Part shown: positions 1 to 64,000 of the stretch, piece after piece | Position numbering within the stretch: the first letter of the stretch is position 1 | How the letters are laid out: each line of letters starts with the position of its first letter | Origin: a virus | Taxonomy: Duplodnaviria; Caudoviricetes | Direction: 5' to 3' (one strand) | DNA length: 64,000 bases | IMG/VR virus record: IMGVR_UViG_3300042888_002988 | Span: 64,001-128,000 of that record | The notes under the pieces: model-generated | Told to the model about the DNA's origin: nothing | The model's database searches: none | The model's input: the letters and a program-made list of their open reading frames with translations, nothing else | Made by a program: the position numbers and the translations under genes

Positions 1-1
1 C

Positions 2-271
2 GACGGCGAGCTCTCCGGCTCGCGCAAGTCGTTCCTTGCCAACCCTGACCGCCGGGTGACCATCGCCCAGCAGCAGGACGCCCTGCGCCTTGAGGTGCTC
101 AAGCTGGTCATCGAGACCAAGCAGGCCGAGAACGCTGCGAAGCGTGAGGCTGCCGACAAGCGCGCACGGAAGGAATTCCTGGAGCGCCTGCTCGAGAAGA
201 AGAAGATCGACCAGCTCGAGTCGCTGTCCGCCGAGGACATCGAGAAGGAGCTTGCTTCGATCGAGGCCTAA
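2..271 (+). CDS. Hypothetical phage protein, 5-prime truncated by the window
   Basis: Frame open from position 2 (DGELSGSRKSFLANPDRRVTI...KELASIEA). Helical, charged C-terminus resembles a small family often seen near phage vWA genes (recalled, not searched). Confidence 0.7.
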   Translation, partial: DGELSGSRKSFLANPDRRVTIAQQQDALRLEVLKLVIETKQAENAAKREAADKRARKEFLERLLEKKKIDQLESLSAEDIEKELASIEA

Positions 272-368
272 TCAGCCACGCACGCACAGCACGAGGACAC
301 ATCGCCCTGATCGGGGGCTAGAGTTTCACTGCCGGGCGCCGATCGAGCCCGGCATTCTACAACCACAC

Positions 369-767
369 ATGTTACGCAAAATCGAAATCAACGCCGTCCT
401 GAACGGCTTCATCGTCCAAGTCGGCTGCACCGCTGTCGTCTTCGAGTCTGTGCCCAAGATGCTCGAAGAGCTGGGCAAGTATCTCGCTGATCCTGCTGCC
501 ACCGAGAAGGCCTACCAGACCGACAGCATCAATGCTGACAAGCTGGGGCTGGCGAGGCCTGTCGATGAACGGCCCGTCGAGCGCGCCGCGCGCATCCTGC
601 GTGACAGGAATGTCGGCGAATCTCTCGGTGGTATCGCCGCAGGAGCAGGCGCTATGCTGGGGCAAGCCATCGCCGAAGGCCGCCTCGCCGATCTGCGCAC
701 GGCTCAGGCGATGGCCGAAGATCCAGGTGACGCTTGCGTCGGCCAGGGTCCCGTAGGCGACCGCTGA
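369..767 (+). CDS. Hypothetical protein
   Basis: ATG at 369 after an AC-rich leader (aaccacac); MLRKIEINAVLNGFIVQVGC... The upstream part of track ORF 90..767 overlaps the previous gene and reads like shadow sequence. Confidence 0.7.
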   Translation: MLRKIEINAVLNGFIVQVGCTAVVFESVPKMLEELGKYLADPAATEKAYQTDSINADKLGLARPVDERPVERAARILRDRNVGESLGGIAAGAGAMLGQAIAEGRLADLRTAQAMAEDPGDACVGQGPVGDR

Positions 768-790
768 CCTGACCGTCAGCACTGACAAAC

Positions 791-815
791 CCGGGGCGTC
801 TCGCTGGCGTCTCGG
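791..815 (+). terminator. Hairpin, possible weak terminator
   Basis: CCGGGGCGTC-TCGCT-GGCGTCTCGG, a 10-bp stem with G-U pairs just after the stop at 767; poor U-tract. Confidence 0.35.
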
Positions 816-863
816 TATTGAGGAAAAATTGGAAAAATCAGAACTATCACATCAAACATCATT

Positions 864-1298
864 ATGTCCGACGAAGACACCACCACCCCAGTCGCGCCCG
901 CCATCAAAGGTCAATTCGCCAAGGCGCTCACCGCGTCCAATGCGAAGATCAAACTGTCGCGCGCCCTCCAGCTCACCGAGACCACCCGCACGACCTATCG
1001 TCGCCGCGTGGAGGACTTGGCGAACGACATCCGCATGAAGACCCTGGAAGCCCAAGGCCAACTCGACCTGCGCGGTGACAGCGCGTTGTCGCTGAACCCG
1101 GCCGCCAAGGACTTCTCCGCGGTTGACTGGGTCCAAGCGAATATCGAGGCTCGCATGGACATCCGCAACCTCCGCATTAAGCTCGCCGTCACCTACTACG
1201 GTTACTGCGATCTCTTCGGAGAAGACCAGACGCTGATCCAGGGCATCGACATCTCCGGTGTTGATGGCTCCAACATCATCATTCCCCTGCTCGACTAA
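864..1298 (+). CDS. Conserved helical phage hypothetical protein
   Basis: 144 aa; YRRRVEDL...LDLRGDSALSLNPAAKDF...IRNLRIKL...LFG resembles a phage family recalled near vWA/PurA-like genes; AC-rich leader. Confidence 0.75.
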   Translation: MSDEDTTTPVAPAIKGQFAKALTASNAKIKLSRALQLTETTRTTYRRRVEDLANDIRMKTLEAQGQLDLRGDSALSLNPAAKDFSAVDWVQANIEARMDIRNLRIKLAVTYYGYCDLFGEDQTLIQGIDISGVDGSNIIIPLLD

Positions 1299-1335
1299 CA
1301 CCAACCACAACCACCAACAATTAGAGACTACCATT

Positions 1336-1524
1336 ATGGGAGCACCACAAACATACGACGCCAAGCCCACCACCCCAGCGCCAGCTGAGGTCACCGAAAC
1401 CCCAGCAGCACCGGCCGTCGAGGCCTCGCCAGCTGAGACCACCGAGCCGGAGGTCGGATACCCGGGCGACCCAGTCGGCGAACCCGGCGAAGAAGGTCCT
1501 GCAGGCGAACCAGCCGCTGAGTAA
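1336..1524 (+). CDS. Small acidic Pro/Glu-rich low-complexity protein
   Basis: ATG 1336 after an AC-rich leader; MGAPQTYDAKPTTPAPAEVTETPAAP... Confidence 0.55.
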   Translation: MGAPQTYDAKPTTPAPAEVTETPAAPAVEASPAETTEPEVGYPGDPVGEPGEEGPAGEPAAE

Positions 1525-1555
1525 GCTCAACCTCTAACCCACGACACGTAAAAAT

Positions 1556-2512
1556 ATGGGAAATTCAGGTTACAGCTTCTCGGCCCGCGCCACTCGCAGC
1601 GCCACCCTCGGCTATGCCGCGGCCTCTGCGGGCGACGCGCGGGTATTCCGACAAAACGCACTGAAGCGCGTCAACGAGGGGATGGACCCTTCGCAAATCA
1701 TCCGGCGTGAAGCCCGTGATAGCGAAGCCCACCCCCTGTCCGTCCCGATCGTCCTCAAGCTGGATGTCACCGGGTCCATGGGTCGCATCCCGGCCGAACT
1801 GATCAAGGGTGATCTGCCTCATCTGATGGGGCACCTGGTGGAAGGCGAACGCGAATGTCCTGACGCAGCCCTGCTGTTCATGGCAGTGGGTGACCTGTTC
1901 TCGGACAGTGGTCCGCTGCAGGTCGGCCAGTTCGAGTCCGGCGACGCCGAGCTTGACCACTGGCTCACCACCACGTGGATCGAGGGTAACGGCGGCAACA
2001 ACGATGGCGAGAGCTACTCGTTGGGCTGGTTGTTCGCTCTCAACATGATCGAGACGGACGCCTGGGACAAGCGCAAGGAGCGCGGGCTGTTCATCAGCGT
2101 CGGAGACGAGCCGCTGCATCGCGAGATGCCAGTGTCGAAACTCCGCCAGCTGTTCGGGAACAACTTCGACAAGGTCGTGGAAGGTCTGGAGTTCAGTGGC
2201 AACACCATCCAGTCCGCCGACGTCTTGGCCAAGTTGAAGAAGCGTTGGAACGTCCACCACATCCAAGTGGGGGAAGGTGCCGACGGCTTCCACACGAACA
2301 GCTGGAAGATGCTGGGCGAAGGCTACCACACGATCTGCCGTGACTGTTCCGTCGCGGACAAGACCAGGGAGATCATCAAGGCCCACATGGCCAGCGGCCG
2401 TCGCAGTGCCGCAGCCGTCACGGAACCGGCCCCCGTCGAGGCTGCTGCAGGTGAGCCTGCGCAACCGGGAACCCCGACGCCTCCCAAGGCGTCGATTCCT
2501 GAACCGCTCTGA
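1556..2512 (+). CDS. von Willebrand factor A (vWA) domain protein
   Basis: MIDAS-like LDVTGSM, downstream VGD, GNGGNNDGESY and FISVGDE motifs; Pro/Ala-rich tail. Confidence 0.85.
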   Translation: MGNSGYSFSARATRSATLGYAAASAGDARVFRQNALKRVNEGMDPSQIIRREARDSEAHPLSVPIVLKLDVTGSMGRIPAELIKGDLPHLMGHLVEGERECPDAALLFMAVGDLFSDSGPLQVGQFESGDAELDHWLTTTWIEGNGGNNDGESYSLGWLFALNMIETDAWDKRKERGLFISVGDEPLHREMPVSKLRQLFGNNFDKVVEGLEFSGNTIQSADVLAKLKKRWNVHHIQVGEGADGFHTNSWKMLGEGYHTICRDCSVADKTREIIKAHMASGRRSAAAVTEPAPVEAAAGEPAQPGTPTPPKASIPEPL

Positions 2513-2526
2513 ACTGAGCACTACTG

Positions 2527-2559
2527 GGCGCCGGTGGCTTCGTGCTGCCGGCGCCTTTT
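2527..2559 (+). terminator. Rho-independent terminator
   Basis: GGCGCCGGTGGC-TTCGT-GCTGCCGGCGCC followed by TTTT, after the vWA stop. Confidence 0.7.
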
Positions 2560-2571
2560 CCTTTCCAAAGC

Positions 2572-2769
2572 ATGAGCCGCACACCTTCACAACTGTCCAT
2601 CGATCTGATCGAGGCCATGGTCAACGACCCCAAACTACCCAAGAAGCTGCGCGAATTTCAACGTGGGCAGCTGGCCGACCTGAAGAGCAGGCGGGCTGCA
2701 GCACTTGTCGAAAAGCGTCCCAATCCGTTCTCCAGATTTGTAGATCACCTCGAAAAAGAATCACCATGA
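2572..2769 (+). CDS. Small hypothetical protein
   Basis: ATG 2572; stop overlaps the start of the next gene (ATGA). Confidence 0.6.
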   Translation: MSRTPSQLSIDLIEAMVNDPKLPKKLREFQRGQLADLKSRRAAALVEKRPNPFSRFVDHLEKESP

Positions 2770-4118
2770 AACACGCACACATCATCACAGACCTCGGCTT
2801 TGGCGACTCCGGAAAAGGAGCCGTCACTGACCGCCTCGCATCCTACTGCAAGAGCGACAACGTGGTTGTCGTCCGCTACACCGGCGGCAGCCAGGCCGGC
2901 CACACCGTCGACCTCAATGATCCCGGCGGCACCGATCCGCTGCTGCGCCACATCCACTCCTCGTTCGCATCGGGGGCGCTGGGAGGCGTCCCGAGCCACA
3001 TGTCGCAATACTGCCCGATCTACCCGCAGAATCTGGTGCGCGAGGCGGCCGTCCTGCGCGACAAGAATCCGGAATACAACGCCAGGCAGAACAACACCGC
3101 GGATCCACTCGCACCGTTGATCACGGTATACGACGTGGCCTGGAACCGCATCACGCAGACCAACACCAACACGGTGGGCATCGGCATCGGCGCCACCATG
3201 GAGCGCATGCTGCATTCCGAGAACCGCACGTTCATGATCGACGTGACGCACCGTCACGTGCTGACGCACAAGCTGGCACGCGTGCAGGACTACTACCTGA
3301 GCAAGATCGCTGCGATGTGCCCCGATAAGCTCCACGACTTCATGGCGGTGACCGAGCACGAGGACCTGTCCCCCGAGGATGCGTGGGACTACATCGAGTT
3401 CCGCCCCACACCTTGGGTGTTGGCCAAATACGACAACGTGATCTTCGAGGGTGCCCAGGGCATCATGCTCGACCAGGACCACGGGTTCATGCCGCACGTG
3501 ACCTGGGGCCGCACCACGAGCCGCAACGCCGTCGAGATCATCAACGCCTACGGCCGGTGCCAAGAAGTGACCACGCACCATGTGACCCGGGCCTACCAGA
3601 CTCGCCATGGCGACGGTCCAATGACCATGCCTCGCACGCACTCGATTGCGCCCAATGACCTGACCAACGTGACCAATCCGTTTCAAGGTGAGCTGCGCGT
3701 GAGCGGGCTGGACGTGAATCTGCTGACCTTCGCCGCCGCCGTGGACGACACCTACCTTCAGCAGCTGAAGTGTCATCGCAACCCCATGCAGCTGCATGTC
3801 ACTTGCTGCGACCACCTGGATCCGGACGCCTTGCTTCAGGTGAAGCGACAGCTGATGCAGCAGATCAAGCTCAAAGGCCCCATCACCTGCTGGTATGGTC
3901 CAACACGCCGCGCCATTCATTCTGACCTCGCATTCCTGCCGGCAGTGAGCATGGCAGAAGCCTATGAGGCCGTCCTTGGCGGGGTCATGGCGATAGCACC
4001 GGATTTTTATAGCTTGGCACTCGAACAGATGGCGCAGCTAATGGGCCGCACCAACGATGACGCCTTCCGCGCCGAGGTAGCGGAGCATGGCCGATCATTG
4101 CCGAGCGACATGGATTGA
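2766..4118 (+). CDS. purA: Adenylosuccinate synthetase-like (PurA family) protein, divergent
   Basis: LGFGDSGKG P-loop, RYTGGSQAGHT, FEGAQGIMLD and RAYQTRHGDGP are PurA signature blocks; start at ATG 2766. Confidence 0.85.
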   Translation: MKHAHIITDLGFGDSGKGAVTDRLASYCKSDNVVVVRYTGGSQAGHTVDLNDPGGTDPLLRHIHSSFASGALGGVPSHMSQYCPIYPQNLVREAAVLRDKNPEYNARQNNTADPLAPLITVYDVAWNRITQTNTNTVGIGIGATMERMLHSENRTFMIDVTHRHVLTHKLARVQDYYLSKIAAMCPDKLHDFMAVTEHEDLSPEDAWDYIEFRPTPWVLAKYDNVIFEGAQGIMLDQDHGFMPHVTWGRTTSRNAVEIINAYGRCQEVTTHHVTRAYQTRHGDGPMTMPRTHSIAPNDLTNVTNPFQGELRVSGLDVNLLTFAAAVDDTYLQQLKCHRNPMQLHVTCCDHLDPDALLQVKRQLMQQIKLKGPITCWYGPTRRAIHSDLAFLPAVSMAEAYEAVLGGVMAIAPDFYSLALEQMAQLMGRTNDDAFRAEVAEHGRSLPSDMD

Positions 4119-4236
4119 CGACCTGCGCATTATAAAATGCGTATACGAGGAAAATCGCTTGACGTTATGCGCCGGCGGTCATTAGTCATTGGTCGAAGAC
4201 CATGAGGTCGTTCTAACACTAGCAAACCACATACAC

Positions 4237-4455
4237 ATGAAACTGAAAGCAAACCAGATCGCTGACCTTGAGAAAATCGCCGCTGCCGAGAAGCCAGGCC
4301 TTCCCGAAAAGCAAGTCCACTTCCGTGTGCGCGCGGTACTCACCAGTGCCGGCCTGATCAAGGCTACCGATAAGAAGGGTGTCGTCACCCTTACCATCAC
4401 CGCCGAAGGCCGCAAGGCTCTGAAGGCTGCAGCCAAGGCTCTGGCACCAGCCTAA
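4237..4455 (+). CDS. Small basic protein, possible winged-helix DNA binder
   Basis: VLTSAGLIK...TLTITAEGRKAL resembles a wHTH wing; AC-rich leader; TTGACG at 4159-4164 upstream may be a -35 element. Confidence 0.6.
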   Translation: MKLKANQIADLEKIAAAEKPGLPEKQVHFRVRAVLTSAGLIKATDKKGVVTLTITAEGRKALKAAAKALAPA

Positions 4456-4472
4456 TCGGTAACCATCGACTC

Positions 4473-4508
4473 AGGGCCCCACGTGTCATGCGTGGGGCCC
4501 TTTTTATT
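4473..4508 (+). terminator. Rho-independent terminator
   Basis: AGGGCCCCACG-TGTCATG-CGTGGGGCCCT followed by a T run. Confidence 0.8.
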
Positions 4509-4511
4509 GCC

Positions 4512-5177
4512 ATGATCACAATCACGATTTCAAACGCAGCGTGGGGCTACCTCACCGACCTGCCGGACTATACCGGCGGAAAGATTTTCAAGAAGGGCAA
4601 GCTGCCGCTCGACGGCCGGCACTCATTCAAGCCGGGGCTCGGCGACACGATCATCCCGGGCGTAACGGACAAGTCGCTTCTGGGCAACATGCCTGGCGGC
4701 TATGGCTTCGTCCGCCCATGGGACACCGAGGGCCGGGTCGCCGAGCTGGCGCTCAACGTCGACTGGCAGAAGGCCCGCGTGCCACGCCTAGATTACTACG
4801 TGGCCATGATCAACGGCTCGCCGTGCCCGGATGCCGTGCGGCTTTACTACCCTGAGCGGGTGTTTGTCACCGGCGAGGGCAACGACGGCGAGGATCTCGA
4901 TCGAGTGGATATCCTCAAGCATCTGCGGGCAGTCGACATCCGAGCGACCTCGCACTTCTGGCTGCCGTGCCAGATCTTCCACGGCCTGAAGCAGGGCGGG
5001 ATTCCCAACATCAGTGCCGGCCTGCGGTCTGACACGGACATGGGCGCCTCGTGGTATGAGGTGTGCAACCGTCTGGCCGCCAAGCTGCCGGCGGGCTACG
5101 AGTGGTATTTCAGTGGCGGCCGATACGGTGAGCTGTTCATCACCGAGGACCGAGCCAAATACCCCGAAGCACAATGA
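4512..5177 (+). CDS. Hypothetical protein
   Basis: Long ORF with gene-like codon usage; ATG 4512 chosen because the track start lies inside the terminator; ATGA overlap with next gene. Confidence 0.7.
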   Translation: MITITISNAAWGYLTDLPDYTGGKIFKKGKLPLDGRHSFKPGLGDTIIPGVTDKSLLGNMPGGYGFVRPWDTEGRVAELALNVDWQKARVPRLDYYVAMINGSPCPDAVRLYYPERVFVTGEGNDGEDLDRVDILKHLRAVDIRATSHFWLPCQIFHGLKQGGIPNISAGLRSDTDMGASWYEVCNRLAAKLPAGYEWYFSGGRYGELFITEDRAKYPEAQ

Positions 5178-5509
5178 AATGGAAAGCCGGCCGACAAGGA
5201 TCGGGCTACTTCAAGCTCACGCTATTCAGTAGCCAGTGGTTGAAATGTGATTGTCACATCATACGCCTGCCGAAAGGCGCGCGAGTACCGCCACACCGGG
5301 ATCCATGCCCGGCCGGATGGGAGCACCACCGCATCAACCTGACTCTGTGCGCTGCCCAGCTGGGCGGCGTCACGTTCTGTGAGCACCCGCCGCACCCACG
5401 CGGTCGCATCTACCGCTTCCGCCCCGACCAGGTCTACCATTGGGTGACCATGGTCCGGGAAGGATCGCTGTGGCTGCTGAGCGTGGGCTGGCTCACCCGC
5501 ATCAAATAA
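5174..5509 (+). CDS. 2OG-Fe(II) dioxygenase/cupin-like protein
   Basis: VPPHRD (HxD) and distal VYHWV (H) metal triad in a beta-rich 111-aa protein. Confidence 0.65.
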   Translation: MKWKAGRQGSGYFKLTLFSSQWLKCDCHIIRLPKGARVPPHRDPCPAGWEHHRINLTLCAAQLGGVTFCEHPPHPRGRIYRFRPDQVYHWVTMVREGSLWLLSVGWLTRIK

Positions 5510-5524
5510 ACACATCTACAAATC

Positions 5525-6310
5525 ATGATACAAGAATCCAAACGCAAATCAGACCTACTCGCACTACTGCTCACCCTCACCGGCAACAAGGGAATCACGC
5601 CTGACTCCGCCTTGCGCGGCGACCTCGACTTCGACTCGATGGACTTCGTCGAGCTGCTGAGCGAGATGGAGGAGCACTTCGACATCGACATTCCGGACTC
5701 GGCTGAGTTCGCCACCAATGAGAGCGCCACCGTCATGGACATCCTGCGCTTCCTCGACGACCACCTCGGACCTGAATACCCGGACGAGCACGGGCTGCTC
5801 AACCTGACCGACGAACAGTTCATCAACCGCTACATCCCGGAGACCGAAGAAGGCGGTGGATACTTCCGCCAGCGTGAGTGGAGCGACAGCCGGGAGGATC
5901 TGGTTGCCGCCGTCGAGAAGAAATGCTGCTGGACCGCTGCGAGCGATGACAACGGCGACTTCTGCATCGTGTGGGGTAACCGCACAGTGAACCGCCTCTA
6001 CAACATCATCACGAGCCATCCCATCGAGGACGAGGCGTGGGAGGTGCAGGTGCCGGAGGAGGTCGGCCCGCGTATCCTGTGTGACGTCGACTGGGACACT
6101 ACGGAAGGCAACGAGGACGGTGAGCGCCCGGAGGATCCGGATCTGCCGAAACAGGTCGTGGTGCGCCTCTACAACTTGGGCATGGGGGAGATGACGGACG
6201 ACGTCGCCGACACCATCGCCATCACCGACTACCTGTCCAACGAGTATGGGTTCTGCGTAAACTCATTCACCTGGCGGGCGCTGGCCGAGGGAGAGGAGGT
6301 AGAGTCGTGA
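5525..6310 (+). CDS. Acyl carrier protein domain fused to two acidic phage domains
   Basis: N-terminal ITPDSALRGDLDFDSMDFVELLSEMEEHFDIDIPD...TVMDILRFL is an ACP signature with the DS phosphopantetheine serine; about 180 further aa follow. Confidence 0.8.
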   Translation: MIQESKRKSDLLALLLTLTGNKGITPDSALRGDLDFDSMDFVELLSEMEEHFDIDIPDSAEFATNESATVMDILRFLDDHLGPEYPDEHGLLNLTDEQFINRYIPETEEGGGYFRQREWSDSREDLVAAVEKKCCWTAASDDNGDFCIVWGNRTVNRLYNIITSHPIEDEAWEVQVPEEVGPRILCDVDWDTTEGNEDGERPEDPDLPKQVVVRLYNLGMGEMTDDVADTIAITDYLSNEYGFCVNSFTWRALAEGEEVES

Positions 6311-6825
6311 GAGATGACGCACACGAACTGCTCAAGAGCGACCTGATGCGCATGGCGGAGCTGTTGGAGCGGCTGAGCGTGAATACGCTGCCGCCAGCAT
6401 CAAAAATCGCTGAATCATTCGCTACGTCGACGACGCGCGGAAACAAATCGCTGCTCGCGCTGTCCGCTGATAACATCCAGGTGACGCTGCAGATCGCGCA
6501 CGACATCCACGAGCACATTCGGATCGCCACCGATCCGCGCACGGAGATGGCCAGGTGCATCGGCATCTTCCGGGATGACGGTGGCACGGCCCTCGCCTAC
6601 GCGGTGGTGCTCTGCACCGGCGACGAGCTGAACCAGGGCCATCATTACGACATGGTGCGTGAATGGGCTGAAGATCATGCCGGCTACGACGTGGCAATAG
6701 GTGACCCTGTGGTGGACGATAATGACGGTGAGTTTAGCAGCTTCTCGACTTTCGAGTGGTCATCTATCTCCCCTCGTGATTGGCTTGTTTCGGCTCAGAT
6801 AAGGGCCACATTCCTACTCGAATGA
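6307..6825 (+). CDS. Hypothetical protein
   Basis: GTGA overlap with previous stop; 172 aa. Confidence 0.65.
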   Translation: MRDDAHELLKSDLMRMAELLERLSVNTLPPASKIAESFATSTTRGNKSLLALSADNIQVTLQIAHDIHEHIRIATDPRTEMARCIGIFRDDGGTALAYAVVLCTGDELNQGHHYDMVREWAEDHAGYDVAIGDPVVDDNDGEFSSFSTFEWSSISPRDWLVSAQIRATFLLE

Positions 6826-7307
6826 AAACTCCCCGCGAACCCGACCAACCAACCTCCGAGCCCTGCACCGCCGGGGATAACCTGACATTCATGATTGCCC
6901 GCTCGAAGCGCGGTGAGCCGATCTGGCAAACCAACCGCAAGGGCCGGCCGTTCATCATCGAGTCCAACGGCATCACCAAACGGAACCTGGGAGCGTTCTG
7001 GTGGTGGCCCTGGTGGCCGTCCACGATGCGTCGCTTGCCCAAGCCACACCTGACCTACAGCCAGGTGGCGGTGGCCAACGAGAAGTCCAAGCTGATCCTG
7101 CGTGCTCTCCGCAACGGTCCCATCTACTTAGAGAAGGGATTCCTGAAGGGGCGCGACAACAAGATCATCACCACGAAATCCATCTCCCGGATTGTCCTGC
7201 ACTGGCTGGAAGGCTGCGGCGTCGTGCTCAAGCGCACGCCAATGCGCGGCGGTCGGGTCATGCTGGACATCGACGTGGAGGAAACCAACAAGAACAATGT
7301 CCGATAA
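6822..7307 (+). CDS. Hypothetical basic protein
   Basis: ATG 6822 overlaps the previous stop (ATGA). Confidence 0.65.
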   Translation: MKTPREPDQPTSEPCTAGDNLTFMIARSKRGEPIWQTNRKGRPFIIESNGITKRNLGAFWWWPWWPSTMRRLPKPHLTYSQVAVANEKSKLILRALRNGPIYLEKGFLKGRDNKIITTKSISRIVLHWLEGCGVVLKRTPMRGGRVMLDIDVEETNKNNVR

Positions 7308-7319
7308 ACCACCAACATC

Positions 7320-7505
7320 ATGATCAACAGAGAAGTCGTAGCCGAAGCCTTGTATACCGCCTATTGCGCCGCAGTCGGCGGAGTCGCCTTCAACGGTGAC
7401 CCGCTACCTGACTGGGCCACCTTCGCCGCCGATCCGACGAAGGAGAAACAATCGAACGCGTGGTTGGCAGCCGCTGATCGCGCCATGGAACTCCTGATGC
7501 CGTGA
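7320..7505 (+). CDS. Small phage hypothetical protein
   Basis: AEALYTAYCAAVGGVAFNGDPLPDW...NAWLAAA; coupled to the next gene. Confidence 0.7.
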   Translation: MINREVVAEALYTAYCAAVGGVAFNGDPLPDWATFAADPTKEKQSNAWLAAADRAMELLMP

Positions 7506-7960
7506 ACGACCACCCACCGGTTCTGTTCCTGGATGTTGACGGCGTGCTCAACCGGTGCGGCGCTTCGAACCAGGGGCTCGAGACGGACAAGTGTGACCGC
7601 CTGGCGAACCTGTGCCGGCTCACCGGCTGCAGGGTCGTGGTGAGTTCGACATGGCGCAAGAAGGAGCACCAGATGGATCGCCTCCTGGGACTGTTCCGAA
7701 GCCGTGGAATCGTTTGCATCGGGCAGACGCCAGAGCTGGTGGCAGAGCGCAAGCTGCTGGACGGCTTTATGCTCTACACCGCGAAGCCACGCCGGGACGA
7801 GATTCGGGCATGGCTCGACGCACACCCCCGCGTGGCCCGCTACGCCATACTGGACGATGACCCAGGCGCAGATGACAACACCGGTCGCTTTGTGCGGACC
7901 AATTCGGATGATGGGCTGCAGGACAGCCACGTCGCTAAGCTACAACAACTTTTAAGGTGA
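7502..7960 (+). CDS. HAD-superfamily phosphatase (HAD_SAK_2-like)
   Basis: VLFLDVDGVLN (DxD motif I), VVVSSTWR (motif II), R-DEIRAWL, YAILDDD (motif IV). Confidence 0.85.
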   Translation: MNDHPPVLFLDVDGVLNRCGASNQGLETDKCDRLANLCRLTGCRVVVSSTWRKKEHQMDRLLGLFRSRGIVCIGQTPELVAERKLLDGFMLYTAKPRRDEIRAWLDAHPRVARYAILDDDPGADDNTGRFVRTNSDDGLQDSHVAKLQQLLR

Positions 7961-8041
7961 GCCTGTGGCCCGCCTATAGGTGATAGATAATAGAGTAATA
8001 AATAAAACAACCAACGCTATTAAATAGGAAATACCACAACA

Positions 8042-8515
8042 ATGGAAGAGAACAGCAAACCCGAACCAACCGACAGCAAACCACATAAGAAGACCAAATC
8101 CTACAGGACCCTGGTTGCCGATGAGAAGACCTTGGTGATAGCGTGGATGAGAGACCACGCAGAGGAGCTTCACGACAAAACCGCGAAGCAACTCATGACT
8201 TTGGTATCGGACGGCGTTGGATTCCCTGTGTCGGACAGCACCATGCCTTTCCTCTGCGACAACGCCGGCGTCAGGCTCAAGGTCAGGCCGAAGCGGGTTA
8301 AGAAGCCAGAGCCAGAGCCGGAACCCGAGCCACCGACGCTTGAAAATCTCGCCGAGCGCCTCGACCGCCTTGAAACGGCCATCACCGCCTACAGATCAGA
8401 GACGGTGCAGGCCACCTCTCGACTGGTCGCTGAGAACCAGCGGCTGAACACTGAGAACCAGCAGCTGAAAGCACCGTTGCTGCCGTTCGACGAGCCAGGG
8501 AAGGCCGCCAGCTGA
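8042..8515 (+). CDS. Hypothetical protein with possible HTH, Pro-Glu linker and coiled coil
   Basis: Follows an AT-rich intergenic stretch (7961-8041); PEPEPEPEP linker then a heptad-rich C-terminus. Confidence 0.65.
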   Translation: MEENSKPEPTDSKPHKKTKSYRTLVADEKTLVIAWMRDHAEELHDKTAKQLMTLVSDGVGFPVSDSTMPFLCDNAGVRLKVRPKRVKKPEPEPEPEPPTLENLAERLDRLETAITAYRSETVQATSRLVAENQRLNTENQQLKAPLLPFDEPGKAAS

Positions 8516-8521
8516 TACGAC

Positions 8522-8559
8522 TCGCCAACGGCCGGCGTCGGGTGTAGATTCGCCGCATG
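8522..8559 (+). promoter_or_regulatory. Sigma70-like promoter, leaderless geometry
   Basis: TCGCCA-N17-TAGATT-N6-ATG(8557). Confidence 0.5.
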
Positions 8560-9708
8560 ACGACAATCCCGACGACCGGCCCGGAAGCCATCCTGGCCTA
8601 CCTGCAGTCCATGGACATCGACGCCTTGGAGCAAGAGCAGCGCGCCGCAATCGCTTCCGGCAGCAAGACCAAGCGCAGCCGGGCGGTGCGCCTGCTCAAC
8701 GCCGTCCAGGGCCTGCGGGTCAACGAGCTGACGCCGGCCGACCTGATGCTCAATTCGGTACCGGTGATTCCGCCGAAGTTCCGACCGTTCTCCGTCACTG
8801 GCAACACGTTCCTCCCGGGCGACTCGAACGAGGTGTATCGCGACCTGCTGGAGTATCGCCGCCTCTATCAGGACACCGAGAAGTCGATGGGCAAGGACGG
8901 CGCGTCCGAGGCCTACATGGACCTGGCGCGCGCAACCAGGGCTGCCTACGGCTACGGCGACAGCCCGAACCCCAAGACGCGGGCGCGGCAAGTGAAGGGG
9001 TTCTTCAAAATGGTTACCGGCACCAATCCCAAGACGTCCTTCTACCAGCAGAAGATGCTGTCCAAGCCGGTGGACAGCGTCGGCCGCGGCGTCATCGTGC
9101 CTGACGCCGACCTGGGCATGGATGACGTCGGGCTGCCCGAGGAAATGGCGTGGAAGCTGTTCGGCAACTACGTCCAGCGCAGCCTGGTTCGCTCCGGCAT
9201 GCCGGCCGCCGCTGCGCTGAAGCACCTGACAGAGCGCACGCCAATGGCCCGCAAGGCTCTGGACTACGAGATGTCCACCGAACTCGACAAGAACGGGCGC
9301 ATGGTCCCGCGCCGGCCCGTGGTGATCACCCGGTCGCCCGCATGGCACCGCACCAACACGATCGGCCAGCGTGCCCGCATTGTCGACGGCGACGCGATCC
9401 GCGTGAACACCTTCATCACTGAGGGTGCCAACGCGGACTTCGACGGCGACACGATGTCGGTTCACGTCCCGACCACCGACGAGGCGGTCAAGGATGTCAG
9501 GGAAAAAATGATGGCTTCCAGAATGCTGTGGTCGATCAAGGACCGCAGCAAGACGATGGCCAACCCCAAGCACGAGCAGATCTTGGGCCTCAGCATGGGC
9601 CAGCTGCCGGGAGGCAAGCGGCACAAGTTCGGGAACGACGACGACGCCATGGCCGCCATCGAGCGCGGCGAAGTGGACCTGAATGACGATATCGAAATCA
9701 CCAAATGA
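8557..9708 (+). CDS. rpoC: Phage multi-subunit RNA polymerase beta-prime, catalytic fragment
   Basis: TGPEAILAYL, NSVPVIPPKFRP, LSKPVDSVGRGVIVP, GLPEEMAWKLF, PVVITRSPAWHR and NADFDGDTMSVHVP (Mg-binding DFDGD within 9430-9450) match beta-prime conserved regions; lacks the N-terminal Zn domain and the C-terminal half. Confidence 0.95.
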   Translation: MTTIPTTGPEAILAYLQSMDIDALEQEQRAAIASGSKTKRSRAVRLLNAVQGLRVNELTPADLMLNSVPVIPPKFRPFSVTGNTFLPGDSNEVYRDLLEYRRLYQDTEKSMGKDGASEAYMDLARATRAAYGYGDSPNPKTRARQVKGFFKMVTGTNPKTSFYQQKMLSKPVDSVGRGVIVPDADLGMDDVGLPEEMAWKLFGNYVQRSLVRSGMPAAAALKHLTERTPMARKALDYEMSTELDKNGRMVPRRPVVITRSPAWHRTNTIGQRARIVDGDAIRVNTFITEGANADFDGDTMSVHVPTTDEAVKDVREKMMASRMLWSIKDRSKTMANPKHEQILGLSMGQLPGGKRHKFGNDDDAMAAIERGEVDLNDDIEITK

Positions 9709-10445
9709 GCCGATTACCTAATAAAAAAATCACCACCACCATCCCAGGCGTGAAATTCTGGCACAAGATGCCGCTCAACGACGGAACTTTCACGGACGGT
9801 GATAAAGACGTATTAGATTCATGCCAAGACCATTTGTGGTCGAGCTTGAATCTAAAGGGCAGCACTGTGTTGGACGCAGGCTGCTGGGACGGAGGGTTCT
9901 CGTTCTTGGCGGAGAAAGCCGGCGCAACACGGGTGGTGTCTATGGACAGGGCCGATACCAGAGGTGGAATTCCTGGGACGTCTGGTTATCACTTCCTGCA
10001 CGCCCATTACGCCAGCAAGTGCGAATACCTTGATCACAACATTTACACTTGCCACGAGGTGTTGCGCGAGCGGGAGTTCGATGTGGTCTTGGGGTATGGC
10101 ATTCTCTACCATATGAGCGATCCGCTACTATCGTTGCGCAACCTGTTTCGAGTGTGCGATAAACAGATCGTGTTCGAGGGAGTTTGGTATCGAAGCCAGA
10201 CACCACTGCTACACTTCAAGCTGTCAAAAAATATCCGCGGTGCTAAATCGGACAAATCGTTCGTGTATGCGCCGTCGATCGGATTCATGAAGGATGTGGC
10301 GGCGATCTACGGCTTCAAGCTTGCAGGCACACATTATGGTGCGCGGCGACAATCAGATAATAAATACATCCGCGGGTCATTGCTGTTCGAACGCTTCAGC
10401 TCTGCCGAGCAGGTGACGATACCCGACCGAGTGTTCCCCGTTTAA
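9705..10445 (+). CDS. Class I SAM-dependent methyltransferase (CmoB/DUF1698-like)
   Basis: VLDAGCWDGGFS (motif I), VVSMD, FDVVLGYGILYHMSDP; ATGA overlap with the RNAP fragment. Confidence 0.8.
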   Translation: MSRLPNKKITTTIPGVKFWHKMPLNDGTFTDGDKDVLDSCQDHLWSSLNLKGSTVLDAGCWDGGFSFLAEKAGATRVVSMDRADTRGGIPGTSGYHFLHAHYASKCEYLDHNIYTCHEVLREREFDVVLGYGILYHMSDPLLSLRNLFRVCDKQIVFEGVWYRSQTPLLHFKLSKNIRGAKSDKSFVYAPSIGFMKDVAAIYGFKLAGTHYGARRQSDNKYIRGSLLFERFSSAEQVTIPDRVFPV

Positions 10446-10741
10446 TGTACTACAGCCCAGCGCGCGAGGAACTACACGAATATGAATCAGCAACCCATAC
10501 CCACATGCCCATCGCAAGACTTTCCACCAAGCCATGGTGGCGCGGTATCGCCCCAGGTGATACCGTCCACTATTCGACCCAGCACGGCAGCCCAGGTAAA
10601 GGCCGGGTCGTCATGAGTCTGCCGACCCACGTCGTGCTCAACATCGGCGGCCGGCATGGCACACCCAAGCTCGTCGACGAGAACAACTACATGAGCCACA
10701 AGTCGATGCCGACGCCTAAGCCCCGAAAGAAGAAGTCATGA
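10445..10741 (+). CDS. Small basic phage protein
   Basis: GDTVHY...GKGRVVM...HVVLNIGGRHGTPKLVD, an SH3-like beta pattern; coupled to neighbours. Confidence 0.65.
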   Translation: MYYSPAREELHEYESATHTHMPIARLSTKPWWRGIAPGDTVHYSTQHGSPGKGRVVMSLPTHVVLNIGGRHGTPKLVDENNYMSHKSMPTPKPRKKKS

Positions 10742-10935
10742 GACCTACGTCTAACCCTATGAAAACCATCCTGCGAGTCTTACTGAAGCTGATCAAGTGG
10801 CCCGTCAGGTCTGCTTGTGTCATCCGCCGCCGGGCTTATGACTTGCTGGGCATCCGTAACGGCCGTGGCGTGCACATCCTCACGGTCAACGGGCAGCCTC
10901 TTGGATTCACAAGCTCACCCCCGCCGCGCCCATGA
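10738..10935 (+). CDS. Small hypothetical protein
   Basis: ATGA overlaps on both sides; alternative start at 10759. Confidence 0.5.
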   Translation: MRPTSNPMKTILRVLLKLIKWPVRSACVIRRRAYDLLGIRNGRGVHILTVNGQPLGFTSSPPPRP

Positions 10936-11195
10936 GGCGGAGAGGATTCCTGAAAGGCCTGATCGGCGGCATTGTCGCCGGTCCGGCCGCCTTGCAAGCG
11001 ATCGTTACCCAAGCTGCTCCGGTTGCCGTCGTGGCCCCGATCCCCGTGGAGGCCGCCGTGGTCTCGACCGTCGCCCAGCTGGACATCCGTGCCATCCTGA
11101 CGGCGAACATGCTGCGTGACATCCAATACGAAGAGGACAGACTTTTCCTTGAGCGCGTAGGCGCTATGACCCAACACCACTATGAACCGTCGTAA
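10932..11195 (+). CDS. Small protein with twin-arginine (Tat)-like signal
   Basis: MRRRGFLKGLIGGIVAGPAALQA matches RRxFLK followed by a hydrophobic stretch. Confidence 0.65.
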   Translation: MRRRGFLKGLIGGIVAGPAALQAIVTQAAPVAVVAPIPVEAAVVSTVAQLDIRAILTANMLRDIQYEEDRLFLERVGAMTQHHYEPS

Positions 11196-11820
11196 TTTCA
11201 TCCAAACCGTCGGCGCGACCATGTCCGCCTCCCTACTCCCTGTCTCTGGTGCCAACCTGCAGGCGCTGAAGCCGAAGCAGCCCAACATCCCCATGGAGAT
11301 GTATCGCCACTGGCACCCCGGGGTGATCCTCAAGCGCGTCGTTGAGCTGGCGCAAGAACATCCCGACGGCTGGCTGTCAGCCCACAGCTACCGGAAGATT
11401 CAGGGCGGCGACGGTTGGTGCGCCATCAGTGGCGGCTCCAGCACAGCCAGCATGCTGCGGGACATAGGGTCCACGATGGAGGACATTGCTGCCGTCGTAG
11501 GGATCCCAGAGTGCCTCCGCGGCGCCGATTTGTCGCAGATCGATCCGGCGGTGCAGCTGCACCACATCACCCGCGGACAGAGCATCCACGAGCACGTCTA
11601 CCCAGGCGAGACGCATATCTACTGGACTGTCGGCGGCCCATTCCTCGTGCTCTGCTACGTCCTACCTGACAAAAGTCGATTCATCTTCAAGGTGGGCGAG
11701 CGCGGAGATGACCAGCACAAGCTGCGACTGGATACCCCGGAGCACCAGCTTGAGTGGGTGGACGCCTACCGGGTCGAACTGCGTGGCACCTTGGCCGAAA
11801 TGGCCCTGAACTACCCGTAA
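11182..11820 (+). CDS. Protein with twin-arginine (Tat)-like signal
   Basis: MNRRNFIQTVGATMSASLLPVSGA; His-rich mid region (LHHITRGQSIHEH). Confidence 0.65.
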   Translation: MNRRNFIQTVGATMSASLLPVSGANLQALKPKQPNIPMEMYRHWHPGVILKRVVELAQEHPDGWLSAHSYRKIQGGDGWCAISGGSSTASMLRDIGSTMEDIAAVVGIPECLRGADLSQIDPAVQLHHITRGQSIHEHVYPGETHIYWTVGGPFLVLCYVLPDKSRFIFKVGERGDDQHKLRLDTPEHQLEWVDAYRVELRGTLAEMALNYP

Positions 11821-11881
11821 GTGAAGATTGCCAAACCTGGCGACGCGTTCTACCGTGCGGAGCACTCACTGCAAACCGCAC

Positions 11882-12175
11882 ATGAACAGAACATCACGCC
11901 AACTGCTTTCCAAGACCGCTGAGGTCTTGAACCGCCACGTCGCCGAGGGTAGCCCCCTCGGTAAGGAACTCGCTGCCGGCTCGGAAGTCGGACGAACCAC
12001 GGTAGTTGCCATCAACGAGATCCTCCGCGAAGCCGCGGAAGGCGCCACCCTGGTGTGCGCCACGGAAGTCGATGGCACCCTGCTGGGCTTTGTCGCCCGT
12101 GCCGACGTGACGCTTCCCTCGCTGGTCCCGCCTCCCCCGATGCAGGTCCCGCCGAGCCCCGAAGACGTGAAGTGA
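11882..12175 (+). CDS. Hypothetical protein
   Basis: ATG 11882 after an AC-rich leader. Confidence 0.55.
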   Translation: MNRTSRQLLSKTAEVLNRHVAEGSPLGKELAAGSEVGRTTVVAINEILREAAEGATLVCATEVDGTLLGFVARADVTLPSLVPPPPMQVPPSPEDVK

Positions 12176-12263
12176 AATTTTCCCGCACAGAGTGAGCGGA
12201 AATCCCGATACATTGAGAGGCGCCACAAAACGAGCGTAGAAAGAGGATTATCACACACACTCT

Positions 12264-12296
12264 TCCGGTCCCTTTCACGAGGGGCCGGATTTTTTA
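12264..12296 (+). terminator. Rho-independent terminator
   Basis: TCCGGTCCCT-TTCACG-AGGGGCCGGA followed by T6. Confidence 0.8.
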
Positions 12297-12379
12297 CCTC
12301 CAGCGGAGCGGTGTGTTTCTACTCGACTACGGGGCTGTGTGCATTAAGATACGGGCGTCCTTCACGCGGAACCTGACCT

Positions 12380-13429
12380 ATGCCCACCATCACTTTAGAG
12401 CCCGGCGGCGCACGTCCGCCCACACCCGAGGAACAGGGTTTCATTCGCTCCGCCATTGGCGTGTCTACCCTATACCGTAGTCAGGCCGCTGGAGTTCCCA
12501 CGCCACTCGATCCCGTGCCACAGTCCGTGGGGCAGTGGCTGCGGCGCGAGACTGCGGTTGTCGGGGAGTATCAATGGTACCAGTGGAACGGCACTGCGTG
12601 GGTGTTTGTTCGGCTAGACAATGCATCACCGGGTGGCGGGCCCGAGGTATTGACGCGTGCCGCCAACGCCGCGTATTACGCTTTCGCCGGTCACACATCA
12701 CTGACCGTTACAGGGATCGGCGGCGCGGGGACGCTGACCCTGGCGCCGGATGGCGCAGGATGGACTGACGGAGATTTTACGATCGGTTTGGAGCATTACG
12801 GAAGTTCGCGCTACAGATTTAGGCTCGAGAATCTCGCATTGGATGTCGCCGGTTACTCCGTGGAATTGACTAGCGGATCTCCGTCGCCAGTCGGACTGGA
12901 ATTCACGCTGAGCAACGGGACAGGAAGGGTAGTTGTCAGCGGCAACGTAAACGCCAACGTCATTCAAATCTTCCCGCCCGGCAGCGACGTCGGGCAACTG
13001 CTCTACGTTTCCAACGAAGTTGGTCCCGGCTCCTGGTATCAGTGGGACGGCACTACGTGGTATTACGTCCGCACCGATGACGAGGTGCCGACTGTCGGCC
13101 CCTACAAGCAAAAGGTATTGGAGGCCCCATGGAATTCCGCCTCCCCTTGCATCCTCAGTCGCGCGCGAGGTGAGTCGCAAGTCGGCACGACAAGCTCCAA
13201 TGTTTTACTGGGACTTCCAACCGACATGCTGGACGGGCAAACTCTGCTGCTGGACATCATCGCGTCCGCCGCGATAACGCTGAATTTCACCGGCTATCAG
13301 ATGCCTGCCGCGGTGTCCGGTCTCTTGCCGCTGTCCATCGCCTCCAATCGCGCTGTTCGCGTCACCATCCTACGGATTGGTGGACGTTTCTGGGTGCGCG
13401 GCATTGATGGTCCGATCAACCTCACCTAA
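12380..13429 (+). CDS. Putative virion fibre/collar-type structural protein
   Basis: Beta-rich, Gly/Thr/Ser-rich; duplicated W-Y-Q-W-(N/D)-G-T-x-W motif typical of fibre segments. Confidence 0.55.
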   Translation: MPTITLEPGGARPPTPEEQGFIRSAIGVSTLYRSQAAGVPTPLDPVPQSVGQWLRRETAVVGEYQWYQWNGTAWVFVRLDNASPGGGPEVLTRAANAAYYAFAGHTSLTVTGIGGAGTLTLAPDGAGWTDGDFTIGLEHYGSSRYRFRLENLALDVAGYSVELTSGSPSPVGLEFTLSNGTGRVVVSGNVNANVIQIFPPGSDVGQLLYVSNEVGPGSWYQWDGTTWYYVRTDDEVPTVGPYKQKVLEAPWNSASPCILSRARGESQVGTTSSNVLLGLPTDMLDGQTLLLDIIASAAITLNFTGYQMPAAVSGLLPLSIASNRAVRVTILRIGGRFWVRGIDGPINLT

Positions 13430-13440
13430 TCACGACCACC

Positions 13441-16272
13441 GTGCGACCGTCCGCCGTATACGCCAGGAACATGCTGATGCTGCACAAGCAGGCAGCCTTT
13501 GAAGGCTGCTCCGAAGAGCAGCTGCGATGCCTCGGCGACGCCTTCGGGCTCGGCCCTTACGCCAAGCCCTACGTGCCGAATTACCGTGAGTGCCCCAAGT
13601 GCCACGAGAAAAAGGCGCGGGTAAAAGAGGTCCACGCCGACACCGGGATGGATGACTTTGAGCTGAAGTGCGACGCCTGCGGTGCGTGGAGCGACATTGA
13701 GCCAGAGAAGTCGGCCTTCCTTGGGGCCGGCAAGCTGATGGGCAACGGCAAGGTTGTAAAAGACTTCATCCGTCATATGCGCGGGATGGATATCCCCATT
13801 AACCGGGTGCGTCCTGCGAATCCCGCAGCTATTCTGGCCAACACCAGCCACCTACCGGTCGGCGCGTCGCAGCACAGCTTCTCCAAGGTGTATCCTGGTT
13901 TGCGTAGGACAACCGACCTACCAATGAACACCAGCAGTTTGGATGTCGGCAAAGGGGTGCCTAGAGTGAATCTACAGATGCGCGATGGTAAATTCTTCCA
14001 GACACCTGGGGTGCAAGGCGGCACTAACCCGTCACCGATCGCGTCGATGTTCCACGAGGGAGGGCACGCCATGCACCAGCGCGAACTGCTGCGCGTCGCC
14101 AAGCAATCGCCCGAGCGCTTTGGCGGTGTGCCGCACTGGAAAACACTGGAGTATGGCAATCATTTCATCCCCGGGCAACCGGGGTTGTCGACCGTGCTGG
14201 ACGAGATCGGCGCCAACAACGCCGCCTTGCAGTTTGGGCAGCAGGCGGGGGCGACACCGGAGGCTATGAACTTCTATCGAGCAGCCAGACAGAACTCGTT
14301 CAATACATACAAGGGTGCGGTTGAAAACACCCCGCTGGCTCAGCAGGTGATGCAGCGCGGCGGCAAGGGCTACACCGATGACCTCAGAACCGTGAATCTC
14401 TACGAAGGGTTCGGTAAGTCAGCGAGCGCTGAGCTCGTCTTGCGAAAGAAGGCCTCAATCGCACCGAAGGACCTACGCTACTGGGACGATGTCAACGATG
14501 CGGTGGCTAAAAAAATCAGCGCCCTGACTCCCGAGGAGCAAGCTCAAGCTGCCGCTGGGCAGGTGTCGGTGATCGGCTCCTGTGGGCACCCGATACGCCA
14601 GGGCAACAACGGCGTGACCGTCGAGATCGGCAAGGAGTGCTTTACCTGCATGCAGGCCAACGCCCCGCTGTTGAAGTCCGGCAGCATACTGGAGCTGTTC
14701 GGAGGCGTCGAGCTCGAGAAATACGCGGTGGTCAAGCAGGATGCTGACACCGGCAAATGGATCCTGTGGGCCCGGGACGGCAAACGCAAGCTGGGCACGC
14801 ATGATACGCCGGATGAGGCCTACAAGCAGGAGTATGCGATCCAGAAAGCACAGGAGCGCAAGAAGTCTGCTTCGGCAGAAGAGACAGCGCAGGATCTCAT
14901 GAAGCGCCCGTGCTGCGGCTCAGGCTGCGATAACTGCCCCTACTACCCGCGCTACCAGAAGGGCAACACCGAGGTGCGCGCCGAATTCAAGAAGTCAGCC
15001 TCGTCGCGATCCGCAGAGATCCAGCAGCTGCTGAACGATTCCGACATTCCGGCTGACGTCTATTTCTACACGGACGGTAAGGGGCGCGCCACCGTATGCC
15101 TCGGCGACTGGCACGAAGATCCTGTGCCCGACATCGCCATACAGTTCGGGCGTGCCAACTGGGATCAGTGGGAAGATCCGGATGACACCGAGATCGGCAA
15201 GCCATCGTGGGCAACCGCTACCCTCAGCAAGCGCCAGGAGAAGGCTGCAGCCATCGCCGCCCACATCCGCCGAGCCCGCAACGTCACCCACACTGACCCC
15301 ACGCCGGCTCAGGCCCACGAGGGTAACTATCGCAAGGGTGAGTTCACCATGCACGGCATGACCATCAAGCTTGAAAATCCCAAGGGCACCACGCGCCGCG
15401 GTTACAAGGACGGGAAGGAGATCTGGGCGCGCGTCATGCAAGCCGACTACGGCTACTTCAAAGGCACTGAAGCGGTGGACGGCGATGCCATTGACTGTTT
15501 CGTCGGCCCGAATCCAGACAGCGAGATGGTGGTGGCGATCGACCAATACCGGGGCGATACCTTCGACGAGACCAAGTTTGTCCTGGGGGTCGACTCCCAG
15601 GACGAGGGCTCCAAACTTTACCTGGCACACTACCCGAAGGGATGGCGGCTCGGCCCCGTCTCGACCACTACCGTGCAGCAGCTCAAGGCGTGGCTGAAGG
15701 CCGGCAAGCACAAGGTGCCGTTCAAGGGGCAGCTGGTGAAAGCGGCTTCGATTAGCGGGCTGCTGCGTTCTGCGCTCTCCGCTCGGTCCTTGAAGCCATT
15801 CGCCACCAACGCGCCCATGTCCCGGCGTGTGTTCTTTGACAAGTCCATCAGGAAGGCTGCGCCGATGATGTTGCCGGACACCCCCATGGTGCAGGCTGGC
15901 TTCAAGGGGCTCGCCGCTGCCACCAACAAGGATGTCGTGAGCAAGGTAGGCGACACGATCGGCGCTGTCGGGAAGATCGGCCAACCGCACACTCCGCAAG
16001 CATTGCCGAAGATGGTTGCTGCGGGCGGTGCAAATCCGTCTCGAAATTTCACGGACGCAGCAGAGCGCATGATACCCGCAGTGCCCAAAGCTCCCGCAGA
16101 GCTGCCAGGCGTGGCGGCGATGGCCATGCTTCCGGGAACCTACTCACGAAGGTCGTTGCTGCAACGGTTTCTGCTCGCCAGCGCGACCGACGCCAACACG
16201 CTTCCCACGCTGGCTCGGTTTGGAGCTGGCGTAACAAGCGGGGCAGGCAATGTGGCCAATATGCTGGCATGA
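13441..16272 (+). CDS. Modular polyvalent protein: Zn ribbon, HExxH zincin, CCGSGCxNCPY domain, InPase domain; KxA-delimited
   Basis: CPKC..CDAC; HEGGH (14053-14067) with downstream DEIGAN; CCGSGCDNCPY (from 14911); PTPAQAHEGNYRKG...IKLENPKG...DYGYFKGT..VDGDAIDCFVGP...FDETK (about 15250-15747). Start may be ATG 13471. Confidence 0.85.
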   Translation: MRPSAVYARNMLMLHKQAAFEGCSEEQLRCLGDAFGLGPYAKPYVPNYRECPKCHEKKARVKEVHADTGMDDFELKCDACGAWSDIEPEKSAFLGAGKLMGNGKVVKDFIRHMRGMDIPINRVRPANPAAILANTSHLPVGASQHSFSKVYPGLRRTTDLPMNTSSLDVGKGVPRVNLQMRDGKFFQTPGVQGGTNPSPIASMFHEGGHAMHQRELLRVAKQSPERFGGVPHWKTLEYGNHFIPGQPGLSTVLDEIGANNAALQFGQQAGATPEAMNFYRAARQNSFNTYKGAVENTPLAQQVMQRGGKGYTDDLRTVNLYEGFGKSASAELVLRKKASIAPKDLRYWDDVNDAVAKKISALTPEEQAQAAAGQVSVIGSCGHPIRQGNNGVTVEIGKECFTCMQANAPLLKSGSILELFGGVELEKYAVVKQDADTGKWILWARDGKRKLGTHDTPDEAYKQEYAIQKAQERKKSASAEETAQDLMKRPCCGSGCDNCPYYPRYQKGNTEVRAEFKKSASSRSAEIQQLLNDSDIPADVYFYTDGKGRATVCLGDWHEDPVPDIAIQFGRANWDQWEDPDDTEIGKPSWATATLSKRQEKAAAIAAHIRRARNVTHTDPTPAQAHEGNYRKGEFTMHGMTIKLENPKGTTRRGYKDGKEIWARVMQADYGYFKGTEAVDGDAIDCFVGPNPDSEMVVAIDQYRGDTFDETKFVLGVDSQDEGSKLYLAHYPKGWRLGPVSTTTVQQLKAWLKAGKHKVPFKGQLVKAASISGLLRSALSARSLKPFATNAPMSRRVFFDKSIRKAAPMMLPDTPMVQAGFKGLAAATNKDVVSKVGDTIGAVGKIGQPHTPQALPKMVAAGGANPSRNFTDAAERMIPAVPKAPAELPGVAAMAMLPGTYSRRSLLQRFLLASATDANTLPTLARFGAGVTSGAGNVANMLA

Positions 16273-16297
16273 CCTGATCGCCAGGTGCCTGGGTGTA

Positions 16298-16337
16298 TGC
16301 AAGTCCATGACCGCCGGTGTCATAAGGATTTGCTATG
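16298..16337 (+). promoter_or_regulatory. Class A phage promoter-like motif
   Basis: TGCAAG-N17-CATAAG-GATTTGCT-ATG(16335). Confidence 0.7.
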
Positions 16338-16964
16338 AGTACTACCAAGCCAACACCAACAGTCCGCCCCGCAACGACGGGGAAGGCTCAGCCCGTATCT
16401 GAAACCCCAACCTTCACGAAGGACAGCGAGATGCCTCTCTCCTACAGCGAGAAGTCTCCGTTGCTTGACGCGAAGCCGCTGCCGAAGCAGATGGAAGATC
16501 TGGATGATACCCAGTTCGAAAACCTGCAGGAGCAGCTGGCGCACGAGGCGTTCGTCCGCTCTCCAGAACATCGTGGTGACATGATGTTCCAAGAGCTGAT
16601 GCACGAAAAAGACCTGCTGACCCGCAAGCAGGTCCACAACGCAAAGGACGCGGTCCGCCTGATCTCGGGCGCGATCACGACCTTTGCGGATCACAAAGAC
16701 TCGCGGGCCAAGATCCGTCAAGACGACGGACCAGTCATCAACCATGCGCGTGAGCGTGTGGAGATGACCACCACGGTGAGATCGCTGCGCTTCGTGCGCG
16801 GTCGCTACACCGTCTGGGTATCGATTGCCGAAGACGAGGACGACGCCCGCTGTGGTGTCGTCATCAAGCGCCGCTGGCGTGACCCCATCCACATCACGGC
16901 GGAAGAGTTCCCCACGGTGTTGGAAAAGCTCGCCTGGCACTTCAGCCTGGCGGGGAGGATCTGA
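16335..16964 (+). CDS. Hypothetical protein
   Basis: 209 aa, preceded by a class A motif and followed by a terminator. Confidence 0.75.
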   Translation: MSTTKPTPTVRPATTGKAQPVSETPTFTKDSEMPLSYSEKSPLLDAKPLPKQMEDLDDTQFENLQEQLAHEAFVRSPEHRGDMMFQELMHEKDLLTRKQVHNAKDAVRLISGAITTFADHKDSRAKIRQDDGPVINHARERVEMTTTVRSLRFVRGRYTVWVSIAEDEDDARCGVVIKRRWRDPIHITAEEFPTVLEKLAWHFSLAGRI

Positions 16965-16972
16965 TCGGAATC

Positions 16973-17014
16973 ACACCGGGCCGGCTGACAACCGGCCCGG
17001 TGTTCACCTTTTTT
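16973..17014 (+). terminator. Rho-independent terminator
   Basis: ACACCGGGCCGG-CTGACAA-CCGGCCCGGTGT, a perfect 12-bp stem, then TCACCTTTTTT. Confidence 0.75.
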
Positions 17015-17020
17015 ACCATC

Positions 17021-17350
17021 ATGGAAAAAGAATACATCAAGGCCATGTTCGGCCAGCACGCCGTCCACGCGGCGTTCAACTACATCGTGCAGGAGTCCGG
17101 CACCAAAGATGAAGACCGTGGTCTCATCGCCGGGAACACCAGCTTCGTTGAGGCCATGAGCTTCGGCGGAGTGAACCACGGTATCCACACGCTCGTGCTG
17201 TGCGACGTCGTCATCCGCCCCAGGCTGGTGATCGCGTCGAGCCACCTGAAGGGATCGGGAGCCAGCGGGCTGTTCAAGGGCATGGCCCTGGCGACGGTCA
17301 AGCCATGGCTTGATCAAGGCAAGATCATCATCAACAATATGCCCGGATGA
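17021..17350 (+). CDS. Hypothetical protein
   Basis: ATG 17021 downstream of the terminator; ATGA coupling to the next gene. Confidence 0.65.
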   Translation: MEKEYIKAMFGQHAVHAAFNYIVQESGTKDEDRGLIAGNTSFVEAMSFGGVNHGIHTLVLCDVVIRPRLVIASSHLKGSGASGLFKGMALATVKPWLDQGKIIINNMPG

Positions 17351-26256: not shown

Positions 26257-26296
26257 TGCAATTTCGGTAGGGTCGGTGTCATAAAGAATTGCTATG
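26257..26296 (+). promoter_or_regulatory. Class A phage promoter-like motif
   Basis: TGCAAT-N17-CATAAA-GAATTGCT-ATG(26294). Confidence 0.7.
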
Positions 26297-26644
26297 GACT
26301 TGGGTATAATACCTTCAGTTCTAACCAACACTAACATCAACAACACCATGAAATCGTTTATCACCAGCATCATCGGAAACACAGTCGGAGCAGTCGGATC
26401 ATTCACCGGAGGCATCATGATGGCGACCGGCATAAATCCCGGTTACGTCGGCGACCAACTGCACCGCGCGGGAAATGAATTCGCCGACGGCATGCACAAG
26501 CAGTCGCAAGCACTCGCAGAGCAGGAGGCCGTCGAGGCCGCCGATCGCGAGGCCAAGCGCCACGAAGAACGCTGCTTGGAGATCGCAATGGCCGCGGCGG
26601 CCGAACAGGCTCGCCACGACAAGGCGACGGGCGTCGCAGCCTGA
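26294..26644 (+). CDS. Hypothetical protein (glycine-rich hydrophobic helix plus coiled coil)
   Basis: Start 26294 or 26348 (after an AC-rich leader); IIGNTVGAVGSFTGGIMMATG then a charged helix. Confidence 0.7.
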   Translation: MDLGIIPSVLTNTNINNTMKSFITSIIGNTVGAVGSFTGGIMMATGINPGYVGDQLHRAGNEFADGMHKQSQALAEQEAVEAADREAKRHEERCLEIAMAAAAEQARHDKATGVAA

Positions 26645-26649
26645 GCAAC

Positions 26650-26699
26650 TCGGACCCTGGGCGTGGAGGCAACTCCGCGCCCAGGTGCTCCGATTTTTT
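26650..26699 (+). terminator. Rho-independent terminator
   Basis: CCTGGGCGTGGAG-GCAA-CTCCGCGCCCAGG extended by TCGGA/TCCGA, then T6. Confidence 0.8.
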
Positions 26700-26701
26700 A
26701 C

Positions 26702-26741
26702 TTGGCGCGCCCATGAAACGATTCGACAGTCCCACTCCATG
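26702..26741 (+). promoter_or_regulatory. Possible sigma70-like promoter, leaderless geometry
   Basis: TTGGCG-N17-GACAGT-N8-ATG(26739); poor -10 match. Confidence 0.35.
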
Positions 26742-27098
26742 GAGGACAGCCACGCGGTAGATATCCTGCTTGAGGTGCTTACCGTATCCGGCGGCCGTCG
26801 CTGCGTGAACTTTCGGCGCGACAATACTTCGACGCTCGATCCGTCAACGAGGCCTCCCGAATGGGGCGACGAAATCACGCAGCACTGGAAGCAGCAGCTC
26901 ACACCCCAGCAGCTCGCTATCTATCACACGGAGCTGCTGCGGCGCGCGGAAGAGTTTCTGAAATTCATGGACGCCAACGTCGGACCCACGGAGGAGTTCC
27001 CCTTGGTGATACAGGCAGAGACGGCAGAGACGATGGAAGTATTTCGCAGTTACCTGCATCGATTGCGGACGCCGGTGAATTTTTTACTCGAAATATGA
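26739..27098 (+). CDS. Hypothetical protein
   Basis: First in-frame ATG after the terminator; MEDSHAVDILLEVLTVSGGRR... Confidence 0.6.
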   Translation: MEDSHAVDILLEVLTVSGGRRCVNFRRDNTSTLDPSTRPPEWGDEITQHWKQQLTPQQLAIYHTELLRRAEEFLKFMDANVGPTEEFPLVIQAETAETMEVFRSYLHRLRTPVNFLLEI

Positions 27099-27102
27099 CG
27101 AC

Positions 27103-27140
27103 TTGCCTCCCGGGTCTAATTCTGGCACAGTCTCCCCATG
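27103..27140 (+). promoter_or_regulatory. Sigma70-like promoter, leaderless geometry
   Basis: TTGCCT-N17-CACAGT-N6-ATG(27138). Confidence 0.5.
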
Positions 27141-27695
27141 GCCGACTCACTCACCACCCTGAAAACCCGTCTCGCTAACCTGCGCCAGGAGCGGAACGAA
27201 ATTGCCTTGATTCAGAAGGAAGCCTTCATGGCTGCCCCTCCGATGCCAGGTGGTGGCGGAATGCCGCCGCAAGGAATGCCCCCAGGCATGGATCCCAGCA
27301 TGATGGGCGGAATGCCTCCGCAGGGTATGCCGCCGGGCATGGATCCCAGCATGATGGGCGGAATGCCTCCGCAGGGTATGCCGCCGGGCATGGACCCCAG
27401 CATGATGGGCGGAATGCCCCCGCAGGGAATGCCTGTGGATCCGGCTACCGGCATGCCGATGGATCCCAACGCAATGGGCGGACAGCCGCAGCCGCCGGCC
27501 TCCCCGCTCACACCGGAAATGCTCGAGGAGCTGATCGGTGTCGTTGAGCAACTCGCGGCTGGTCAGGAGAAATCCGAGCAGGCTTTGCAGCAGATGGCTC
27601 AGCAGCAGGAGGAGATCATGGGGCAATTCGAGCAGATGCAGCAGCAGCTCGCTCAAATGTTCTCAGGTCCGCAGCCGGGCGCAGGAGGTATGTGA
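27138..27695 (+). CDS. Pro/Gly/Met-rich protein with KxA pro-region and C-terminal coiled coil (putative head-associated)
   Basis: IQKEA/FMAAPP then PGM repeats and a Gln/Glu-rich helix. Confidence 0.8.
   Translation: MADSLTTLKTRLANLRQERNEIALIQKEAFMAAPPMPGGGGMPPQGMPPGMDPSMMGGMPPQGMPPGMDPSMMGGMPPQGMPPGMDPSMMGGMPPQGMPVDPATGMPMDPNAMGGQPQPPASPLTPEMLEELIGVVEQLAAGQEKSEQALQQMAQQQEEIMGQFEQMQQQLAQMFSGPQPGAGGM
27255..27434 (+). repeat. Coding tandem repeat, 51-bp unit, about 3.5 copies
   Basis: Unit encodes GGMPPQGMPPGMDPSMM; copies differ by synonymous changes. Confidence 0.95.
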
Positions 27696-27937
27696 TGCCA
27701 GTCCGACTTCGACAACTCGACGGGACGGTGAAAGTCGTCGACAAACTTGAGTCGATCGAGGTGACCGACTCCGAAGGCTTGCTGGCGGTGGTCGTCTTCA
27801 CCAATCGCCGCGACGTCATCCAGGCACTGATCCCGGGTGACCCTATCTTCACAGCTTACTGCCGCGCTCACGGCCTCGGCGCGGCTCGGGTGCATCGCCA
27901 CGAACAGACGCCAGTCAAAACCAATCTCTCCGACTGA
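27692..27937 (+). CDS. Small beta-rich hypothetical protein
   Basis: GTGA overlap; 81 aa. Confidence 0.65.
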   Translation: MMPVRLRQLDGTVKVVDKLESIEVTDSEGLLAVVVFTNRRDVIQALIPGDPIFTAYCRAHGLGAARVHRHEQTPVKTNLSD

Positions 27938-27941
27938 AGCC

Positions 27942-28292
27942 ATGGACGACGAACCTGCAGTCACCAAGCCTACCACCGTGAAGCAACACGTGGACCACTG
28001 GAAGTGGTTGGTCGGCGTGCTCGGTGGTCTGCTGCTCCTCATGGAGGGATTCGGCTGGGTAGAAGGCCGCATCGAGAAACGGGTCGAAGAGCGGGTGCTG
28101 ACCGCCACATCGATCTCCCGCTTGGACAACTACGGTAAGGAATCCAAAACCTGGATGGATGGGCGTATCAACACCCTGACTGCCGAAGTGGACGCACTGC
28201 GTCGGGAACTTGGTATCCTGCGCTTAGACGTGCGAACGAACGCCACGACAATCCGCAGCGCCCCCGAGTCGGCCCCCGCGTCGCCTAAGTGA
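27942..28292 (+). CDS. Single-TM plus coiled-coil protein (lysis-cassette associated)
   Basis: WKWLVGVLGGLLLLMEGFGWV transmembrane helix then heptads; ATG 27942. Confidence 0.65.
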   Translation: MDDEPAVTKPTTVKQHVDHWKWLVGVLGGLLLLMEGFGWVEGRIEKRVEERVLTATSISRLDNYGKESKTWMDGRINTLTAEVDALRRELGILRLDVRTNATTIRSAPESAPASPK

Positions 28293-28333
28293 CCACACTT
28301 GACTGGACCTCCAAAAAATGGCAGGTTAAGGGC

Positions 28334-29035
28334 GTGAGAAGCAAACTCCTAATCATCGGGCTATGCCTAGTCATACCCTGGAGCACCGGGTGCCACACGC
28401 CTCCGCGTGCTGTGCCTGTTGTGCCGGTCGTGACTGCTGCACCGCGGCAGGTCTCCGCCAAGTCACCGCTGAGTGAGGCTCGGGCTGCCACCGTCGAGTC
28501 GAATCGTCGTGTCGATGCCGCCCGCAACAAGGTCGATGTCTCGGTCGGTAATGTCGAACGCTACCGCGACGCCGAGTATGCCGAGCTGCACGCCCTGGTT
28601 ACCCGGGTCAAGGCGAAGGGCTCCATCACGACTGCGGAGCTGGAGGAACTCATCACGCGGGTGCTGGCACAGAAAGGTCAGCTCGACACGCTGCTCGCCC
28701 GCCTCAAGCAGGTGCAGGACGAACTCTACGTGTCGTGGGAGCTGCGCCAGCAGATCGATTCTAAGCTCACCGAGGCCCTAGCCAGGGTCGCCGCAAAGGA
28801 CAGCGAGGCGGACATGCTTCGACAGCAGCTGGCTGACCAGCAGCAGACATCGAAGGCGCTGGAGCAGAATGCCCAGACCAATTTGGAGTCGGCTGTGAAA
28901 TCGCAGTCCGCCGCCGCACACATGAAGGGTCAGCGCGACCTCGTCCTCAAAGTTCTCATCGGGGTATCCATACTCGCCATGCTGTCGCTGATAGGCAACT
29001 ATCTCCAGTTCCGCAGGGGTCTACTACCGTTCTGA
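28334..29035 (+). CDS. Putative unimolecular spanin (lipoprotein signal, coiled coil, C-terminal TM)
   Basis: RSKLLIIGLCLVIPWSTGC lipobox-like signal; long helical region; C-terminal VLIGVSILAMLSLIGNYL TM; next to holin and endolysin. Alternative start 28289. Confidence 0.6.
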   Translation: MRSKLLIIGLCLVIPWSTGCHTPPRAVPVVPVVTAAPRQVSAKSPLSEARAATVESNRRVDAARNKVDVSVGNVERYRDAEYAELHALVTRVKAKGSITTAELEELITRVLAQKGQLDTLLARLKQVQDELYVSWELRQQIDSKLTEALARVAAKDSEADMLRQQLADQQQTSKALEQNAQTNLESAVKSQSAAAHMKGQRDLVLKVLIGVSILAMLSLIGNYLQFRRGLLPF

Positions 29036-29070
29036 TCAAAGCAAACCGCCTACATCAACACACCAATACC

Positions 29071-29421
29071 ATGCAGATAATCAAGACCATCAAAACCAAC
29101 TGGCGCGACGTCGTCATCGGGATCGCCCTCACTCTCGGCTTGGCCCTCGGGGCCGACATCCTGGAGCGCATGGCCACCACCGACGACGGTAAGGTCTGGC
29201 TCACCAACGTCGTCACGTCCCTCCGCGGACTTGCGGCCTTCGCTGGTGCCAACCTTGCGGCTTTCTTTATGATCGCCGTGGCCTGGCCGACGCTGAATCA
29301 ATACAGTAACGATAGCTTCAGCTTCGGCTGGAACTCCCTGAGCAACTCTCAGCGATTCCTAGCCTTCCTCGCTGTTGCCATCGGCTACCTCATTGCCGCC
29401 TCCCTGTGCTTCGCCCCATAA
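29071..29421 (+). CDS. Putative holin (about 3 TM helices)
   Basis: 116 aa with three hydrophobic segments, immediately upstream of the endolysin. Confidence 0.6.
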   Translation: MQIIKTIKTNWRDVVIGIALTLGLALGADILERMATTDDGKVWLTNVVTSLRGLAAFAGANLAAFFMIAVAWPTLNQYSNDSFSFGWNSLSNSQRFLAFLAVAIGYLIAASLCFAP

Positions 29422-29439
29422 CCCGCAAGTATCATCGTC

Positions 29440-30129
29440 ATGAAGTTCCTTGCGCTGATCGTGGCTATGGCATCGTTTCCCACATCGGGAGGCGCTGACG
29501 CGGTGTATATGCGGGCCGAGCCGCTGGCCATCTCCAAGGAAGGCTACAACCTGATCCTGAAGCATGAGGTCGGCGGCGGCGCTTACTACTACTCGCGCTT
29601 CCTGGCTCGGCCCTGCTGGCCGGGAGGCGCGTCTGGCGTTACGATCGGCGTGGGATACGACCTGGGATACAATACCCGCAGCCAGATCGCCGCGGACTGG
29701 AAATCACTGTCCCCGGACATCATCGCTAGGCTGCAGTCCGTGGCTGGCGTGAAGGGCGCGTCAGCGAGTCGTTTGGCTCCCACGCTGCGCTCCATTTCGA
29801 TCCCGTGGGACATCGCAGAGAAAGTCTATCGTGAGCGCACCATTCCCAGGTTCGCTCGTCTCACTGAGGGCGCTTACCGTGGTACCGCCACCATGCACCC
29901 GCACGCCCAGAGTGCCATGCTCTCCTGGGTGTTTAACCGCGGCGAGGGTATCTCCTCGTCGTCGCGTGATACTGAAAAACGCGCCATGCGGTCGGACATC
30001 CCGACACGTGTGAAGCTGTTGCCAGGCCACTTCCGAGCGTCCAAGCGCATCTGGGTGGGTCGCGGGCTTGACGGCTTGCTGCGACGTCGTGAAGATGAGG
30101 CGCGCCTCATCGAATCCATCTGGAACTAA
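29440..30129 (+). CDS. Endolysin, lysozyme fold (GH24/pesticin C-terminal-like) with N-terminal signal
   Basis: LILKHEVG (catalytic Glu), PGGASGVTIGVGYDLG, AMLSWVFNRG, GLLRRREDEA; hydrophobic N-terminus MKFLALIVAMASF. Confidence 0.85.
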   Translation: MKFLALIVAMASFPTSGGADAVYMRAEPLAISKEGYNLILKHEVGGGAYYYSRFLARPCWPGGASGVTIGVGYDLGYNTRSQIAADWKSLSPDIIARLQSVAGVKGASASRLAPTLRSISIPWDIAEKVYRERTIPRFARLTEGAYRGTATMHPHAQSAMLSWVFNRGEGISSSSRDTEKRAMRSDIPTRVKLLPGHFRASKRIWVGRGLDGLLRRREDEARLIESIWN

Positions 30130-30161
30130 TCTTGATCGCATGGTCAGCATCGTCTACCGTC

Positions 30162-30860
30162 ATGGCAACCCCACGTAACACTTCCAAAGCCAAGAAACCG
30201 CACGCAATGTCCTCTGAACAAGTCTCGGAAAGTAACACCCATCACGAGCGTAGGTTTGCGCAAATTGACCGTGATATTTTCAGCGTCAAAACGGACGTCG
30301 GCGTGCTGCAGGCGGACGTTAAAACCCTGGCGTCGGGCCAGGTCGCCCTGCAGGAATCGCAAGACCGGGGGTTCCGCGACGTCAAGGATACGCTAGTTGC
30401 CAAGAGCCAAGAACAACCAAAAGTCAGCGTGGCAATGCTGATATCCATCCTCGGTGTCATGGTGACCGTTGTGGTGGTCGGGGTGGGTGCATTCTGGTCC
30501 GTCGTAGTGCTGCTGGCGGACCCGATCCGCAACGAAGTGCGCGAGCACAAGTTGTCGACGCTCAACAATAACAAGGAGATCGCATTACTGGATGAGCGCG
30601 CCAGACAGATGCAATCGAACCTCGAGATCCGCCTCCGGCAAGTGGAAGACCATGAGCTAACTCGGTACGAACAGCAGGCGGCGCGCATGAGTGAGCTGGC
30701 TGCGACATTGAAGGAGTTTCAAACGCACGCGGTCGAGAATGCGCGGCTGGAGGGACGGCTGACAGCCCTGGAAGAGGTGCGTCGCCTCAACGATCAGCGC
30801 ACATGTGACCGTATCGGAAATCTCGAGAAGCTCCACCAGACACCCGGCGCAACTCCATGA
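30162..30860 (+). CDS. Coiled coil - TM - coiled coil membrane protein
   Basis: Heptad region, VAMLISILGVMVTVVVVGVGAFWSVVVLLA TM, second heptad region; start 30162 or 30207. Confidence 0.7.
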   Translation: MATPRNTSKAKKPHAMSSEQVSESNTHHERRFAQIDRDIFSVKTDVGVLQADVKTLASGQVALQESQDRGFRDVKDTLVAKSQEQPKVSVAMLISILGVMVTVVVVGVGAFWSVVVLLADPIRNEVREHKLSTLNNNKEIALLDERARQMQSNLEIRLRQVEDHELTRYEQQAARMSELAATLKEFQTHAVENARLEGRLTALEEVRRLNDQRTCDRIGNLEKLHQTPGATP

Positions 30861-30898
30861 TTGATCATCGGACTCTTTTCCCTTAGAATACCCTCATG
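30861..30898 (+). promoter_or_regulatory. Sigma70-like promoter, leaderless geometry
   Basis: TTGATC-N17-TAGAAT-N6-ATG(30896). Confidence 0.6.
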
Positions 30899-31177
30899 CA
30901 ATACAACGGCACCGCACAAACGATACAGCTCACTGGCTTGGACCAGGGGCACGAGGTTACGGTCATCATCACCGGGGCCACTGCTATCGTCAACTTGGAG
31001 TTCAAGCACGGCACCGAAGACATCTGGCGTCCGCACCCGAATTTCACCGCCGTGGCAGCTGCCACCGTCAACCTTATGACGTTCCGTATTCTGTCCGGCG
31101 TCATGCGCATCCGTTTCAACACGGTGCCCAGCACCTACGAATTGACGACCGTCTTCAGCGCGGAAGCCTCTTTCTAA
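30896..31177 (+). CDS. Small all-beta protein, possibly a virion accessory
   Basis: 93 aa with alternating hydrophobic pattern; own promoter. Confidence 0.65.
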   Translation: MQYNGTAQTIQLTGLDQGHEVTVIITGATAIVNLEFKHGTEDIWRPHPNFTAVAAATVNLMTFRILSGVMRIRFNTVPSTYELTTVFSAEASF

Positions 31178-31515
31178 GAAAGCGTCCCAGCAGCTCGGAT
31201 CGCATCCTCGGCAGCAACAAGCGCACGCAATGTGCGCCACATGTCCGAGGCCGTCTCGTGCCCCTTCTCGGTTAGGTAGACCTTCGTGACGCGCTTGTCC
31301 CGCTCCGGGAAGTGCTCAACGAGCAGGCCCTGGCTGGCGAGTTTCTGCTTGGCCATCGTCACCGCAGAGGGCTGCGCGCCAGTGGCCTTCGTGATGTCGG
31401 CAACGTGCCAGCCGGCGAGTTGCTTGTTGGCCATCAGCAACAGCATGAGCTGCGGCAGCTTGATGAGCGCGGAGTCGACGATTTCGCTGAGCGTGTCGGT
31501 GTGACGTGTTTCCAT
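31174..31515 (-). CDS. MarR-like winged-helix transcription regulator
   Basis: VADITKATGAQPSAVTMAKQKLASQGLL (HTH) and DKRVTKVYLTEKG (MarR wing); the only credible minus-strand gene. Confidence 0.8.
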   Translation of the reverse strand: METRHTDTLSEIVDSALIKLPQLMLLLMANKQLAGWHVADITKATGAQPSAVTMAKQKLASQGLLVEHFPERDKRVTKVYLTEKGHETASDMWRTLRALVAAEDAIRAAGTLS

Positions 31516-31584
31516 GGGAGTGCGCCCATACTTGCGCGCACAATCCGCACGTAGTCAAGCTTGCTGTGGCGTAACGGATGCACT

Positions 31585-33450
31585 ATGGTGACGCTCATGC
31601 GAGCCGTTGACTTTGCTGTCTCACGAATTTTACCCAGCGACATGCGCCAGGAGACCTATGACCTTGGCAAGAACGGCATGGCGAAGATCATGTCGGACGT
31701 CGCCCTGCGTTACCCGGATCAGTTTCCCCAGATCGTGAAGCAGCTCGGTGACCTGGGCCGCCGCGCCAGCTGGTTGCAGGGTTACACCACCGGCCCCGAC
31801 GACACCAAGGGAGTCGTGGACACGGCCAGCTACTACGCCAAGATGGACGCGGAGCTGGACCGCCTGCGCAAGGACAAGGTCTCTCCGGATGAATTCGAGG
31901 AACGTCGTGCTGAAATCCTGACTCGCTACTCGGACCTGATCGAGCGCGATACTATGACGGCGGCGATGAAGAATCGTAACGCCTTTGCGCTTGCTGTCAG
32001 CAGCGGCGCGCGTGGTAATGCTGCCCATGTCAAAGCCATCCTCTCCACCCCAGGAGTCTTCCAAGACTCAAAAGGACGAACGATTCCTCTCTTTGTTCGG
32101 AATTCCTTTGGTGCCGGTGTGCGACCCGCCGAGACACTTGCTGGCACGTATGGAGCTCGAACCGCGGTTGTCAGCACCAAAAAGGCGACTGCCAAAGGTG
32201 GGGATCTACTGAAGATCATGACGCAGTCCACCCTGAACTACAACGTCACCGGAAAGGACTGTTCTACGACCAACGGGTTGTCCATGGATCCAACGGAAGG
32301 TCAGATCACCGGTCGTGTGCTCGCCCGTGCCGTCGATGACATGCCAGCCGGCACCGTCATCGACCGCCAGACCCTGTCGCGCCTGCGCCGCCTCGGCAAA
32401 CCGGTGCTGGTGCGCAGCCCGATGACCTGCCGCGCCAAGCACGGACTATGCGCTCACTGCGTCGGCGTTCAGGCGGACGGTCACTTCCCGAACATCGGCG
32501 ACTCGGTGGGCGTGACGGCCGCAGCGGCCATCGGCGAGCCCATCGTGCAGGGCGCGCTCAACGTGAAGCACAACGCCGGTATGGCGAAGGGTAAAAAATC
32601 GTTCTCCGGCCTCAACTACATCACGCAGTTCCTCTCGATCCCAGAGGAGTTCAAGGACCGCGCCACCGTGGCCGAAGTCGACGGCACCGTGGACAAGATC
32701 GAGGAGGCACCCCAGGGCGGCACCTACATCACGGTCAACGGCGAGCGCCACTTCGCACTACCCGGGTTCCAGCCGCTGGTGAAAGTGGGGCAGAGCGTTG
32801 AATCCGGCGACGCCCTTTCCGACGGGCTGATCAACCCCGCCGACATCGTGAGGCTGCGTGGGCTCGGCGAGGGCCGGCGTTATTATGCCGACCGCCTGTC
32901 CCAGATGCTGGCCGACTCCGGTCAGAAGCCGGACGCCCGCAACGTGGAAATCCTCACCCGTGCCGCGCTGGACAACTACCTGATCGAGGATCCCGACGAG
33001 GATTCTCCCTGGCTGCCCGACGACATGGTGCGCGAGAGCGAGTTCCTCGATCGCTACAAGCCGCCTGCCGATACCACGGACATGCCGGTGCGCAAGGCGG
33101 CCGGCAAATACCTGCAGGCGCCTGCGCTTCACTACACCGTGGGCACCCGGCTGACACCCAGTATGGCAATCAAGCTCGACGAAGCCGGGGTCACCAACGT
33201 GCCGGTGTCGTCGCAGATCCCATGGTTCCGTCCGGAGATGCAACGCCTGCGGGTGGCCGCTCACGGATCGGACGACTGGATGGCCTCGCTGGGCACCTCG
33301 TATCTATCGTCTCAGATGCGCAGCTCACTGGAGCGCGGCGACGAGACCAACATCGCCGAGAACTACCACTACGGTCCGCGCCTGGCATTCGGAGCTGACG
33401 CAGGCGCTGGAGGGTTCGGGGAGAACATCTCCCGCACTGGGAAATTCTAG
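31585..33450 (+). CDS. rpoC: Phage multi-subunit RNA polymerase beta-prime, C-terminal fragment
   Basis: SSGARG, YGARTAVVST (bridge helix), KDC, VRSPMTCRAKHGLCAHC (Zn site), GDSVGVTAAAAIGEPIVQGALNVKH (trigger loop), VGQSVESGDALSDG. Start uncertain (31561, 31585 or 31597). Confidence 0.93.
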   Translation: MVTLMRAVDFAVSRILPSDMRQETYDLGKNGMAKIMSDVALRYPDQFPQIVKQLGDLGRRASWLQGYTTGPDDTKGVVDTASYYAKMDAELDRLRKDKVSPDEFEERRAEILTRYSDLIERDTMTAAMKNRNAFALAVSSGARGNAAHVKAILSTPGVFQDSKGRTIPLFVRNSFGAGVRPAETLAGTYGARTAVVSTKKATAKGGDLLKIMTQSTLNYNVTGKDCSTTNGLSMDPTEGQITGRVLARAVDDMPAGTVIDRQTLSRLRRLGKPVLVRSPMTCRAKHGLCAHCVGVQADGHFPNIGDSVGVTAAAAIGEPIVQGALNVKHNAGMAKGKKSFSGLNYITQFLSIPEEFKDRATVAEVDGTVDKIEEAPQGGTYITVNGERHFALPGFQPLVKVGQSVESGDALSDGLINPADIVRLRGLGEGRRYYADRLSQMLADSGQKPDARNVEILTRAALDNYLIEDPDEDSPWLPDDMVRESEFLDRYKPPADTTDMPVRKAAGKYLQAPALHYTVGTRLTPSMAIKLDEAGVTNVPVSSQIPWFRPEMQRLRVAAHGSDDWMASLGTSYLSSQMRSSLERGDETNIAENYHYGPRLAFGADAGAGGFGENISRTGKF

Positions 33451-33465
33451 CGTTTATTTTGACGA

Positions 33466-33504
33466 TTGCCTCTTCATCAACTTTCACTTACAATACAAGC
33501 CATG
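33466..33504 (+). promoter_or_regulatory. Sigma70-like promoter, leaderless geometry
   Basis: TTGCCT-N17-TACAAT-N7-ATG(33502). Confidence 0.65.
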
Positions 33505-35265
33505 ACCACGCCATTTGCCGCGCTCGCCGTAATGACGAAATCCGCTCACGCGTATTCAGTCGAACCTTCTCGCAACACTTCACCGGTGCTGCACCCGTTC
33601 GCTCAGCTGGATCCGTTCCTCAAGGAGGCGGGGTTCTTCGGCGACGTCACGGACGGTATTTGGAACAACACCATGAAGCCGCTTGGTAACGCCGTTGGGC
33701 AGATGGGTCAAGGCGTGGGACAGGTATTTGGAGGTATGTCGGAGGGTATCGGTAACACGCTGAAAGCTGCGCCTCGCGCGATTGGCGGAGCCCTTCAGGG
33801 CGGTATGAACGCATTCAAACAGCAGCTCACACAGCCGGGCGCCGTGAGCCTGGGATCGATCGGTCAGGGTATGATGGACGGCGGCTGGAATGCCGGCAAG
33901 CAGAGCCTTGGCTGGGCGGCTGACGGCGCGATGAAGAATATGCAGGGATTCGGTAACATCGCCGGCGGCGCAGCCAAGACAGCCTGGGGCGCGAATCCCC
34001 TGGTCATGGGCGGACGCGCAGCCTACGGCGCAGGTCAAGGCGTCATGAACGGCGTCCAGAACTTCGCGAACGATCTCAAAAGCCGTATGATGCCTCAAGG
34101 CGGCACCGCTCCAGGTGGTATACCATCTGGAATGCAGATGATTCCGCCAGGACAAACGGGTTCGATCATGCACGGCCCACCGGCACCTGGGACTCCCGCG
34201 AATCCTACTCCCGCGAATCCTACTCCTGCGCCGGGCACTGTCGCGCCCGGACAAAACAACCTGCAGAACAACATGCAGCCCGCGTCCGGTTTCGGTGGTA
34301 ACATCATGATGGGCGGCGGCGACAGCAATTCCGCCATGGGCGCAGGCTATGGTGGCGGCTTCAACCCCGGCGCGCCTCCCAACATGAGCGCCTCGGCCCC
34401 GCGTCCGGCCAATGGCTCGCCGAGCCCTGTCGGCAACGCGCCATCCTATCAGGGCCCGACTGCGGCCGACTACCAGCGGACGATGGGCAGCTACAATCCG
34501 AACTCACCATTCGACCAACGCAAGGCGCAGGCGATCGACGCAGCGTGGCAGCAGAACGGCGGGAGAATGTCCCCCAACCAGATGTATCAAGCTCCCGGCT
34601 ACATGGGCATCAGCAAGTCTGGCTCGCTGACTCCGTTTGCGATTTACGAACTCGACCCCGCGGCGAGCATGGAGAAAGCCGCCATGGCCGGCGGCATTGC
34701 CGGGTGGTTGCGGGGCGCTTTGCAACGCGGTGCCCAGGGTCTCAACCGTGGATCGCGGATGGCCAAAGCGACAGCCGGCCGCACGGCCAAGACTGAAGCA
34801 AACGCAGCGCAGAAGGTGCAAGCCGGTGCTACCTCGGTTGCTGGGGATCTCCCGAAGCTGCCTACCGGCCGCGAAGCTTTCCAGACGGCTTACGCCGGTG
34901 CCGGTAACGGCCGCCAAGGCCTCGCCGATTTCATGGGCAACGCCGGACTGCGCATCGACGCCTCCCCTGGCCTGCAGAAAGCCATCAACTACGGCGCACC
35001 CGCTGCGGCGGCCGGTGGCATCTTCTACGGCGGCAACCGGATGGGTCACAGCTCCGGCCTGGACGAGGGTCTCGACAAGGGCTTCGACACCGGAGCTGAC
35101 TATGGCATTCAGGCCGCGCTCGCCAACGCACCCAAAGACCCCGGCTTCTTCGGGCGCATCGCTGACGTGTTCACCGGCCAGCAGCAAGGTCCACAGGCCT
35201 ACGACATACAATCACTTCTGGACTCCAACAAGGCGCAGATCCTCAAACAACTCCGCGGCGCTTAA
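33502..35265 (+). CDS. Gly/Pro/Met-rich KxA-delimited protein, putative internal head/ejection protein
   Basis: TPFAAL..MTKSA, HPFAQL..FLKEA, ISKSG, TPFAIY..MEKAA; low-complexity and glycine-zipper segments. Confidence 0.8.
   Translation: MTTPFAALAVMTKSAHAYSVEPSRNTSPVLHPFAQLDPFLKEAGFFGDVTDGIWNNTMKPLGNAVGQMGQGVGQVFGGMSEGIGNTLKAAPRAIGGALQGGMNAFKQQLTQPGAVSLGSIGQGMMDGGWNAGKQSLGWAADGAMKNMQGFGNIAGGAAKTAWGANPLVMGGRAAYGAGQGVMNGVQNFANDLKSRMMPQGGTAPGGIPSGMQMIPPGQTGSIMHGPPAPGTPANPTPANPTPAPGTVAPGQNNLQNNMQPASGFGGNIMMGGGDSNSAMGAGYGGGFNPGAPPNMSASAPRPANGSPSPVGNAPSYQGPTAADYQRTMGSYNPNSPFDQRKAQAIDAAWQQNGGRMSPNQMYQAPGYMGISKSGSLTPFAIYELDPAASMEKAAMAGGIAGWLRGALQRGAQGLNRGSRMAKATAGRTAKTEANAAQKVQAGATSVAGDLPKLPTGREAFQTAYAGAGNGRQGLADFMGNAGLRIDASPGLQKAINYGAPAAAAGGIFYGGNRMGHSSGLDEGLDKGFDTGADYGIQAALANAPKDPGFFGRIADVFTGQQQGPQAYDIQSLLDSNKAQILKQLRGA
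34192..34230 (+). repeat. 15-bp coding tandem repeat (TPANP), about 2.6 copies
   Basis: ACTCCCGCGAATCCT twice plus ACTCCTGCG. Confidence 0.85.
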
Positions 35266-35277
35266 TCTGAAGATCGC

Positions 35278-36342
35278 ATGACTCCATTCGCCCAACTCGA
35301 ACATGGGGCGGGCCTATCCAAAGCCGCGTCACCCGGAACTATGCTGCGCGGCCTGCATAATCTGGTGCGCGGCGGTATCTGGAAGCACGTCGCCGAGAAG
35401 ACCGCGCCGTCCGGCCTGATGGGGCGCACGGCGCGCATGTTCCACAATCCAGTTACGGATAAGTCGACCCTGTTCAGCAACGCGCTGATGGGTTACGGCC
35501 TGACCGGTATGGGGGCACAGTTGGCCGGTTACGACATGCCTGGATCCAACCTCGCGCTCAACCTGGCTACCCCGGTGCTGGGTGCGTTATTCACCGCCCC
35601 GAGTCTCATCACTTCGATGAGGGCCGGAACCGACGCCAACAAGGCGCGGATGAAGGAGGACCTGATGTCTGGGGCACGTGGCGCTGGTAGTGATATGATC
35701 TCCCTGGGACAGATGGATCATCGCTTCCTGACTCAGCCTGGCCTGGCCCAGCAATACCTCCAGCAGAACGACCCTGACACCGCCAAGCTGGTGAACCAAT
35801 ACAGCACCGGGCAACACAAGCCGATGACCGGCCTGAAGCGGATGCAGTCCATGTTCGAGAATCCCCAGGATCTTATCAACAACCAAGTCGATCAGCACAT
35901 GCACAGTTTGATGCCTCAGTCGTCGCCGTTCGGTATGCACAAGGCCGGCGGTTTCGGGTCGGCGCTTAGGGCGGGATTCTCCCACGGGTTCCCGTGGTTG
36001 TTCCCAGCGCTGGGTGTGGGCATGCTAGGGCACTCCGTAATGAGCGACAAGCCATACGACGAGACCGCCATTCGCGCGCGCGGCTACGCTGGCGGGCAGG
36101 CCAAGATCCAGCAGGAGCTGGGCAACCTCAGCGGGATGGAACGCTTTGCGCTGCAGATGGATCCTTCGATGTTCGCCAACCGCCTAGAGGCTAAGCTGCC
36201 CGGCACCATTCAGAATTGGGAGCAGCAAACGGGACAGAAGCACCAGCCTGGTCTCATCAGCAATCTCGCGAGCGGTTGGAAGAAGGGTGGCGACACCGAA
36301 TACTACAGCTACGACGCCAAGGGCGGGCGAAAATACCTCTAA
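35278..36342 (+). CDS. PFAxL-leader KxA protein with hydrophobic helices, putative ejection protein
   Basis: MTPFAQLEHGAGLSKAA; internal SPFGMHKAG; two Gly-rich hydrophobic regions. Confidence 0.8.
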   Translation: MTPFAQLEHGAGLSKAASPGTMLRGLHNLVRGGIWKHVAEKTAPSGLMGRTARMFHNPVTDKSTLFSNALMGYGLTGMGAQLAGYDMPGSNLALNLATPVLGALFTAPSLITSMRAGTDANKARMKEDLMSGARGAGSDMISLGQMDHRFLTQPGLAQQYLQQNDPDTAKLVNQYSTGQHKPMTGLKRMQSMFENPQDLINNQVDQHMHSLMPQSSPFGMHKAGGFGSALRAGFSHGFPWLFPALGVGMLGHSVMSDKPYDETAIRARGYAGGQAKIQQELGNLSGMERFALQMDPSMFANRLEAKLPGTIQNWEQQTGQKHQPGLISNLASGWKKGGDTEYYSYDAKGGRKYL

Positions 36343-36349
36343 CATCACC

Positions 36350-37213
36350 ATGCACACACCATCACCATTCGCCTGCCTGGGGGACACCCCCATGGAGAAA
36401 AAAGCCTTCGGTTCGTTGTTGCGTGGGGCCACTAACATGGTCTCGCGCCACGCTGACGACGCCGGTAAAATGCTCGCCAATAAGCAGCTGGCCAGCACCC
36501 TGATGCCGAAGGGACAGGCGTTTGACGATGCGATTATGGCATCCCTCGGTCCTCAAGGTGTTCGGAACGCGCAGCCTGTAGCGAAGGTGCGCAGCGCTCT
36601 GGATGCGGCCAACATGCGCTATCCTGCCCTATCAAGCGGTAGCACCGGGGAGTTATTAAATGGCGCGCTGGCTCAGTATCGACGCGGCGGACAGCTGGCG
36701 CCGTATCGCCTATCGCGTTTTTCCGGTCCATACGCTCACCCACGTGGAGGCTTGGATCGCGCGAACGCCGCCGCATTCCAGCGCGCGCAGCGGGAATTAG
36801 CGCGTAAAGGCCCAACTCCTTCGTCGATGGAGGAGCTACAAAAACTTTTACAGGGCAATTCCCGCGCGGCGGGTGCGCAGATGCGCTCACAATTACCGCT
36901 CGCGAATGATGGCTTGAATCTACAGATGAAACGTGATTATCTGGCACGCTTAGCGCCTAACTCACCGGCGCGCCCACGCGCGCTTCAGGCGGCTCCTGAT
37001 AATGTGCCTATAACATATTCGAATGGTGCCGCCAAACCGGCCGCACCATCAGCCGCTCCGGCCGTCGCCACTCCTCCAGCCATGCCAGCAGCAGCGGCAC
37101 CGACCGCTGCAGCCCCTCCGCCGATGCCGGTCAATAACCCGTCTGGTATGGGTATGGCGGGCAGCGTTTTAGGCGGCTTAGGAGCTGGCTATCTCGGCGC
37201 TGAGTATCTCTAA
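36350..37213 (+). CDS. PFAxL-leader KxA protein, putative internal head protein
   Basis: MHTPSPFACLGDTPMEKKA/FGSLLRG; C-terminal GMGMAGSVLGGLGAGYLG; ATG 36350. Confidence 0.8.
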   Translation: MHTPSPFACLGDTPMEKKAFGSLLRGATNMVSRHADDAGKMLANKQLASTLMPKGQAFDDAIMASLGPQGVRNAQPVAKVRSALDAANMRYPALSSGSTGELLNGALAQYRRGGQLAPYRLSRFSGPYAHPRGGLDRANAAAFQRAQRELARKGPTPSSMEELQKLLQGNSRAAGAQMRSQLPLANDGLNLQMKRDYLARLAPNSPARPRALQAAPDNVPITYSNGAAKPAAPSAAPAVATPPAMPAAAAPTAAAPPPMPVNNPSGMGMAGSVLGGLGAGYLGAEYL

Positions 37214-37227
37214 CTAGACATCAAACA

Positions 37228-38532
37228 ATGCGCACACCACCGTCACCATTCGCTTGCCTCGGGCACACTGATATCGAAAAGCAAGCATTCGCGAAGCTAC
37301 TGAAAGGCCTCTCACAGCTCGTCGCCAAAGGTGGTCGAGGCACTGGTCGGGCATTGAAGGCGGCCCCCACCGGAGCCAAGAGTCCGCAGGAACTTGGGTT
37401 CCTCAAGGGTGAGCGCACGCACCCGTATCCTACCATGAGCGAGATGCCACCGCAGCGCTCACTGCCGTCGCAGCAAGGTAACGCCGTTCCGCTCGGTGGC
37501 GTCAACGGGCCGACGCCGAAATACGACCCCACGCGTCCTAAGATGACGGTGGAGGGTCAAGGTGGTGGTAACTATGTTGTCCTCGGTGGTGGCGGCCCTT
37601 CCAAAGGTTCGCCCACCCGTTACGGCCCTTTCGGTCCGACCGACATACGTTCCAAGTTGCACGCGGCCTCCACCGGCAAGAGTCCGCAGGAAATCGGTTT
37701 CCTCAAAGGCGAGCGCACGCATCCGTATCCGACCATGGCAGAAATGCCGCCGCAGCGTTCGATCGGCAAATCCGCCGCTGATCTCAAGGAAACCGCCAAG
37801 GAAACGCTGGGGGCTACTGCAGCCGCACCGCTCGGTATGTATGCCGGGGCGTTGGCTGCGCCACAGGCTGTTGGGCGGCTGCCTGCTTTCAAAAAGCTAC
37901 CACCACATTCGGCGCTGGGTGCTATTTTATTGAGCTTGATGTATGGGGGAGCGGCTGGCGGCGGTGTGGCGGCCAATGCCGGAGCCGAATTGCTTGGTTC
38001 CGAAAAGGGCGGCGTAGGCGCTAACGTCGGGGGCACGCTCGGCGGTGCTGCCGGTGGGGCTGCCGGCCTCCACGCGGGGGTTGCTATGCAGGATCTGCCC
38101 AAGTTGAAAAATCATTCCGGCAAGGCCATGCTGCTGGCAACACTTCTTGGTGGTGTCGGCGGTGCCATGGGCGGGCGCGAACTTGGTAAGATGGCAGCAG
38201 AGGAAGAAGCACCCAAGGAGCCCAAGGAAGCACCCAAACCGAAAGAAGGGGAAGTCGATGTCCGTCGTCAACGCGACGAGAAAGCGCTGCGCAACAGGCA
38301 CATCGCACTCTCGCTGAAGCGCGGCATGTCGGGCGGCATGCTCGGCGCAATCCTGGGCGGTCTCGGCGCGGCCGGGAACGAAGGTGGTATGACCGGCGGC
38401 CAAGGCGCGCTCGCGGGAGGTGCCGGCGGCGCGTTAGCTGGCGCGGGACTCGGTGCCGCTGAAGGTGGCGTGAAGAGACTGCTGGGGCTCGACCCGATCC
38501 TAGACACCACGCTGATCGCGCAGCGTGCGTGA
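37228..38532 (+). CDS. PFAxL-leader KxA protein with several glycine zippers, putative ejection/membrane protein
   Basis: MRTPPSPFACLGHTDIEKQA/FAKLLKG; IGKSA, LGKMA; many GxxxG arrays. Confidence 0.8.
   Translation: MRTPPSPFACLGHTDIEKQAFAKLLKGLSQLVAKGGRGTGRALKAAPTGAKSPQELGFLKGERTHPYPTMSEMPPQRSLPSQQGNAVPLGGVNGPTPKYDPTRPKMTVEGQGGGNYVVLGGGGPSKGSPTRYGPFGPTDIRSKLHAASTGKSPQEIGFLKGERTHPYPTMAEMPPQRSIGKSAADLKETAKETLGATAAAPLGMYAGALAAPQAVGRLPAFKKLPPHSALGAILLSLMYGGAAGGGVAANAGAELLGSEKGGVGANVGGTLGGAAGGAAGLHAGVAMQDLPKLKNHSGKAMLLATLLGGVGGAMGGRELGKMAAEEEAPKEPKEAPKPKEGEVDVRRQRDEKALRNRHIALSLKRGMSGGMLGAILGGLGAAGNEGGMTGGQGALAGGAGGALAGAGLGAAEGGVKRLLGLDPILDTTLIAQRA
37378..37760 (+). repeat. Intragenic direct repeat, two copies of about 83 bp, 300 bp apart
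   Basis: 37378-37460 and 37678-37760 both encode KSPQE(L/I)GFLKGERTHPYPTM(S/A)EMPPQRS. Confidence 0.9.
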
Positions 38533-38540
38533 ATGAAGGA

Positions 38541-38581
38541 TTTACTCAGAAACAAAATCAGTTTACCATACAAGCATCATG
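38541..38581 (+). promoter_or_regulatory. Sigma70-like promoter, near-leaderless geometry
   Basis: TTTACT-N17-TACCAT-N9-ATG(38579). Confidence 0.5.
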
Positions 38582-40816
38582 AGCGTGGAAATCATCGACC
38601 CTAACTACCAGTGGAAGCAGGCCGCATCGCAAGAGGGCGTTGATTACGGCGCCGTGCAGAAGTCCTTCATGGACCAGAGCTACGCTGTCGTGGCCAACAA
38701 GGCCAAGATCCTGTTTCAAGATCCGTTCCGCCTCGGCTTCGAGATCGTTCACCGCAACGAGAAGGCCACGAAGATGGTCGGTATCTACGCCTTCCGTGTG
38801 AACGGCCAACTGCTGTATGCCCCGGTGTTCTTCGTCAACGGCGAGATCAAGGCCGCTGACATGCTCTACCGCGCGGACGTCAAACGCTTCGTGCCGCTCA
38901 CGGAAGACTGGTGCGCCTACTTGGTGCGCGGTGTCCACGAGAATGCCGGCGAGCCAATCGACCGCAACCGCTTCCGCCAGGCCGACGCCTACATGGACCG
39001 CCTCGCTTACCCGCAGCGCGTCAAGTATGCGAGCGAGGACGAAGAGAGAACCGCGATGCTCGCCGAGTTCCGCAAGGCTGCCGCCGACGGCAGCCTGTGG
39101 GCGGACATCATGCTGCACTGCGCAGACAACACTCCACTCCGCAAACTTCTGCCGCTGGTCATCAACGAGCACGGCCCCGAGGCGCTCGAGAAGGTCGCAG
39201 CGTTCGTCGAGAACAGCCCAACCGCAGCACGTTACCTCGCCACCCGCTATACCCGGGAGGAGCTGCAGACCGTGGACGGTTGGATGGCCAAGGAAGCTTC
39301 CGGCCCGCGCCCCGCCATTCAGATCATCACTTCGCCCACGCTGGCCAAGTCGGCCGCGTCACGTGAGCGCGTCTTCGACAAGGGCTATGACCTCGTGGAC
39401 AGCCGCCCTGCGGAATCCATCAACACGGTCATCGAGGAAGTCGGTGACGGCACCATCAAGGGGCTCTCCGCTCCGGGCAAGGTGCAAGTGCTCATGGGCG
39501 ACGGAGAGATGGTGGAAGCGTTGCTGCTTCGCCAGGATTCATCCTTGCTGCGCGAGAATGGGTATCCTACTGCGGATCCGGACATCCTCTGCAAGCCTGA
39601 ATACGTCTACTTCCCGAAGGACAAGCAGCTGCTCAAGCTCAACTACGACCAGGACATTTTCGGCGACGAAATGATCGACCAGGACACCAGCGCGAAGGCC
39701 GTCACCGCGGAGTCGCTTGCCAGCGGTAAGTGCTACGTCGCGCTCAACACGGAGCGTCTGACGATCTCCGATCCGTTCCGCGTCGACAAGTCCGAGGACG
39801 ATGGCGAATGTTCGGTCATCTCGATCACCACGCGCTACGGCGATACTGAGCAGCTCCTCTATGCGCCAGGTCGCGGCGAAACGGCCGGGAACTACATCAG
39901 CGACGAGACCTTCTTCCTAGAGGTCGAGTGCGATGTCGAAAACGGGGATAGCGGCGAAATCCGTAGCGTCAAGCCGACCTGCAACAAGGTCCTTATGACG
40001 TCCCGCACTATCGACCAATGGTTCCGCACCGCCGGTGGCTTGACTACGGCCCACGACGTGACCGTGAAGTCGAATGGCGTTTCGTTCGATGTCGAGCACC
40101 GCGAAAACGGAACGCTTCTCAAGGCTGCCCGCAATCTCGGCTGGCTCGAAACGCACTTGGCCCTCGCCGAGGACTTCTCTATCAGCACCGACAAAGCCGG
40201 CGAGATCCTCGACAAGGCCATCGATCGCGACGTGTCCTATCGCATCTACGACACCCTCAGTAAGAAGGCCTACATCACCCGGCCTGAGGGTATGCAGCAG
40301 TGGATCCAATCCTACGACCCCGAGCTGCAGGTGCAGATGGACGCGCCGCAGATTCAGACGCTGTCGACCCACACTCCTGAGCGTCCGCGCCAACAGCAGC
40401 GCTACGGCGATGTCTACAAGGGACCTCGTTCCGAGAACCGCAAGACTGCCGACGCGCTGATCCCGATGGACGCCATCATGAACCAGTCTCCAGAGGAGCT
40501 GGCGCAGATGTCCGACGCCTACGACCTGCCGCACATCTTCGACCACGGATGCGTGGGTCAGATGTCGACGAACAACTACAGCATCATCGAGCAGATCAAG
40601 CAGTATATCCCGGACCTCGAAGCAGGTGTTGACCGCCTCTTCCGAATCCTGTTCCTTCTGCGCTACCGCCCGGCGGACTTCGAAGAACTCTACGGCAAGG
40701 ATGACCTCGTGGCATTCGAGCAGGAGCTGGCCGATCTCGCCACCAGATCCGGAGACAACCTGCTGCGCATGCTGCAGCGTTTCGATCCGGATCAGTATGC
40801 GGCCCAGGAGAACTGA
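38579..40816 (+). CDS. Large head-cluster protein of unknown function with many KxA sites
   Basis: 745 aa; globular N-terminal block (GFEIV...VGIYAFRVNGQLLYAPVFFVNG); WKQAA, VKYAS, FRKAA, MAKEA, LAKSA, LLKAA, LSKKA. Confidence 0.85.
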   Translation: MSVEIIDPNYQWKQAASQEGVDYGAVQKSFMDQSYAVVANKAKILFQDPFRLGFEIVHRNEKATKMVGIYAFRVNGQLLYAPVFFVNGEIKAADMLYRADVKRFVPLTEDWCAYLVRGVHENAGEPIDRNRFRQADAYMDRLAYPQRVKYASEDEERTAMLAEFRKAAADGSLWADIMLHCADNTPLRKLLPLVINEHGPEALEKVAAFVENSPTAARYLATRYTREELQTVDGWMAKEASGPRPAIQIITSPTLAKSAASRERVFDKGYDLVDSRPAESINTVIEEVGDGTIKGLSAPGKVQVLMGDGEMVEALLLRQDSSLLRENGYPTADPDILCKPEYVYFPKDKQLLKLNYDQDIFGDEMIDQDTSAKAVTAESLASGKCYVALNTERLTISDPFRVDKSEDDGECSVISITTRYGDTEQLLYAPGRGETAGNYISDETFFLEVECDVENGDSGEIRSVKPTCNKVLMTSRTIDQWFRTAGGLTTAHDVTVKSNGVSFDVEHRENGTLLKAARNLGWLETHLALAEDFSISTDKAGEILDKAIDRDVSYRIYDTLSKKAYITRPEGMQQWIQSYDPELQVQMDAPQIQTLSTHTPERPRQQQRYGDVYKGPRSENRKTADALIPMDAIMNQSPEELAQMSDAYDLPHIFDHGCVGQMSTNNYSIIEQIKQYIPDLEAGVDRLFRILFLLRYRPADFEELYGKDDLVAFEQELADLATRSGDNLLRMLQRFDPDQYAAQEN

Positions 40817-40819
40817 CCC

Positions 40820-41761
40820 ATGAATGCCTATACGATCGACCTGCTTGCAGCGGTGGACCCAGCGTCCACCTTACCCTCGGTGCGCGCCGGCCTGATGCAG
40901 CAACAGAAGCGATTCTCGCCGCTGCACGACGCTATGCGGGACCGCTTCCTGGCGAAGTATATCCAGACCAATTTTGGCTGGTATATTGCGCGCCAGTATG
41001 CCAACCGCCAGCTGCCGTTCCCGGCCTTCCTGAGCGGGCGTGACTCCTGGGTGCACAAGGCCTACATGCTTTGCCTTGATCCGTGGGCGAACTACGACGA
41101 GCACGTCGTGGTCGCCTATCACCTGGCTCAGTTCGTGAACGGCACGCCGAACCTGAGGCAGCACCTCAAAGCTCTGCTGCTGTCATTCAGTCCGGGCTGC
41201 ACGGCGGAGTCGCACCTGCAGGAAGTCTCTCGCAACACCGGTGTGCCGGTGGCCACGCTGGACGCTTTCGAGATCCTGTTCTTCAACGTCATCGACCGCC
41301 GCGCCGATGCGCTCTACCTGGCCCAGGAGGTCTACCCAAACACTCGCCTGGTGGAGTTCGACGAGAACTACCTAAAGAACTCGACCCACGAGGACCTCAT
41401 CAAACGCGTCGCCTACAACCACCGCGACATGAACCTGACTGCCTACCTGACCGGTCTGCACGATCATTCGTTCCTGCGCAAGCTGGCCGCCAGCGAGGAT
41501 CGCGAAGCCGAGCTGACCCGGTTCCTGATGGGTAACGGGTTGATCTTGGCTCACACCAATCTTCTCAACCAGCGCACCGTCGGCCTGAGCCGGGCGTCCA
41601 CGTTGCTGGCCGCAGCCCGTCAAAGCGGCAGCAATCAGGAAGAGCCTACGCTGACCGGTATCGTGCCCATGTATAACGATGCCTTCCAGCGCGCCCTGGC
41701 AGCCAACAAGGAGATGGTTTTGGAGCAGCTGAAGGTCGACAGCGGCTTCGTCGACGTTTGA
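40820..41761 (+). CDS. Hypothetical helical protein in the head cluster, possible HTH
   Basis: LQEVSRNTGVPVATLDAFEILFFNV resembles an HTH; no clear KxA sites. Confidence 0.75.
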   Translation: MNAYTIDLLAAVDPASTLPSVRAGLMQQQKRFSPLHDAMRDRFLAKYIQTNFGWYIARQYANRQLPFPAFLSGRDSWVHKAYMLCLDPWANYDEHVVVAYHLAQFVNGTPNLRQHLKALLLSFSPGCTAESHLQEVSRNTGVPVATLDAFEILFFNVIDRRADALYLAQEVYPNTRLVEFDENYLKNSTHEDLIKRVAYNHRDMNLTAYLTGLHDHSFLRKLAASEDREAELTRFLMGNGLILAHTNLLNQRTVGLSRASTLLAAARQSGSNQEEPTLTGIVPMYNDAFQRALAANKEMVLEQLKVDSGFVDV

Positions 41762-41781
41762 TTCAACTTTTTCTTATGGGG

Positions 41782-41819
41782 TGGACAGAACCACCGAAAG
41801 TGAGTATTATCCCGCCATG
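41782..41819 (+). promoter_or_regulatory. Sigma70-like promoter, leaderless geometry
   Basis: TGGACA-N17-TATTAT-N6-ATG(41817). Confidence 0.6.
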
Positions 41820-43418
41820 ACACATGATTCTGCTGTTCGGACTGTGGTTAGTCTCGTGCCCGAGATTGAAAAGCGTGGCGCGGCTGCTGTCCTGACCGAG
41901 TATGCTACTCGCGAAGACCTTCCGGCTGCGCAGCTTGAGAAGCTGGCCCAGGTTTATAACACCCTGCGCACGGTCAGTCATATCGATCACGCCCAACCTG
42001 ATGAGCGCGGCGCCACCGTGCCGCTGCTGGACGTGCCTACGCTCGTCGTCGGCTACGCCACGGGGCTCGACCAGGAGAAGGTCGCCGCCGGCCCGCATTC
42101 GTTTTCCTCGCACGACCCGCGCACCGTGGATCTCAACCTCGCCCTGAAGCGTGACATGGGACTGCGGAAGGCTGCCGCCCAGGCCACCGGGACGCCCGAC
42201 ACGGTCAATCAGCTGCTCAAACAGGCGGTGAGCCACGAGCAAGCAGCTGCCGCGCTACTGGAGGTCGAGCTCGACCTCCAGGACGAAATGTCCAAGCTCG
42301 CCGGTGAGCTGTTCTCGGCCGCGCCTCGCGTCGGTGCTGAACACTTCCGCCGCGACATCTCCGAGTTCGAAGAGGAAGCGCTGCAGTATCAGCCCGCCAG
42401 CATCGTGAAAGCGGCCGGCGACTTCATGGAAAAATTTGCCGCACCTCACCGCACGAAGCTCGTGCGCTTCGACTACAATCAGCCGGTGCAGGCGTATGCC
42501 TACGACATCGGCCACCAGAACGGCCAGAAGATGGCTGACCTGGCCAAGGCAGCCAGCACGCTGGAGATTATCAAGATGGCTGCGAAGACCATCGAAGAAG
42601 TCCGCGGCGCTGGCGCTTCGCCAGATGATCGGGCACACGTGGAACCATCAGCCACGCCTACCGCGGTGAATGGCACGACCGCCACGCTGTCACCCGATAT
42701 CATGGCCGCAATGTTCGGCGGCGCACAACCCGCTGCTCCCCCGGACATCGTGAAGAAGGACAACGACGAGGACGCTCCCACTGAGGACGAGCAACTCGGC
42801 AAAGCCGAGGGTGTGGTATCCGGGACACCCGAGAAGCCCCAGCCCGGCGGGAAGGCTCCTACCAACGACCTTCCCCTTGACAGGGAAACTACCAAGGACA
42901 CTAAAACCAGCGGTGGTGACGAAGGTAAGAAATCCGATGCCGCATCCATCACCCGCGATGAGATCCTCGCCATGTTTGCCGCTCCTCTGACTGCCGGTCG
43001 CGACGCCATCCAGGGCGCGGCTCGCAAGGCTGATGAAACCCTCGGCGCTATCGTCGGTAAGGAGCGCACGAACAAAGCGCAGATGTCTTCCGACCTGTCC
43101 GTCGAGGACATTCGCCGCGCGATGAACGTGCGCCGTCTGATCGGCACGGATCCCGTGCTGCGCGAGGCCGATCCCAAGGAAGTGCTTGAGGTCTACAATT
43201 CCGTCGTGGCCCGCAACCCGCAGCTCGCCGGTGACATGGCGGCCCTGCGGCTCGTCCTGCGGGAGGCTGTCAGCTACGAGGGCCTCACTCTGGATTCCCA
43301 GAAGCTCCTCACCGAGATTCGCCGCAATTCTGAGGAGGCCGACAAGACCTTCAGCGAAAACGAACGCCGCCGCTATGCAGTGGGCGGAACCACTCCTCTA
43401 CCGATCGCCAAAGTATGA
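41817..43418 (+). CDS. Head-cluster protein with multiple KxA sites (core/scaffold-like)
   Basis: LEKLA, LRKAA, LLKQA, IVKAA, LAKAA, IIKMA; acidic disordered linker; helical C-terminal domain. Confidence 0.8.
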   Translation: MTHDSAVRTVVSLVPEIEKRGAAAVLTEYATREDLPAAQLEKLAQVYNTLRTVSHIDHAQPDERGATVPLLDVPTLVVGYATGLDQEKVAAGPHSFSSHDPRTVDLNLALKRDMGLRKAAAQATGTPDTVNQLLKQAVSHEQAAAALLEVELDLQDEMSKLAGELFSAAPRVGAEHFRRDISEFEEEALQYQPASIVKAAGDFMEKFAAPHRTKLVRFDYNQPVQAYAYDIGHQNGQKMADLAKAASTLEIIKMAAKTIEEVRGAGASPDDRAHVEPSATPTAVNGTTATLSPDIMAAMFGGAQPAAPPDIVKKDNDEDAPTEDEQLGKAEGVVSGTPEKPQPGGKAPTNDLPLDRETTKDTKTSGGDEGKKSDAASITRDEILAMFAAPLTAGRDAIQGAARKADETLGAIVGKERTNKAQMSSDLSVEDIRRAMNVRRLIGTDPVLREADPKEVLEVYNSVVARNPQLAGDMAALRLVLREAVSYEGLTLDSQKLLTEIRRNSEEADKTFSENERRRYAVGGTTPLPIAKV

Positions 43419-44251
43419 TCTCCCACCAAAAATCCGCGGCGCTCAAAGAGCAGGCCACCAACTACCTTCAGTCGGACGACTTCAAAAGCATCGTGCCCTA
43501 CCTGATGTCGGGCGGCGTCGGAGCTTTGGCCGGCGGTGCCATGACCGGCCGCCGTCGCAAGGATAGCGGCGAAGGTCGTCTTGGCTACCTGGCGCGCATA
43601 CTTCGCAACGCTCTCATCACCGGTGGACTCGCTGGCGGCGCGCACGCGCTCCTCGACAAGGGGGTGGAGAAAACAGTCGGAAACCTATCGGACAGCTCGA
43701 AGGCCCTCACCGGCACACCCGGAGATGAAGGACCGATGGCCACCGCCACGAAGAACATTGCGTTCTCTCCTCTCACAGCCGCTGGTGCTGGCGCTGGAGC
43801 ACTGGCGCTGACCCACAACAACTCTACCATTGGGGCCGGGGACACCAGCGACGCCATGAAGCGTTTCAGTAAGGATCTCCCAGGTAAGCATGACAGCGCG
43901 TGGATGCGCACCTCGACGCCAGGCGAAATCGCGTCGACCCTGGAAGGTATCGCCGACCCGAAAAAGGTTGAGACCCTCGAACGCTTGCGTCGGGCTGCTG
44001 GAGTGCCGTCCTCGCACATCACTCCAGGTGGGAATGGTATAGGCAACCTGCTTGAGAAAATTCCTGGCATCGACGCCGCCAACGTAAAGGGCGCACTATC
44101 CTCGGCTGCGCGCCGCGGACCTTTGAGCACCTTTGGTCAATCGTGGCCTCGCCGCGCCGGTCGTGGCGCGCTTGCGCTTACAGCCGCGAGCCTCCCGGCG
44201 CTGATCGGCGCTCTCGTTACCAGTGATTCATCACCATCTTCTGCTTCCTGA
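43415..44251 (+). CDS. Gly/Ala-rich membrane-type protein with N-terminal KxA (putative ejection protein)
   Basis: MISHQKSAA; four glycine-zipper-like hydrophobic segments. Confidence 0.75.
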   Translation: MISHQKSAALKEQATNYLQSDDFKSIVPYLMSGGVGALAGGAMTGRRRKDSGEGRLGYLARILRNALITGGLAGGAHALLDKGVEKTVGNLSDSSKALTGTPGDEGPMATATKNIAFSPLTAAGAGAGALALTHNNSTIGAGDTSDAMKRFSKDLPGKHDSAWMRTSTPGEIASTLEGIADPKKVETLERLRRAAGVPSSHITPGGNGIGNLLEKIPGIDAANVKGALSSAARRGPLSTFGQSWPRRAGRGALALTAASLPALIGALVTSDSSPSSAS

Positions 44252-44254
44252 CCT

Positions 44255-45697
44255 ATGGAAAAATCATTTGCCACTGACGACCACGACCAGCTGCTGGCAG
44301 CAGCAGACGGTCACGCGTTCACATTCTTCGAACGCCCCTATGGGCGTGGCTCATTCACCAAGTCTGCGTCGGATGTCATCTCGAAGTTGGACCTGCAGAA
44401 CCACATGCCGCCCGACACCCACTTCGGCGTGCATCTCATTTCCATGGGGTCCGAGGAAGACTACGGTGCCAATCGCAACGGTGACTCTGCCTCGCGCCGT
44501 TCGCTGCAAGAATACCACCCCACCTTCGAGAAGTTTGGGAACGTGTTCCGTGAGCACAACAACAAAGATCCCCGCAAGCGCTGTGGCGACGTCAAGCTGG
44601 CTCGCTACAACCCGCGCATGCACCGAGGAGAGCTCATCGTATGGGTCGACAAGGACAAGGCGCCCGACATGTATAAAAAGGCCAAGGCCGGCGAAGAGCT
44701 GTCGTGGTCCATGTCAATGCGCCTGCCGCATGACGAATGCTCGTGCTGCCGCAAGAAGAGCAAGCGCACCACCGAGTATTGCAGCCACCTTCGCAACAAC
44801 ATGCTGCAGTTCGTGCCTGGGTTTGAAAAGTATGCCTATGCCAGGAACGAAGAAGGTGTGAAGTTTTTCGACATCAGCGAGGTGAAGCGCCGCGCGGATC
44901 GGATCGCCACATACCTGGGTTACACTTTCAGTCCGGGCGACATGGCCAAGGCCGCGTCCTCCAGCACCATCATCACCGGCGCGCAGTGGGCCGAGCATCA
45001 GTTCGGCGTATCGCGTGCTGTGCCATTCGACGCGTGGGAAGATCTCACGCTCGACAAGCTGGCCGCCGCCGAGGAGTTTGTTCGGAACGCCGATGCCAAT
45101 ACGCTCACCACGCTCTATAAGATGGCCCCGCGCGATCTTACCCGCGAGCAGATCGAAACGCTGGCCGGCCCCGACTTCCGCAACGTCGGCGGTGAGCTTG
45201 CCAAGAAGGCGATGATTATCAACTTCATGACGTTCGCGTCGATGGTCACTAACCGCTCGATCGAGGAGCTGCAGAAGGACGCCGCGCTATGCGATGCGAT
45301 GGATGAGAAAATGCCATCGCTACTCTCTGATATGGCTCGCGACGGCGGCTCCGCATGCGGCGAGGAAGTCGCTGATTCGGTGTCACCCGATGAAGTCGGC
45401 TGCTCGTTCTCGCCAGGCAAGGACAACATCGATCGCCTCATGCAAGAGGTCGGTGACGAATGCGGTATGAAACCTGAGGATGCATCCAACCGTGCGCTAA
45501 GCGTGACCATCATGAAGACCGCCGGCCTGCGCCGCTCGGGTAAACTAACCGAGGTCGACGCCTACTACAGCGGTCTGATCGCCGCATACGGACACTACGT
45601 CGTCAAGGCTGCTCACCAGATCAAGGATTTACCCGGTATCTCCGCCAACACATTGTTCCGCGGCCTGGCCGCCAGTCTTTCAGTATCCCTACGATAA
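44255..45697 (+). CDS. Prohead maturation protease (HK97/assemblin-like fold, inferred)
   Basis: GANRNGD, FREH (candidate His), GELIVW (candidate Glu), SWSMS (candidate Ser), CSCC...YCSH Zn motif; lies upstream of scaffold and capsid genes; carries its own KxA sites (FTKSA, MAKAA, IMKTA). Confidence 0.7.
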   Translation: MEKSFATDDHDQLLAAADGHAFTFFERPYGRGSFTKSASDVISKLDLQNHMPPDTHFGVHLISMGSEEDYGANRNGDSASRRSLQEYHPTFEKFGNVFREHNNKDPRKRCGDVKLARYNPRMHRGELIVWVDKDKAPDMYKKAKAGEELSWSMSMRLPHDECSCCRKKSKRTTEYCSHLRNNMLQFVPGFEKYAYARNEEGVKFFDISEVKRRADRIATYLGYTFSPGDMAKAASSSTIITGAQWAEHQFGVSRAVPFDAWEDLTLDKLAAAEEFVRNADANTLTTLYKMAPRDLTREQIETLAGPDFRNVGGELAKKAMIINFMTFASMVTNRSIEELQKDAALCDAMDEKMPSLLSDMARDGGSACGEEVADSVSPDEVGCSFSPGKDNIDRLMQEVGDECGMKPEDASNRALSVTIMKTAGLRRSGKLTEVDAYYSGLIAAYGHYVVKAAHQIKDLPGISANTLFRGLAASLSVSLR

Positions 45698-45701
45698 AAT
45701 G

Positions 45702-45730
45702 TTGCCATCGGTTCGATTTCGGTGCATAAT
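45702..45730 (+). promoter_or_regulatory. Sigma70-like promoter for the scaffold-capsid operon
   Basis: TTGCCA-N17-CATAAT, 56 nt before ATG 45787. Confidence 0.6.
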
Positions 45731-45786
45731 TCGATCGGACCTGGCGAACGCCTCAAAACAAGTCTCACATCAACCACACCAATACC

Positions 45787-46926
45787 ATGGCCGAACAACA
45801 ACACAAAGTGGCTGCGGCGATTCGCCAATACGCGGAAAAGCTCGCATCCGAAAAAGCAGCCGCCGGCGAAGGCGCACCAGACCGCTTGACTGTCGCTGAT
45901 GGTCAGGGTGGTATCACAACCTCCAAGGGAACCGTTCCAAAAGATGTCGGCCAGTCCGAGCTTGAAGTTCGCCAGCCCAAGGATGGGACCGCAGTCCAAA
46001 CCTCCAGCGCGAACGCCAGCGGCGGTGAGCGTATGACGGTGGCCGACGGTCAAGGCGGCATCACTGCCTCCAAGGGGAGCGTCCCCGCCGATCCGGGACA
46101 AGCGGAACTCGAAGTCAATCAACCCACCGACGGTTCCGTCGTGAAGGGTGCAACCATTTCCAAGCGGGCTGCCAGCATTCGCGCTGCGCTGATCAACGCC
46201 AACCCTGCGCTGGCCGAGAAGTTCGCGCCCGCCTCTCAGTCGTCCGCCGCTCCCGCAGTGAAGACGGCTGGTAACAACCAGGCTGCGGCTTCCGCTCCCA
46301 ACATTCAACTGAGCAGTGATACGCTGTGCAAGATTGCTCGAGCCATTCTCTCCTCCGACGAAGGTGTGCGTTTCGCGCACGACATGCTGGAGAAGCAAGC
46401 CGGCGAAGAAGCTGCACGCAATCAGATCATGGAGGCCATTCAGGCTTCACAGGTCTACGACGAGAGCGAGCATGTCAAACAAGCCGCTTTCAACGATCTC
46501 GGCAACAAGGCCGTGACCATTCACAACTCGCTCCTGCAAGCTGGCGTGACCGAAGACGATGCGGACTCGATCCTCAAGCAGGCTTCCGTCATCCAGGAGA
46601 AGCTCGCCGGCTACGAGCACCCGCTGCTCAAGGCTGCGTTCGCTCAAGGCATGGACGATGCCTCCCTCATGGCTGCCGCTGACGAAGCTGGCGGCGAAGA
46701 AGGTGCTCCTCCGATGGACGAAGCTCTCCCGATGGGCGGTGAGCAACTCGGCGAAGAAGAGATCATGGCGCTGCTTGAAGAGATGCTCGCCTCCGGTCAA
46801 ATCACCGAGGAAGACATCAAGACCGCAATCGGAGCCGCTGGCGGAGCCGGAGCCGAAGGAGGCATGCCTCCTGAAGGTGGCGGCGCGCCGCCCGAAGAAG
46901 CAGCCATGGCAGCCGCCGGAGCCTGA
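45787..46926 (+). CDS. Putative capsid scaffolding protein
   Basis: Ala/Glu-rich helical protein with acidic Gly/Pro tail and seven KxA sites, between protease and capsid genes. Confidence 0.65.
   Translation: MAEQQHKVAAAIRQYAEKLASEKAAAGEGAPDRLTVADGQGGITTSKGTVPKDVGQSELEVRQPKDGTAVQTSSANASGGERMTVADGQGGITASKGSVPADPGQAELEVNQPTDGSVVKGATISKRAASIRAALINANPALAEKFAPASQSSAAPAVKTAGNNQAAASAPNIQLSSDTLCKIARAILSSDEGVRFAHDMLEKQAGEEAARNQIMEAIQASQVYDESEHVKQAAFNDLGNKAVTIHNSLLQAGVTEDDADSILKQASVIQEKLAGYEHPLLKAAFAQGMDDASLMAAADEAGGEEGAPPMDEALPMGGEQLGEEEIMALLEEMLASGQITEEDIKTAIGAAGGAGAEGGMPPEGGGAPPEEAAMAAAGA
45883..46143 (+). repeat. Intragenic 114-bp direct repeat, two copies, 147 bp offset
   Basis: 45883-45996 and 46030-46143 encode R(L/M)TVADGQGGIT(T/A)SKG(T/S)VP(K/A)D(V/P)GQ(S/A)ELEV(R/N)QP(K/T)DG. 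Confidence 0.9.
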
Positions 46927-46958
46927 TCCACCCCACCCTATTTTTTACCACACAACGC

Positions 46959-47372
46959 ATGAACAAAGCAGCCTTCAGCGCAATGCTCGGTGTGATCGAT
47001 GATGCCATCGATCTCGCGGACTCCGCTGTCAAGTCCGCGGAGTTGGCGCAAAGCCGAGACGCCGAGCCAGTCACACTGGTGAAGGTCGCCGCGGAGCGCT
47101 ACCAGTCCGCTGCTGCTGAGCTCATGAAAACTGGCGCATTCCGAGACTACTCCCGGGATAGCCTCGCAAAATCTCTCGAGTCGGCCGGCCCTGCTGGTCT
47201 GCTCGGGTTTCTGGAGAAGCTGGCCTCCAGGGCTGTGTTTCCGCTCGATGTCGATTTCGGCAGCGATGGGGACCTAGTCGATAAGTCAGCCACCAACCGG
47301 ATGGATGCCCGTCCCGCTGAAAACAAGACCGACCTTTGGGAACGGTGTTGCCAAGAAGCGGGACTAAGCTGA
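46959..47372 (+). CDS. Small helical head-assembly (scaffold-like) protein
   Basis: MNKAA, LVKVA, LEKLA and VDKSA in 137 aa; position in the capsid operon. Confidence 0.65.
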   Translation: MNKAAFSAMLGVIDDAIDLADSAVKSAELAQSRDAEPVTLVKVAAERYQSAAAELMKTGAFRDYSRDSLAKSLESAGPAGLLGFLEKLASRAVFPLDVDFGSDGDLVDKSATNRMDARPAENKTDLWERCCQEAGLS

Positions 47373-47414
47373 AATGCCGGATCCGAACATACACACACCT
47401 GAAATAACAACAAT

Positions 47415-47996
47415 ATGCAATACGCACTGAATCGTCGAATCGCTCGCGCTCGCGTTCCAATGCAGGTCCTCCGTGGATTCAACCCCACCGAGCCCGGCAA
47501 GTTGTCGTTACTCGCTGCACCTATCGACGGTCAAGCGATCCAGTCAGGGATGGTGATTGTAAGAGGCACTGGCACTGTAAACGGAAAGGCATCCCAACAG
47601 GGATGGCTGAAGGCACAGGCCGCAGACTCCATTGGCGCTACTGGCGCTAACGAGGTCATCTCTTACTTCCTCGCCCTCCATGACCAGGATTCGCACGACG
47701 TCCAGGCAAGCGGCGGACTCGTTGGGCTTGATTGCTCCGACGATTACGAAGTCCAAACTGGCTACTTTGTCAAGTCTGGGTCATACGTCTTCAACTCCCC
47801 GCTTACCTGCGGAGCTGATGGCCAAGTGACTCTCGCGACGGTAACGAACGCCAACATCCTCGGATATGTGACTCGTGTCGGAAGCGGCGCTAACGGTCAG
47901 ATCCCGTATGTTGGGAAAACGCCGCCAACAGCTAACGCTGCTGACGCTGAAGTTCTCCAGTTCAAAACCTCCCGTAGCGGTCAGCGCAAGGCATAA
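47415..47996 (+). CDS. Putative head decoration/cementing protein
   Basis: Beta-rich, Gly-rich 193 aa immediately upstream of the capsid gene. Confidence 0.55.
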   Translation: MQYALNRRIARARVPMQVLRGFNPTEPGKLSLLAAPIDGQAIQSGMVIVRGTGTVNGKASQQGWLKAQAADSIGATGANEVISYFLALHDQDSHDVQASGGLVGLDCSDDYEVQTGYFVKSGSYVFNSPLTCGADGQVTLATVTNANILGYVTRVGSGANGQIPYVGKTPPTANAADAEVLQFKTSRSGQRKA

Positions 47997-48033
47997 CCTG
48001 AGCTCCTAACCAATAACCAAGAAAGAACCAGTT

Positions 48034-49017
48034 ATGTCTGACCAAAACGCAAAAGACCTGCTCATCAAGAAGCAACTCATCGACGATATCCTCGATTCCG
48101 AGGACGGCGTCGTGAAGCGCGCTTCTGCCGCCACCTCGAAAGCTACTCGGACTCAAATCCGGGAAGAAGGCTTTCAGCGTGCGATCATGTCGTTCGATAT
48201 GATCACCAACGAGGAACTCGATTACTTCGGTGATTCTGAGCTCCCCGGTGTGTGGTTCGAACTCGAGCCTGACTCGCCGCCGGCCCGTATCATCCCCTAC
48301 AATGACACCCCGAACACCTTCGCGTATCGCGCGGAGAAATACGTGGTTCTCATTTCGGTGATTACGACCGAGGAAGCGACGAAGAACGTCAACCATCTCC
48401 GTACTTACAAGACGGACATCCGCCAGATCGTCAACGACAACATGTTGCGTGACATCCACACCGCAGAAGATACCGCGTTCCTCGCGGAGGTCGACCGCCT
48501 CGTGGGTTCACCAGTCGCCTACGGCACTGTTGAAGCTGCGATCGTCGCCGGGGGCACCGGCGCTCAGAACGTGACTATGGGTACTGCTACCTTTAGTCGC
48601 GCCAACCTGAAGCGTGCCGTTAGCTACCTCATCGAGCGTCAGCTGCCAGTCGGTGTGTTCCTCGTGAACCAACGGACTGCCAACGAGTTCCTCGGCTGGG
48701 ATCGTAACGAGATGGGTGGTGATCTGTCCCAAGAGGTGGCTCGCAAGGGCCTCAAAGCTCTTGAGACGTTCGAGATGTTCGGTATCCCGTTCATCAGCAC
48801 CATCAAGAACAACCTCGTCGCCAACGGTGTGATGTACCAATTCGCTCCGCGTGAGTTCCTCGGAAACGCGCTGATGCTTGAGGACATCACTGTGACGATC
48901 AAGAAGGAGTATGACATCATCCGTATGCGTGCCCAGGAGCAAGTCGGTCTCACGATCGGCAACCCCCTCGGTCTGCAGAAGCTGAACTACACCATGTCCA
49001 GCGTCACTGGCGCCTGA
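48034..49017 (+). CDS. Major capsid protein (HK97 fold, inferred)
   Basis: 327 aa, strongly biased codons, strong terminator downstream; pattern DIRQIVNDNMLRDIHTAEDTAFL, FLVNQRTA, MFGIPFISTIK; N-terminal VVKRA pro-peptide site. Confidence 0.75.
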   Translation: MSDQNAKDLLIKKQLIDDILDSEDGVVKRASAATSKATRTQIREEGFQRAIMSFDMITNEELDYFGDSELPGVWFELEPDSPPARIIPYNDTPNTFAYRAEKYVVLISVITTEEATKNVNHLRTYKTDIRQIVNDNMLRDIHTAEDTAFLAEVDRLVGSPVAYGTVEAAIVAGGTGAQNVTMGTATFSRANLKRAVSYLIERQLPVGVFLVNQRTANEFLGWDRNEMGGDLSQEVARKGLKALETFEMFGIPFISTIKNNLVANGVMYQFAPREFLGNALMLEDITVTIKKEYDIIRMRAQEQVGLTIGNPLGLQKLNYTMSSVTGA

Positions 49018-49045
49018 TCCTTCTAGCCCTTAACAAGGCCTTCTG

Positions 49046-49075
49046 GCGCCGGTGGGAAACCACCGGCGCTTTTTT
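49046..49075 (+). terminator. Rho-independent terminator after the capsid gene
   Basis: GCGCCGGTGG-GAAA-CCACCGGCGC followed by T6. Confidence 0.9.
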
Positions 49076-49229
49076 GTTGCCGATCCGCGGCGTCTCCGTA
49101 TCTTGCTGCGGGGTTCGCCGCAAGCGGTCCAGGAGGGCGAGGAACACCTTCCCAGTCCGGCCAGTGCAAGCTGGTGCTTATCCAATGCTCCACGAAAGGC
49201 GTCGACTTCACGGTCCGACGCCTTTCGCG

Positions 49230-49268
49230 TTGCCAGCCGCGGGTTTTCATTGTAGCATACGAACCATG
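49230..49268 (+). promoter_or_regulatory. Sigma70-like promoter, leaderless geometry
   Basis: TTGCCA-N17-TAGCAT-N7-ATG(49266). Confidence 0.6.
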
Positions 49269-50327
49269 AGCGAGCCGATGACTCAACAGTTTGTAACCGC
49301 ATTCCTAACCACCTGCTTCGACGCAGGCCTGAGCAAGGAAGCCGCCGCTGAACTCCTGCAGAAGGAGTCTGTCGACGTAGAGCTTCGTCGACGCCCAGCG
49401 TTCGCAGAAGGTTATCTGAAACAGGCATCAATGTTCCCGGGTCAGCTATGCCCCGCGCTGCGTGTCCGTTCCGCCCGCTCCGAGATGGAGAAGGCAGCTT
49501 TGCTGAAGGGGCTCGGCCGCGCTGGTAAGGCGCTGCTGTGGGATGCTCCTGCTGGTATCGCTCAGTCGCTCTTCGGAGCGGGAAAAGGCGTAGCTAAAGG
49601 CGTGGGGCGCACCTTTGGCCCACAGAAAGCCTCGCTCTTGGAGCGCTATCCGTTCACCGTCGGTATGGCGGGCATGGCCGGCGTCGGGGCCGGCACTTAC
49701 GGCCTGACGAAGTGGCTCAACCAGGACAACGGTCTGGGTGCCAATAGCAATGATCCATTCCTCCCACCAGGCGGCTACAGCAAGGCGCAATACGACGCCA
49801 TGTATGAGAACCGCCTCAAGGAACACGAGCCTGGTATCTTCTCCACCAACAAGGAATATGACTCTAGCGCTGGCCGTATCGCTGAGCTGCAGAAAGAGAT
49901 CGAGGAAGGTCGCGGCGGTAGTAACGCCTATCAGGAACTTCAACAACTGGAGCGCCGCCGTGGCAGCCTCGGCGGTGCCCGCTCGGACTACACCGAGCAA
50001 CTGGACATGAACCAGGATTCGAGCCGCGACCTCATGTCCCGGATCGCCAACCGCACTGCGGATCTTGAGAATCAGCGCACCGCTTGGTGGGCCGCGCCGA
50101 AGCGTTGGCTGATGCAGGCCCGCGGTGGCGATCTGTTCGACTCCAGCATCTCACAACGCCACTTCGACCGTCAGATCGGCGGTCTGCAGGACAACTCGGC
50201 GCGCGCCAGGATGCAAGAGCGTCTGGCTGCGGATCGGGCCAAGCTCGTACGCGGCGGTGCCACCGGGCGTTCCGCGCCTCAGCGCACCCAGGAACAGCTC
50301 ACCACGGATTTCTTCCCCGCCTACTAA
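49266..50327 (+). CDS. KxA protein with amphipathic helix, TM and coiled coil (putative ejection protein)
   Basis: LSKEA, YLKQA, MEKAA/LLKGLGRAGKALLW; FTVGMAGMAGVGAGTYGL hydrophobic segment. Confidence 0.75.
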   Translation: MSEPMTQQFVTAFLTTCFDAGLSKEAAAELLQKESVDVELRRRPAFAEGYLKQASMFPGQLCPALRVRSARSEMEKAALLKGLGRAGKALLWDAPAGIAQSLFGAGKGVAKGVGRTFGPQKASLLERYPFTVGMAGMAGVGAGTYGLTKWLNQDNGLGANSNDPFLPPGGYSKAQYDAMYENRLKEHEPGIFSTNKEYDSSAGRIAELQKEIEEGRGGSNAYQELQQLERRRGSLGGARSDYTEQLDMNQDSSRDLMSRIANRTADLENQRTAWWAAPKRWLMQARGGDLFDSSISQRHFDRQIGGLQDNSARARMQERLAADRAKLVRGGATGRSAPQRTQEQLTTDFFPAY

Positions 50328-50333
50328 TCAGCC

Positions 50334-50756
50334 ATGTCCGACGTCATCACCATTGCTGATGTCCGCGAGGACATGCTTGATCGCCAAGCTGAAGACCATT
50401 TGGTCCTGACCGACCTAGCGTTCACTGACCCGGACATCGAGTGGGCCATGAAGGCATGCATGCGCAAATTCAACGGGATCAGACCGATCGGTATCAACAT
50501 CTCGTGGGATGCGATGCCGAGCAACACGTCGGTGTTCTTCGACGGCGTCGCTTGGGCGCTGTGCCGCCGCTGGCACCGCAACGTCAGCATGAACGACTAC
50601 GACTACTCGGCCGGCGGTGTGACAGCCAACGTGCAGGGATCACTGCTGAAGAACCTGGAGCGCCTGCGCGACAAGTTGGAGCAGGAGTTCGTCGAGGCCG
50701 CCACCAATTTGAAGGTATCTGCTAACCTTGATGATGCATGGGGGGTAATAGGATGA
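50334..50756 (+). CDS. Putative head-tail adaptor (neck protein)
   Basis: 140-aa helical protein (ITIADVREDM...DIEWAM...DYSAGGVTA) downstream of the capsid gene. Confidence 0.55.
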   Translation: MSDVITIADVREDMLDRQAEDHLVLTDLAFTDPDIEWAMKACMRKFNGIRPIGINISWDAMPSNTSVFFDGVAWALCRRWHRNVSMNDYDYSAGGVTANVQGSLLKNLERLRDKLEQEFVEAATNLKVSANLDDAWGVIG

Positions 50757-51376
50757 CACCGTTCGCACGACTGGAACCAATGATGCTGAAGAGGGCCGGA
50801 ACGCAGCCCTTCCCGTTCGCTCCGCAATACATGCCGGGGCGAGTTCCGCAACCGATGCCAGACCCTGGGCAAGCGCCGGCCGCGCCTGATGAAGGCGGTT
50901 GGGGCTGGAAAGACACCGGCGGCCTGGCGCTGGATATCGCAGCCGGATCCAACCCGTTCACCGGCGTCCCATACTACGGCTACAAGGCGTTCAACGATTT
51001 CAAGGACGGGAACATCTGGTCCGGGCTCGGCAACGTCGCCTGGGGCGCGGCGTCCTTCTTGCCCGGCGCCGGATCTGCAGCCAAAGGCATCGTAGGCGGT
51101 ATCTCTCGTGGTGCCGCGAAAATGACCCCAGGTTTCGTCAAGTCTATGCAGACTGGCGGTAAGCTGTCGGCTGGTATGACCAAGGGTATTGGCACTGGAA
51201 GCTTGGTCGGCGGCCTGGGCGCAACGGGGATGGGTATGTATACCGGCGAAGGCATGCCGCAGCAACCCCAGCAACAGCCGATGATGCCGCAGCAGATGCC
51301 GCAGCAACAGCAGCCATTCAACTTCATCGACCACTCGATCAACACCATCCGCGGCACGCAGGGTGCAGCACCATAA
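50753..51376 (+). CDS. PFAxL-leader KxA protein, Gly-rich (putative ejection protein)
   Basis: MTPFARLEPMMLKRA/G; glycine-zipper helices; PQQ tail. Confidence 0.75.
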   Translation: MTPFARLEPMMLKRAGTQPFPFAPQYMPGRVPQPMPDPGQAPAAPDEGGWGWKDTGGLALDIAAGSNPFTGVPYYGYKAFNDFKDGNIWSGLGNVAWGAASFLPGAGSAAKGIVGGISRGAAKMTPGFVKSMQTGGKLSAGMTKGIGTGSLVGGLGATGMGMYTGEGMPQQPQQQPMMPQQMPQQQQPFNFIDHSINTIRGTQGAAP

Positions 51377-52239
51377 TGAGCGTATTCCGCAATGTCCGAA
51401 TCTACCCCAAGCACGGCGACCGAGAAGCCGCGGTGACGTGGGAGCTTGAGAACGGCACGCCGGCTGGCAACGTCTACTTGGCGTTCTCCCCGACCGGCAC
51501 GAAGGGATCGTGGGAGGAGCTGAATCCGAATACGCCTGTGGCTTCGTCGCTGGGCTTCTACCAGGACCCGAGGTTGTTCATGAACAAGGGATCGGCCGAC
51601 GGGTTCTACCGTTTGCTGCTGATCGCCAACAGCACGGACTTCATGTCCGAGCCGTTCCAGATCATGGGCGACATCACCCGCGCGGAGTATGGCATCCTGC
51701 GCTCCATCATCCACCAGGAGTTCACCCAGATGCGCGTGACCAATGGCTTCCCCGTCTGGCACTGCATACCCCGGGAGCACGGTGACCCAGCTACGACTGT
51801 CGACCCCGACACCGGCAAGCAAGGCGGCGGTGAATGTGCCATACTGAATCCAGCTGATCGATCCTACGGCCTGCGCTTCAAGGGCGGCTTCTACACGCCG
51901 ATTCTTACCTGGATGCGCATCACGGCGCACAGCGAGGGACTCAAGGATGACCCAGACAAGTTTTCACCGGAGGACATGCTCAAAACGGCTGCGCGGCTCA
52001 TGGCGTTTCCACGGCCGGCCCGCGGTCACATGATCGTGGATCCCACCACCGACACGCGCTACCTAATCGGCGAGGAGATCAAGCCGTATCGCCTCCGGGG
52101 CGTCATGCCCGTTGCCTACAACGTGACGCTGGAGCATCTCAACCAGTCCGACGAACGCTACCAGTTCGAGCTGCCCGTCATCGACACCAAGCAGTATCGG
52201 CGCATCCCTTACTGGACGCCCAGCACTCTCACGCCATGA
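51376..52239 (+). CDS. Putative neck/head-closure protein
   Basis: N-terminal Ig/FN3-like beta domain; C-terminal beta-barrel-like region (PRPARGHMIVD...RYLIGE) in the neck position. Confidence 0.5.
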   Translation: MSVFRNVRIYPKHGDREAAVTWELENGTPAGNVYLAFSPTGTKGSWEELNPNTPVASSLGFYQDPRLFMNKGSADGFYRLLLIANSTDFMSEPFQIMGDITRAEYGILRSIIHQEFTQMRVTNGFPVWHCIPREHGDPATTVDPDTGKQGGGECAILNPADRSYGLRFKGGFYTPILTWMRITAHSEGLKDDPDKFSPEDMLKTAARLMAFPRPARGHMIVDPTTDTRYLIGEEIKPYRLRGVMPVAYNVTLEHLNQSDERYQFELPVIDTKQYRRIPYWTPSTLTP

Positions 52240-52904
52240 ACGATCGACGGGACGAACTACTGAAGGACTTTCTGGCTCACGAAGTGGAGACCACGGAAGA
52301 GCTGCTTCATTGCCTGGCCGGCCCGCCCACCGCGGACTCGTTCCGGCGCATGCTGCTGCTGTTCCTACGCGGCCACTACTCGTCGGCGGACAACTACATG
52401 GGGTTCGACCAGCTGAACTGCTTCATCTGGCACCCAGACGAGAAGCAGAGCAAGATGGCGGTGGAGTTCACGCACAACCCTGACGATCGCAAGCCAGACA
52501 ACTACCCCGGGGTGTTCGTGGGGTTTGCGGAATCCAATTTCCAGAAGGTCGCGATCGGCAACTTCGCCGGCAACTCGCAGGACTTGGCCGGCACCGACAA
52601 CTCCAAGGAAGCGGTGGCGGACTATGAAATCTTCCACGTTGCGAAGAAGCCGACCGACGCCTATGACCTCGCCGAACTGACCGCCCGGGTGCTGCTGGCC
52701 ATGGGGCCGGTAATGGCCAAGAACGGTCGTGCCACGGGCTTTGAGGTGCTGGGCATGCGGAAACCCGTCGAAAAGAAACCCGCGCCGACGAATCAATACA
52801 CTGTTGCCATCCCCGTCCGAATCAGCTACACTATGGCTGTCACCCGGAACTTAGAGTCACACCGAGTTCGAATGATTTCACAATACCTAGCCACTGAGAA
52901 ATAA
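52236..52904 (+). CDS. Putative tail completion/terminator protein
   Basis: 222 aa directly before the sheath gene; YPGVFVG and YTVAIPVRISY strands. Confidence 0.5.
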   Translation: MNDRRDELLKDFLAHEVETTEELLHCLAGPPTADSFRRMLLLFLRGHYSSADNYMGFDQLNCFIWHPDEKQSKMAVEFTHNPDDRKPDNYPGVFVGFAESNFQKVAIGNFAGNSQDLAGTDNSKEAVADYEIFHVAKKPTDAYDLAELTARVLLAMGPVMAKNGRATGFEVLGMRKPVEKKPAPTNQYTVAIPVRISYTMAVTRNLESHRVRMISQYLATEK

Positions 52905-52916
52905 ACAAAGACTGTC

Positions 52917-55766
52917 ATGATCACTCCATACGTTCGTCCGCAAGACACCATCACGCAGATCCTTCAACAGACCGCTGTGCGCGCTACTTCGCGACGCAAC
53001 CCAGTGGTCATCGGGCCCCAATACGACCTGTATCTGAACGATGGTCGCGACCTGACCGGGGCTTATCGGGCATTCTCTAACACCGGCCTTACCGGCGCTC
53101 TCTACACCGACGAAAACGGTGTTGCACTGGATCTGAATCGGGTGACTCCTCAGACGGCAGGTGCGGTGCTCTACGGCGATCAGCTTGAAGCTCTCGTCGC
53201 TTCTCTCGGCTCTGGTGTCATGACTCTGGATCCGCTCGATCCCACCTCCCGCACGATTCGCATCGCTGCGAACAACCTGGCGGGCGTGGGTGTGCTCAAC
53301 TCTGGGTTGGATGGTCGGGCTGTGCGTGTCGGTGACTCTGTGGCGCTTGGCTGGAGCGCCACTCTACCAGCGGCGAACGGAACTACCCGCCGCAAGGTGG
53401 TCGGCCTCGCCGGCAAAGTGACCGCAGCCAGCGTTGCAGGCAACGCGACGAATGCGGTGTCGCCGCTGAACCCCACTACCGTCGCCAGCTTCAGCCTCGC
53501 CACTCCGGTTACTTCTGCCACCACTGCCGGTATCAGCGCGGGTGCGGCCCCAGTTCTAGCTGCGGGCGATATCGACCTCATTCGCGCCGCTGGTAAGATC
53601 CTTCTCGTCGGCACGGCCTACAAGCTTACTGACCAGCTGGAAATCGTCTGCAAGACCGGCGGCGGACCAGTCGGCGCTGTCTTCACCGTCACGTCGCTCG
53701 TTACTGGCTTGACGCAAGACATCGCATCCAGCGGTACCGCCCCTAACTTCACCATCTCGCTCACCACGCTTGGCTACAGCGCAACGGCCGCAGTGACCAT
53801 CTCTCGGACTGGTAACATGTTACCAGGCGAGCGCTGCCGCTTGATGCTGCAGCCCATCTTCACTCCGGCCATCACCGGTTTCATCCCCGTCGCCGGCACT
53901 TACACGCCGACTGTCGATCGTCGCTACGCCATCGAGGTTGTGGCCACCACGGGCAGCACCGAATACGACATCAAAGTCTATGACGTCACCGGCGTCGACC
54001 CCGAGGTCACTTACACCGGCGTTGTCGCTTCTGGCGCGCTGGCTCTAGGCACTTCCGGCCTGACCATCAACCCTGCCGGCTCAGCGGCCGGCGTCTGCAA
54101 AGGCTTCATCTGGTATGTGGACGTGGTCGCCGCCAAGATCTCAGGCACGGAATTCACCGGCTTGGTGCTGGACGGCCCTGCGGTGCCTACCGTCAGCGTC
54201 GCGGCTTCTGTCGCAGGCGGCGGCGTGATCACCCTCACTTCTACCGCGATCCACCAGGTCTTCAGCGGCGCGTTGAATGACACCCACACCCCCGGCATCG
54301 ATCCAATCATCGTAGCCGGCGCAACGACCTGGGCATACGCAACCGGTATCGGTCTGTCGAGCACTGCGGCCGGACGCACCAGCGCAGCCTTCAGCCCGTT
54401 TGCTACCGTATTCGGATCCGTCTACCTCACCTTCAAGGCGCTGGTCAAACCGATCGCCAATGAAGGCGTCATCGAGATCAATCGCGAGGTCGATCTTCCG
54501 GACGACGTCGGCGAGACGAGCACGGAGAACTGGCTCGGCCGTGGCGCTCTCGAAGCGTTCCGCGGTAACCAGAACCGCGTGGTCTATGCTCTCCGCACCG
54601 GTGGCGACACCGTGGAGGACTTCCGCGTGGCGCTCCGCAAGATTCAAACGACCGACCGTATTTACGCTTTGGTCGGCCTGACCGACAACTTCGACGTGAT
54701 GACCCTGATCCGGGATCACTGCAACACCATGTCGAATAAGTTCAACAAGAACTTCCGCCGTGCCTACTTCGGGACCGATTCCCCAGGTGCCTACGTCTAC
54801 TGGGGTGTCCTTCCAGGCGGTGGTTACCGCACCGGTGACCTGGCGTCCTCGATCGTCACGCTGGCGGCCGGCTTCCGGAGCACTTCAAAATTCACCAACG
54901 CCGACGTTGGGTCCACCATCACGGTGCAGTCCATCGGTCAGACCTACACGATCCTCGAGCGGTTGTCGGACTTCGAAGTGCTGACCAACGCACCGAACGT
55001 GCTGACGGCTACCGGTTCGAATCTCATCCTGACCCGCTCGGACACCCCGGCCAACGCCGCTCTGTTCGTCAGCGACCGTAGCGTCGCCCTCGGCTCGCGC
55101 CGGGCGGTCAACGTCTGGTGCGATGATCCGACGATTACCGAAGGTGGTGTGTCGAAGGTCCTCCCGATGAAGTTTGTGGCCGCCGAAATCGCCGGCCTCC
55201 GTTGTGCGCTTCTCCCGCAGCAAGGCCTCACGATGACCGAGCTGAAGTCCGTGCAATCTGCGCCGTCGATGTATACCGCCTACGATCCGGAGGATCTGGA
55301 CGCGGTCGCAGCTGCCGGCACCTTCATCATCGTGCAGGAGTCGGAGGGCGGTGACGTCTTCATCCGTCACCAGCTCACCACTGGCACCGACGAAGGAGCC
55401 CTGGCATACGAGGACAACGTCGGCGTCATCGTCGATGAGTTCTCCTACGCCGTGAAGGACTCGTTCCGCTCCTACATCGGCCGCCGCAACGCGACGCCCG
55501 ACACCATCGCCGAGATCGACGACAAGCTCAAGGCCTTGGCCACCGACTTCACACAGGTCGAGCTGGTCAACCGCGATGTCGGACCCGCTGTTCTCGCCTT
55601 CTTCGACGAGAAGGGCAACGAAGGAGAAGTCACTGTCCGCCAAGACGGCGACCTCGCCGACACGCTGATGACTTACGTCAAGCTCCGCGTCCCGCTTCCG
55701 CTCAACGGCCTCAACCACTACATCGACGTGGAGGTTGCGGAATTGCTCGCCAGTGAGGACAACTAA
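52917..55766 (+). CDS. Contractile tail sheath protein with large inserted beta domains
   Basis: N-terminal YVRPQDTITQ; C-terminal sheath blocks (AAEIAGLR, LDAVAAAGTFIIVQE, IRHQLTT, EDNVGVIVDEFS, SYIGRRN); followed by a tube-sized gene. Confidence 0.85.
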   Translation: MITPYVRPQDTITQILQQTAVRATSRRNPVVIGPQYDLYLNDGRDLTGAYRAFSNTGLTGALYTDENGVALDLNRVTPQTAGAVLYGDQLEALVASLGSGVMTLDPLDPTSRTIRIAANNLAGVGVLNSGLDGRAVRVGDSVALGWSATLPAANGTTRRKVVGLAGKVTAASVAGNATNAVSPLNPTTVASFSLATPVTSATTAGISAGAAPVLAAGDIDLIRAAGKILLVGTAYKLTDQLEIVCKTGGGPVGAVFTVTSLVTGLTQDIASSGTAPNFTISLTTLGYSATAAVTISRTGNMLPGERCRLMLQPIFTPAITGFIPVAGTYTPTVDRRYAIEVVATTGSTEYDIKVYDVTGVDPEVTYTGVVASGALALGTSGLTINPAGSAAGVCKGFIWYVDVVAAKISGTEFTGLVLDGPAVPTVSVAASVAGGGVITLTSTAIHQVFSGALNDTHTPGIDPIIVAGATTWAYATGIGLSSTAAGRTSAAFSPFATVFGSVYLTFKALVKPIANEGVIEINREVDLPDDVGETSTENWLGRGALEAFRGNQNRVVYALRTGGDTVEDFRVALRKIQTTDRIYALVGLTDNFDVMTLIRDHCNTMSNKFNKNFRRAYFGTDSPGAYVYWGVLPGGGYRTGDLASSIVTLAAGFRSTSKFTNADVGSTITVQSIGQTYTILERLSDFEVLTNAPNVLTATGSNLILTRSDTPANAALFVSDRSVALGSRRAVNVWCDDPTITEGGVSKVLPMKFVAAEIAGLRCALLPQQGLTMTELKSVQSAPSMYTAYDPEDLDAVAAAGTFIIVQESEGGDVFIRHQLTTGTDEGALAYEDNVGVIVDEFSYAVKDSFRSYIGRRNATPDTIAEIDDKLKALATDFTQVELVNRDVGPAVLAFFDEKGNEGEVTVRQDGDLADTLMTYVKLRVPLPLNGLNHYIDVEVAELLASEDN

Positions 55767-55804
55767 TGCTACAATCCTTCAGCAACTTCTAACTATCGAT
55801 CACC

Positions 55805-56248
55805 ATGAAAGACGTCTTCAGCTACGACAACAACATCAAAACCAGCGGGCAAATTGCTTCCGCTGACTTTGCCCGGGTATCCGTGAAGGCCGGCGGGGGA
55901 CGCAACTCCCTTGTCCAGTCCGTGGATGTGCAATATCGCCAGCAGATCGAGGAGGTCACCCAGGTGGGCTCCACGCAGATCTACTGGCTGCCTGGGCGCC
56001 CTCAGGGTTCCATCACCATCGGCTCGCTTGTGGGATCGGAAGGATTCTTCACCGACTGGAAATCGCCTTGCGGCCGTATCGACACTGCTTCCATCAGTGT
56101 CGAAGGTGGTAAGTGCGACTTCGGCGGTCAGGGCTCTCTGTTCTTCTCCGGTGCCATCGTGGAATCGCTCAACGCGAACATCCAGACTGGTCGCCAGACG
56201 ATCACTCAGGGCGCACAGATCCGCACGGCTGGCATGCGCGCCGCTTAA
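55805..56248 (+). CDS. Tail tube protein
   Basis: 147-aa beta-rich protein after the sheath gene (LVQSVDVQYRQQIEEVTQVGS..YWLPGRPQGSITI); terminator follows. Confidence 0.75.
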   Translation: MKDVFSYDNNIKTSGQIASADFARVSVKAGGGRNSLVQSVDVQYRQQIEEVTQVGSTQIYWLPGRPQGSITIGSLVGSEGFFTDWKSPCGRIDTASISVEGGKCDFGGQGSLFFSGAIVESLNANIQTGRQTITQGAQIRTAGMRAA

Positions 56249-56286
56249 TTTCTTCCTCAAGCTAGGGACAGCAGGGGGACGAAGAG

Positions 56287-56321
56287 GTCCGCAGCGGGAT
56301 ACGTCACGCTGCGGACTTTTT
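56287..56321 (+). terminator. Rho-independent terminator
   Basis: GTCCGCAGCG-N10-CGCTGCGGAC followed by T5. Confidence 0.8.
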
Positions 56322-56327
56322 GCGCTC

Positions 56328-56365
56328 TTGATAAAGACGCCGCAGCCGATTAAAGTCGGCCTATG
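56328..56365 (+). promoter_or_regulatory. Sigma70-like promoter, leaderless geometry
   Basis: TTGATA-N17-TAAAGT-N6-ATG(56363). Confidence 0.6.
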
Positions 56366-58990
56366 GCAGAGAGCACCCGCAAACCAGGCGATGGATTCCC
56401 GGACGTAAAGAAGTCGCGCAACGCGTCTGCCACTGGGGCACACAATGCAGAGCGTCTGGTGCCTGGCGCGACCTACACCGCCCAGGTTCAGGCTCGGCAA
56501 GGAGATGGCACCTATTCGGTGACCACTGAGGATCCAAAGCAGGAGGTGCATGGTGTGCGCCTGGCCGTGCCAGTGCTGGGTGGGTTATACGGACTGAAGA
56601 TTCGCTGCAGCTTGCCGCAATACACCAAGGTCAAAATCGCTTACGGAACTCCTTCGTTCATCTACGCTGTGATTCCAGAGAACAACACCGACTGGTTGAA
56701 CGCGCAGACGCGTTCAATTCTGTGGGGACCTGCGATGGACAAGGAACAGGGCGTGACCCTGGACAACTTCTCCGACCACGCCGAGGATCTCTTGGAGGGC
56801 GAAGTTGAACTCAACAACATGTTCGGTATCGCGCTGGAGTTCCTGACCACGCTGATCCGTATGAAGGCCAGCGACCGCGCGGCCGTGGAGTGCCACCTGA
56901 TCAATGACATGGTGCGCGTCATCTCCGCTCAGTATCGCCACATCAGCGGGCTCGGCGAGGATCTCATATTCGACCACGGCCGGCCCACGATGGAGCGCAG
57001 CTGGTCGATGTATCGTCACGAGGTGCTGGGCATCGCGAAGGAGAAGGAGCCGTTCGCTAAAATGAACGGCGACGAGGTAGACCGCGAAGATCTGGATGCC
57101 CGACGAGTTCTCGGGTTGGGGCGGAAGCGCCTGCACGAGTTTATCGGGTTCGCCGGTGACTTCATCCACAGTTTCGTGAGCGATCCGGCGAAGACAATCG
57201 TGTCTCTAGGAAGTCCATCTTCGGCTGCGTCTGGCGCCGGTAAGAGCTGGCTGCACCGCAACAGCGACGGGTCAGTCATTATCCAGTCGACAGCGGACAT
57301 CCGCATCGAGCGCACCTGCCGTATCCCCGTGGCCTTCCGCTATCAACACCACGAAGATCCTGAGATCACGAAGGGCCGAGAGTATGACGCGCTCACGAAG
57401 TCGTTCTTGGAGCTACCGAAAGCGCTCACGCCTGCCGATCCGCTGGATATCTATCAAGCCGCCTATCATATCCGCAGTTACTCCCGTTGGCTGGGGCGCT
57501 ATCACGCGTTCGCTCGCATGCTGCAGCTGGACCAGGAGTATCACGTGCCAGCGGAAGCAGATTCCCCGGCTCCGGACTGGCGGAACCGGGAAGCTGATCG
57601 CGAGGATGCCAACGGCCGTGCCACCTACCAGGACGACGTCACCGGCGACAAGGTTCTCTACTATGATGCCTACGCTTGTTTCGCGATCCATCGCGACGGA
57701 TCGATCGTGGTCTACGACGGCTATGGCGGAGCGGTCACCATGAGCAACGGCAACATTCAGATCAGCGCGACCCGTCACATCGACCTGGAGGCCGCTGGTG
57801 ATATCCGCATGGTGGCCGGCGGCAGCATCCTGATGAAGGCCCGCCGCAACATCGAACTGAATGCAGTGCTGGGAGGTATCGTCATGGCCAGCTACTCGTG
57901 GTTGAAAATGATCTGCCTGCAGGGGACGTTGTGGCTCCGGTCGAATGCGGTCACCGACAAGGAGGAGCCCATGCCAGAGCCCGCCGAACCGGGCATGCCG
58001 TTGCCAGAGGTGGCCGGCAAGGTTCACATCGCGCCTGGCAATCCCGACAACGCGCACGGCGCCGCCATCCTCATCGAGGCCGCCGAGGGCCATGCCATCT
58101 ACAGATCGCAGATGGGTGCGGTGCTGGCTGTGGACGGCTCACCCAGCGACACCAACGACGACAAGTTCAACCTCACGGTGAGTACGAACGGCGACCTGGA
58201 TCTGCGCGGCAAGCGGGCGGCCGACCTGCGCTCTAGCCAGCAGACGCGCGTCGCGGGCGGCACGAACCTGCTGCTCTCATCACTGTCCCTGCTGTCGGAC
58301 GCCAACGAGCTGCTCATCGGCCGCAACCTGGACGCCCCGGATCTCATCCTGCGCAACAAGCTGCTGTGGTGCCAGCGCATGTATGCTGGCGATCTGGCGG
58401 GCGGGCGCATCACCGGTCCGGAGCGCGGGCCGCGTGTGCCGATTCCCGATCCGCAGCGCGAAGTGCCGCTGAAGCATCACATCAACCACATCGACGTGTT
58501 TCCCAAGAACATCGCTCCCGCGCCGCCTGAGGGAGCCACGGACACGCAGAAGGAGCTCATGGCTGCCGCTGCCATGCTACCGTCCTCGCCGGCCATTCTG
58601 CCATGGAAGTCATCAGTCGATGGTCCGCTGTGGGCGTTCCCGCCGTCGGAAGAATACGTGTGGGACAACCGGGAGAAGACTGAGGGTGGCCTCCCGGAAA
58701 CGCTGACCCAGCAGCACCTGCGTCTTGACGCCCTGACGTCGGGCACCGACCGGTGGGGTGGTGCGGGCTACAAGACGTGGTCGATCAAGACTGGTATCAG
58801 TGGTAGGCGCATCAAGAGCTCTGGAGGCTTCGGTGCGAACGAGCTGCTGTATCGGGCCTCCGACGAGGGTGAGAGCCTACACGAACCATCCTCTACGCCG
58901 CCCTCCGGATTCGCTGACGTTCAGATCGAGTGGAAGCCAATCATCAGTCCCACGTTACAAGTCTTGAAACGCGCCGCAGAAGGCCCATAA
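56363..58990 (+). CDS. Putative baseplate central spike (gp5/VgrG-like OB fold plus beta-helix repeats)
   Basis: N-terminal OB-like strands (YTAQVQ..GTYSV...GVRLAVPV); short beta repeats (GNIQISATRHIDLEAAGDIRMVAGGSILMKARRNIELNA). Confidence 0.6.
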   Translation: MAESTRKPGDGFPDVKKSRNASATGAHNAERLVPGATYTAQVQARQGDGTYSVTTEDPKQEVHGVRLAVPVLGGLYGLKIRCSLPQYTKVKIAYGTPSFIYAVIPENNTDWLNAQTRSILWGPAMDKEQGVTLDNFSDHAEDLLEGEVELNNMFGIALEFLTTLIRMKASDRAAVECHLINDMVRVISAQYRHISGLGEDLIFDHGRPTMERSWSMYRHEVLGIAKEKEPFAKMNGDEVDREDLDARRVLGLGRKRLHEFIGFAGDFIHSFVSDPAKTIVSLGSPSSAASGAGKSWLHRNSDGSVIIQSTADIRIERTCRIPVAFRYQHHEDPEITKGREYDALTKSFLELPKALTPADPLDIYQAAYHIRSYSRWLGRYHAFARMLQLDQEYHVPAEADSPAPDWRNREADREDANGRATYQDDVTGDKVLYYDAYACFAIHRDGSIVVYDGYGGAVTMSNGNIQISATRHIDLEAAGDIRMVAGGSILMKARRNIELNAVLGGIVMASYSWLKMICLQGTLWLRSNAVTDKEEPMPEPAEPGMPLPEVAGKVHIAPGNPDNAHGAAILIEAAEGHAIYRSQMGAVLAVDGSPSDTNDDKFNLTVSTNGDLDLRGKRAADLRSSQQTRVAGGTNLLLSSLSLLSDANELLIGRNLDAPDLILRNKLLWCQRMYAGDLAGGRITGPERGPRVPIPDPQREVPLKHHINHIDVFPKNIAPAPPEGATDTQKELMAAAAMLPSSPAILPWKSSVDGPLWAFPPSEEYVWDNREKTEGGLPETLTQQHLRLDALTSGTDRWGGAGYKTWSIKTGISGRRIKSSGGFGANELLYRASDEGESLHEPSSTPPSGFADVQIEWKPIISPTLQVLKRAAEGP

Positions 58991-59013
58991 TTTCCACACA
59001 GCAAACCAATACC

Positions 59014-59880
59014 ATGTCCAAGCACAAACATCCCGACACCCAGCCGCCAGAGCCCGACGAAACTCCAGCCTTCGACAGCATCTTCGATGGCGAACCTGAA
59101 ATGCCAGAACCTGGCGCTCATCGCCACGACGAGAGCGGCGAAGATCCTGCCGCACCTACGGTTACTACCGAGGACGGACACCTAAAAGCCAGCGTCCCGC
59201 TGGGCGACGTCAATCCCTACGACCACTCCGCGGAGCAGGACGCGATCGAGGAGAAGCGCAAGAAGGACGGCACCGCCCCGCCGCCGTTACCTGACGACGG
59301 CTTCACGCCTCTGCAGAATCCCAACATGATGCTGAACCCCACCGATCAGCTCATGGACGAGATGGAGCGCCGGTTCCAGATGGAGCTGGGCGACAGCAAG
59401 GTGAAAGTCACCGCCGCGGACCGCGACGCATTCGTGCGCTCCGCCCTGCTGGACCAGGAGATGGTCTTTGTCATCGAGGTCGAGGGCATCAATGCCACGG
59501 TCAAAGTCGCAATGGCCCCGGACGAGTTCACCAACAGCGCCGCCGCGGCCGTAACCCAGTGGGGCAAGGACGGATTCATCGATCCGGAAAGCCAGCTCCA
59601 GTGGCTCCTGGCGTTCCAACAGATACACGTGTGGTATCAGGTGCGCGAGATCAACGGTGAACCGACTCCCTGGTCGGACTACTGGGTCGATGGCCTGCCG
59701 ACGATCCGGGACATGCGCGCGAAGATGCGCGACCACGAGAGCTTCACGCCATTCTTCCAGATGAACGCGGTGAGGTGGCGCATGCTGCTGGACGCGGTGC
59801 GCACCGCCGAGCTCAAGTATAAGATCTGCCTCCAGAACTGGAAGAACCGGTCTTTTTTTACTGGGGCAGATACCGACTGA
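59014..59880 (+). CDS. Putative tail assembly chaperone
   Basis: Acidic Pro-rich N-terminus, two genes upstream of the tape measure; slippery site near the 3-prime end. Confidence 0.6.
   Translation: MSKHKHPDTQPPEPDETPAFDSIFDGEPEMPEPGAHRHDESGEDPAAPTVTTEDGHLKASVPLGDVNPYDHSAEQDAIEEKRKKDGTAPPPLPDDGFTPLQNPNMMLNPTDQLMDEMERRFQMELGDSKVKVTAADRDAFVRSALLDQEMVFVIEVEGINATVKVAMAPDEFTNSAAAAVTQWGKDGFIDPESQLQWLLAFQQIHVWYQVREINGEPTPWSDYWVDGLPTIRDMRAKMRDHESFTPFFQMNAVRWRMLLDAVRTAELKYKICLQNWKNRSFFTGADTD
59853..59859 (+). other. Candidate -1 programmed ribosomal frameshift site
   Basis: T TTT TTT (X XXY YYZ phase); the -1 frame has no stop and runs into ORF 59880-60275. Confidence 0.6.
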
Positions 59881-60275
59881 TGGTAGTCGCCTATCTGCGT
59901 GGAGTGCTGCGCCCAAACCATCCCTTCGGCTCGCGATCGTTCACCACAGAGCAGATCGTGCTGGAGTCGCTGAGCGCCGAGCGCTTGTCCGACAACATGC
60001 AGGCGGAAGTCATGGCCGACCTCTCACTGATCCCGGCCATGAACCAGAAGGGTGTCATCAGCACGGCCGAGCGCGCGAACAGCCGCCTGGGTCGCGCCTG
60101 CGAACTGAGGTTGTTCGACATCTACAAAGTCGCCGACCAGATCGCTGGACGCATGAAGCGTGACACGAAAAATGAACTCTCCCTGTATCAGGTCTACCAA
60201 ATAGCTGAGAAGTCTGGTATCTTCGAAGCGTTCGACGCCCATTACAGGGAAGAGGACTCCAAGCCGCTGCTATGA
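59880..60275 (+). CDS. Tail assembly chaperone, second (GT-like) part
   Basis: In the -1 frame of the upstream chaperone, with TGATG overlap; immediately before the tape measure. Confidence 0.6.
   Translation: MVVAYLRGVLRPNHPFGSRSFTTEQIVLESLSAERLSDNMQAEVMADLSLIPAMNQKGVISTAERANSRLGRACELRLFDIYKVADQIAGRMKRDTKNELSLYQVYQIAEKSGIFEAFDAHYREEDSKPLL

Positions 60276-64000: not shown

Follow-up and report, generated by a model that had tools for sequence, protein, structure and literature searches.

Bacterial-type RNA polymerase genes split into five dispersed open reading frames in a tailed phage related to Salmonella phage Arash

Introduction

Split and dispersed genes for multisubunit RNA polymerase (RNAP) are already known from the phiKZ-like phages. 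The phiKZ/AR9-type enzymes consist of four to five polypeptides encoded by dispersed genes, lack alpha and omega, and include one enzyme that is packaged in the virion (PMC7598289, PMC7824862). These enzymes, which are very distant from cellular RNAP, exist in two paralogous sets, and a fifth, phage-specific subunit takes the place of a sigma factor. A second group is the mReC lineage of Weinheimer and Aylward (2020), defined by adjacent, unsplit beta and beta' subunits of at least 800 aa each, gp23-type capsids (PF07068), and PF03237 terminases (PMC7481178). Its beta subunits have about 1000-1050 or 1360-1380 aa and its beta' subunits about 900-1010 aa; the contigs often carry two RNAP sets together with T4-like gp23 capsids and baseplates (PMC7481178). 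A third case is Salmonella phage Arash (OQ632216), of which the RNAP comprises Gp206 (1525 aa; beta fused to beta'N), Gp216 (beta'C), and the sigma factors Gp10 and Gp196 (OQ632216, PMC10585845). The Arash publication goes no further than annotating the RNAP genes, and the fusion is not described there (PMC10585845).

Here we analysed a 64-kb stretch of DNA (the window), corresponding to positions 64001-128000 of a complete 200,158-bp phage genome. The phage is recurrent in lake and freshwater metagenomes of several studies, and its nearest cultured relative is Arash, not the phiKZ-like phages.

Results

Two halves of beta' in the window

An earlier note, made from the window alone, had proposed that beta' is split between 8557-9708 and 31585-33450, and both open reading frames (ORFs) indeed exist with the domains it described. 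The first, beta'N (P0001; window 8557..9708, + strand, 383 aa), covers beta' residues ~180-560 in E. coli-like numbering and contains the clamp core, the lid/rudder region, DPBB-A, and the catalytic loop with its NADFDGD motif. It matched Pfam RNA_pol_Rpb1_2 with an E-value of 7.7e-24 (85 bits, cut-off 25) and NCBIfam rpoC with 2.9e-49 over model positions 162-534 of 1147. Because its alignments with bacterial beta' chains (E down to 1.3e-39) begin at about E. coli residue 180, beta'N starts past the Zn-binding domain, which the note had likewise found missing from this ORF.

The second, beta'C (P0002; window 31585/31597..33450, + strand, 617-621 aa), comprises the funnel, the bridge helix, the second Cys (Zn2) cluster, the trigger loop, and the jaw. 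Its ORF extends over 31561-33450 and opens at a TTG at 31561. The true start is probably the ATG at 31597, where relatives begin at the residue it encodes and GGTGA lies 7 nt upstream, or the alternative ATG at 31585. It matched Pfam Rpb1_5 above the cut-off (1.1e-10) and NCBIfam rpoC over model positions 557-1069 (2e-51). In its alignment to bacterial beta' residues 612-1099, the bridge helix, second Cys cluster, and trigger loop are present, the trigger-loop His is retained, and the alignment with 8i23_D spans GARG, the bridge helix, the C...CxxxxxxCxxC cluster, and IGEP...H. The dN/dS ratios against the relative G001 are 0.21 for beta'N and 0.13 for beta'C. Beta' of a bacterial-type RNAP is thus encoded here as two halves, N- and C-terminal, both intact and evolving under purifying selection.

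Cyanobacteria and plastids have beta' split into RpoC1 (gamma) and RpoC2 in the same linker, past the catalytic domain: beta'N aligned to gamma residues 188-552 of 624, and residue 33 of beta'C to residue 12 of RpoC2. The two breaks are a few tens of residues apart and have independent origins; the two cyanobacterial genes remain neighbours within a single operon, and the Zn-binding domain is preserved in them.

The distance of about 22 kb given in the earlier note was measured as 21.9 kb (window 9705..31515, + strand), and the block is syntenic in a 184-kb relative, so the gap is not an assembly artefact. It encodes a SAM-methyltransferase (9705-10445), a 943-aa protein (13441-16272) whose InPase domain is characteristic of polyvalent proteins packaged in the head, 969-aa and 804-aa proteins without a family, and small ORFs. 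Compared with G001, the block is syntenic yet evolving fast. Downstream of beta'C lies a head module (44255..49017, + strand), whose position bears on virion packaging as discussed below. It extends from a prohead-protease-like ORF (44255-45697, + strand; PHROG head maturation protease, 2.3e-8) to the major capsid protein (48034-49017, + strand; PHROG major head protein, 2.5e-7), which matched the Arash capsid protein Gp226 in BLAST with 6.9e-26.

The remaining RNAP genes

The 64-kb window contains no beta, alpha, or sigma gene, as had been noted. A search of the rest of the genome, which the earlier note had advised, located both beta and the beta' N terminus. Three beta ORFs reside on the same genome, and beta is not taken from the host: betaN1 (genome 195161-196654, + strand, 497 aa), betaN2 (genome 196651-197313, + strand, 220 aa, with Rpb2_3), and betaC (genome 10294-12207, + strand, 637 aa), all outside the window. 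A third piece of beta' had also been expected elsewhere; it is encoded on the genome, not as a free gene but as the C-terminal tail of the betaC ORF. The beta domains score above their cut-offs (Rpb2_6 1.5e-46, Rpb2_3 3.6e-7), and both active-site Lys residues are present, GDK and GAK being aligned with bacterial GDK and GNK. In the ...KMHARSTG... block, a Ser stands where the conserved bacterial His aligns. All RNAP pieces were matched by Pfam, NCBIfam, and PDB entries; they form a complete set, lie 13, 60, 22, and 98 kb apart, and constitute the only RNAP genes in the complete 200-kb genome. Neither alpha (PF01000) nor omega (PF01192) was detected when the whole genome was searched in six frames at E <= 10, with the controls for this search matched in 14 of 14 genomes. 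A sigma70-family ORF (genome 141112-141840, + strand, 242 aa) is also located outside the window; its product has Sigma70_r3 above the cut-off and a C-terminal HTH, and its region 2 match is weak (E 0.035).

Fragmentation of the RNAP genes, together with the abundance of inteins in the RNAP genes of this phage family, could be taken to mean that the pieces are what is left of a captured host rpoBC undergoing decay, or that they are rejoined by trans-splicing inteins or recoding. We regard this explanation as barely credible. By identity to G001, the five RNAP ORFs rank 3rd-9th among 78 shared proteins (76-83% against a median of 64%), and their dN/dS values of 0.13-0.21 are similar to those of the capsid and terminase genes, which argues against decay. 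The closest bacterium shows only ~30% identity and actinobacterial beta' has no special affinity, against capture from a host. The alignments of beta'N and beta'C with bacterial beta' reach nearly to the ends of both proteins and leave no room for split-intein halves, and the pieces are separated by 13-98 kb.

The beta-beta' joint lacks the Zn-binding domain

The N terminus of beta' makes up the last ~85 aa of the betaC ORF. Profile-profile alignment of this tail alone with bacterial beta' residues 6-123 gave a probability of 95.3%, an E-value of 2.4e-8, and a score of 54, compared with a highest score of 20 among 20 column-shuffled controls; adding the start of beta'N brought the E-value to 2e-21. 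The N-terminal beta' segments flanking the Zn-binding domain are therefore present on betaC. Between them, the segment that in bacteria forms the four-Cys Zn-binding domain (Zn1; ~42 aa) is 6-14 aa long with zero Cys in 62 of 62 family members checked. The domain is deleted from beta' of this phage, as it is in all 62 members.

The predicted assembly of betaC(430-637) with beta'N scored 0.79, whereas the best of three controls scored 0.00; the mark for this score is reached by 58 of 80 solved complexes and by 2 of 110 mismatched pairs. At least 96% of the contacts agree between runs, partner pLDDT is at least 83, and the tightest contacts are predicted between beta'N 63-71 and betaC 592-603. 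Given that bacterial RNAP structures have been solved, however, passing the mark may reflect likeness only.

Fused relatives and the origin of the split

This phage displays the trait of the Arash-like RNAP family as defined here, namely, a beta' N-terminal segment without the Zn-binding domain on the C terminus of beta, and a separate beta'C. In 69 of the 70 more distant IMG/VR relatives, a single ORF of ~1450-1620 aa encodes beta fused with beta'N, and the same holds for Arash gp206; the two loci L121 and L139 each have one 2070-aa ORF. Relatives span one, two, three, four, and five RNAP polypeptides. In an RNAP tree obtained by a quick search with one protein piece and a bacterial outgroup from few phyla, the separate-ORF forms constitute one clade (SH-aLRT 100) nested among the fused forms, which indicates that the five scattered genes were derived by fission and dispersal. 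Within this clade, L082 keeps betaC and beta'N fused. In the present phage, betaC has retained the joint, and a further cut in the polypeptide lies downstream of this joint.

Arash has homologues of beta, beta', and sigma at ~28-30% identity (E 1e-43 to 1e-91). Both phages break beta' at the same point between beta'N and beta'C, join beta to beta' with the Zn-binding domain missing, and have one RNAP set, although only ~14 of 227 proteins are BLAST-detectable in common. Arash has two RNAP ORFs 5 kb apart in the head module, whereas here there are five, up to 98 kb apart.

Discussion

The number of pieces raises the question of descent from the phiKZ/AR9-type enzymes. In the phiKZ-type virion RNAP, two polypeptides make up beta' and three make up beta, an equal piece count (PMC7598289, PMC7824862), with the beta' break after the catalytic barrel in the same place and alpha and omega likewise absent. 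Despite these parallels, splits inherited from that lineage seem very unlikely to us. The beta' sequence scores ~130-140 bits to Firmicutes rpoC but 65 bits to an AR9-like phage, and phiKZ was not detected. The phiKZ-like phages have no sigma factor (PMC7824862), whereas this phage encodes a sigma70-family gene and one cell-like set (Rpb2_6 as above) in place of two paralogous ones, and carries beta' residues 1 to ~125 on the beta C-terminal polypeptide. Moreover, the extra breaks arose within the Arash-like family from a fused ancestor, so they are convergent with the phiKZ-type splits.

The earlier note had considered the phage likely to belong to the mReC lineage or its vicinity, which our comparison does not bear out. 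Both are uncultured tailed phages whose RNAP subunits are readily recognised by bacterial profiles, COG and Pfam in the case of mReC (PMC7481178), and some hypersaline-lake samples yielded both mReC contigs and several of the relatives. However, mReC beta and beta' are adjacent and unsplit, in contrast to the Arash-like family with beta fused to beta'N, a separate beta'C, and one set. The pieces of 497, 220, 637, 383, and ~617 aa all fall below the 800 aa per subunit of the mReC detection rule, which would have excluded this phage. The gp23-type capsid PF07068 has no match in the genome, and the capsid and terminase ORFs have no Pfam match, PF03237 included. Judged on architecture and on these signatures, mReC membership appears unsupported, and we consider it unlikely.

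We think it probable that the five ORFs encode a five-polypeptide bacterial-type core descended from a fused beta-beta' ancestor, which best accounts for the data. The core would consist of betaN1, betaN2, betaC carrying the first ~85 beta' residues, beta'N, and beta'C, assembled post-translationally into an active enzyme without alpha, omega, or the beta' Zn-binding domain, and would most likely work with the phage's own sigma70-family factor. The gene set would descend from a fused beta-beta' gene present in the ancestor of this phage family. A first break, common to nearly the whole family, would have fallen after the catalytic double-psi barrel of beta'; later breaks in this sub-lineage would have cut beta as well as beta', the latter in a variable loop at ~residue 130-175, and other genes would then have been inserted between the pieces, producing the present separation.

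Whether such a polymerase travels in the virion, a possibility raised in the earlier note, can be approached through Arash. There, the RNAP polypeptides rank first or among the first virion proteins in abundance and exceed the capsid protein; Gp206 has the most spectra of any protein (3516), with 1210 for Gp216 and 467 for the sigma factor Gp10 (PMC10585845). RNAP genes of Arash and most relatives are located between the portal and capsid genes, and in the present phage the neighbours of beta'C are the head module and a group of large proteins of the InPase type, a kind known to be head-packaged. By analogy with these homologues, we consider it plausible that the RNAP of this phage is packaged, in which case it could carry out early transcription independently of the host. 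A functional RNAP made after infection and left unpackaged deserves tentative consideration as well; it would transcribe middle or late genes, and the early ones would be read by host RNAP, perhaps redirected through the phage's sigma factor. The single set fits this alternative, since two enzymes, a virion and a non-virion one, are required by phiKZ-like phages (PMC7598289), and host RNAP might just as well use the phage sigma factor, as is the case for group 2 jumbo phages (PMC7824862). The Arash virion preparation contained 116 proteins including metabolic enzymes, and its authors caution that abundant intracellular proteins may contaminate it (PMC10585845). The abundance of the Arash polypeptides and the gene positions described above speak against an unpackaged enzyme.

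It is conceivable, although we would not yet call it likely, that these phages harbour a large undescribed family of sigma-dependent, virion-delivered RNAPs, distinct from the phiKZ-type and mReC enzymes and forming a stepwise series from an ancestral fusion. The ancestor would then have been a single- or two-chain beta-beta' fusion without the Zn-binding domain, alpha, and omega. The series would run from one 2070-aa polypeptide to five scattered genes, with one beta' breakpoint leaving the first clamp strands on beta.

Unlike phiKZ-like RNAP sequences, which are too divergent for comparison with cellular enzymes, those of the Arash-like family still align easily. Since, in addition, relatives with one to five polypeptides are available, the order in which fusion, zinc-domain loss, fission, and dispersal took place follows directly from the comparison. 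The series shows at which positions beta and beta' can be cut and suggests that alpha, omega, and the Zn-binding domain are dispensable in a cell-like core, which could be of use in studies of RNAP assembly and in the engineering of split polymerases. If packaged, the enzyme would provide a second example, independent of the first, of multisubunit RNAP delivery by way of a phage tail.

Cellular counterparts of the fused state occur in Helicobacter and Wolbachia (NCBIfam PRK09603 and PRK14844, both models matched by the phage RNAP pieces), where the beta C terminus is joined to the beta' N terminus. This joint resembles that of the presumed phage ancestor and of the 2070-aa ORFs of L121 and L139; the bacterial fusions, however, have ~2850-2890 aa with the Zn-binding domain, alpha, and omega, whereas the phage forms of ~2070 aa are without all three.

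A complete RNA polymerase in five pieces

The IMG/VR virus record in which the window occupies bases 64001–128000 is 200,158 bp long, with a GC content of 0.61 and a CheckV completeness estimate of 100%. We consider the assembly complete and circularly permuted because the opening 50 bases are found again 181 bp from the end. The two β′ pieces that the earlier note had placed at window 8557–9708 and 31585–33450 were confirmed by Pfam, NCBIfam and PDB matches. The first piece, β′N (P0001, window 8557–9708, plus strand, 383 aa), contains the NADFDGD motif and matches Pfam RNA_pol_Rpb1_2 (7.7e-24), the NCBIfam rpoC model (2.9e-49, positions 162–534 of 1147) and bacterial β′ chains in the PDB, where the match begins at about residue 180 with E-values down to 1.3e-39. 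The second piece, β′C (P0002, ORF 31561–33450, plus strand), matches Rpb1_5 (1.1e-10) and positions 557–1069 of the rpoC model (2e-51), and its alignment to bacterial β′ spans the bridge helix, the second Cys cluster and the trigger loop. It has two candidate starts: the ATG at 31597, which has GGTGA 7 nt upstream and encodes the first residue of the relatives, and the ATG at 31585 given in the earlier note. The family phrog_25354 was considered as a full-length phage β′ family; bacterial-like sequences probably underlie it, and it contributed no information.

We used the Salmonella phage Arash, the best annotated relative, as the source of a probe for β. Its 1525-aa Gp206 is β fused to β′N and matched four places in this genome. 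βN1 (genome 195161–196654, 497 aa) aligned to approximately residues 75–240 of E. coli β; PF04563 gave no match for the β N terminus, which was found instead by BLAST to Arash gp206 and a phmmer search of the PDB. βN2 (genome 196651–197313, 220 aa) matches Rpb2_3 and corresponds to approximately residues 420–575 of E. coli β, and βC (genome 10294–12207, 637 aa) matches Rpb2_6 at 1.5e-46. The fourth place is β′N itself (genome 72557–73708). β′C (genome 95585 or 95597–97450, 617–621 aa) matches Arash Gp216. β and a third part of β′, which had been expected elsewhere, are thus both present in the same genome outside the window. Consecutive pieces are separated on the circular map by about 0, 13, 60, 22 and 98 kb, and the genome holds only this one set of RNA polymerase (RNAP) genes. 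A 242-aa ORF (genome 141112–141840) homologous to Arash Gp10 belongs to the sigma70 family, with Sigma70_r3 above the curated cut-off, a C-terminal HTH and a SigB/F/G subfamily match at 1.9e-8. Neither alpha nor omega was detectable in the genome. The phage RNAP is real and complete.

The N-terminal part of β′

No free N-terminal β′ piece was found with PF04997 (Rpb1_1) in a genome-wide search of all six frames. Bacterial β homology stops at about residue 540 of βC, leaving about 97 residues. A seven-sequence bacterial HMM detected this tail weakly (E 5.5 for this phage and 2.9e-4 for Arash), so a profile–profile comparison was needed. We aligned the joint region of 62 family members against bacterial β′ N termini from MAG loci and obtained a probability of 99.4% (E 2e-21). 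The tail alone gave 95.3% (E 2.4e-8) with a score of 54, compared with a maximum of 20 among 20 column-shuffled control profiles. The tail is colinear with bacterial β′ from about residue 6 to 123, minus the four-Cys zinc-binding domain: the spacer between GGLFD and (R/Q)W..I.L is 6–14 residues long and Cys-free in 62/62 family sequences, and about 42 residues long with four Cys in bacteria. β′ is thus in three parts here, the first borne by the β C-terminal polypeptide.

An interface model of βC(430–637) with β′N scored 0.79, and the best of three controls scored 0.00. Of 80 solved complexes 58 reached that mark, as did 2 of 110 mismatched pairs. Contact agreement between runs was at least 96% and partner pLDDT at least 83, and the tightest modeled contacts joined β′N 63–71 (VPVIPPKFRP) to βC 592–603. 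Since bacterial RNAP structures have already been solved, this pass may reflect mere likeness to them.

Selection on the RNAP genes

To compare, we took a syntenic 184-kb relative, G001 (IMGVR_UViG_3300044971_003665), in which 123 of 227 proteins are common. The five RNAP ORFs are 76–83% identical to their G001 counterparts, where the median is 64%, and rank 3rd to 9th by identity among 78 common proteins; their dN/dS of 0.13–0.21 is similar to that of the capsid and terminase genes. The high identity rank and low dN/dS rule out decaying remnants. Recent capture from a host is likewise excluded, because no bacterial β′ exceeds about 30% identity and actinobacterial β′ is not favored. The decaying member of a recent host rpoC clade that the earlier note had named as the contrary outcome is therefore not what these genes are. 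Reassembly of the pieces by split-intein trans-splicing was also rejected, since their termini align to bacterial β′ and leave no spare sequence.

Fused relatives and the direction of change

Metagenomic relatives of the two β′ pieces number in the hundreds; IMG/VR contains about 230 relatives. DNA of this phage was seen repeatedly, across several studies, in metagenomes of lakes and fresh water, and no RNA dataset was among the public runs listed for it. A word-indexed search gave 138 clusters of β′N relatives, and β′C had 4897 matches at E ≤ 1e-3. The best 150 of these 4897 (E < 1e-97) all appear to belong to this phage family, as their alignments begin at their own first residues or contain large in-frame inserts.

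We surveyed the architecture of 80 IMG/VR loci with 10-kb flanks. Distant members (33–38% identity) are compact: β and β′N form one ORF of about 1450–1620 aa in 69 of 70, usually with β′C within about 5 kb downstream, and in a few with β′C further off, upstream (L090) or beyond the fetched flank. In two loci, L121:5673-11885 and L139:6719-12931, β, β′N and β′C lie in a single 2070-aa ORF, by sequence a full RNAP core of the cell-like kind in one chain that lacks the zinc-binding domain. Among members at 44–81% identity to this phage, the genes are progressively separated. In a quick IQ-TREE analysis of β′N (94 rows), the phage family formed one clade (SH-aLRT 100) separate from the sampled bacteria, and the separate-ORF forms formed one clade (support 100) nested within the fused forms. 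L082 has retained a βC-β′N fusion, though it lies inside the separate-ORF clade. The nested split clade, the fused L082 and the β′ segment stranded on βC together indicate that the fused state is the older one and that the genes were later split and dispersed. Splitting of β by a mobile endonuclease is unsupported, because the N-terminal extension of G001 βN2 has no recognizable homing-endonuclease domain. The linker that holds the β′N/β′C break is also the site of the cyanobacterial γ/β′ and phiKZ-type breaks. Members of the family form a graded series that can be followed from a single polypeptide to five dispersed genes; a limited literature search found no published description of the fused or split family. 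One candidate for an unsplit β′, P0239, was uninformative, having an N-terminal 400 aa without Rpb1_2 on a 5.4-kb contig.

The phiKZ-type RNAPs resemble this enzyme in piece count, in the scattering of their genes and in having neither alpha nor omega, but they are far more divergent, occur as two sets and have no sigma factor. The mReC contigs differ in having adjacent, unsplit β and β′, often two sets per contig, and T4-like genomes. The proposed placement in or near the mReC lineage is not supported by the architecture, capsid and terminase features of this phage.

Inteins and inserts in relatives

The β′N ORF of G001 (L158:750-3884, genome 178250–181384) is 1044 aa long and contains an in-frame insert of about 630 aa just past the catalytic-loop region. 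With matches to LAGLIDADG_3 (1.6e-6) and Intein_splicing (3.7e-5), this insert is an intein next to the active site of the RNAP; the window copy of β′N has no intein. The relatives of window 31585–33450 (P0123–P0272) mostly have one or two in-frame inserts of about 150–800 aa each, at fixed sites corresponding to query residues ~205–218 (bridge helix) and ~333–337 (trigger loop), which look like intein hot spots. Several other β′C relatives have C-terminal extensions of 300–800 aa.

Possible packaging in the virion

Virion proteomics of Arash detected 116 proteins, among which Gp206 gave the most spectra of all (3516), Gp216 gave 1210 and the sigma factor Gp10 gave 467; the authors allow for some carry-over (PMC10585845). 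Arash and most relatives have their RNAP genes placed between those for the portal and the capsid; in this phage, the genes for the prohead protease and the capsid are downstream of β′C. The interval of 22 kb between β′N and β′C encodes large, fast-evolving proteins, one with an InPase domain of the head-packaged polyvalent type. The chance that this RNAP is packaged in the virion appears about even or a little better.

The 943-aa protein at window 13441–16272 matches InPase (PF18823, 1.7e-39), as in DarB-like/minor-head polyvalent proteins. In one relative, a 532-aa protein (P0054) joins an InPase domain directly to β′N, which hints at a link of pyrophosphatase to polymerase. Just before the window start, a 675-aa protein without a Pfam family (genome 60937–62964; L155:937-2964) is the best conserved with respect to Arash, its 35.7% identity to Gp141 exceeding that of the RNAP. 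Arash Gp141 is a virion protein with 836 spectra (PMC10585845).

Neighboring genes and host

The 113-aa ORF directly upstream of β′C on the opposite strand (window 31174–31515, minus) is conserved in G001 and has weak winged-helix (MarR/SarA-like) matches; a role in local regulation is possible. Outside the window, 53.7 kb ahead of where it begins (genome 8138–10294; L007:8138-10294), lies the gene for a 718-aa protein whose N terminus carries a GNAT acetyltransferase domain (1.7e-7). The last base of this gene is the first of βC, and the adjacency is kept in G001. The next closest relative after G001 (65% identity in β′N) is a 116-kb contig, L025 (JBBAQX010000005.1), that was assigned to a Lysinibacter (Microbacteriaceae) MAG. 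Mis-binning of a phage contig is the probable cause, and the assignment points only weakly to an actinobacterial host. In a 613-aa protein (window 2277–4118), one domain resembles adenylosuccinate synthetase (Pfam 5.9e-29; NCBIfam PurA 5e-26 and PurZ 2.6e-7), with all scores far below the curated cut-offs; the protein could possibly be a PurZ-like enzyme for making modified DNA bases. The 261-aa protein at window 5525–6310 has an N-terminal acyl-carrier-protein domain (NCBIfam 3.7e-11), which is unusual for a phage.

Follow-up and report, generated by a model that had tools for sequence, protein, structure and literature searches.

The head-gene block of this uncultured 200-kb phage contains five glycine-rich ORFs that share one N-terminal peptide, [T/S]-P-F-A-x-L ... 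K-x-A, which is 15–20 aa long in the five (Table 1). All positions refer to the window, that is, the whole 64,000-nt stretch of DNA that was analysed. The first-pass annotation had described these five N-terminal leaders, and we recovered every one, each on an ATG codon, together with two internal copies in ORF 33502. A further internal copy that it had claimed, SPFGMHKAG in ORF 35278, is weak, its PF not being kept in homologs, and is probably a mere K-x-G processing site, putative in itself. The same annotation held that ORFs 36350 and 37228 have leaders similar at the DNA level ahead of dissimilar proteins; the DNA similarity was borne out (54 nt, 76% identity), but the proteins are not wholly unrelated, as ~40 N-terminal residues align at 49% identity. 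The junction K-x-A↓G ahead of GF(F/W)GDV in ORF 33502 is retained in one relative (L008) and reads KQA↓G in another (G001). ORF 35278 is a core cargo gene, found in all the fetched relatives but the most distant, L014. Rich in Gly and Ala, the cargo proteins carry hydrophobic segments that resemble Gly zippers, which is what internal or ejection proteins would be expected to show; searches of PHROGs, Pfam and the ESM Atlas returned nothing on their identity.

Table 1. Leader copies and head genes in the window (nucleotide positions; ↓ marks a putative cut).
Feature	Position	Strand	Details
Leader 1 of ORF 33502–35265	33502..33546	+	MTTPFAALAVMTKSA; ATG start; homologous N-termini in G001 and L008 also leader-bearing
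Second leader copy, ORF 33502 residues 31–43	33592..33630	+	HPFAQLDPFLKEA; abuts conserved mature start GFFGDV
Internal leader cassette, ORF 33502 residues 377–394	34615..34683	+	KSG↓SL-TPFAIYELDPAASMEKAA↓; putative cut site on each side
Leader of ORF 35278–36342	35278..35328	+	MTPFAQLEHGAGLSKAA; ATG start
Weak internal site SPFGMHKAG, ORF 35278 residues 216–224	35923..35949	+	Homologs have KQA or KGA/KAA without PF
Leader of ORF 36350–37213	36350..36406	+	MHTPSPFACLGDTPMEKKA; ATG start; variable-slot gene
Leader of ORF 37228–38532	37228..37287	+	MRTPPSPFACLGHTDIEKQA; ATG start; variable-slot gene
Block of four Gly/Ala/Pro-rich leader genes	33502..38532	+	Directly after RNA polymerase beta' piece; presumed internal head/ejection proteins
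Conserved virion-type protein, 745 aa	38579..40816	+	Arash gp218 homolog; near-invariant K-x-A pairs flank a length-variable region
Head maturation protease, 480 aa	44255..45697	+	phrog_18299, E 2.3e-8
Scaffold-like acidic Ala/Glu/Gly-rich protein	45787..46926	+	N-terminal K-x-A-[SA] conserved
Major capsid protein, 327 aa	48034..49017	+	phrog_2522; N-terminal V-K-x-A-S, residues 26–31; Arash gp226, 27% identity
Leader of ORF 50753–51376	50753..50797	+	MTPFARLEPMMLKRA; ATG start

Is the leader a property of head genes in particular? We searched all six reading frames of the genome (200,158 bp) with a strict pattern, PFA.[LFY].{0,12}K.A, which was written post hoc from the hits themselves. It matched seven times, always in a coding frame and within positions 33511–50759 of the window, with five of the seven matches at ATG starts; the residue-shuffled proteome gave a mean of 0.08 matches and a maximum of 3 (2000 shuffles). 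In the 184-kb relative G001, all four strict matches also lay within the head block. As a check, the first-pass annotation had named the case of a motif equally common in non-virion genes; in these two complete genomes, strict matches are confined to the head block. An all-against-all BLASTP of the five leader-stripped proteins and two neighbouring ORFs gave no match between any two of them at E < 0.1. A DNA-level repeat or regulatory element was rejected as the cause, as DNA similarity is confined to the 36350/37228 pair. ORF 49266 was considered as a further leader gene and rejected: the motif conserved at its N-terminus, F..F..C..GL(S/T)KEA, looks like part of a folded domain, L010 and L014 have lost the Lys, and the TPFAL that stands in frame ahead of its start is without K-x-A and precedes the start that homologs use.

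Leaders of this kind occur throughout a large family of uncultured jumbo phages, in which nine related genomes have 38 of them; IMG/VR held one relative only, and phage database searches with the DNA and with the 745-aa protein gave no match. In the ORF 50753 family, 28 of the 44 cluster representatives (50% identity) start with a leader of the type M-T-P-F-A-Q-L-..-E-K-S-A, and in these 28 clusters the leader has a median length of 14 aa (range 11–26 aa) and is followed by 30 variable residues. Leader ends all read h-x-K-x-A/G/S, and none reads L/I-x-E. The leader persists while the neighbouring 745-aa protein drops from 70% to 43% identity. The slot that immediately follows the RNA polymerase beta' piece holds from one to five genes among the relatives, the leader heading every variable gene there, and the slot before ORF 38579 holds 0–2 unrelated genes per genome, every one leader-headed. 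The form of the leader differs between genomes: PFAxL stands on all cargo genes in six genomes, FLRL in one, and xYHxL on most cargo genes of two closely related genomes, which make up the whole sample of that clade (3/3 in L013 and 3/5 in L012). This concerted change within genomes implies a common co-evolving partner. The portable tag that the first-pass annotation had proposed is thus upheld, since the leader is conserved while the proteins behind it vary, stays within the head block, changes in concert within genomes and stands on each gene that has arisen in the variable slot; we regard it as almost certain that the leader is a selected shared tag.

The internal copies add a second feature. 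In 5/5 cases, a K-x-A/G stands 0–2 residues upstream of the internal leader, and this second site just ahead of the copy would make excision as cassettes possible. Module B of ORF 33502, which lies behind the internal leader, exists in L011 as a separate gene with a leader of its own, starting MTPFAALGSDLEKQA. The internal copies are retained though one leader per polyprotein should suffice for targeting, which counts against targeting as the sole role of the leader.

The K-x-A end of the leader recurs in other head proteins. The capsid K-x-A-S is kept in 29 of the 29 homologs displayed from a 116-protein alignment, and the counterpart in Salmonella phage Arash is LVKEAG. The homologs of ORF 46959 also conserve K-x-A, and the scaffold-like protein has 14 K.A matches versus 3.7 expected. 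By this statistic, which was defined after inspection of the data, the head block has twice as many K.A as its composition predicts (73 versus 35.9), compared with 252 versus 243 elsewhere. The protease carries two sites that are invariant in the homolog alignment, FTKSA↓S (residues 34–39) and MAKAA↓S (residues 230–235), the latter where the protease domain ends. Its tblastn matches, Arash gp222 and phage G gp19, cover residues 54–236. Foldseek gave no significant match; T4 gp21 (5jbl) had the highest probability among the matches listed (0.63), but at an E of 1.3 and with a model pLDDT of 61. VIA-align also placed T4 gp21 first, but its Z of 5.4 was equalled by unrelated folds. The structural resemblance to T4 gp21 is weak, and the fold is consistent with it rather than proven. 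Since K-x-A stands at family-invariant positions in the capsid protein, the scaffold, the 745-aa protein and the protease domain boundary, it is most likely the cutting site of that protease. Prp-type host proteases cleave at F-A↓S; a host-protease cut of this kind at PFA was set aside, the conserved K-x-A downstream and the phage-encoded protease giving the better fit.

In ORF 38579, the sites at residues 147–151 and 237–240 fall in model segments with a pLDDT below 50 (disordered loops), and the conserved K-x-A at residues 204–208 lies inside a confident helix; judging from the model, conserved K-x-A in such helices may be uncut. ORF 38579 was rejected as the portal, as Foldseek found no PDB portal match for its AlphaFold2 model (51 homologs, pLDDT 75.6) and it matches the Arash gp218 "structural protein". 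A homolog of the annotated Arash portal sits at the record ends and has no PHROG match.

PFAxL is absent from the conserved K-x-A sites of the capsid protein, scaffold, protease and 745-aa protein. Cleavage would evidently not require PFAxL, because the capsid and scaffold sites are without it. At the level of sequence, such PFAxL-free sites fit a separate role for PFAxL without establishing targeting as that role.

How could such a leader act? With somewhat more confidence than doubt, we read it as a two-part removable propeptide that marks internal head proteins, for which cleavage, cut position, virion location and targeting are what we infer. The consensus [T/S]-[P/A]-F-A-x-L-(0–10 aa)-[L/M]-x-K-x-A would be a removable propeptide on Gly/Ala-rich internal head (probably ejected) proteins, its hydrophobic-x-K-x-A tail serving as the recognition site of the ORF 44255 protease, with a cut after Ala by analogy with the P3-x-P1 sites of the T4 and phiKZ-type proteases. 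The same K-x-A site, with the head part absent, would be used in the capsid protein, the scaffold, the protease and the 745-aa virion protein. The TPFAxL head part, found on cargo only, would dock the cargo to the core or shell of the assembling prohead and so lead to its enclosure, after which the protease would clip the leader, and the internal copies on both sides. Removal at K-x-A by the head protease is predicted with fair confidence from the conserved sites. TPFAxL is a candidate capsid-targeting element, a role about which we are slightly more doubtful than convinced. We offer more tentatively, and as a proposal with the balance against it, that TPFAxL, or xYHxL in a sister clade, forms a short helix that docks into a specific pocket of a head-core or shell protein evolving along with it, that K-x-A represents a new protease specificity class, that the clade variants are mutually orthogonal tags, and that an open-ended, exchangeable range of membrane-active cargo, together perhaps with the large upstream polyproteins punctuated by K-x-A, is loaded in this way for delivery.

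Alternatively, the leader could be an extended protease-processing signal, in which TPFAxL acts as an exosite or safety-catch propeptide governing the timing or efficiency of the K-x-A cut and prohead entry depends on other parts of the protein; for example, membrane-active Gly-zipper proteins might be kept inert until inside the head. The hydrophobic Gly-rich segments of the cargo suit this idea, and the internal leaders kept in polyproteins with sites on both sides fit it better than an address role. The N-terminus of the protease is itself leader-like (F-x-F-F-E...h-T-K-S-A), but its FTFF strand belongs to a modelled barrel that aligns with T4 gp21 and is probably structural rather than a leader. 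On the other hand, the K-x-A sites of the capsid, scaffold, protease and 745-aa proteins are conserved without PFAxL, and the protease therefore seems not to need an exosite. We consider this alternative unlikely.

Could the leader instead be read by a host factor or another phage factor, and not by the capsid? It would then be an N-terminus through which aggregation-prone, Gly-rich proteins recruit a chaperone or are directed to a membrane. The N-terminus of T4 gp23 directs proteins to GroEL, and the cargo here is of low complexity and partly hydrophobic. Sec, Tat and lipoprotein signals have a positively charged n-region, a hydrophobic core of 7–15 residues and an A-x-A or lipobox site; inspected by eye, the leaders (e.g., MTPFAQLEKSA) have neither such a hydrophobic core nor such a charge pattern. 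T4 propeptides with other roles are known (PMC10052503), but the covariation of PFAxL and YHxL within phage genomes points to a phage-encoded partner, and the leader always ends with the K-x-A motif of the head block, which makes this reading improbable. It is more improbable still that the leader has no dedicated function and is the common N-terminus of diverged paralogs, kept through descent or gene conversion, as might be supposed from the tandem ORFs 36350 and 37228, because the remaining leaders have no DNA similarity, the leader is conserved as its neighbour protein diverges and the residues behind it vary freely, it is kept at fusion joints with a putative upstream cut site added, and its form switches jointly across the cargo genes of a genome.

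The removable propeptide that we favour has its closest parallel in phage T4, whose internal proteins IPI, IPII, IPIII and Alt carry the capsid-targeting sequence (CTS; Mullaney and Black 1996, as cited in PMC5694885). The CTS is an N-terminal propeptide of 10–20 residues that gp21, the prohead protease, cuts off (PMC5694885). Like the T4 CTS, the leader is a short (10–20 aa) N-terminal peptide common to otherwise unrelated proteins, ends in a putative site of the type conserved on capsid and scaffold, and stands on clustered genes as a tag portable between them. Unlike the CTS, it has no sequence similarity to MKTYQEFIAE, it ends in h-x-K-x-A, which would put Lys at P3 and Ala at P1, where the CTS has L/I-x-E, it is bipartite with a variable linker of 0–10 aa, and it has internal polyprotein copies with sites on both sides, known here from sequence alone. 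The T4 analogy drawn by the first-pass annotation therefore holds in part: the K-x-A end matches the invariant capsid, scaffold and protease sites and fits removal by the head protease, but the motif and cut site differ from those of T4. The phage itself is not T4-like, and its nearest cultured kin is Arash, which has K-x-A motifs and no PFAxL leader. For this reason, the Arash virion proteome (PMC10585845), which covers homologs of the neighbouring genes only and in which RNA polymerase is virion-associated, is uninformative on the leader.

If our reading is correct, T4-style loading by tagging, enclosing and clipping extends to an unrelated, abundant and uncharacterised lineage of ~200-kb phages, and a simple sequence rule would predict which of their genes encode injected proteins. 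T4 already illustrates the general principle; what is gained is breadth and a motif that is new, whereas the concept is not. In the papers that we consulted, we found no precedent for the proposed site type with Lys at P3 and Ala at P1. The clade-specific variants of the leader provide natural covariation data for finding its receptor and could serve as short orthogonal cargo tags for HK97-fold shells.

Other systems share single features with the leader. The cargo-loading peptides of encapsulins, like the docking proposed here, are short peptides that dock cargo inside an HK97-fold shell; they differ in being usually C-terminal, in not being removed by a protease and in having no sequence resemblance to the leader. 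Herpesvirus assemblin, whose fold places it broadly with the phage prohead proteases, has maturation and release sites of the form (V/L/I)-x-A↓S. The putative sites here likewise have Ala at P1 and often Ser or Ala at P1', but assemblin belongs to a different virus realm and has no common N-terminal cargo tag, and Lys at P3 is specific to this jumbo-phage family. The gp245 protease of the phiKZ-like phage SPN3US cleaves at A/S/G-x-E sites, and the N-terminal propeptides on the ejection and internal head proteins of SPN3US are mostly of 111–254 residues and not one short common tag (PMC10052503, PMC5694885), in contrast to the leaders of 11–26 aa ending in K-x-A. No homology of the capsid or cargo proteins to those of phiKZ-like phages was detectable. 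The likeness is one of organisation: these are jumbo phages in which one protease processes many head proteins at a three-residue P3-x-P1 motif and removes its own C-terminal part (both predicted here), propeptides have been proposed to direct cargo into the head, and the RNA polymerase gene adjoins the head genes.

The window spans bases 64,001–128,000 of a 200,158-bp record with a G+C content of ~60%; nearly all genes are on the + strand, and the leader genes are in a block of head genes (see table). No close phage was found in the INPHARED collection; metagenomes hold many homologs of the capsid and 745-aa proteins, on contigs as long as 217 kb, all annotated as "hypothetical". The head maturation protease (residues 54–236) matches Arash gp222, Vibrio phages D69/D148/D181 and Bacillus phage G gp19 by tblastn.

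Features of the head-gene block, its upstream region and the internal leader cassettes (positions in the window; single numbers are ORF starts except 15796)
Feature	Position	Setting	Match or sequence
ORFs beginning with or containing K-x-A	13441–16272, 20927–26256, 27120–27695	upstream	MLMLHKQAA; LIQKEAF
Distant leader-like sequence	15796	in one of these large ORFs	KPFATNAPMSRRVFFDKSIRKAA
RNA polymerase beta' piece, multisubunit type, 629 aa	31561–33450	block start	phrog_2962/3015
Four Gly/Ala/Pro-rich ORFs (leader genes)	33502, 35278, 36350, 37228	directly after the polymerase piece	
Direct repeat, 84 nt, 85% identity	37377–37460, 37677–37760	in ORF 37228	KSPQE(L/I)GFLKGERTHPYPTM(S/A)EMPPQRS, two copies
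Conserved 745-aa protein	38579–40816	after ORF 37228; then three more ORFs	Arash gp218 "structural protein"
Head maturation protease	44255–45697		phrog_18299, E 2.3e-8
Scaffold-like acidic protein	45787	after the protease	
Decoration-like protein	47415	between scaffold-like and capsid genes	
Major capsid protein	48034		phrog_2522; Arash capsid protein, 27% identity
Two ORFs	49266, 50334	after the capsid gene	
Fifth leader gene	50753	after these two ORFs	
Internal cassette, window			KSG-SL-TPFA...EKAA
Internal cassette, relative G001			KRA-SL-TPFACFDMQKEA
Internal cassette, relative L008			KGA-AV-SPFAALELEKSA
Internal cassettes, relative L009			KSA-FASLEKLA; KSA-SV-TAFAVLEGDMEKSA

All five N-terminal leaders listed by the first-pass annotation were recovered, each beginning at an ATG, together with two of its internal copies, whereas the third (SPFGMHKAG) is weak. 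A six-frame search of the whole genome for PFA-x-[LFY]-(0-12)-K-x-A returned these seven sites and nothing else, and residue-shuffled proteomes gave a mean of 0.08 matches to this strict pattern. Since the pattern was defined post hoc, more weight falls on its independent replication in G001, a 184-kb relative (protein identity 65–77%), where all four matching sites lie in equivalent genes. The leader genes had been described as unrelated, which holds for the sequences behind the leaders (no pair of the five leader-stripped proteins matched at E <0.1) but not for ORFs 36350 and 37228, which are partial paralogs, as they share an N-terminal stretch of ~40 residues and, at the DNA level, 54 nt (76% identity).

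For comparison, we took the region upstream of the 745-aa gene from seven homologous loci (28–70% protein identity) and, in addition, two capsid-anchored loci. Between the polymerase and 745-aa genes, each genome has a slot of one to five genes, nearly all leader-initiated; one relative, L011, has five leader genes in a row (PTAFASLNTLQKQA, MTPFAALGSDLEKQA, MHPFAQLEKQA and MTPFAQLEKSA twice) and a sixth after the capsid gene, and the total came to 38 leaders across nine genomes. The genes immediately before the 745-aa gene vary from genome to genome (none to two, mutually unrelated, each leader-bearing); the leader is portable between genes. Furthermore, ORF 50753, searched profile-free against 1.8 billion cluster representatives, yielded 44 clusters. 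Of these, 28 start with a canonical leader (median length 14 aa; Leu/Met at P5, Glu at P4, Lys at P3, Ala/Gly/Ser at P1), and several others have variant leaders or are gene calls that begin within the leader. The residues immediately after the K-x-A site are highly variable, so selection acts on the leader in its own right.

Could the K-x-A tail be a cutting site for the phage's own protease? Known prohead-protease sites have a P3-x-P1 layout, as in the L/I-x-E sites of T4 and the A/S/G-x-E sites of SPN3US (PMC5694885, PMC10052503). K-x-A fits this layout, and h-x-K-x-A can therefore be read as the site at which the ORF 44255 protease would cut, after the Ala. The motif is general in the head block, which contains 73 K.A motifs, twofold the 35.9 predicted by composition; the rest of the genome contains 252 against 243 predicted, with no excess. 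The protease itself has two invariant sites (slash, putative cut), FTKSA/S near the N-terminus and MAKAA/S at residues 230–235, the latter lying exactly where the Arash and phage G proteases cease to be similar. The capsid protein keeps V-K-x-A-S in all 29 homologs displayed from a 116-protein alignment, with LVKEAG at the matching position in Arash. The scaffold-like protein and ORF 46959 both conserve K-x-A close to their N-termini. The 745-aa protein has near-invariant K and A at 149/151, 205/207, 238/240 and 257/259, amid which lies a segment whose length ranges over more than 100 residues. An AlphaFold2 model (51 sequences, pLDDT 75.6) places sites 147–151 and 237–240 in segments with pLDDT <50; site 204–208 lies within a confidently modelled helix and may not be cut.

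The same model shows several small beta domains and a C-terminal helical bundle and had no portal match in the PDB; the gene lies at a position that would suit a portal gene. The protease also carries conserved Ser 152/154 and His 60, invariant Cys162, Cys165, Cys176 and His178 (DECSCC...YCSHL), the latter four looking like a zinc-binding insert within the protease domain, and a helical C-terminal part of 245 residues beyond the MAKAA site. In the most divergent capsid-anchored relative (L004:5053–7764), the protease gene as called encodes 903 aa and may be a fusion with the gene before it.

PFAxL precedes none of these leaderless sites in the protease, capsid, scaffold-like, ORF 46959 and 745-aa proteins, and the TPFAxL head is confined to the Gly-rich proteins. 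Within the homologs of ORF 33502, all five internal copies have a second K-x-A/G 0–2 residues before [T/S]-[P/A]-F. L011 encodes the module that follows the window's internal leader as a gene of its own, with an N-terminal leader; a gene fusion therefore converted the start codon to a putative cut site while the leader stayed. Retention of the internal copies would be accounted for if PFAxL served processing only, as an exosite or safety catch. This is the main rival to a role in targeting, but the many leaderless K-x-A sites weaken it, and we consider it unlikely.

The head of the leader changes in concert within genomes. In six genomes, all cargo genes carry [T/S]-[P/A]-F-A-x-L, and in two more distant ones (L012 and L013/L005) most carry x-Y-H-x-L (MSHYHALADPLTKES, MNSYHILAKQA, MSLYHALAKRA, MSFYHALATSPLTKQA, MNRYHRLGGLEKSA and MNSYHLLAKSA); L012 also has one Y-Q variant and one degenerate leader, and L014 has MRHSTFLRLALTRIKHA. 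Such change would be expected if a single co-evolving partner reads all leaders of a genome. It fits poorly with a signal for a host factor, which we regard as improbable. Mere paralogy, the least credible reading, is hard to square with the conserved leaders, the joints left by fusion or the covariation.

Because TPFAxL is cargo-specific, dispensable at other sites and co-varying within genomes, it is best explained as a docking element for prohead loading. It would dock the cargo and bring it into the prohead, where the leader would be clipped after entry. The composition of the cargo (10–19% Gly, 10–19% Ala, a few Gly-zipper-like hydrophobic stretches) is in keeping with internal or ejection proteins. 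Among known systems, the T4 capsid-targeting sequence, proposed as the analog in the first-pass annotation, comes closest; it brings proteins into the prohead and is then clipped. On present evidence, the leader would work like the T4 sequence but is not a member of that class in the strict sense, because the leader sequence, its build in two parts, the cutting motif and the phage lineage differ and the kinship of the ORF 44255 protease to gp21 is unproven.

Some features of the genome stand apart from the leader. For 21 gene starts (window 31585–52917), the preceding 25 nt contain no Shine–Dalgarno sequence; these stretches are A/C-rich (e.g., acatcaaacaATG), and the absence is a hint of a host in which translation starts without such pairing. 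A homolog of Arash gp204, the annotated portal, is split over the record ends outside the window (G000:C1:199588–200145 and 10–354; L025 and L026); consequently, the linear record was probably cut inside this gene, from a circularly permuted or circular assembly. Finally, beta' reaches 988–999 aa in four relatives (L009:2724–5690, L010:4261–7248, L011:2723–5722 and L014:4787–7774), with LAGLIDADG and Hint Pfam matches, and the difference in length is an intein presence/absence polymorphism.
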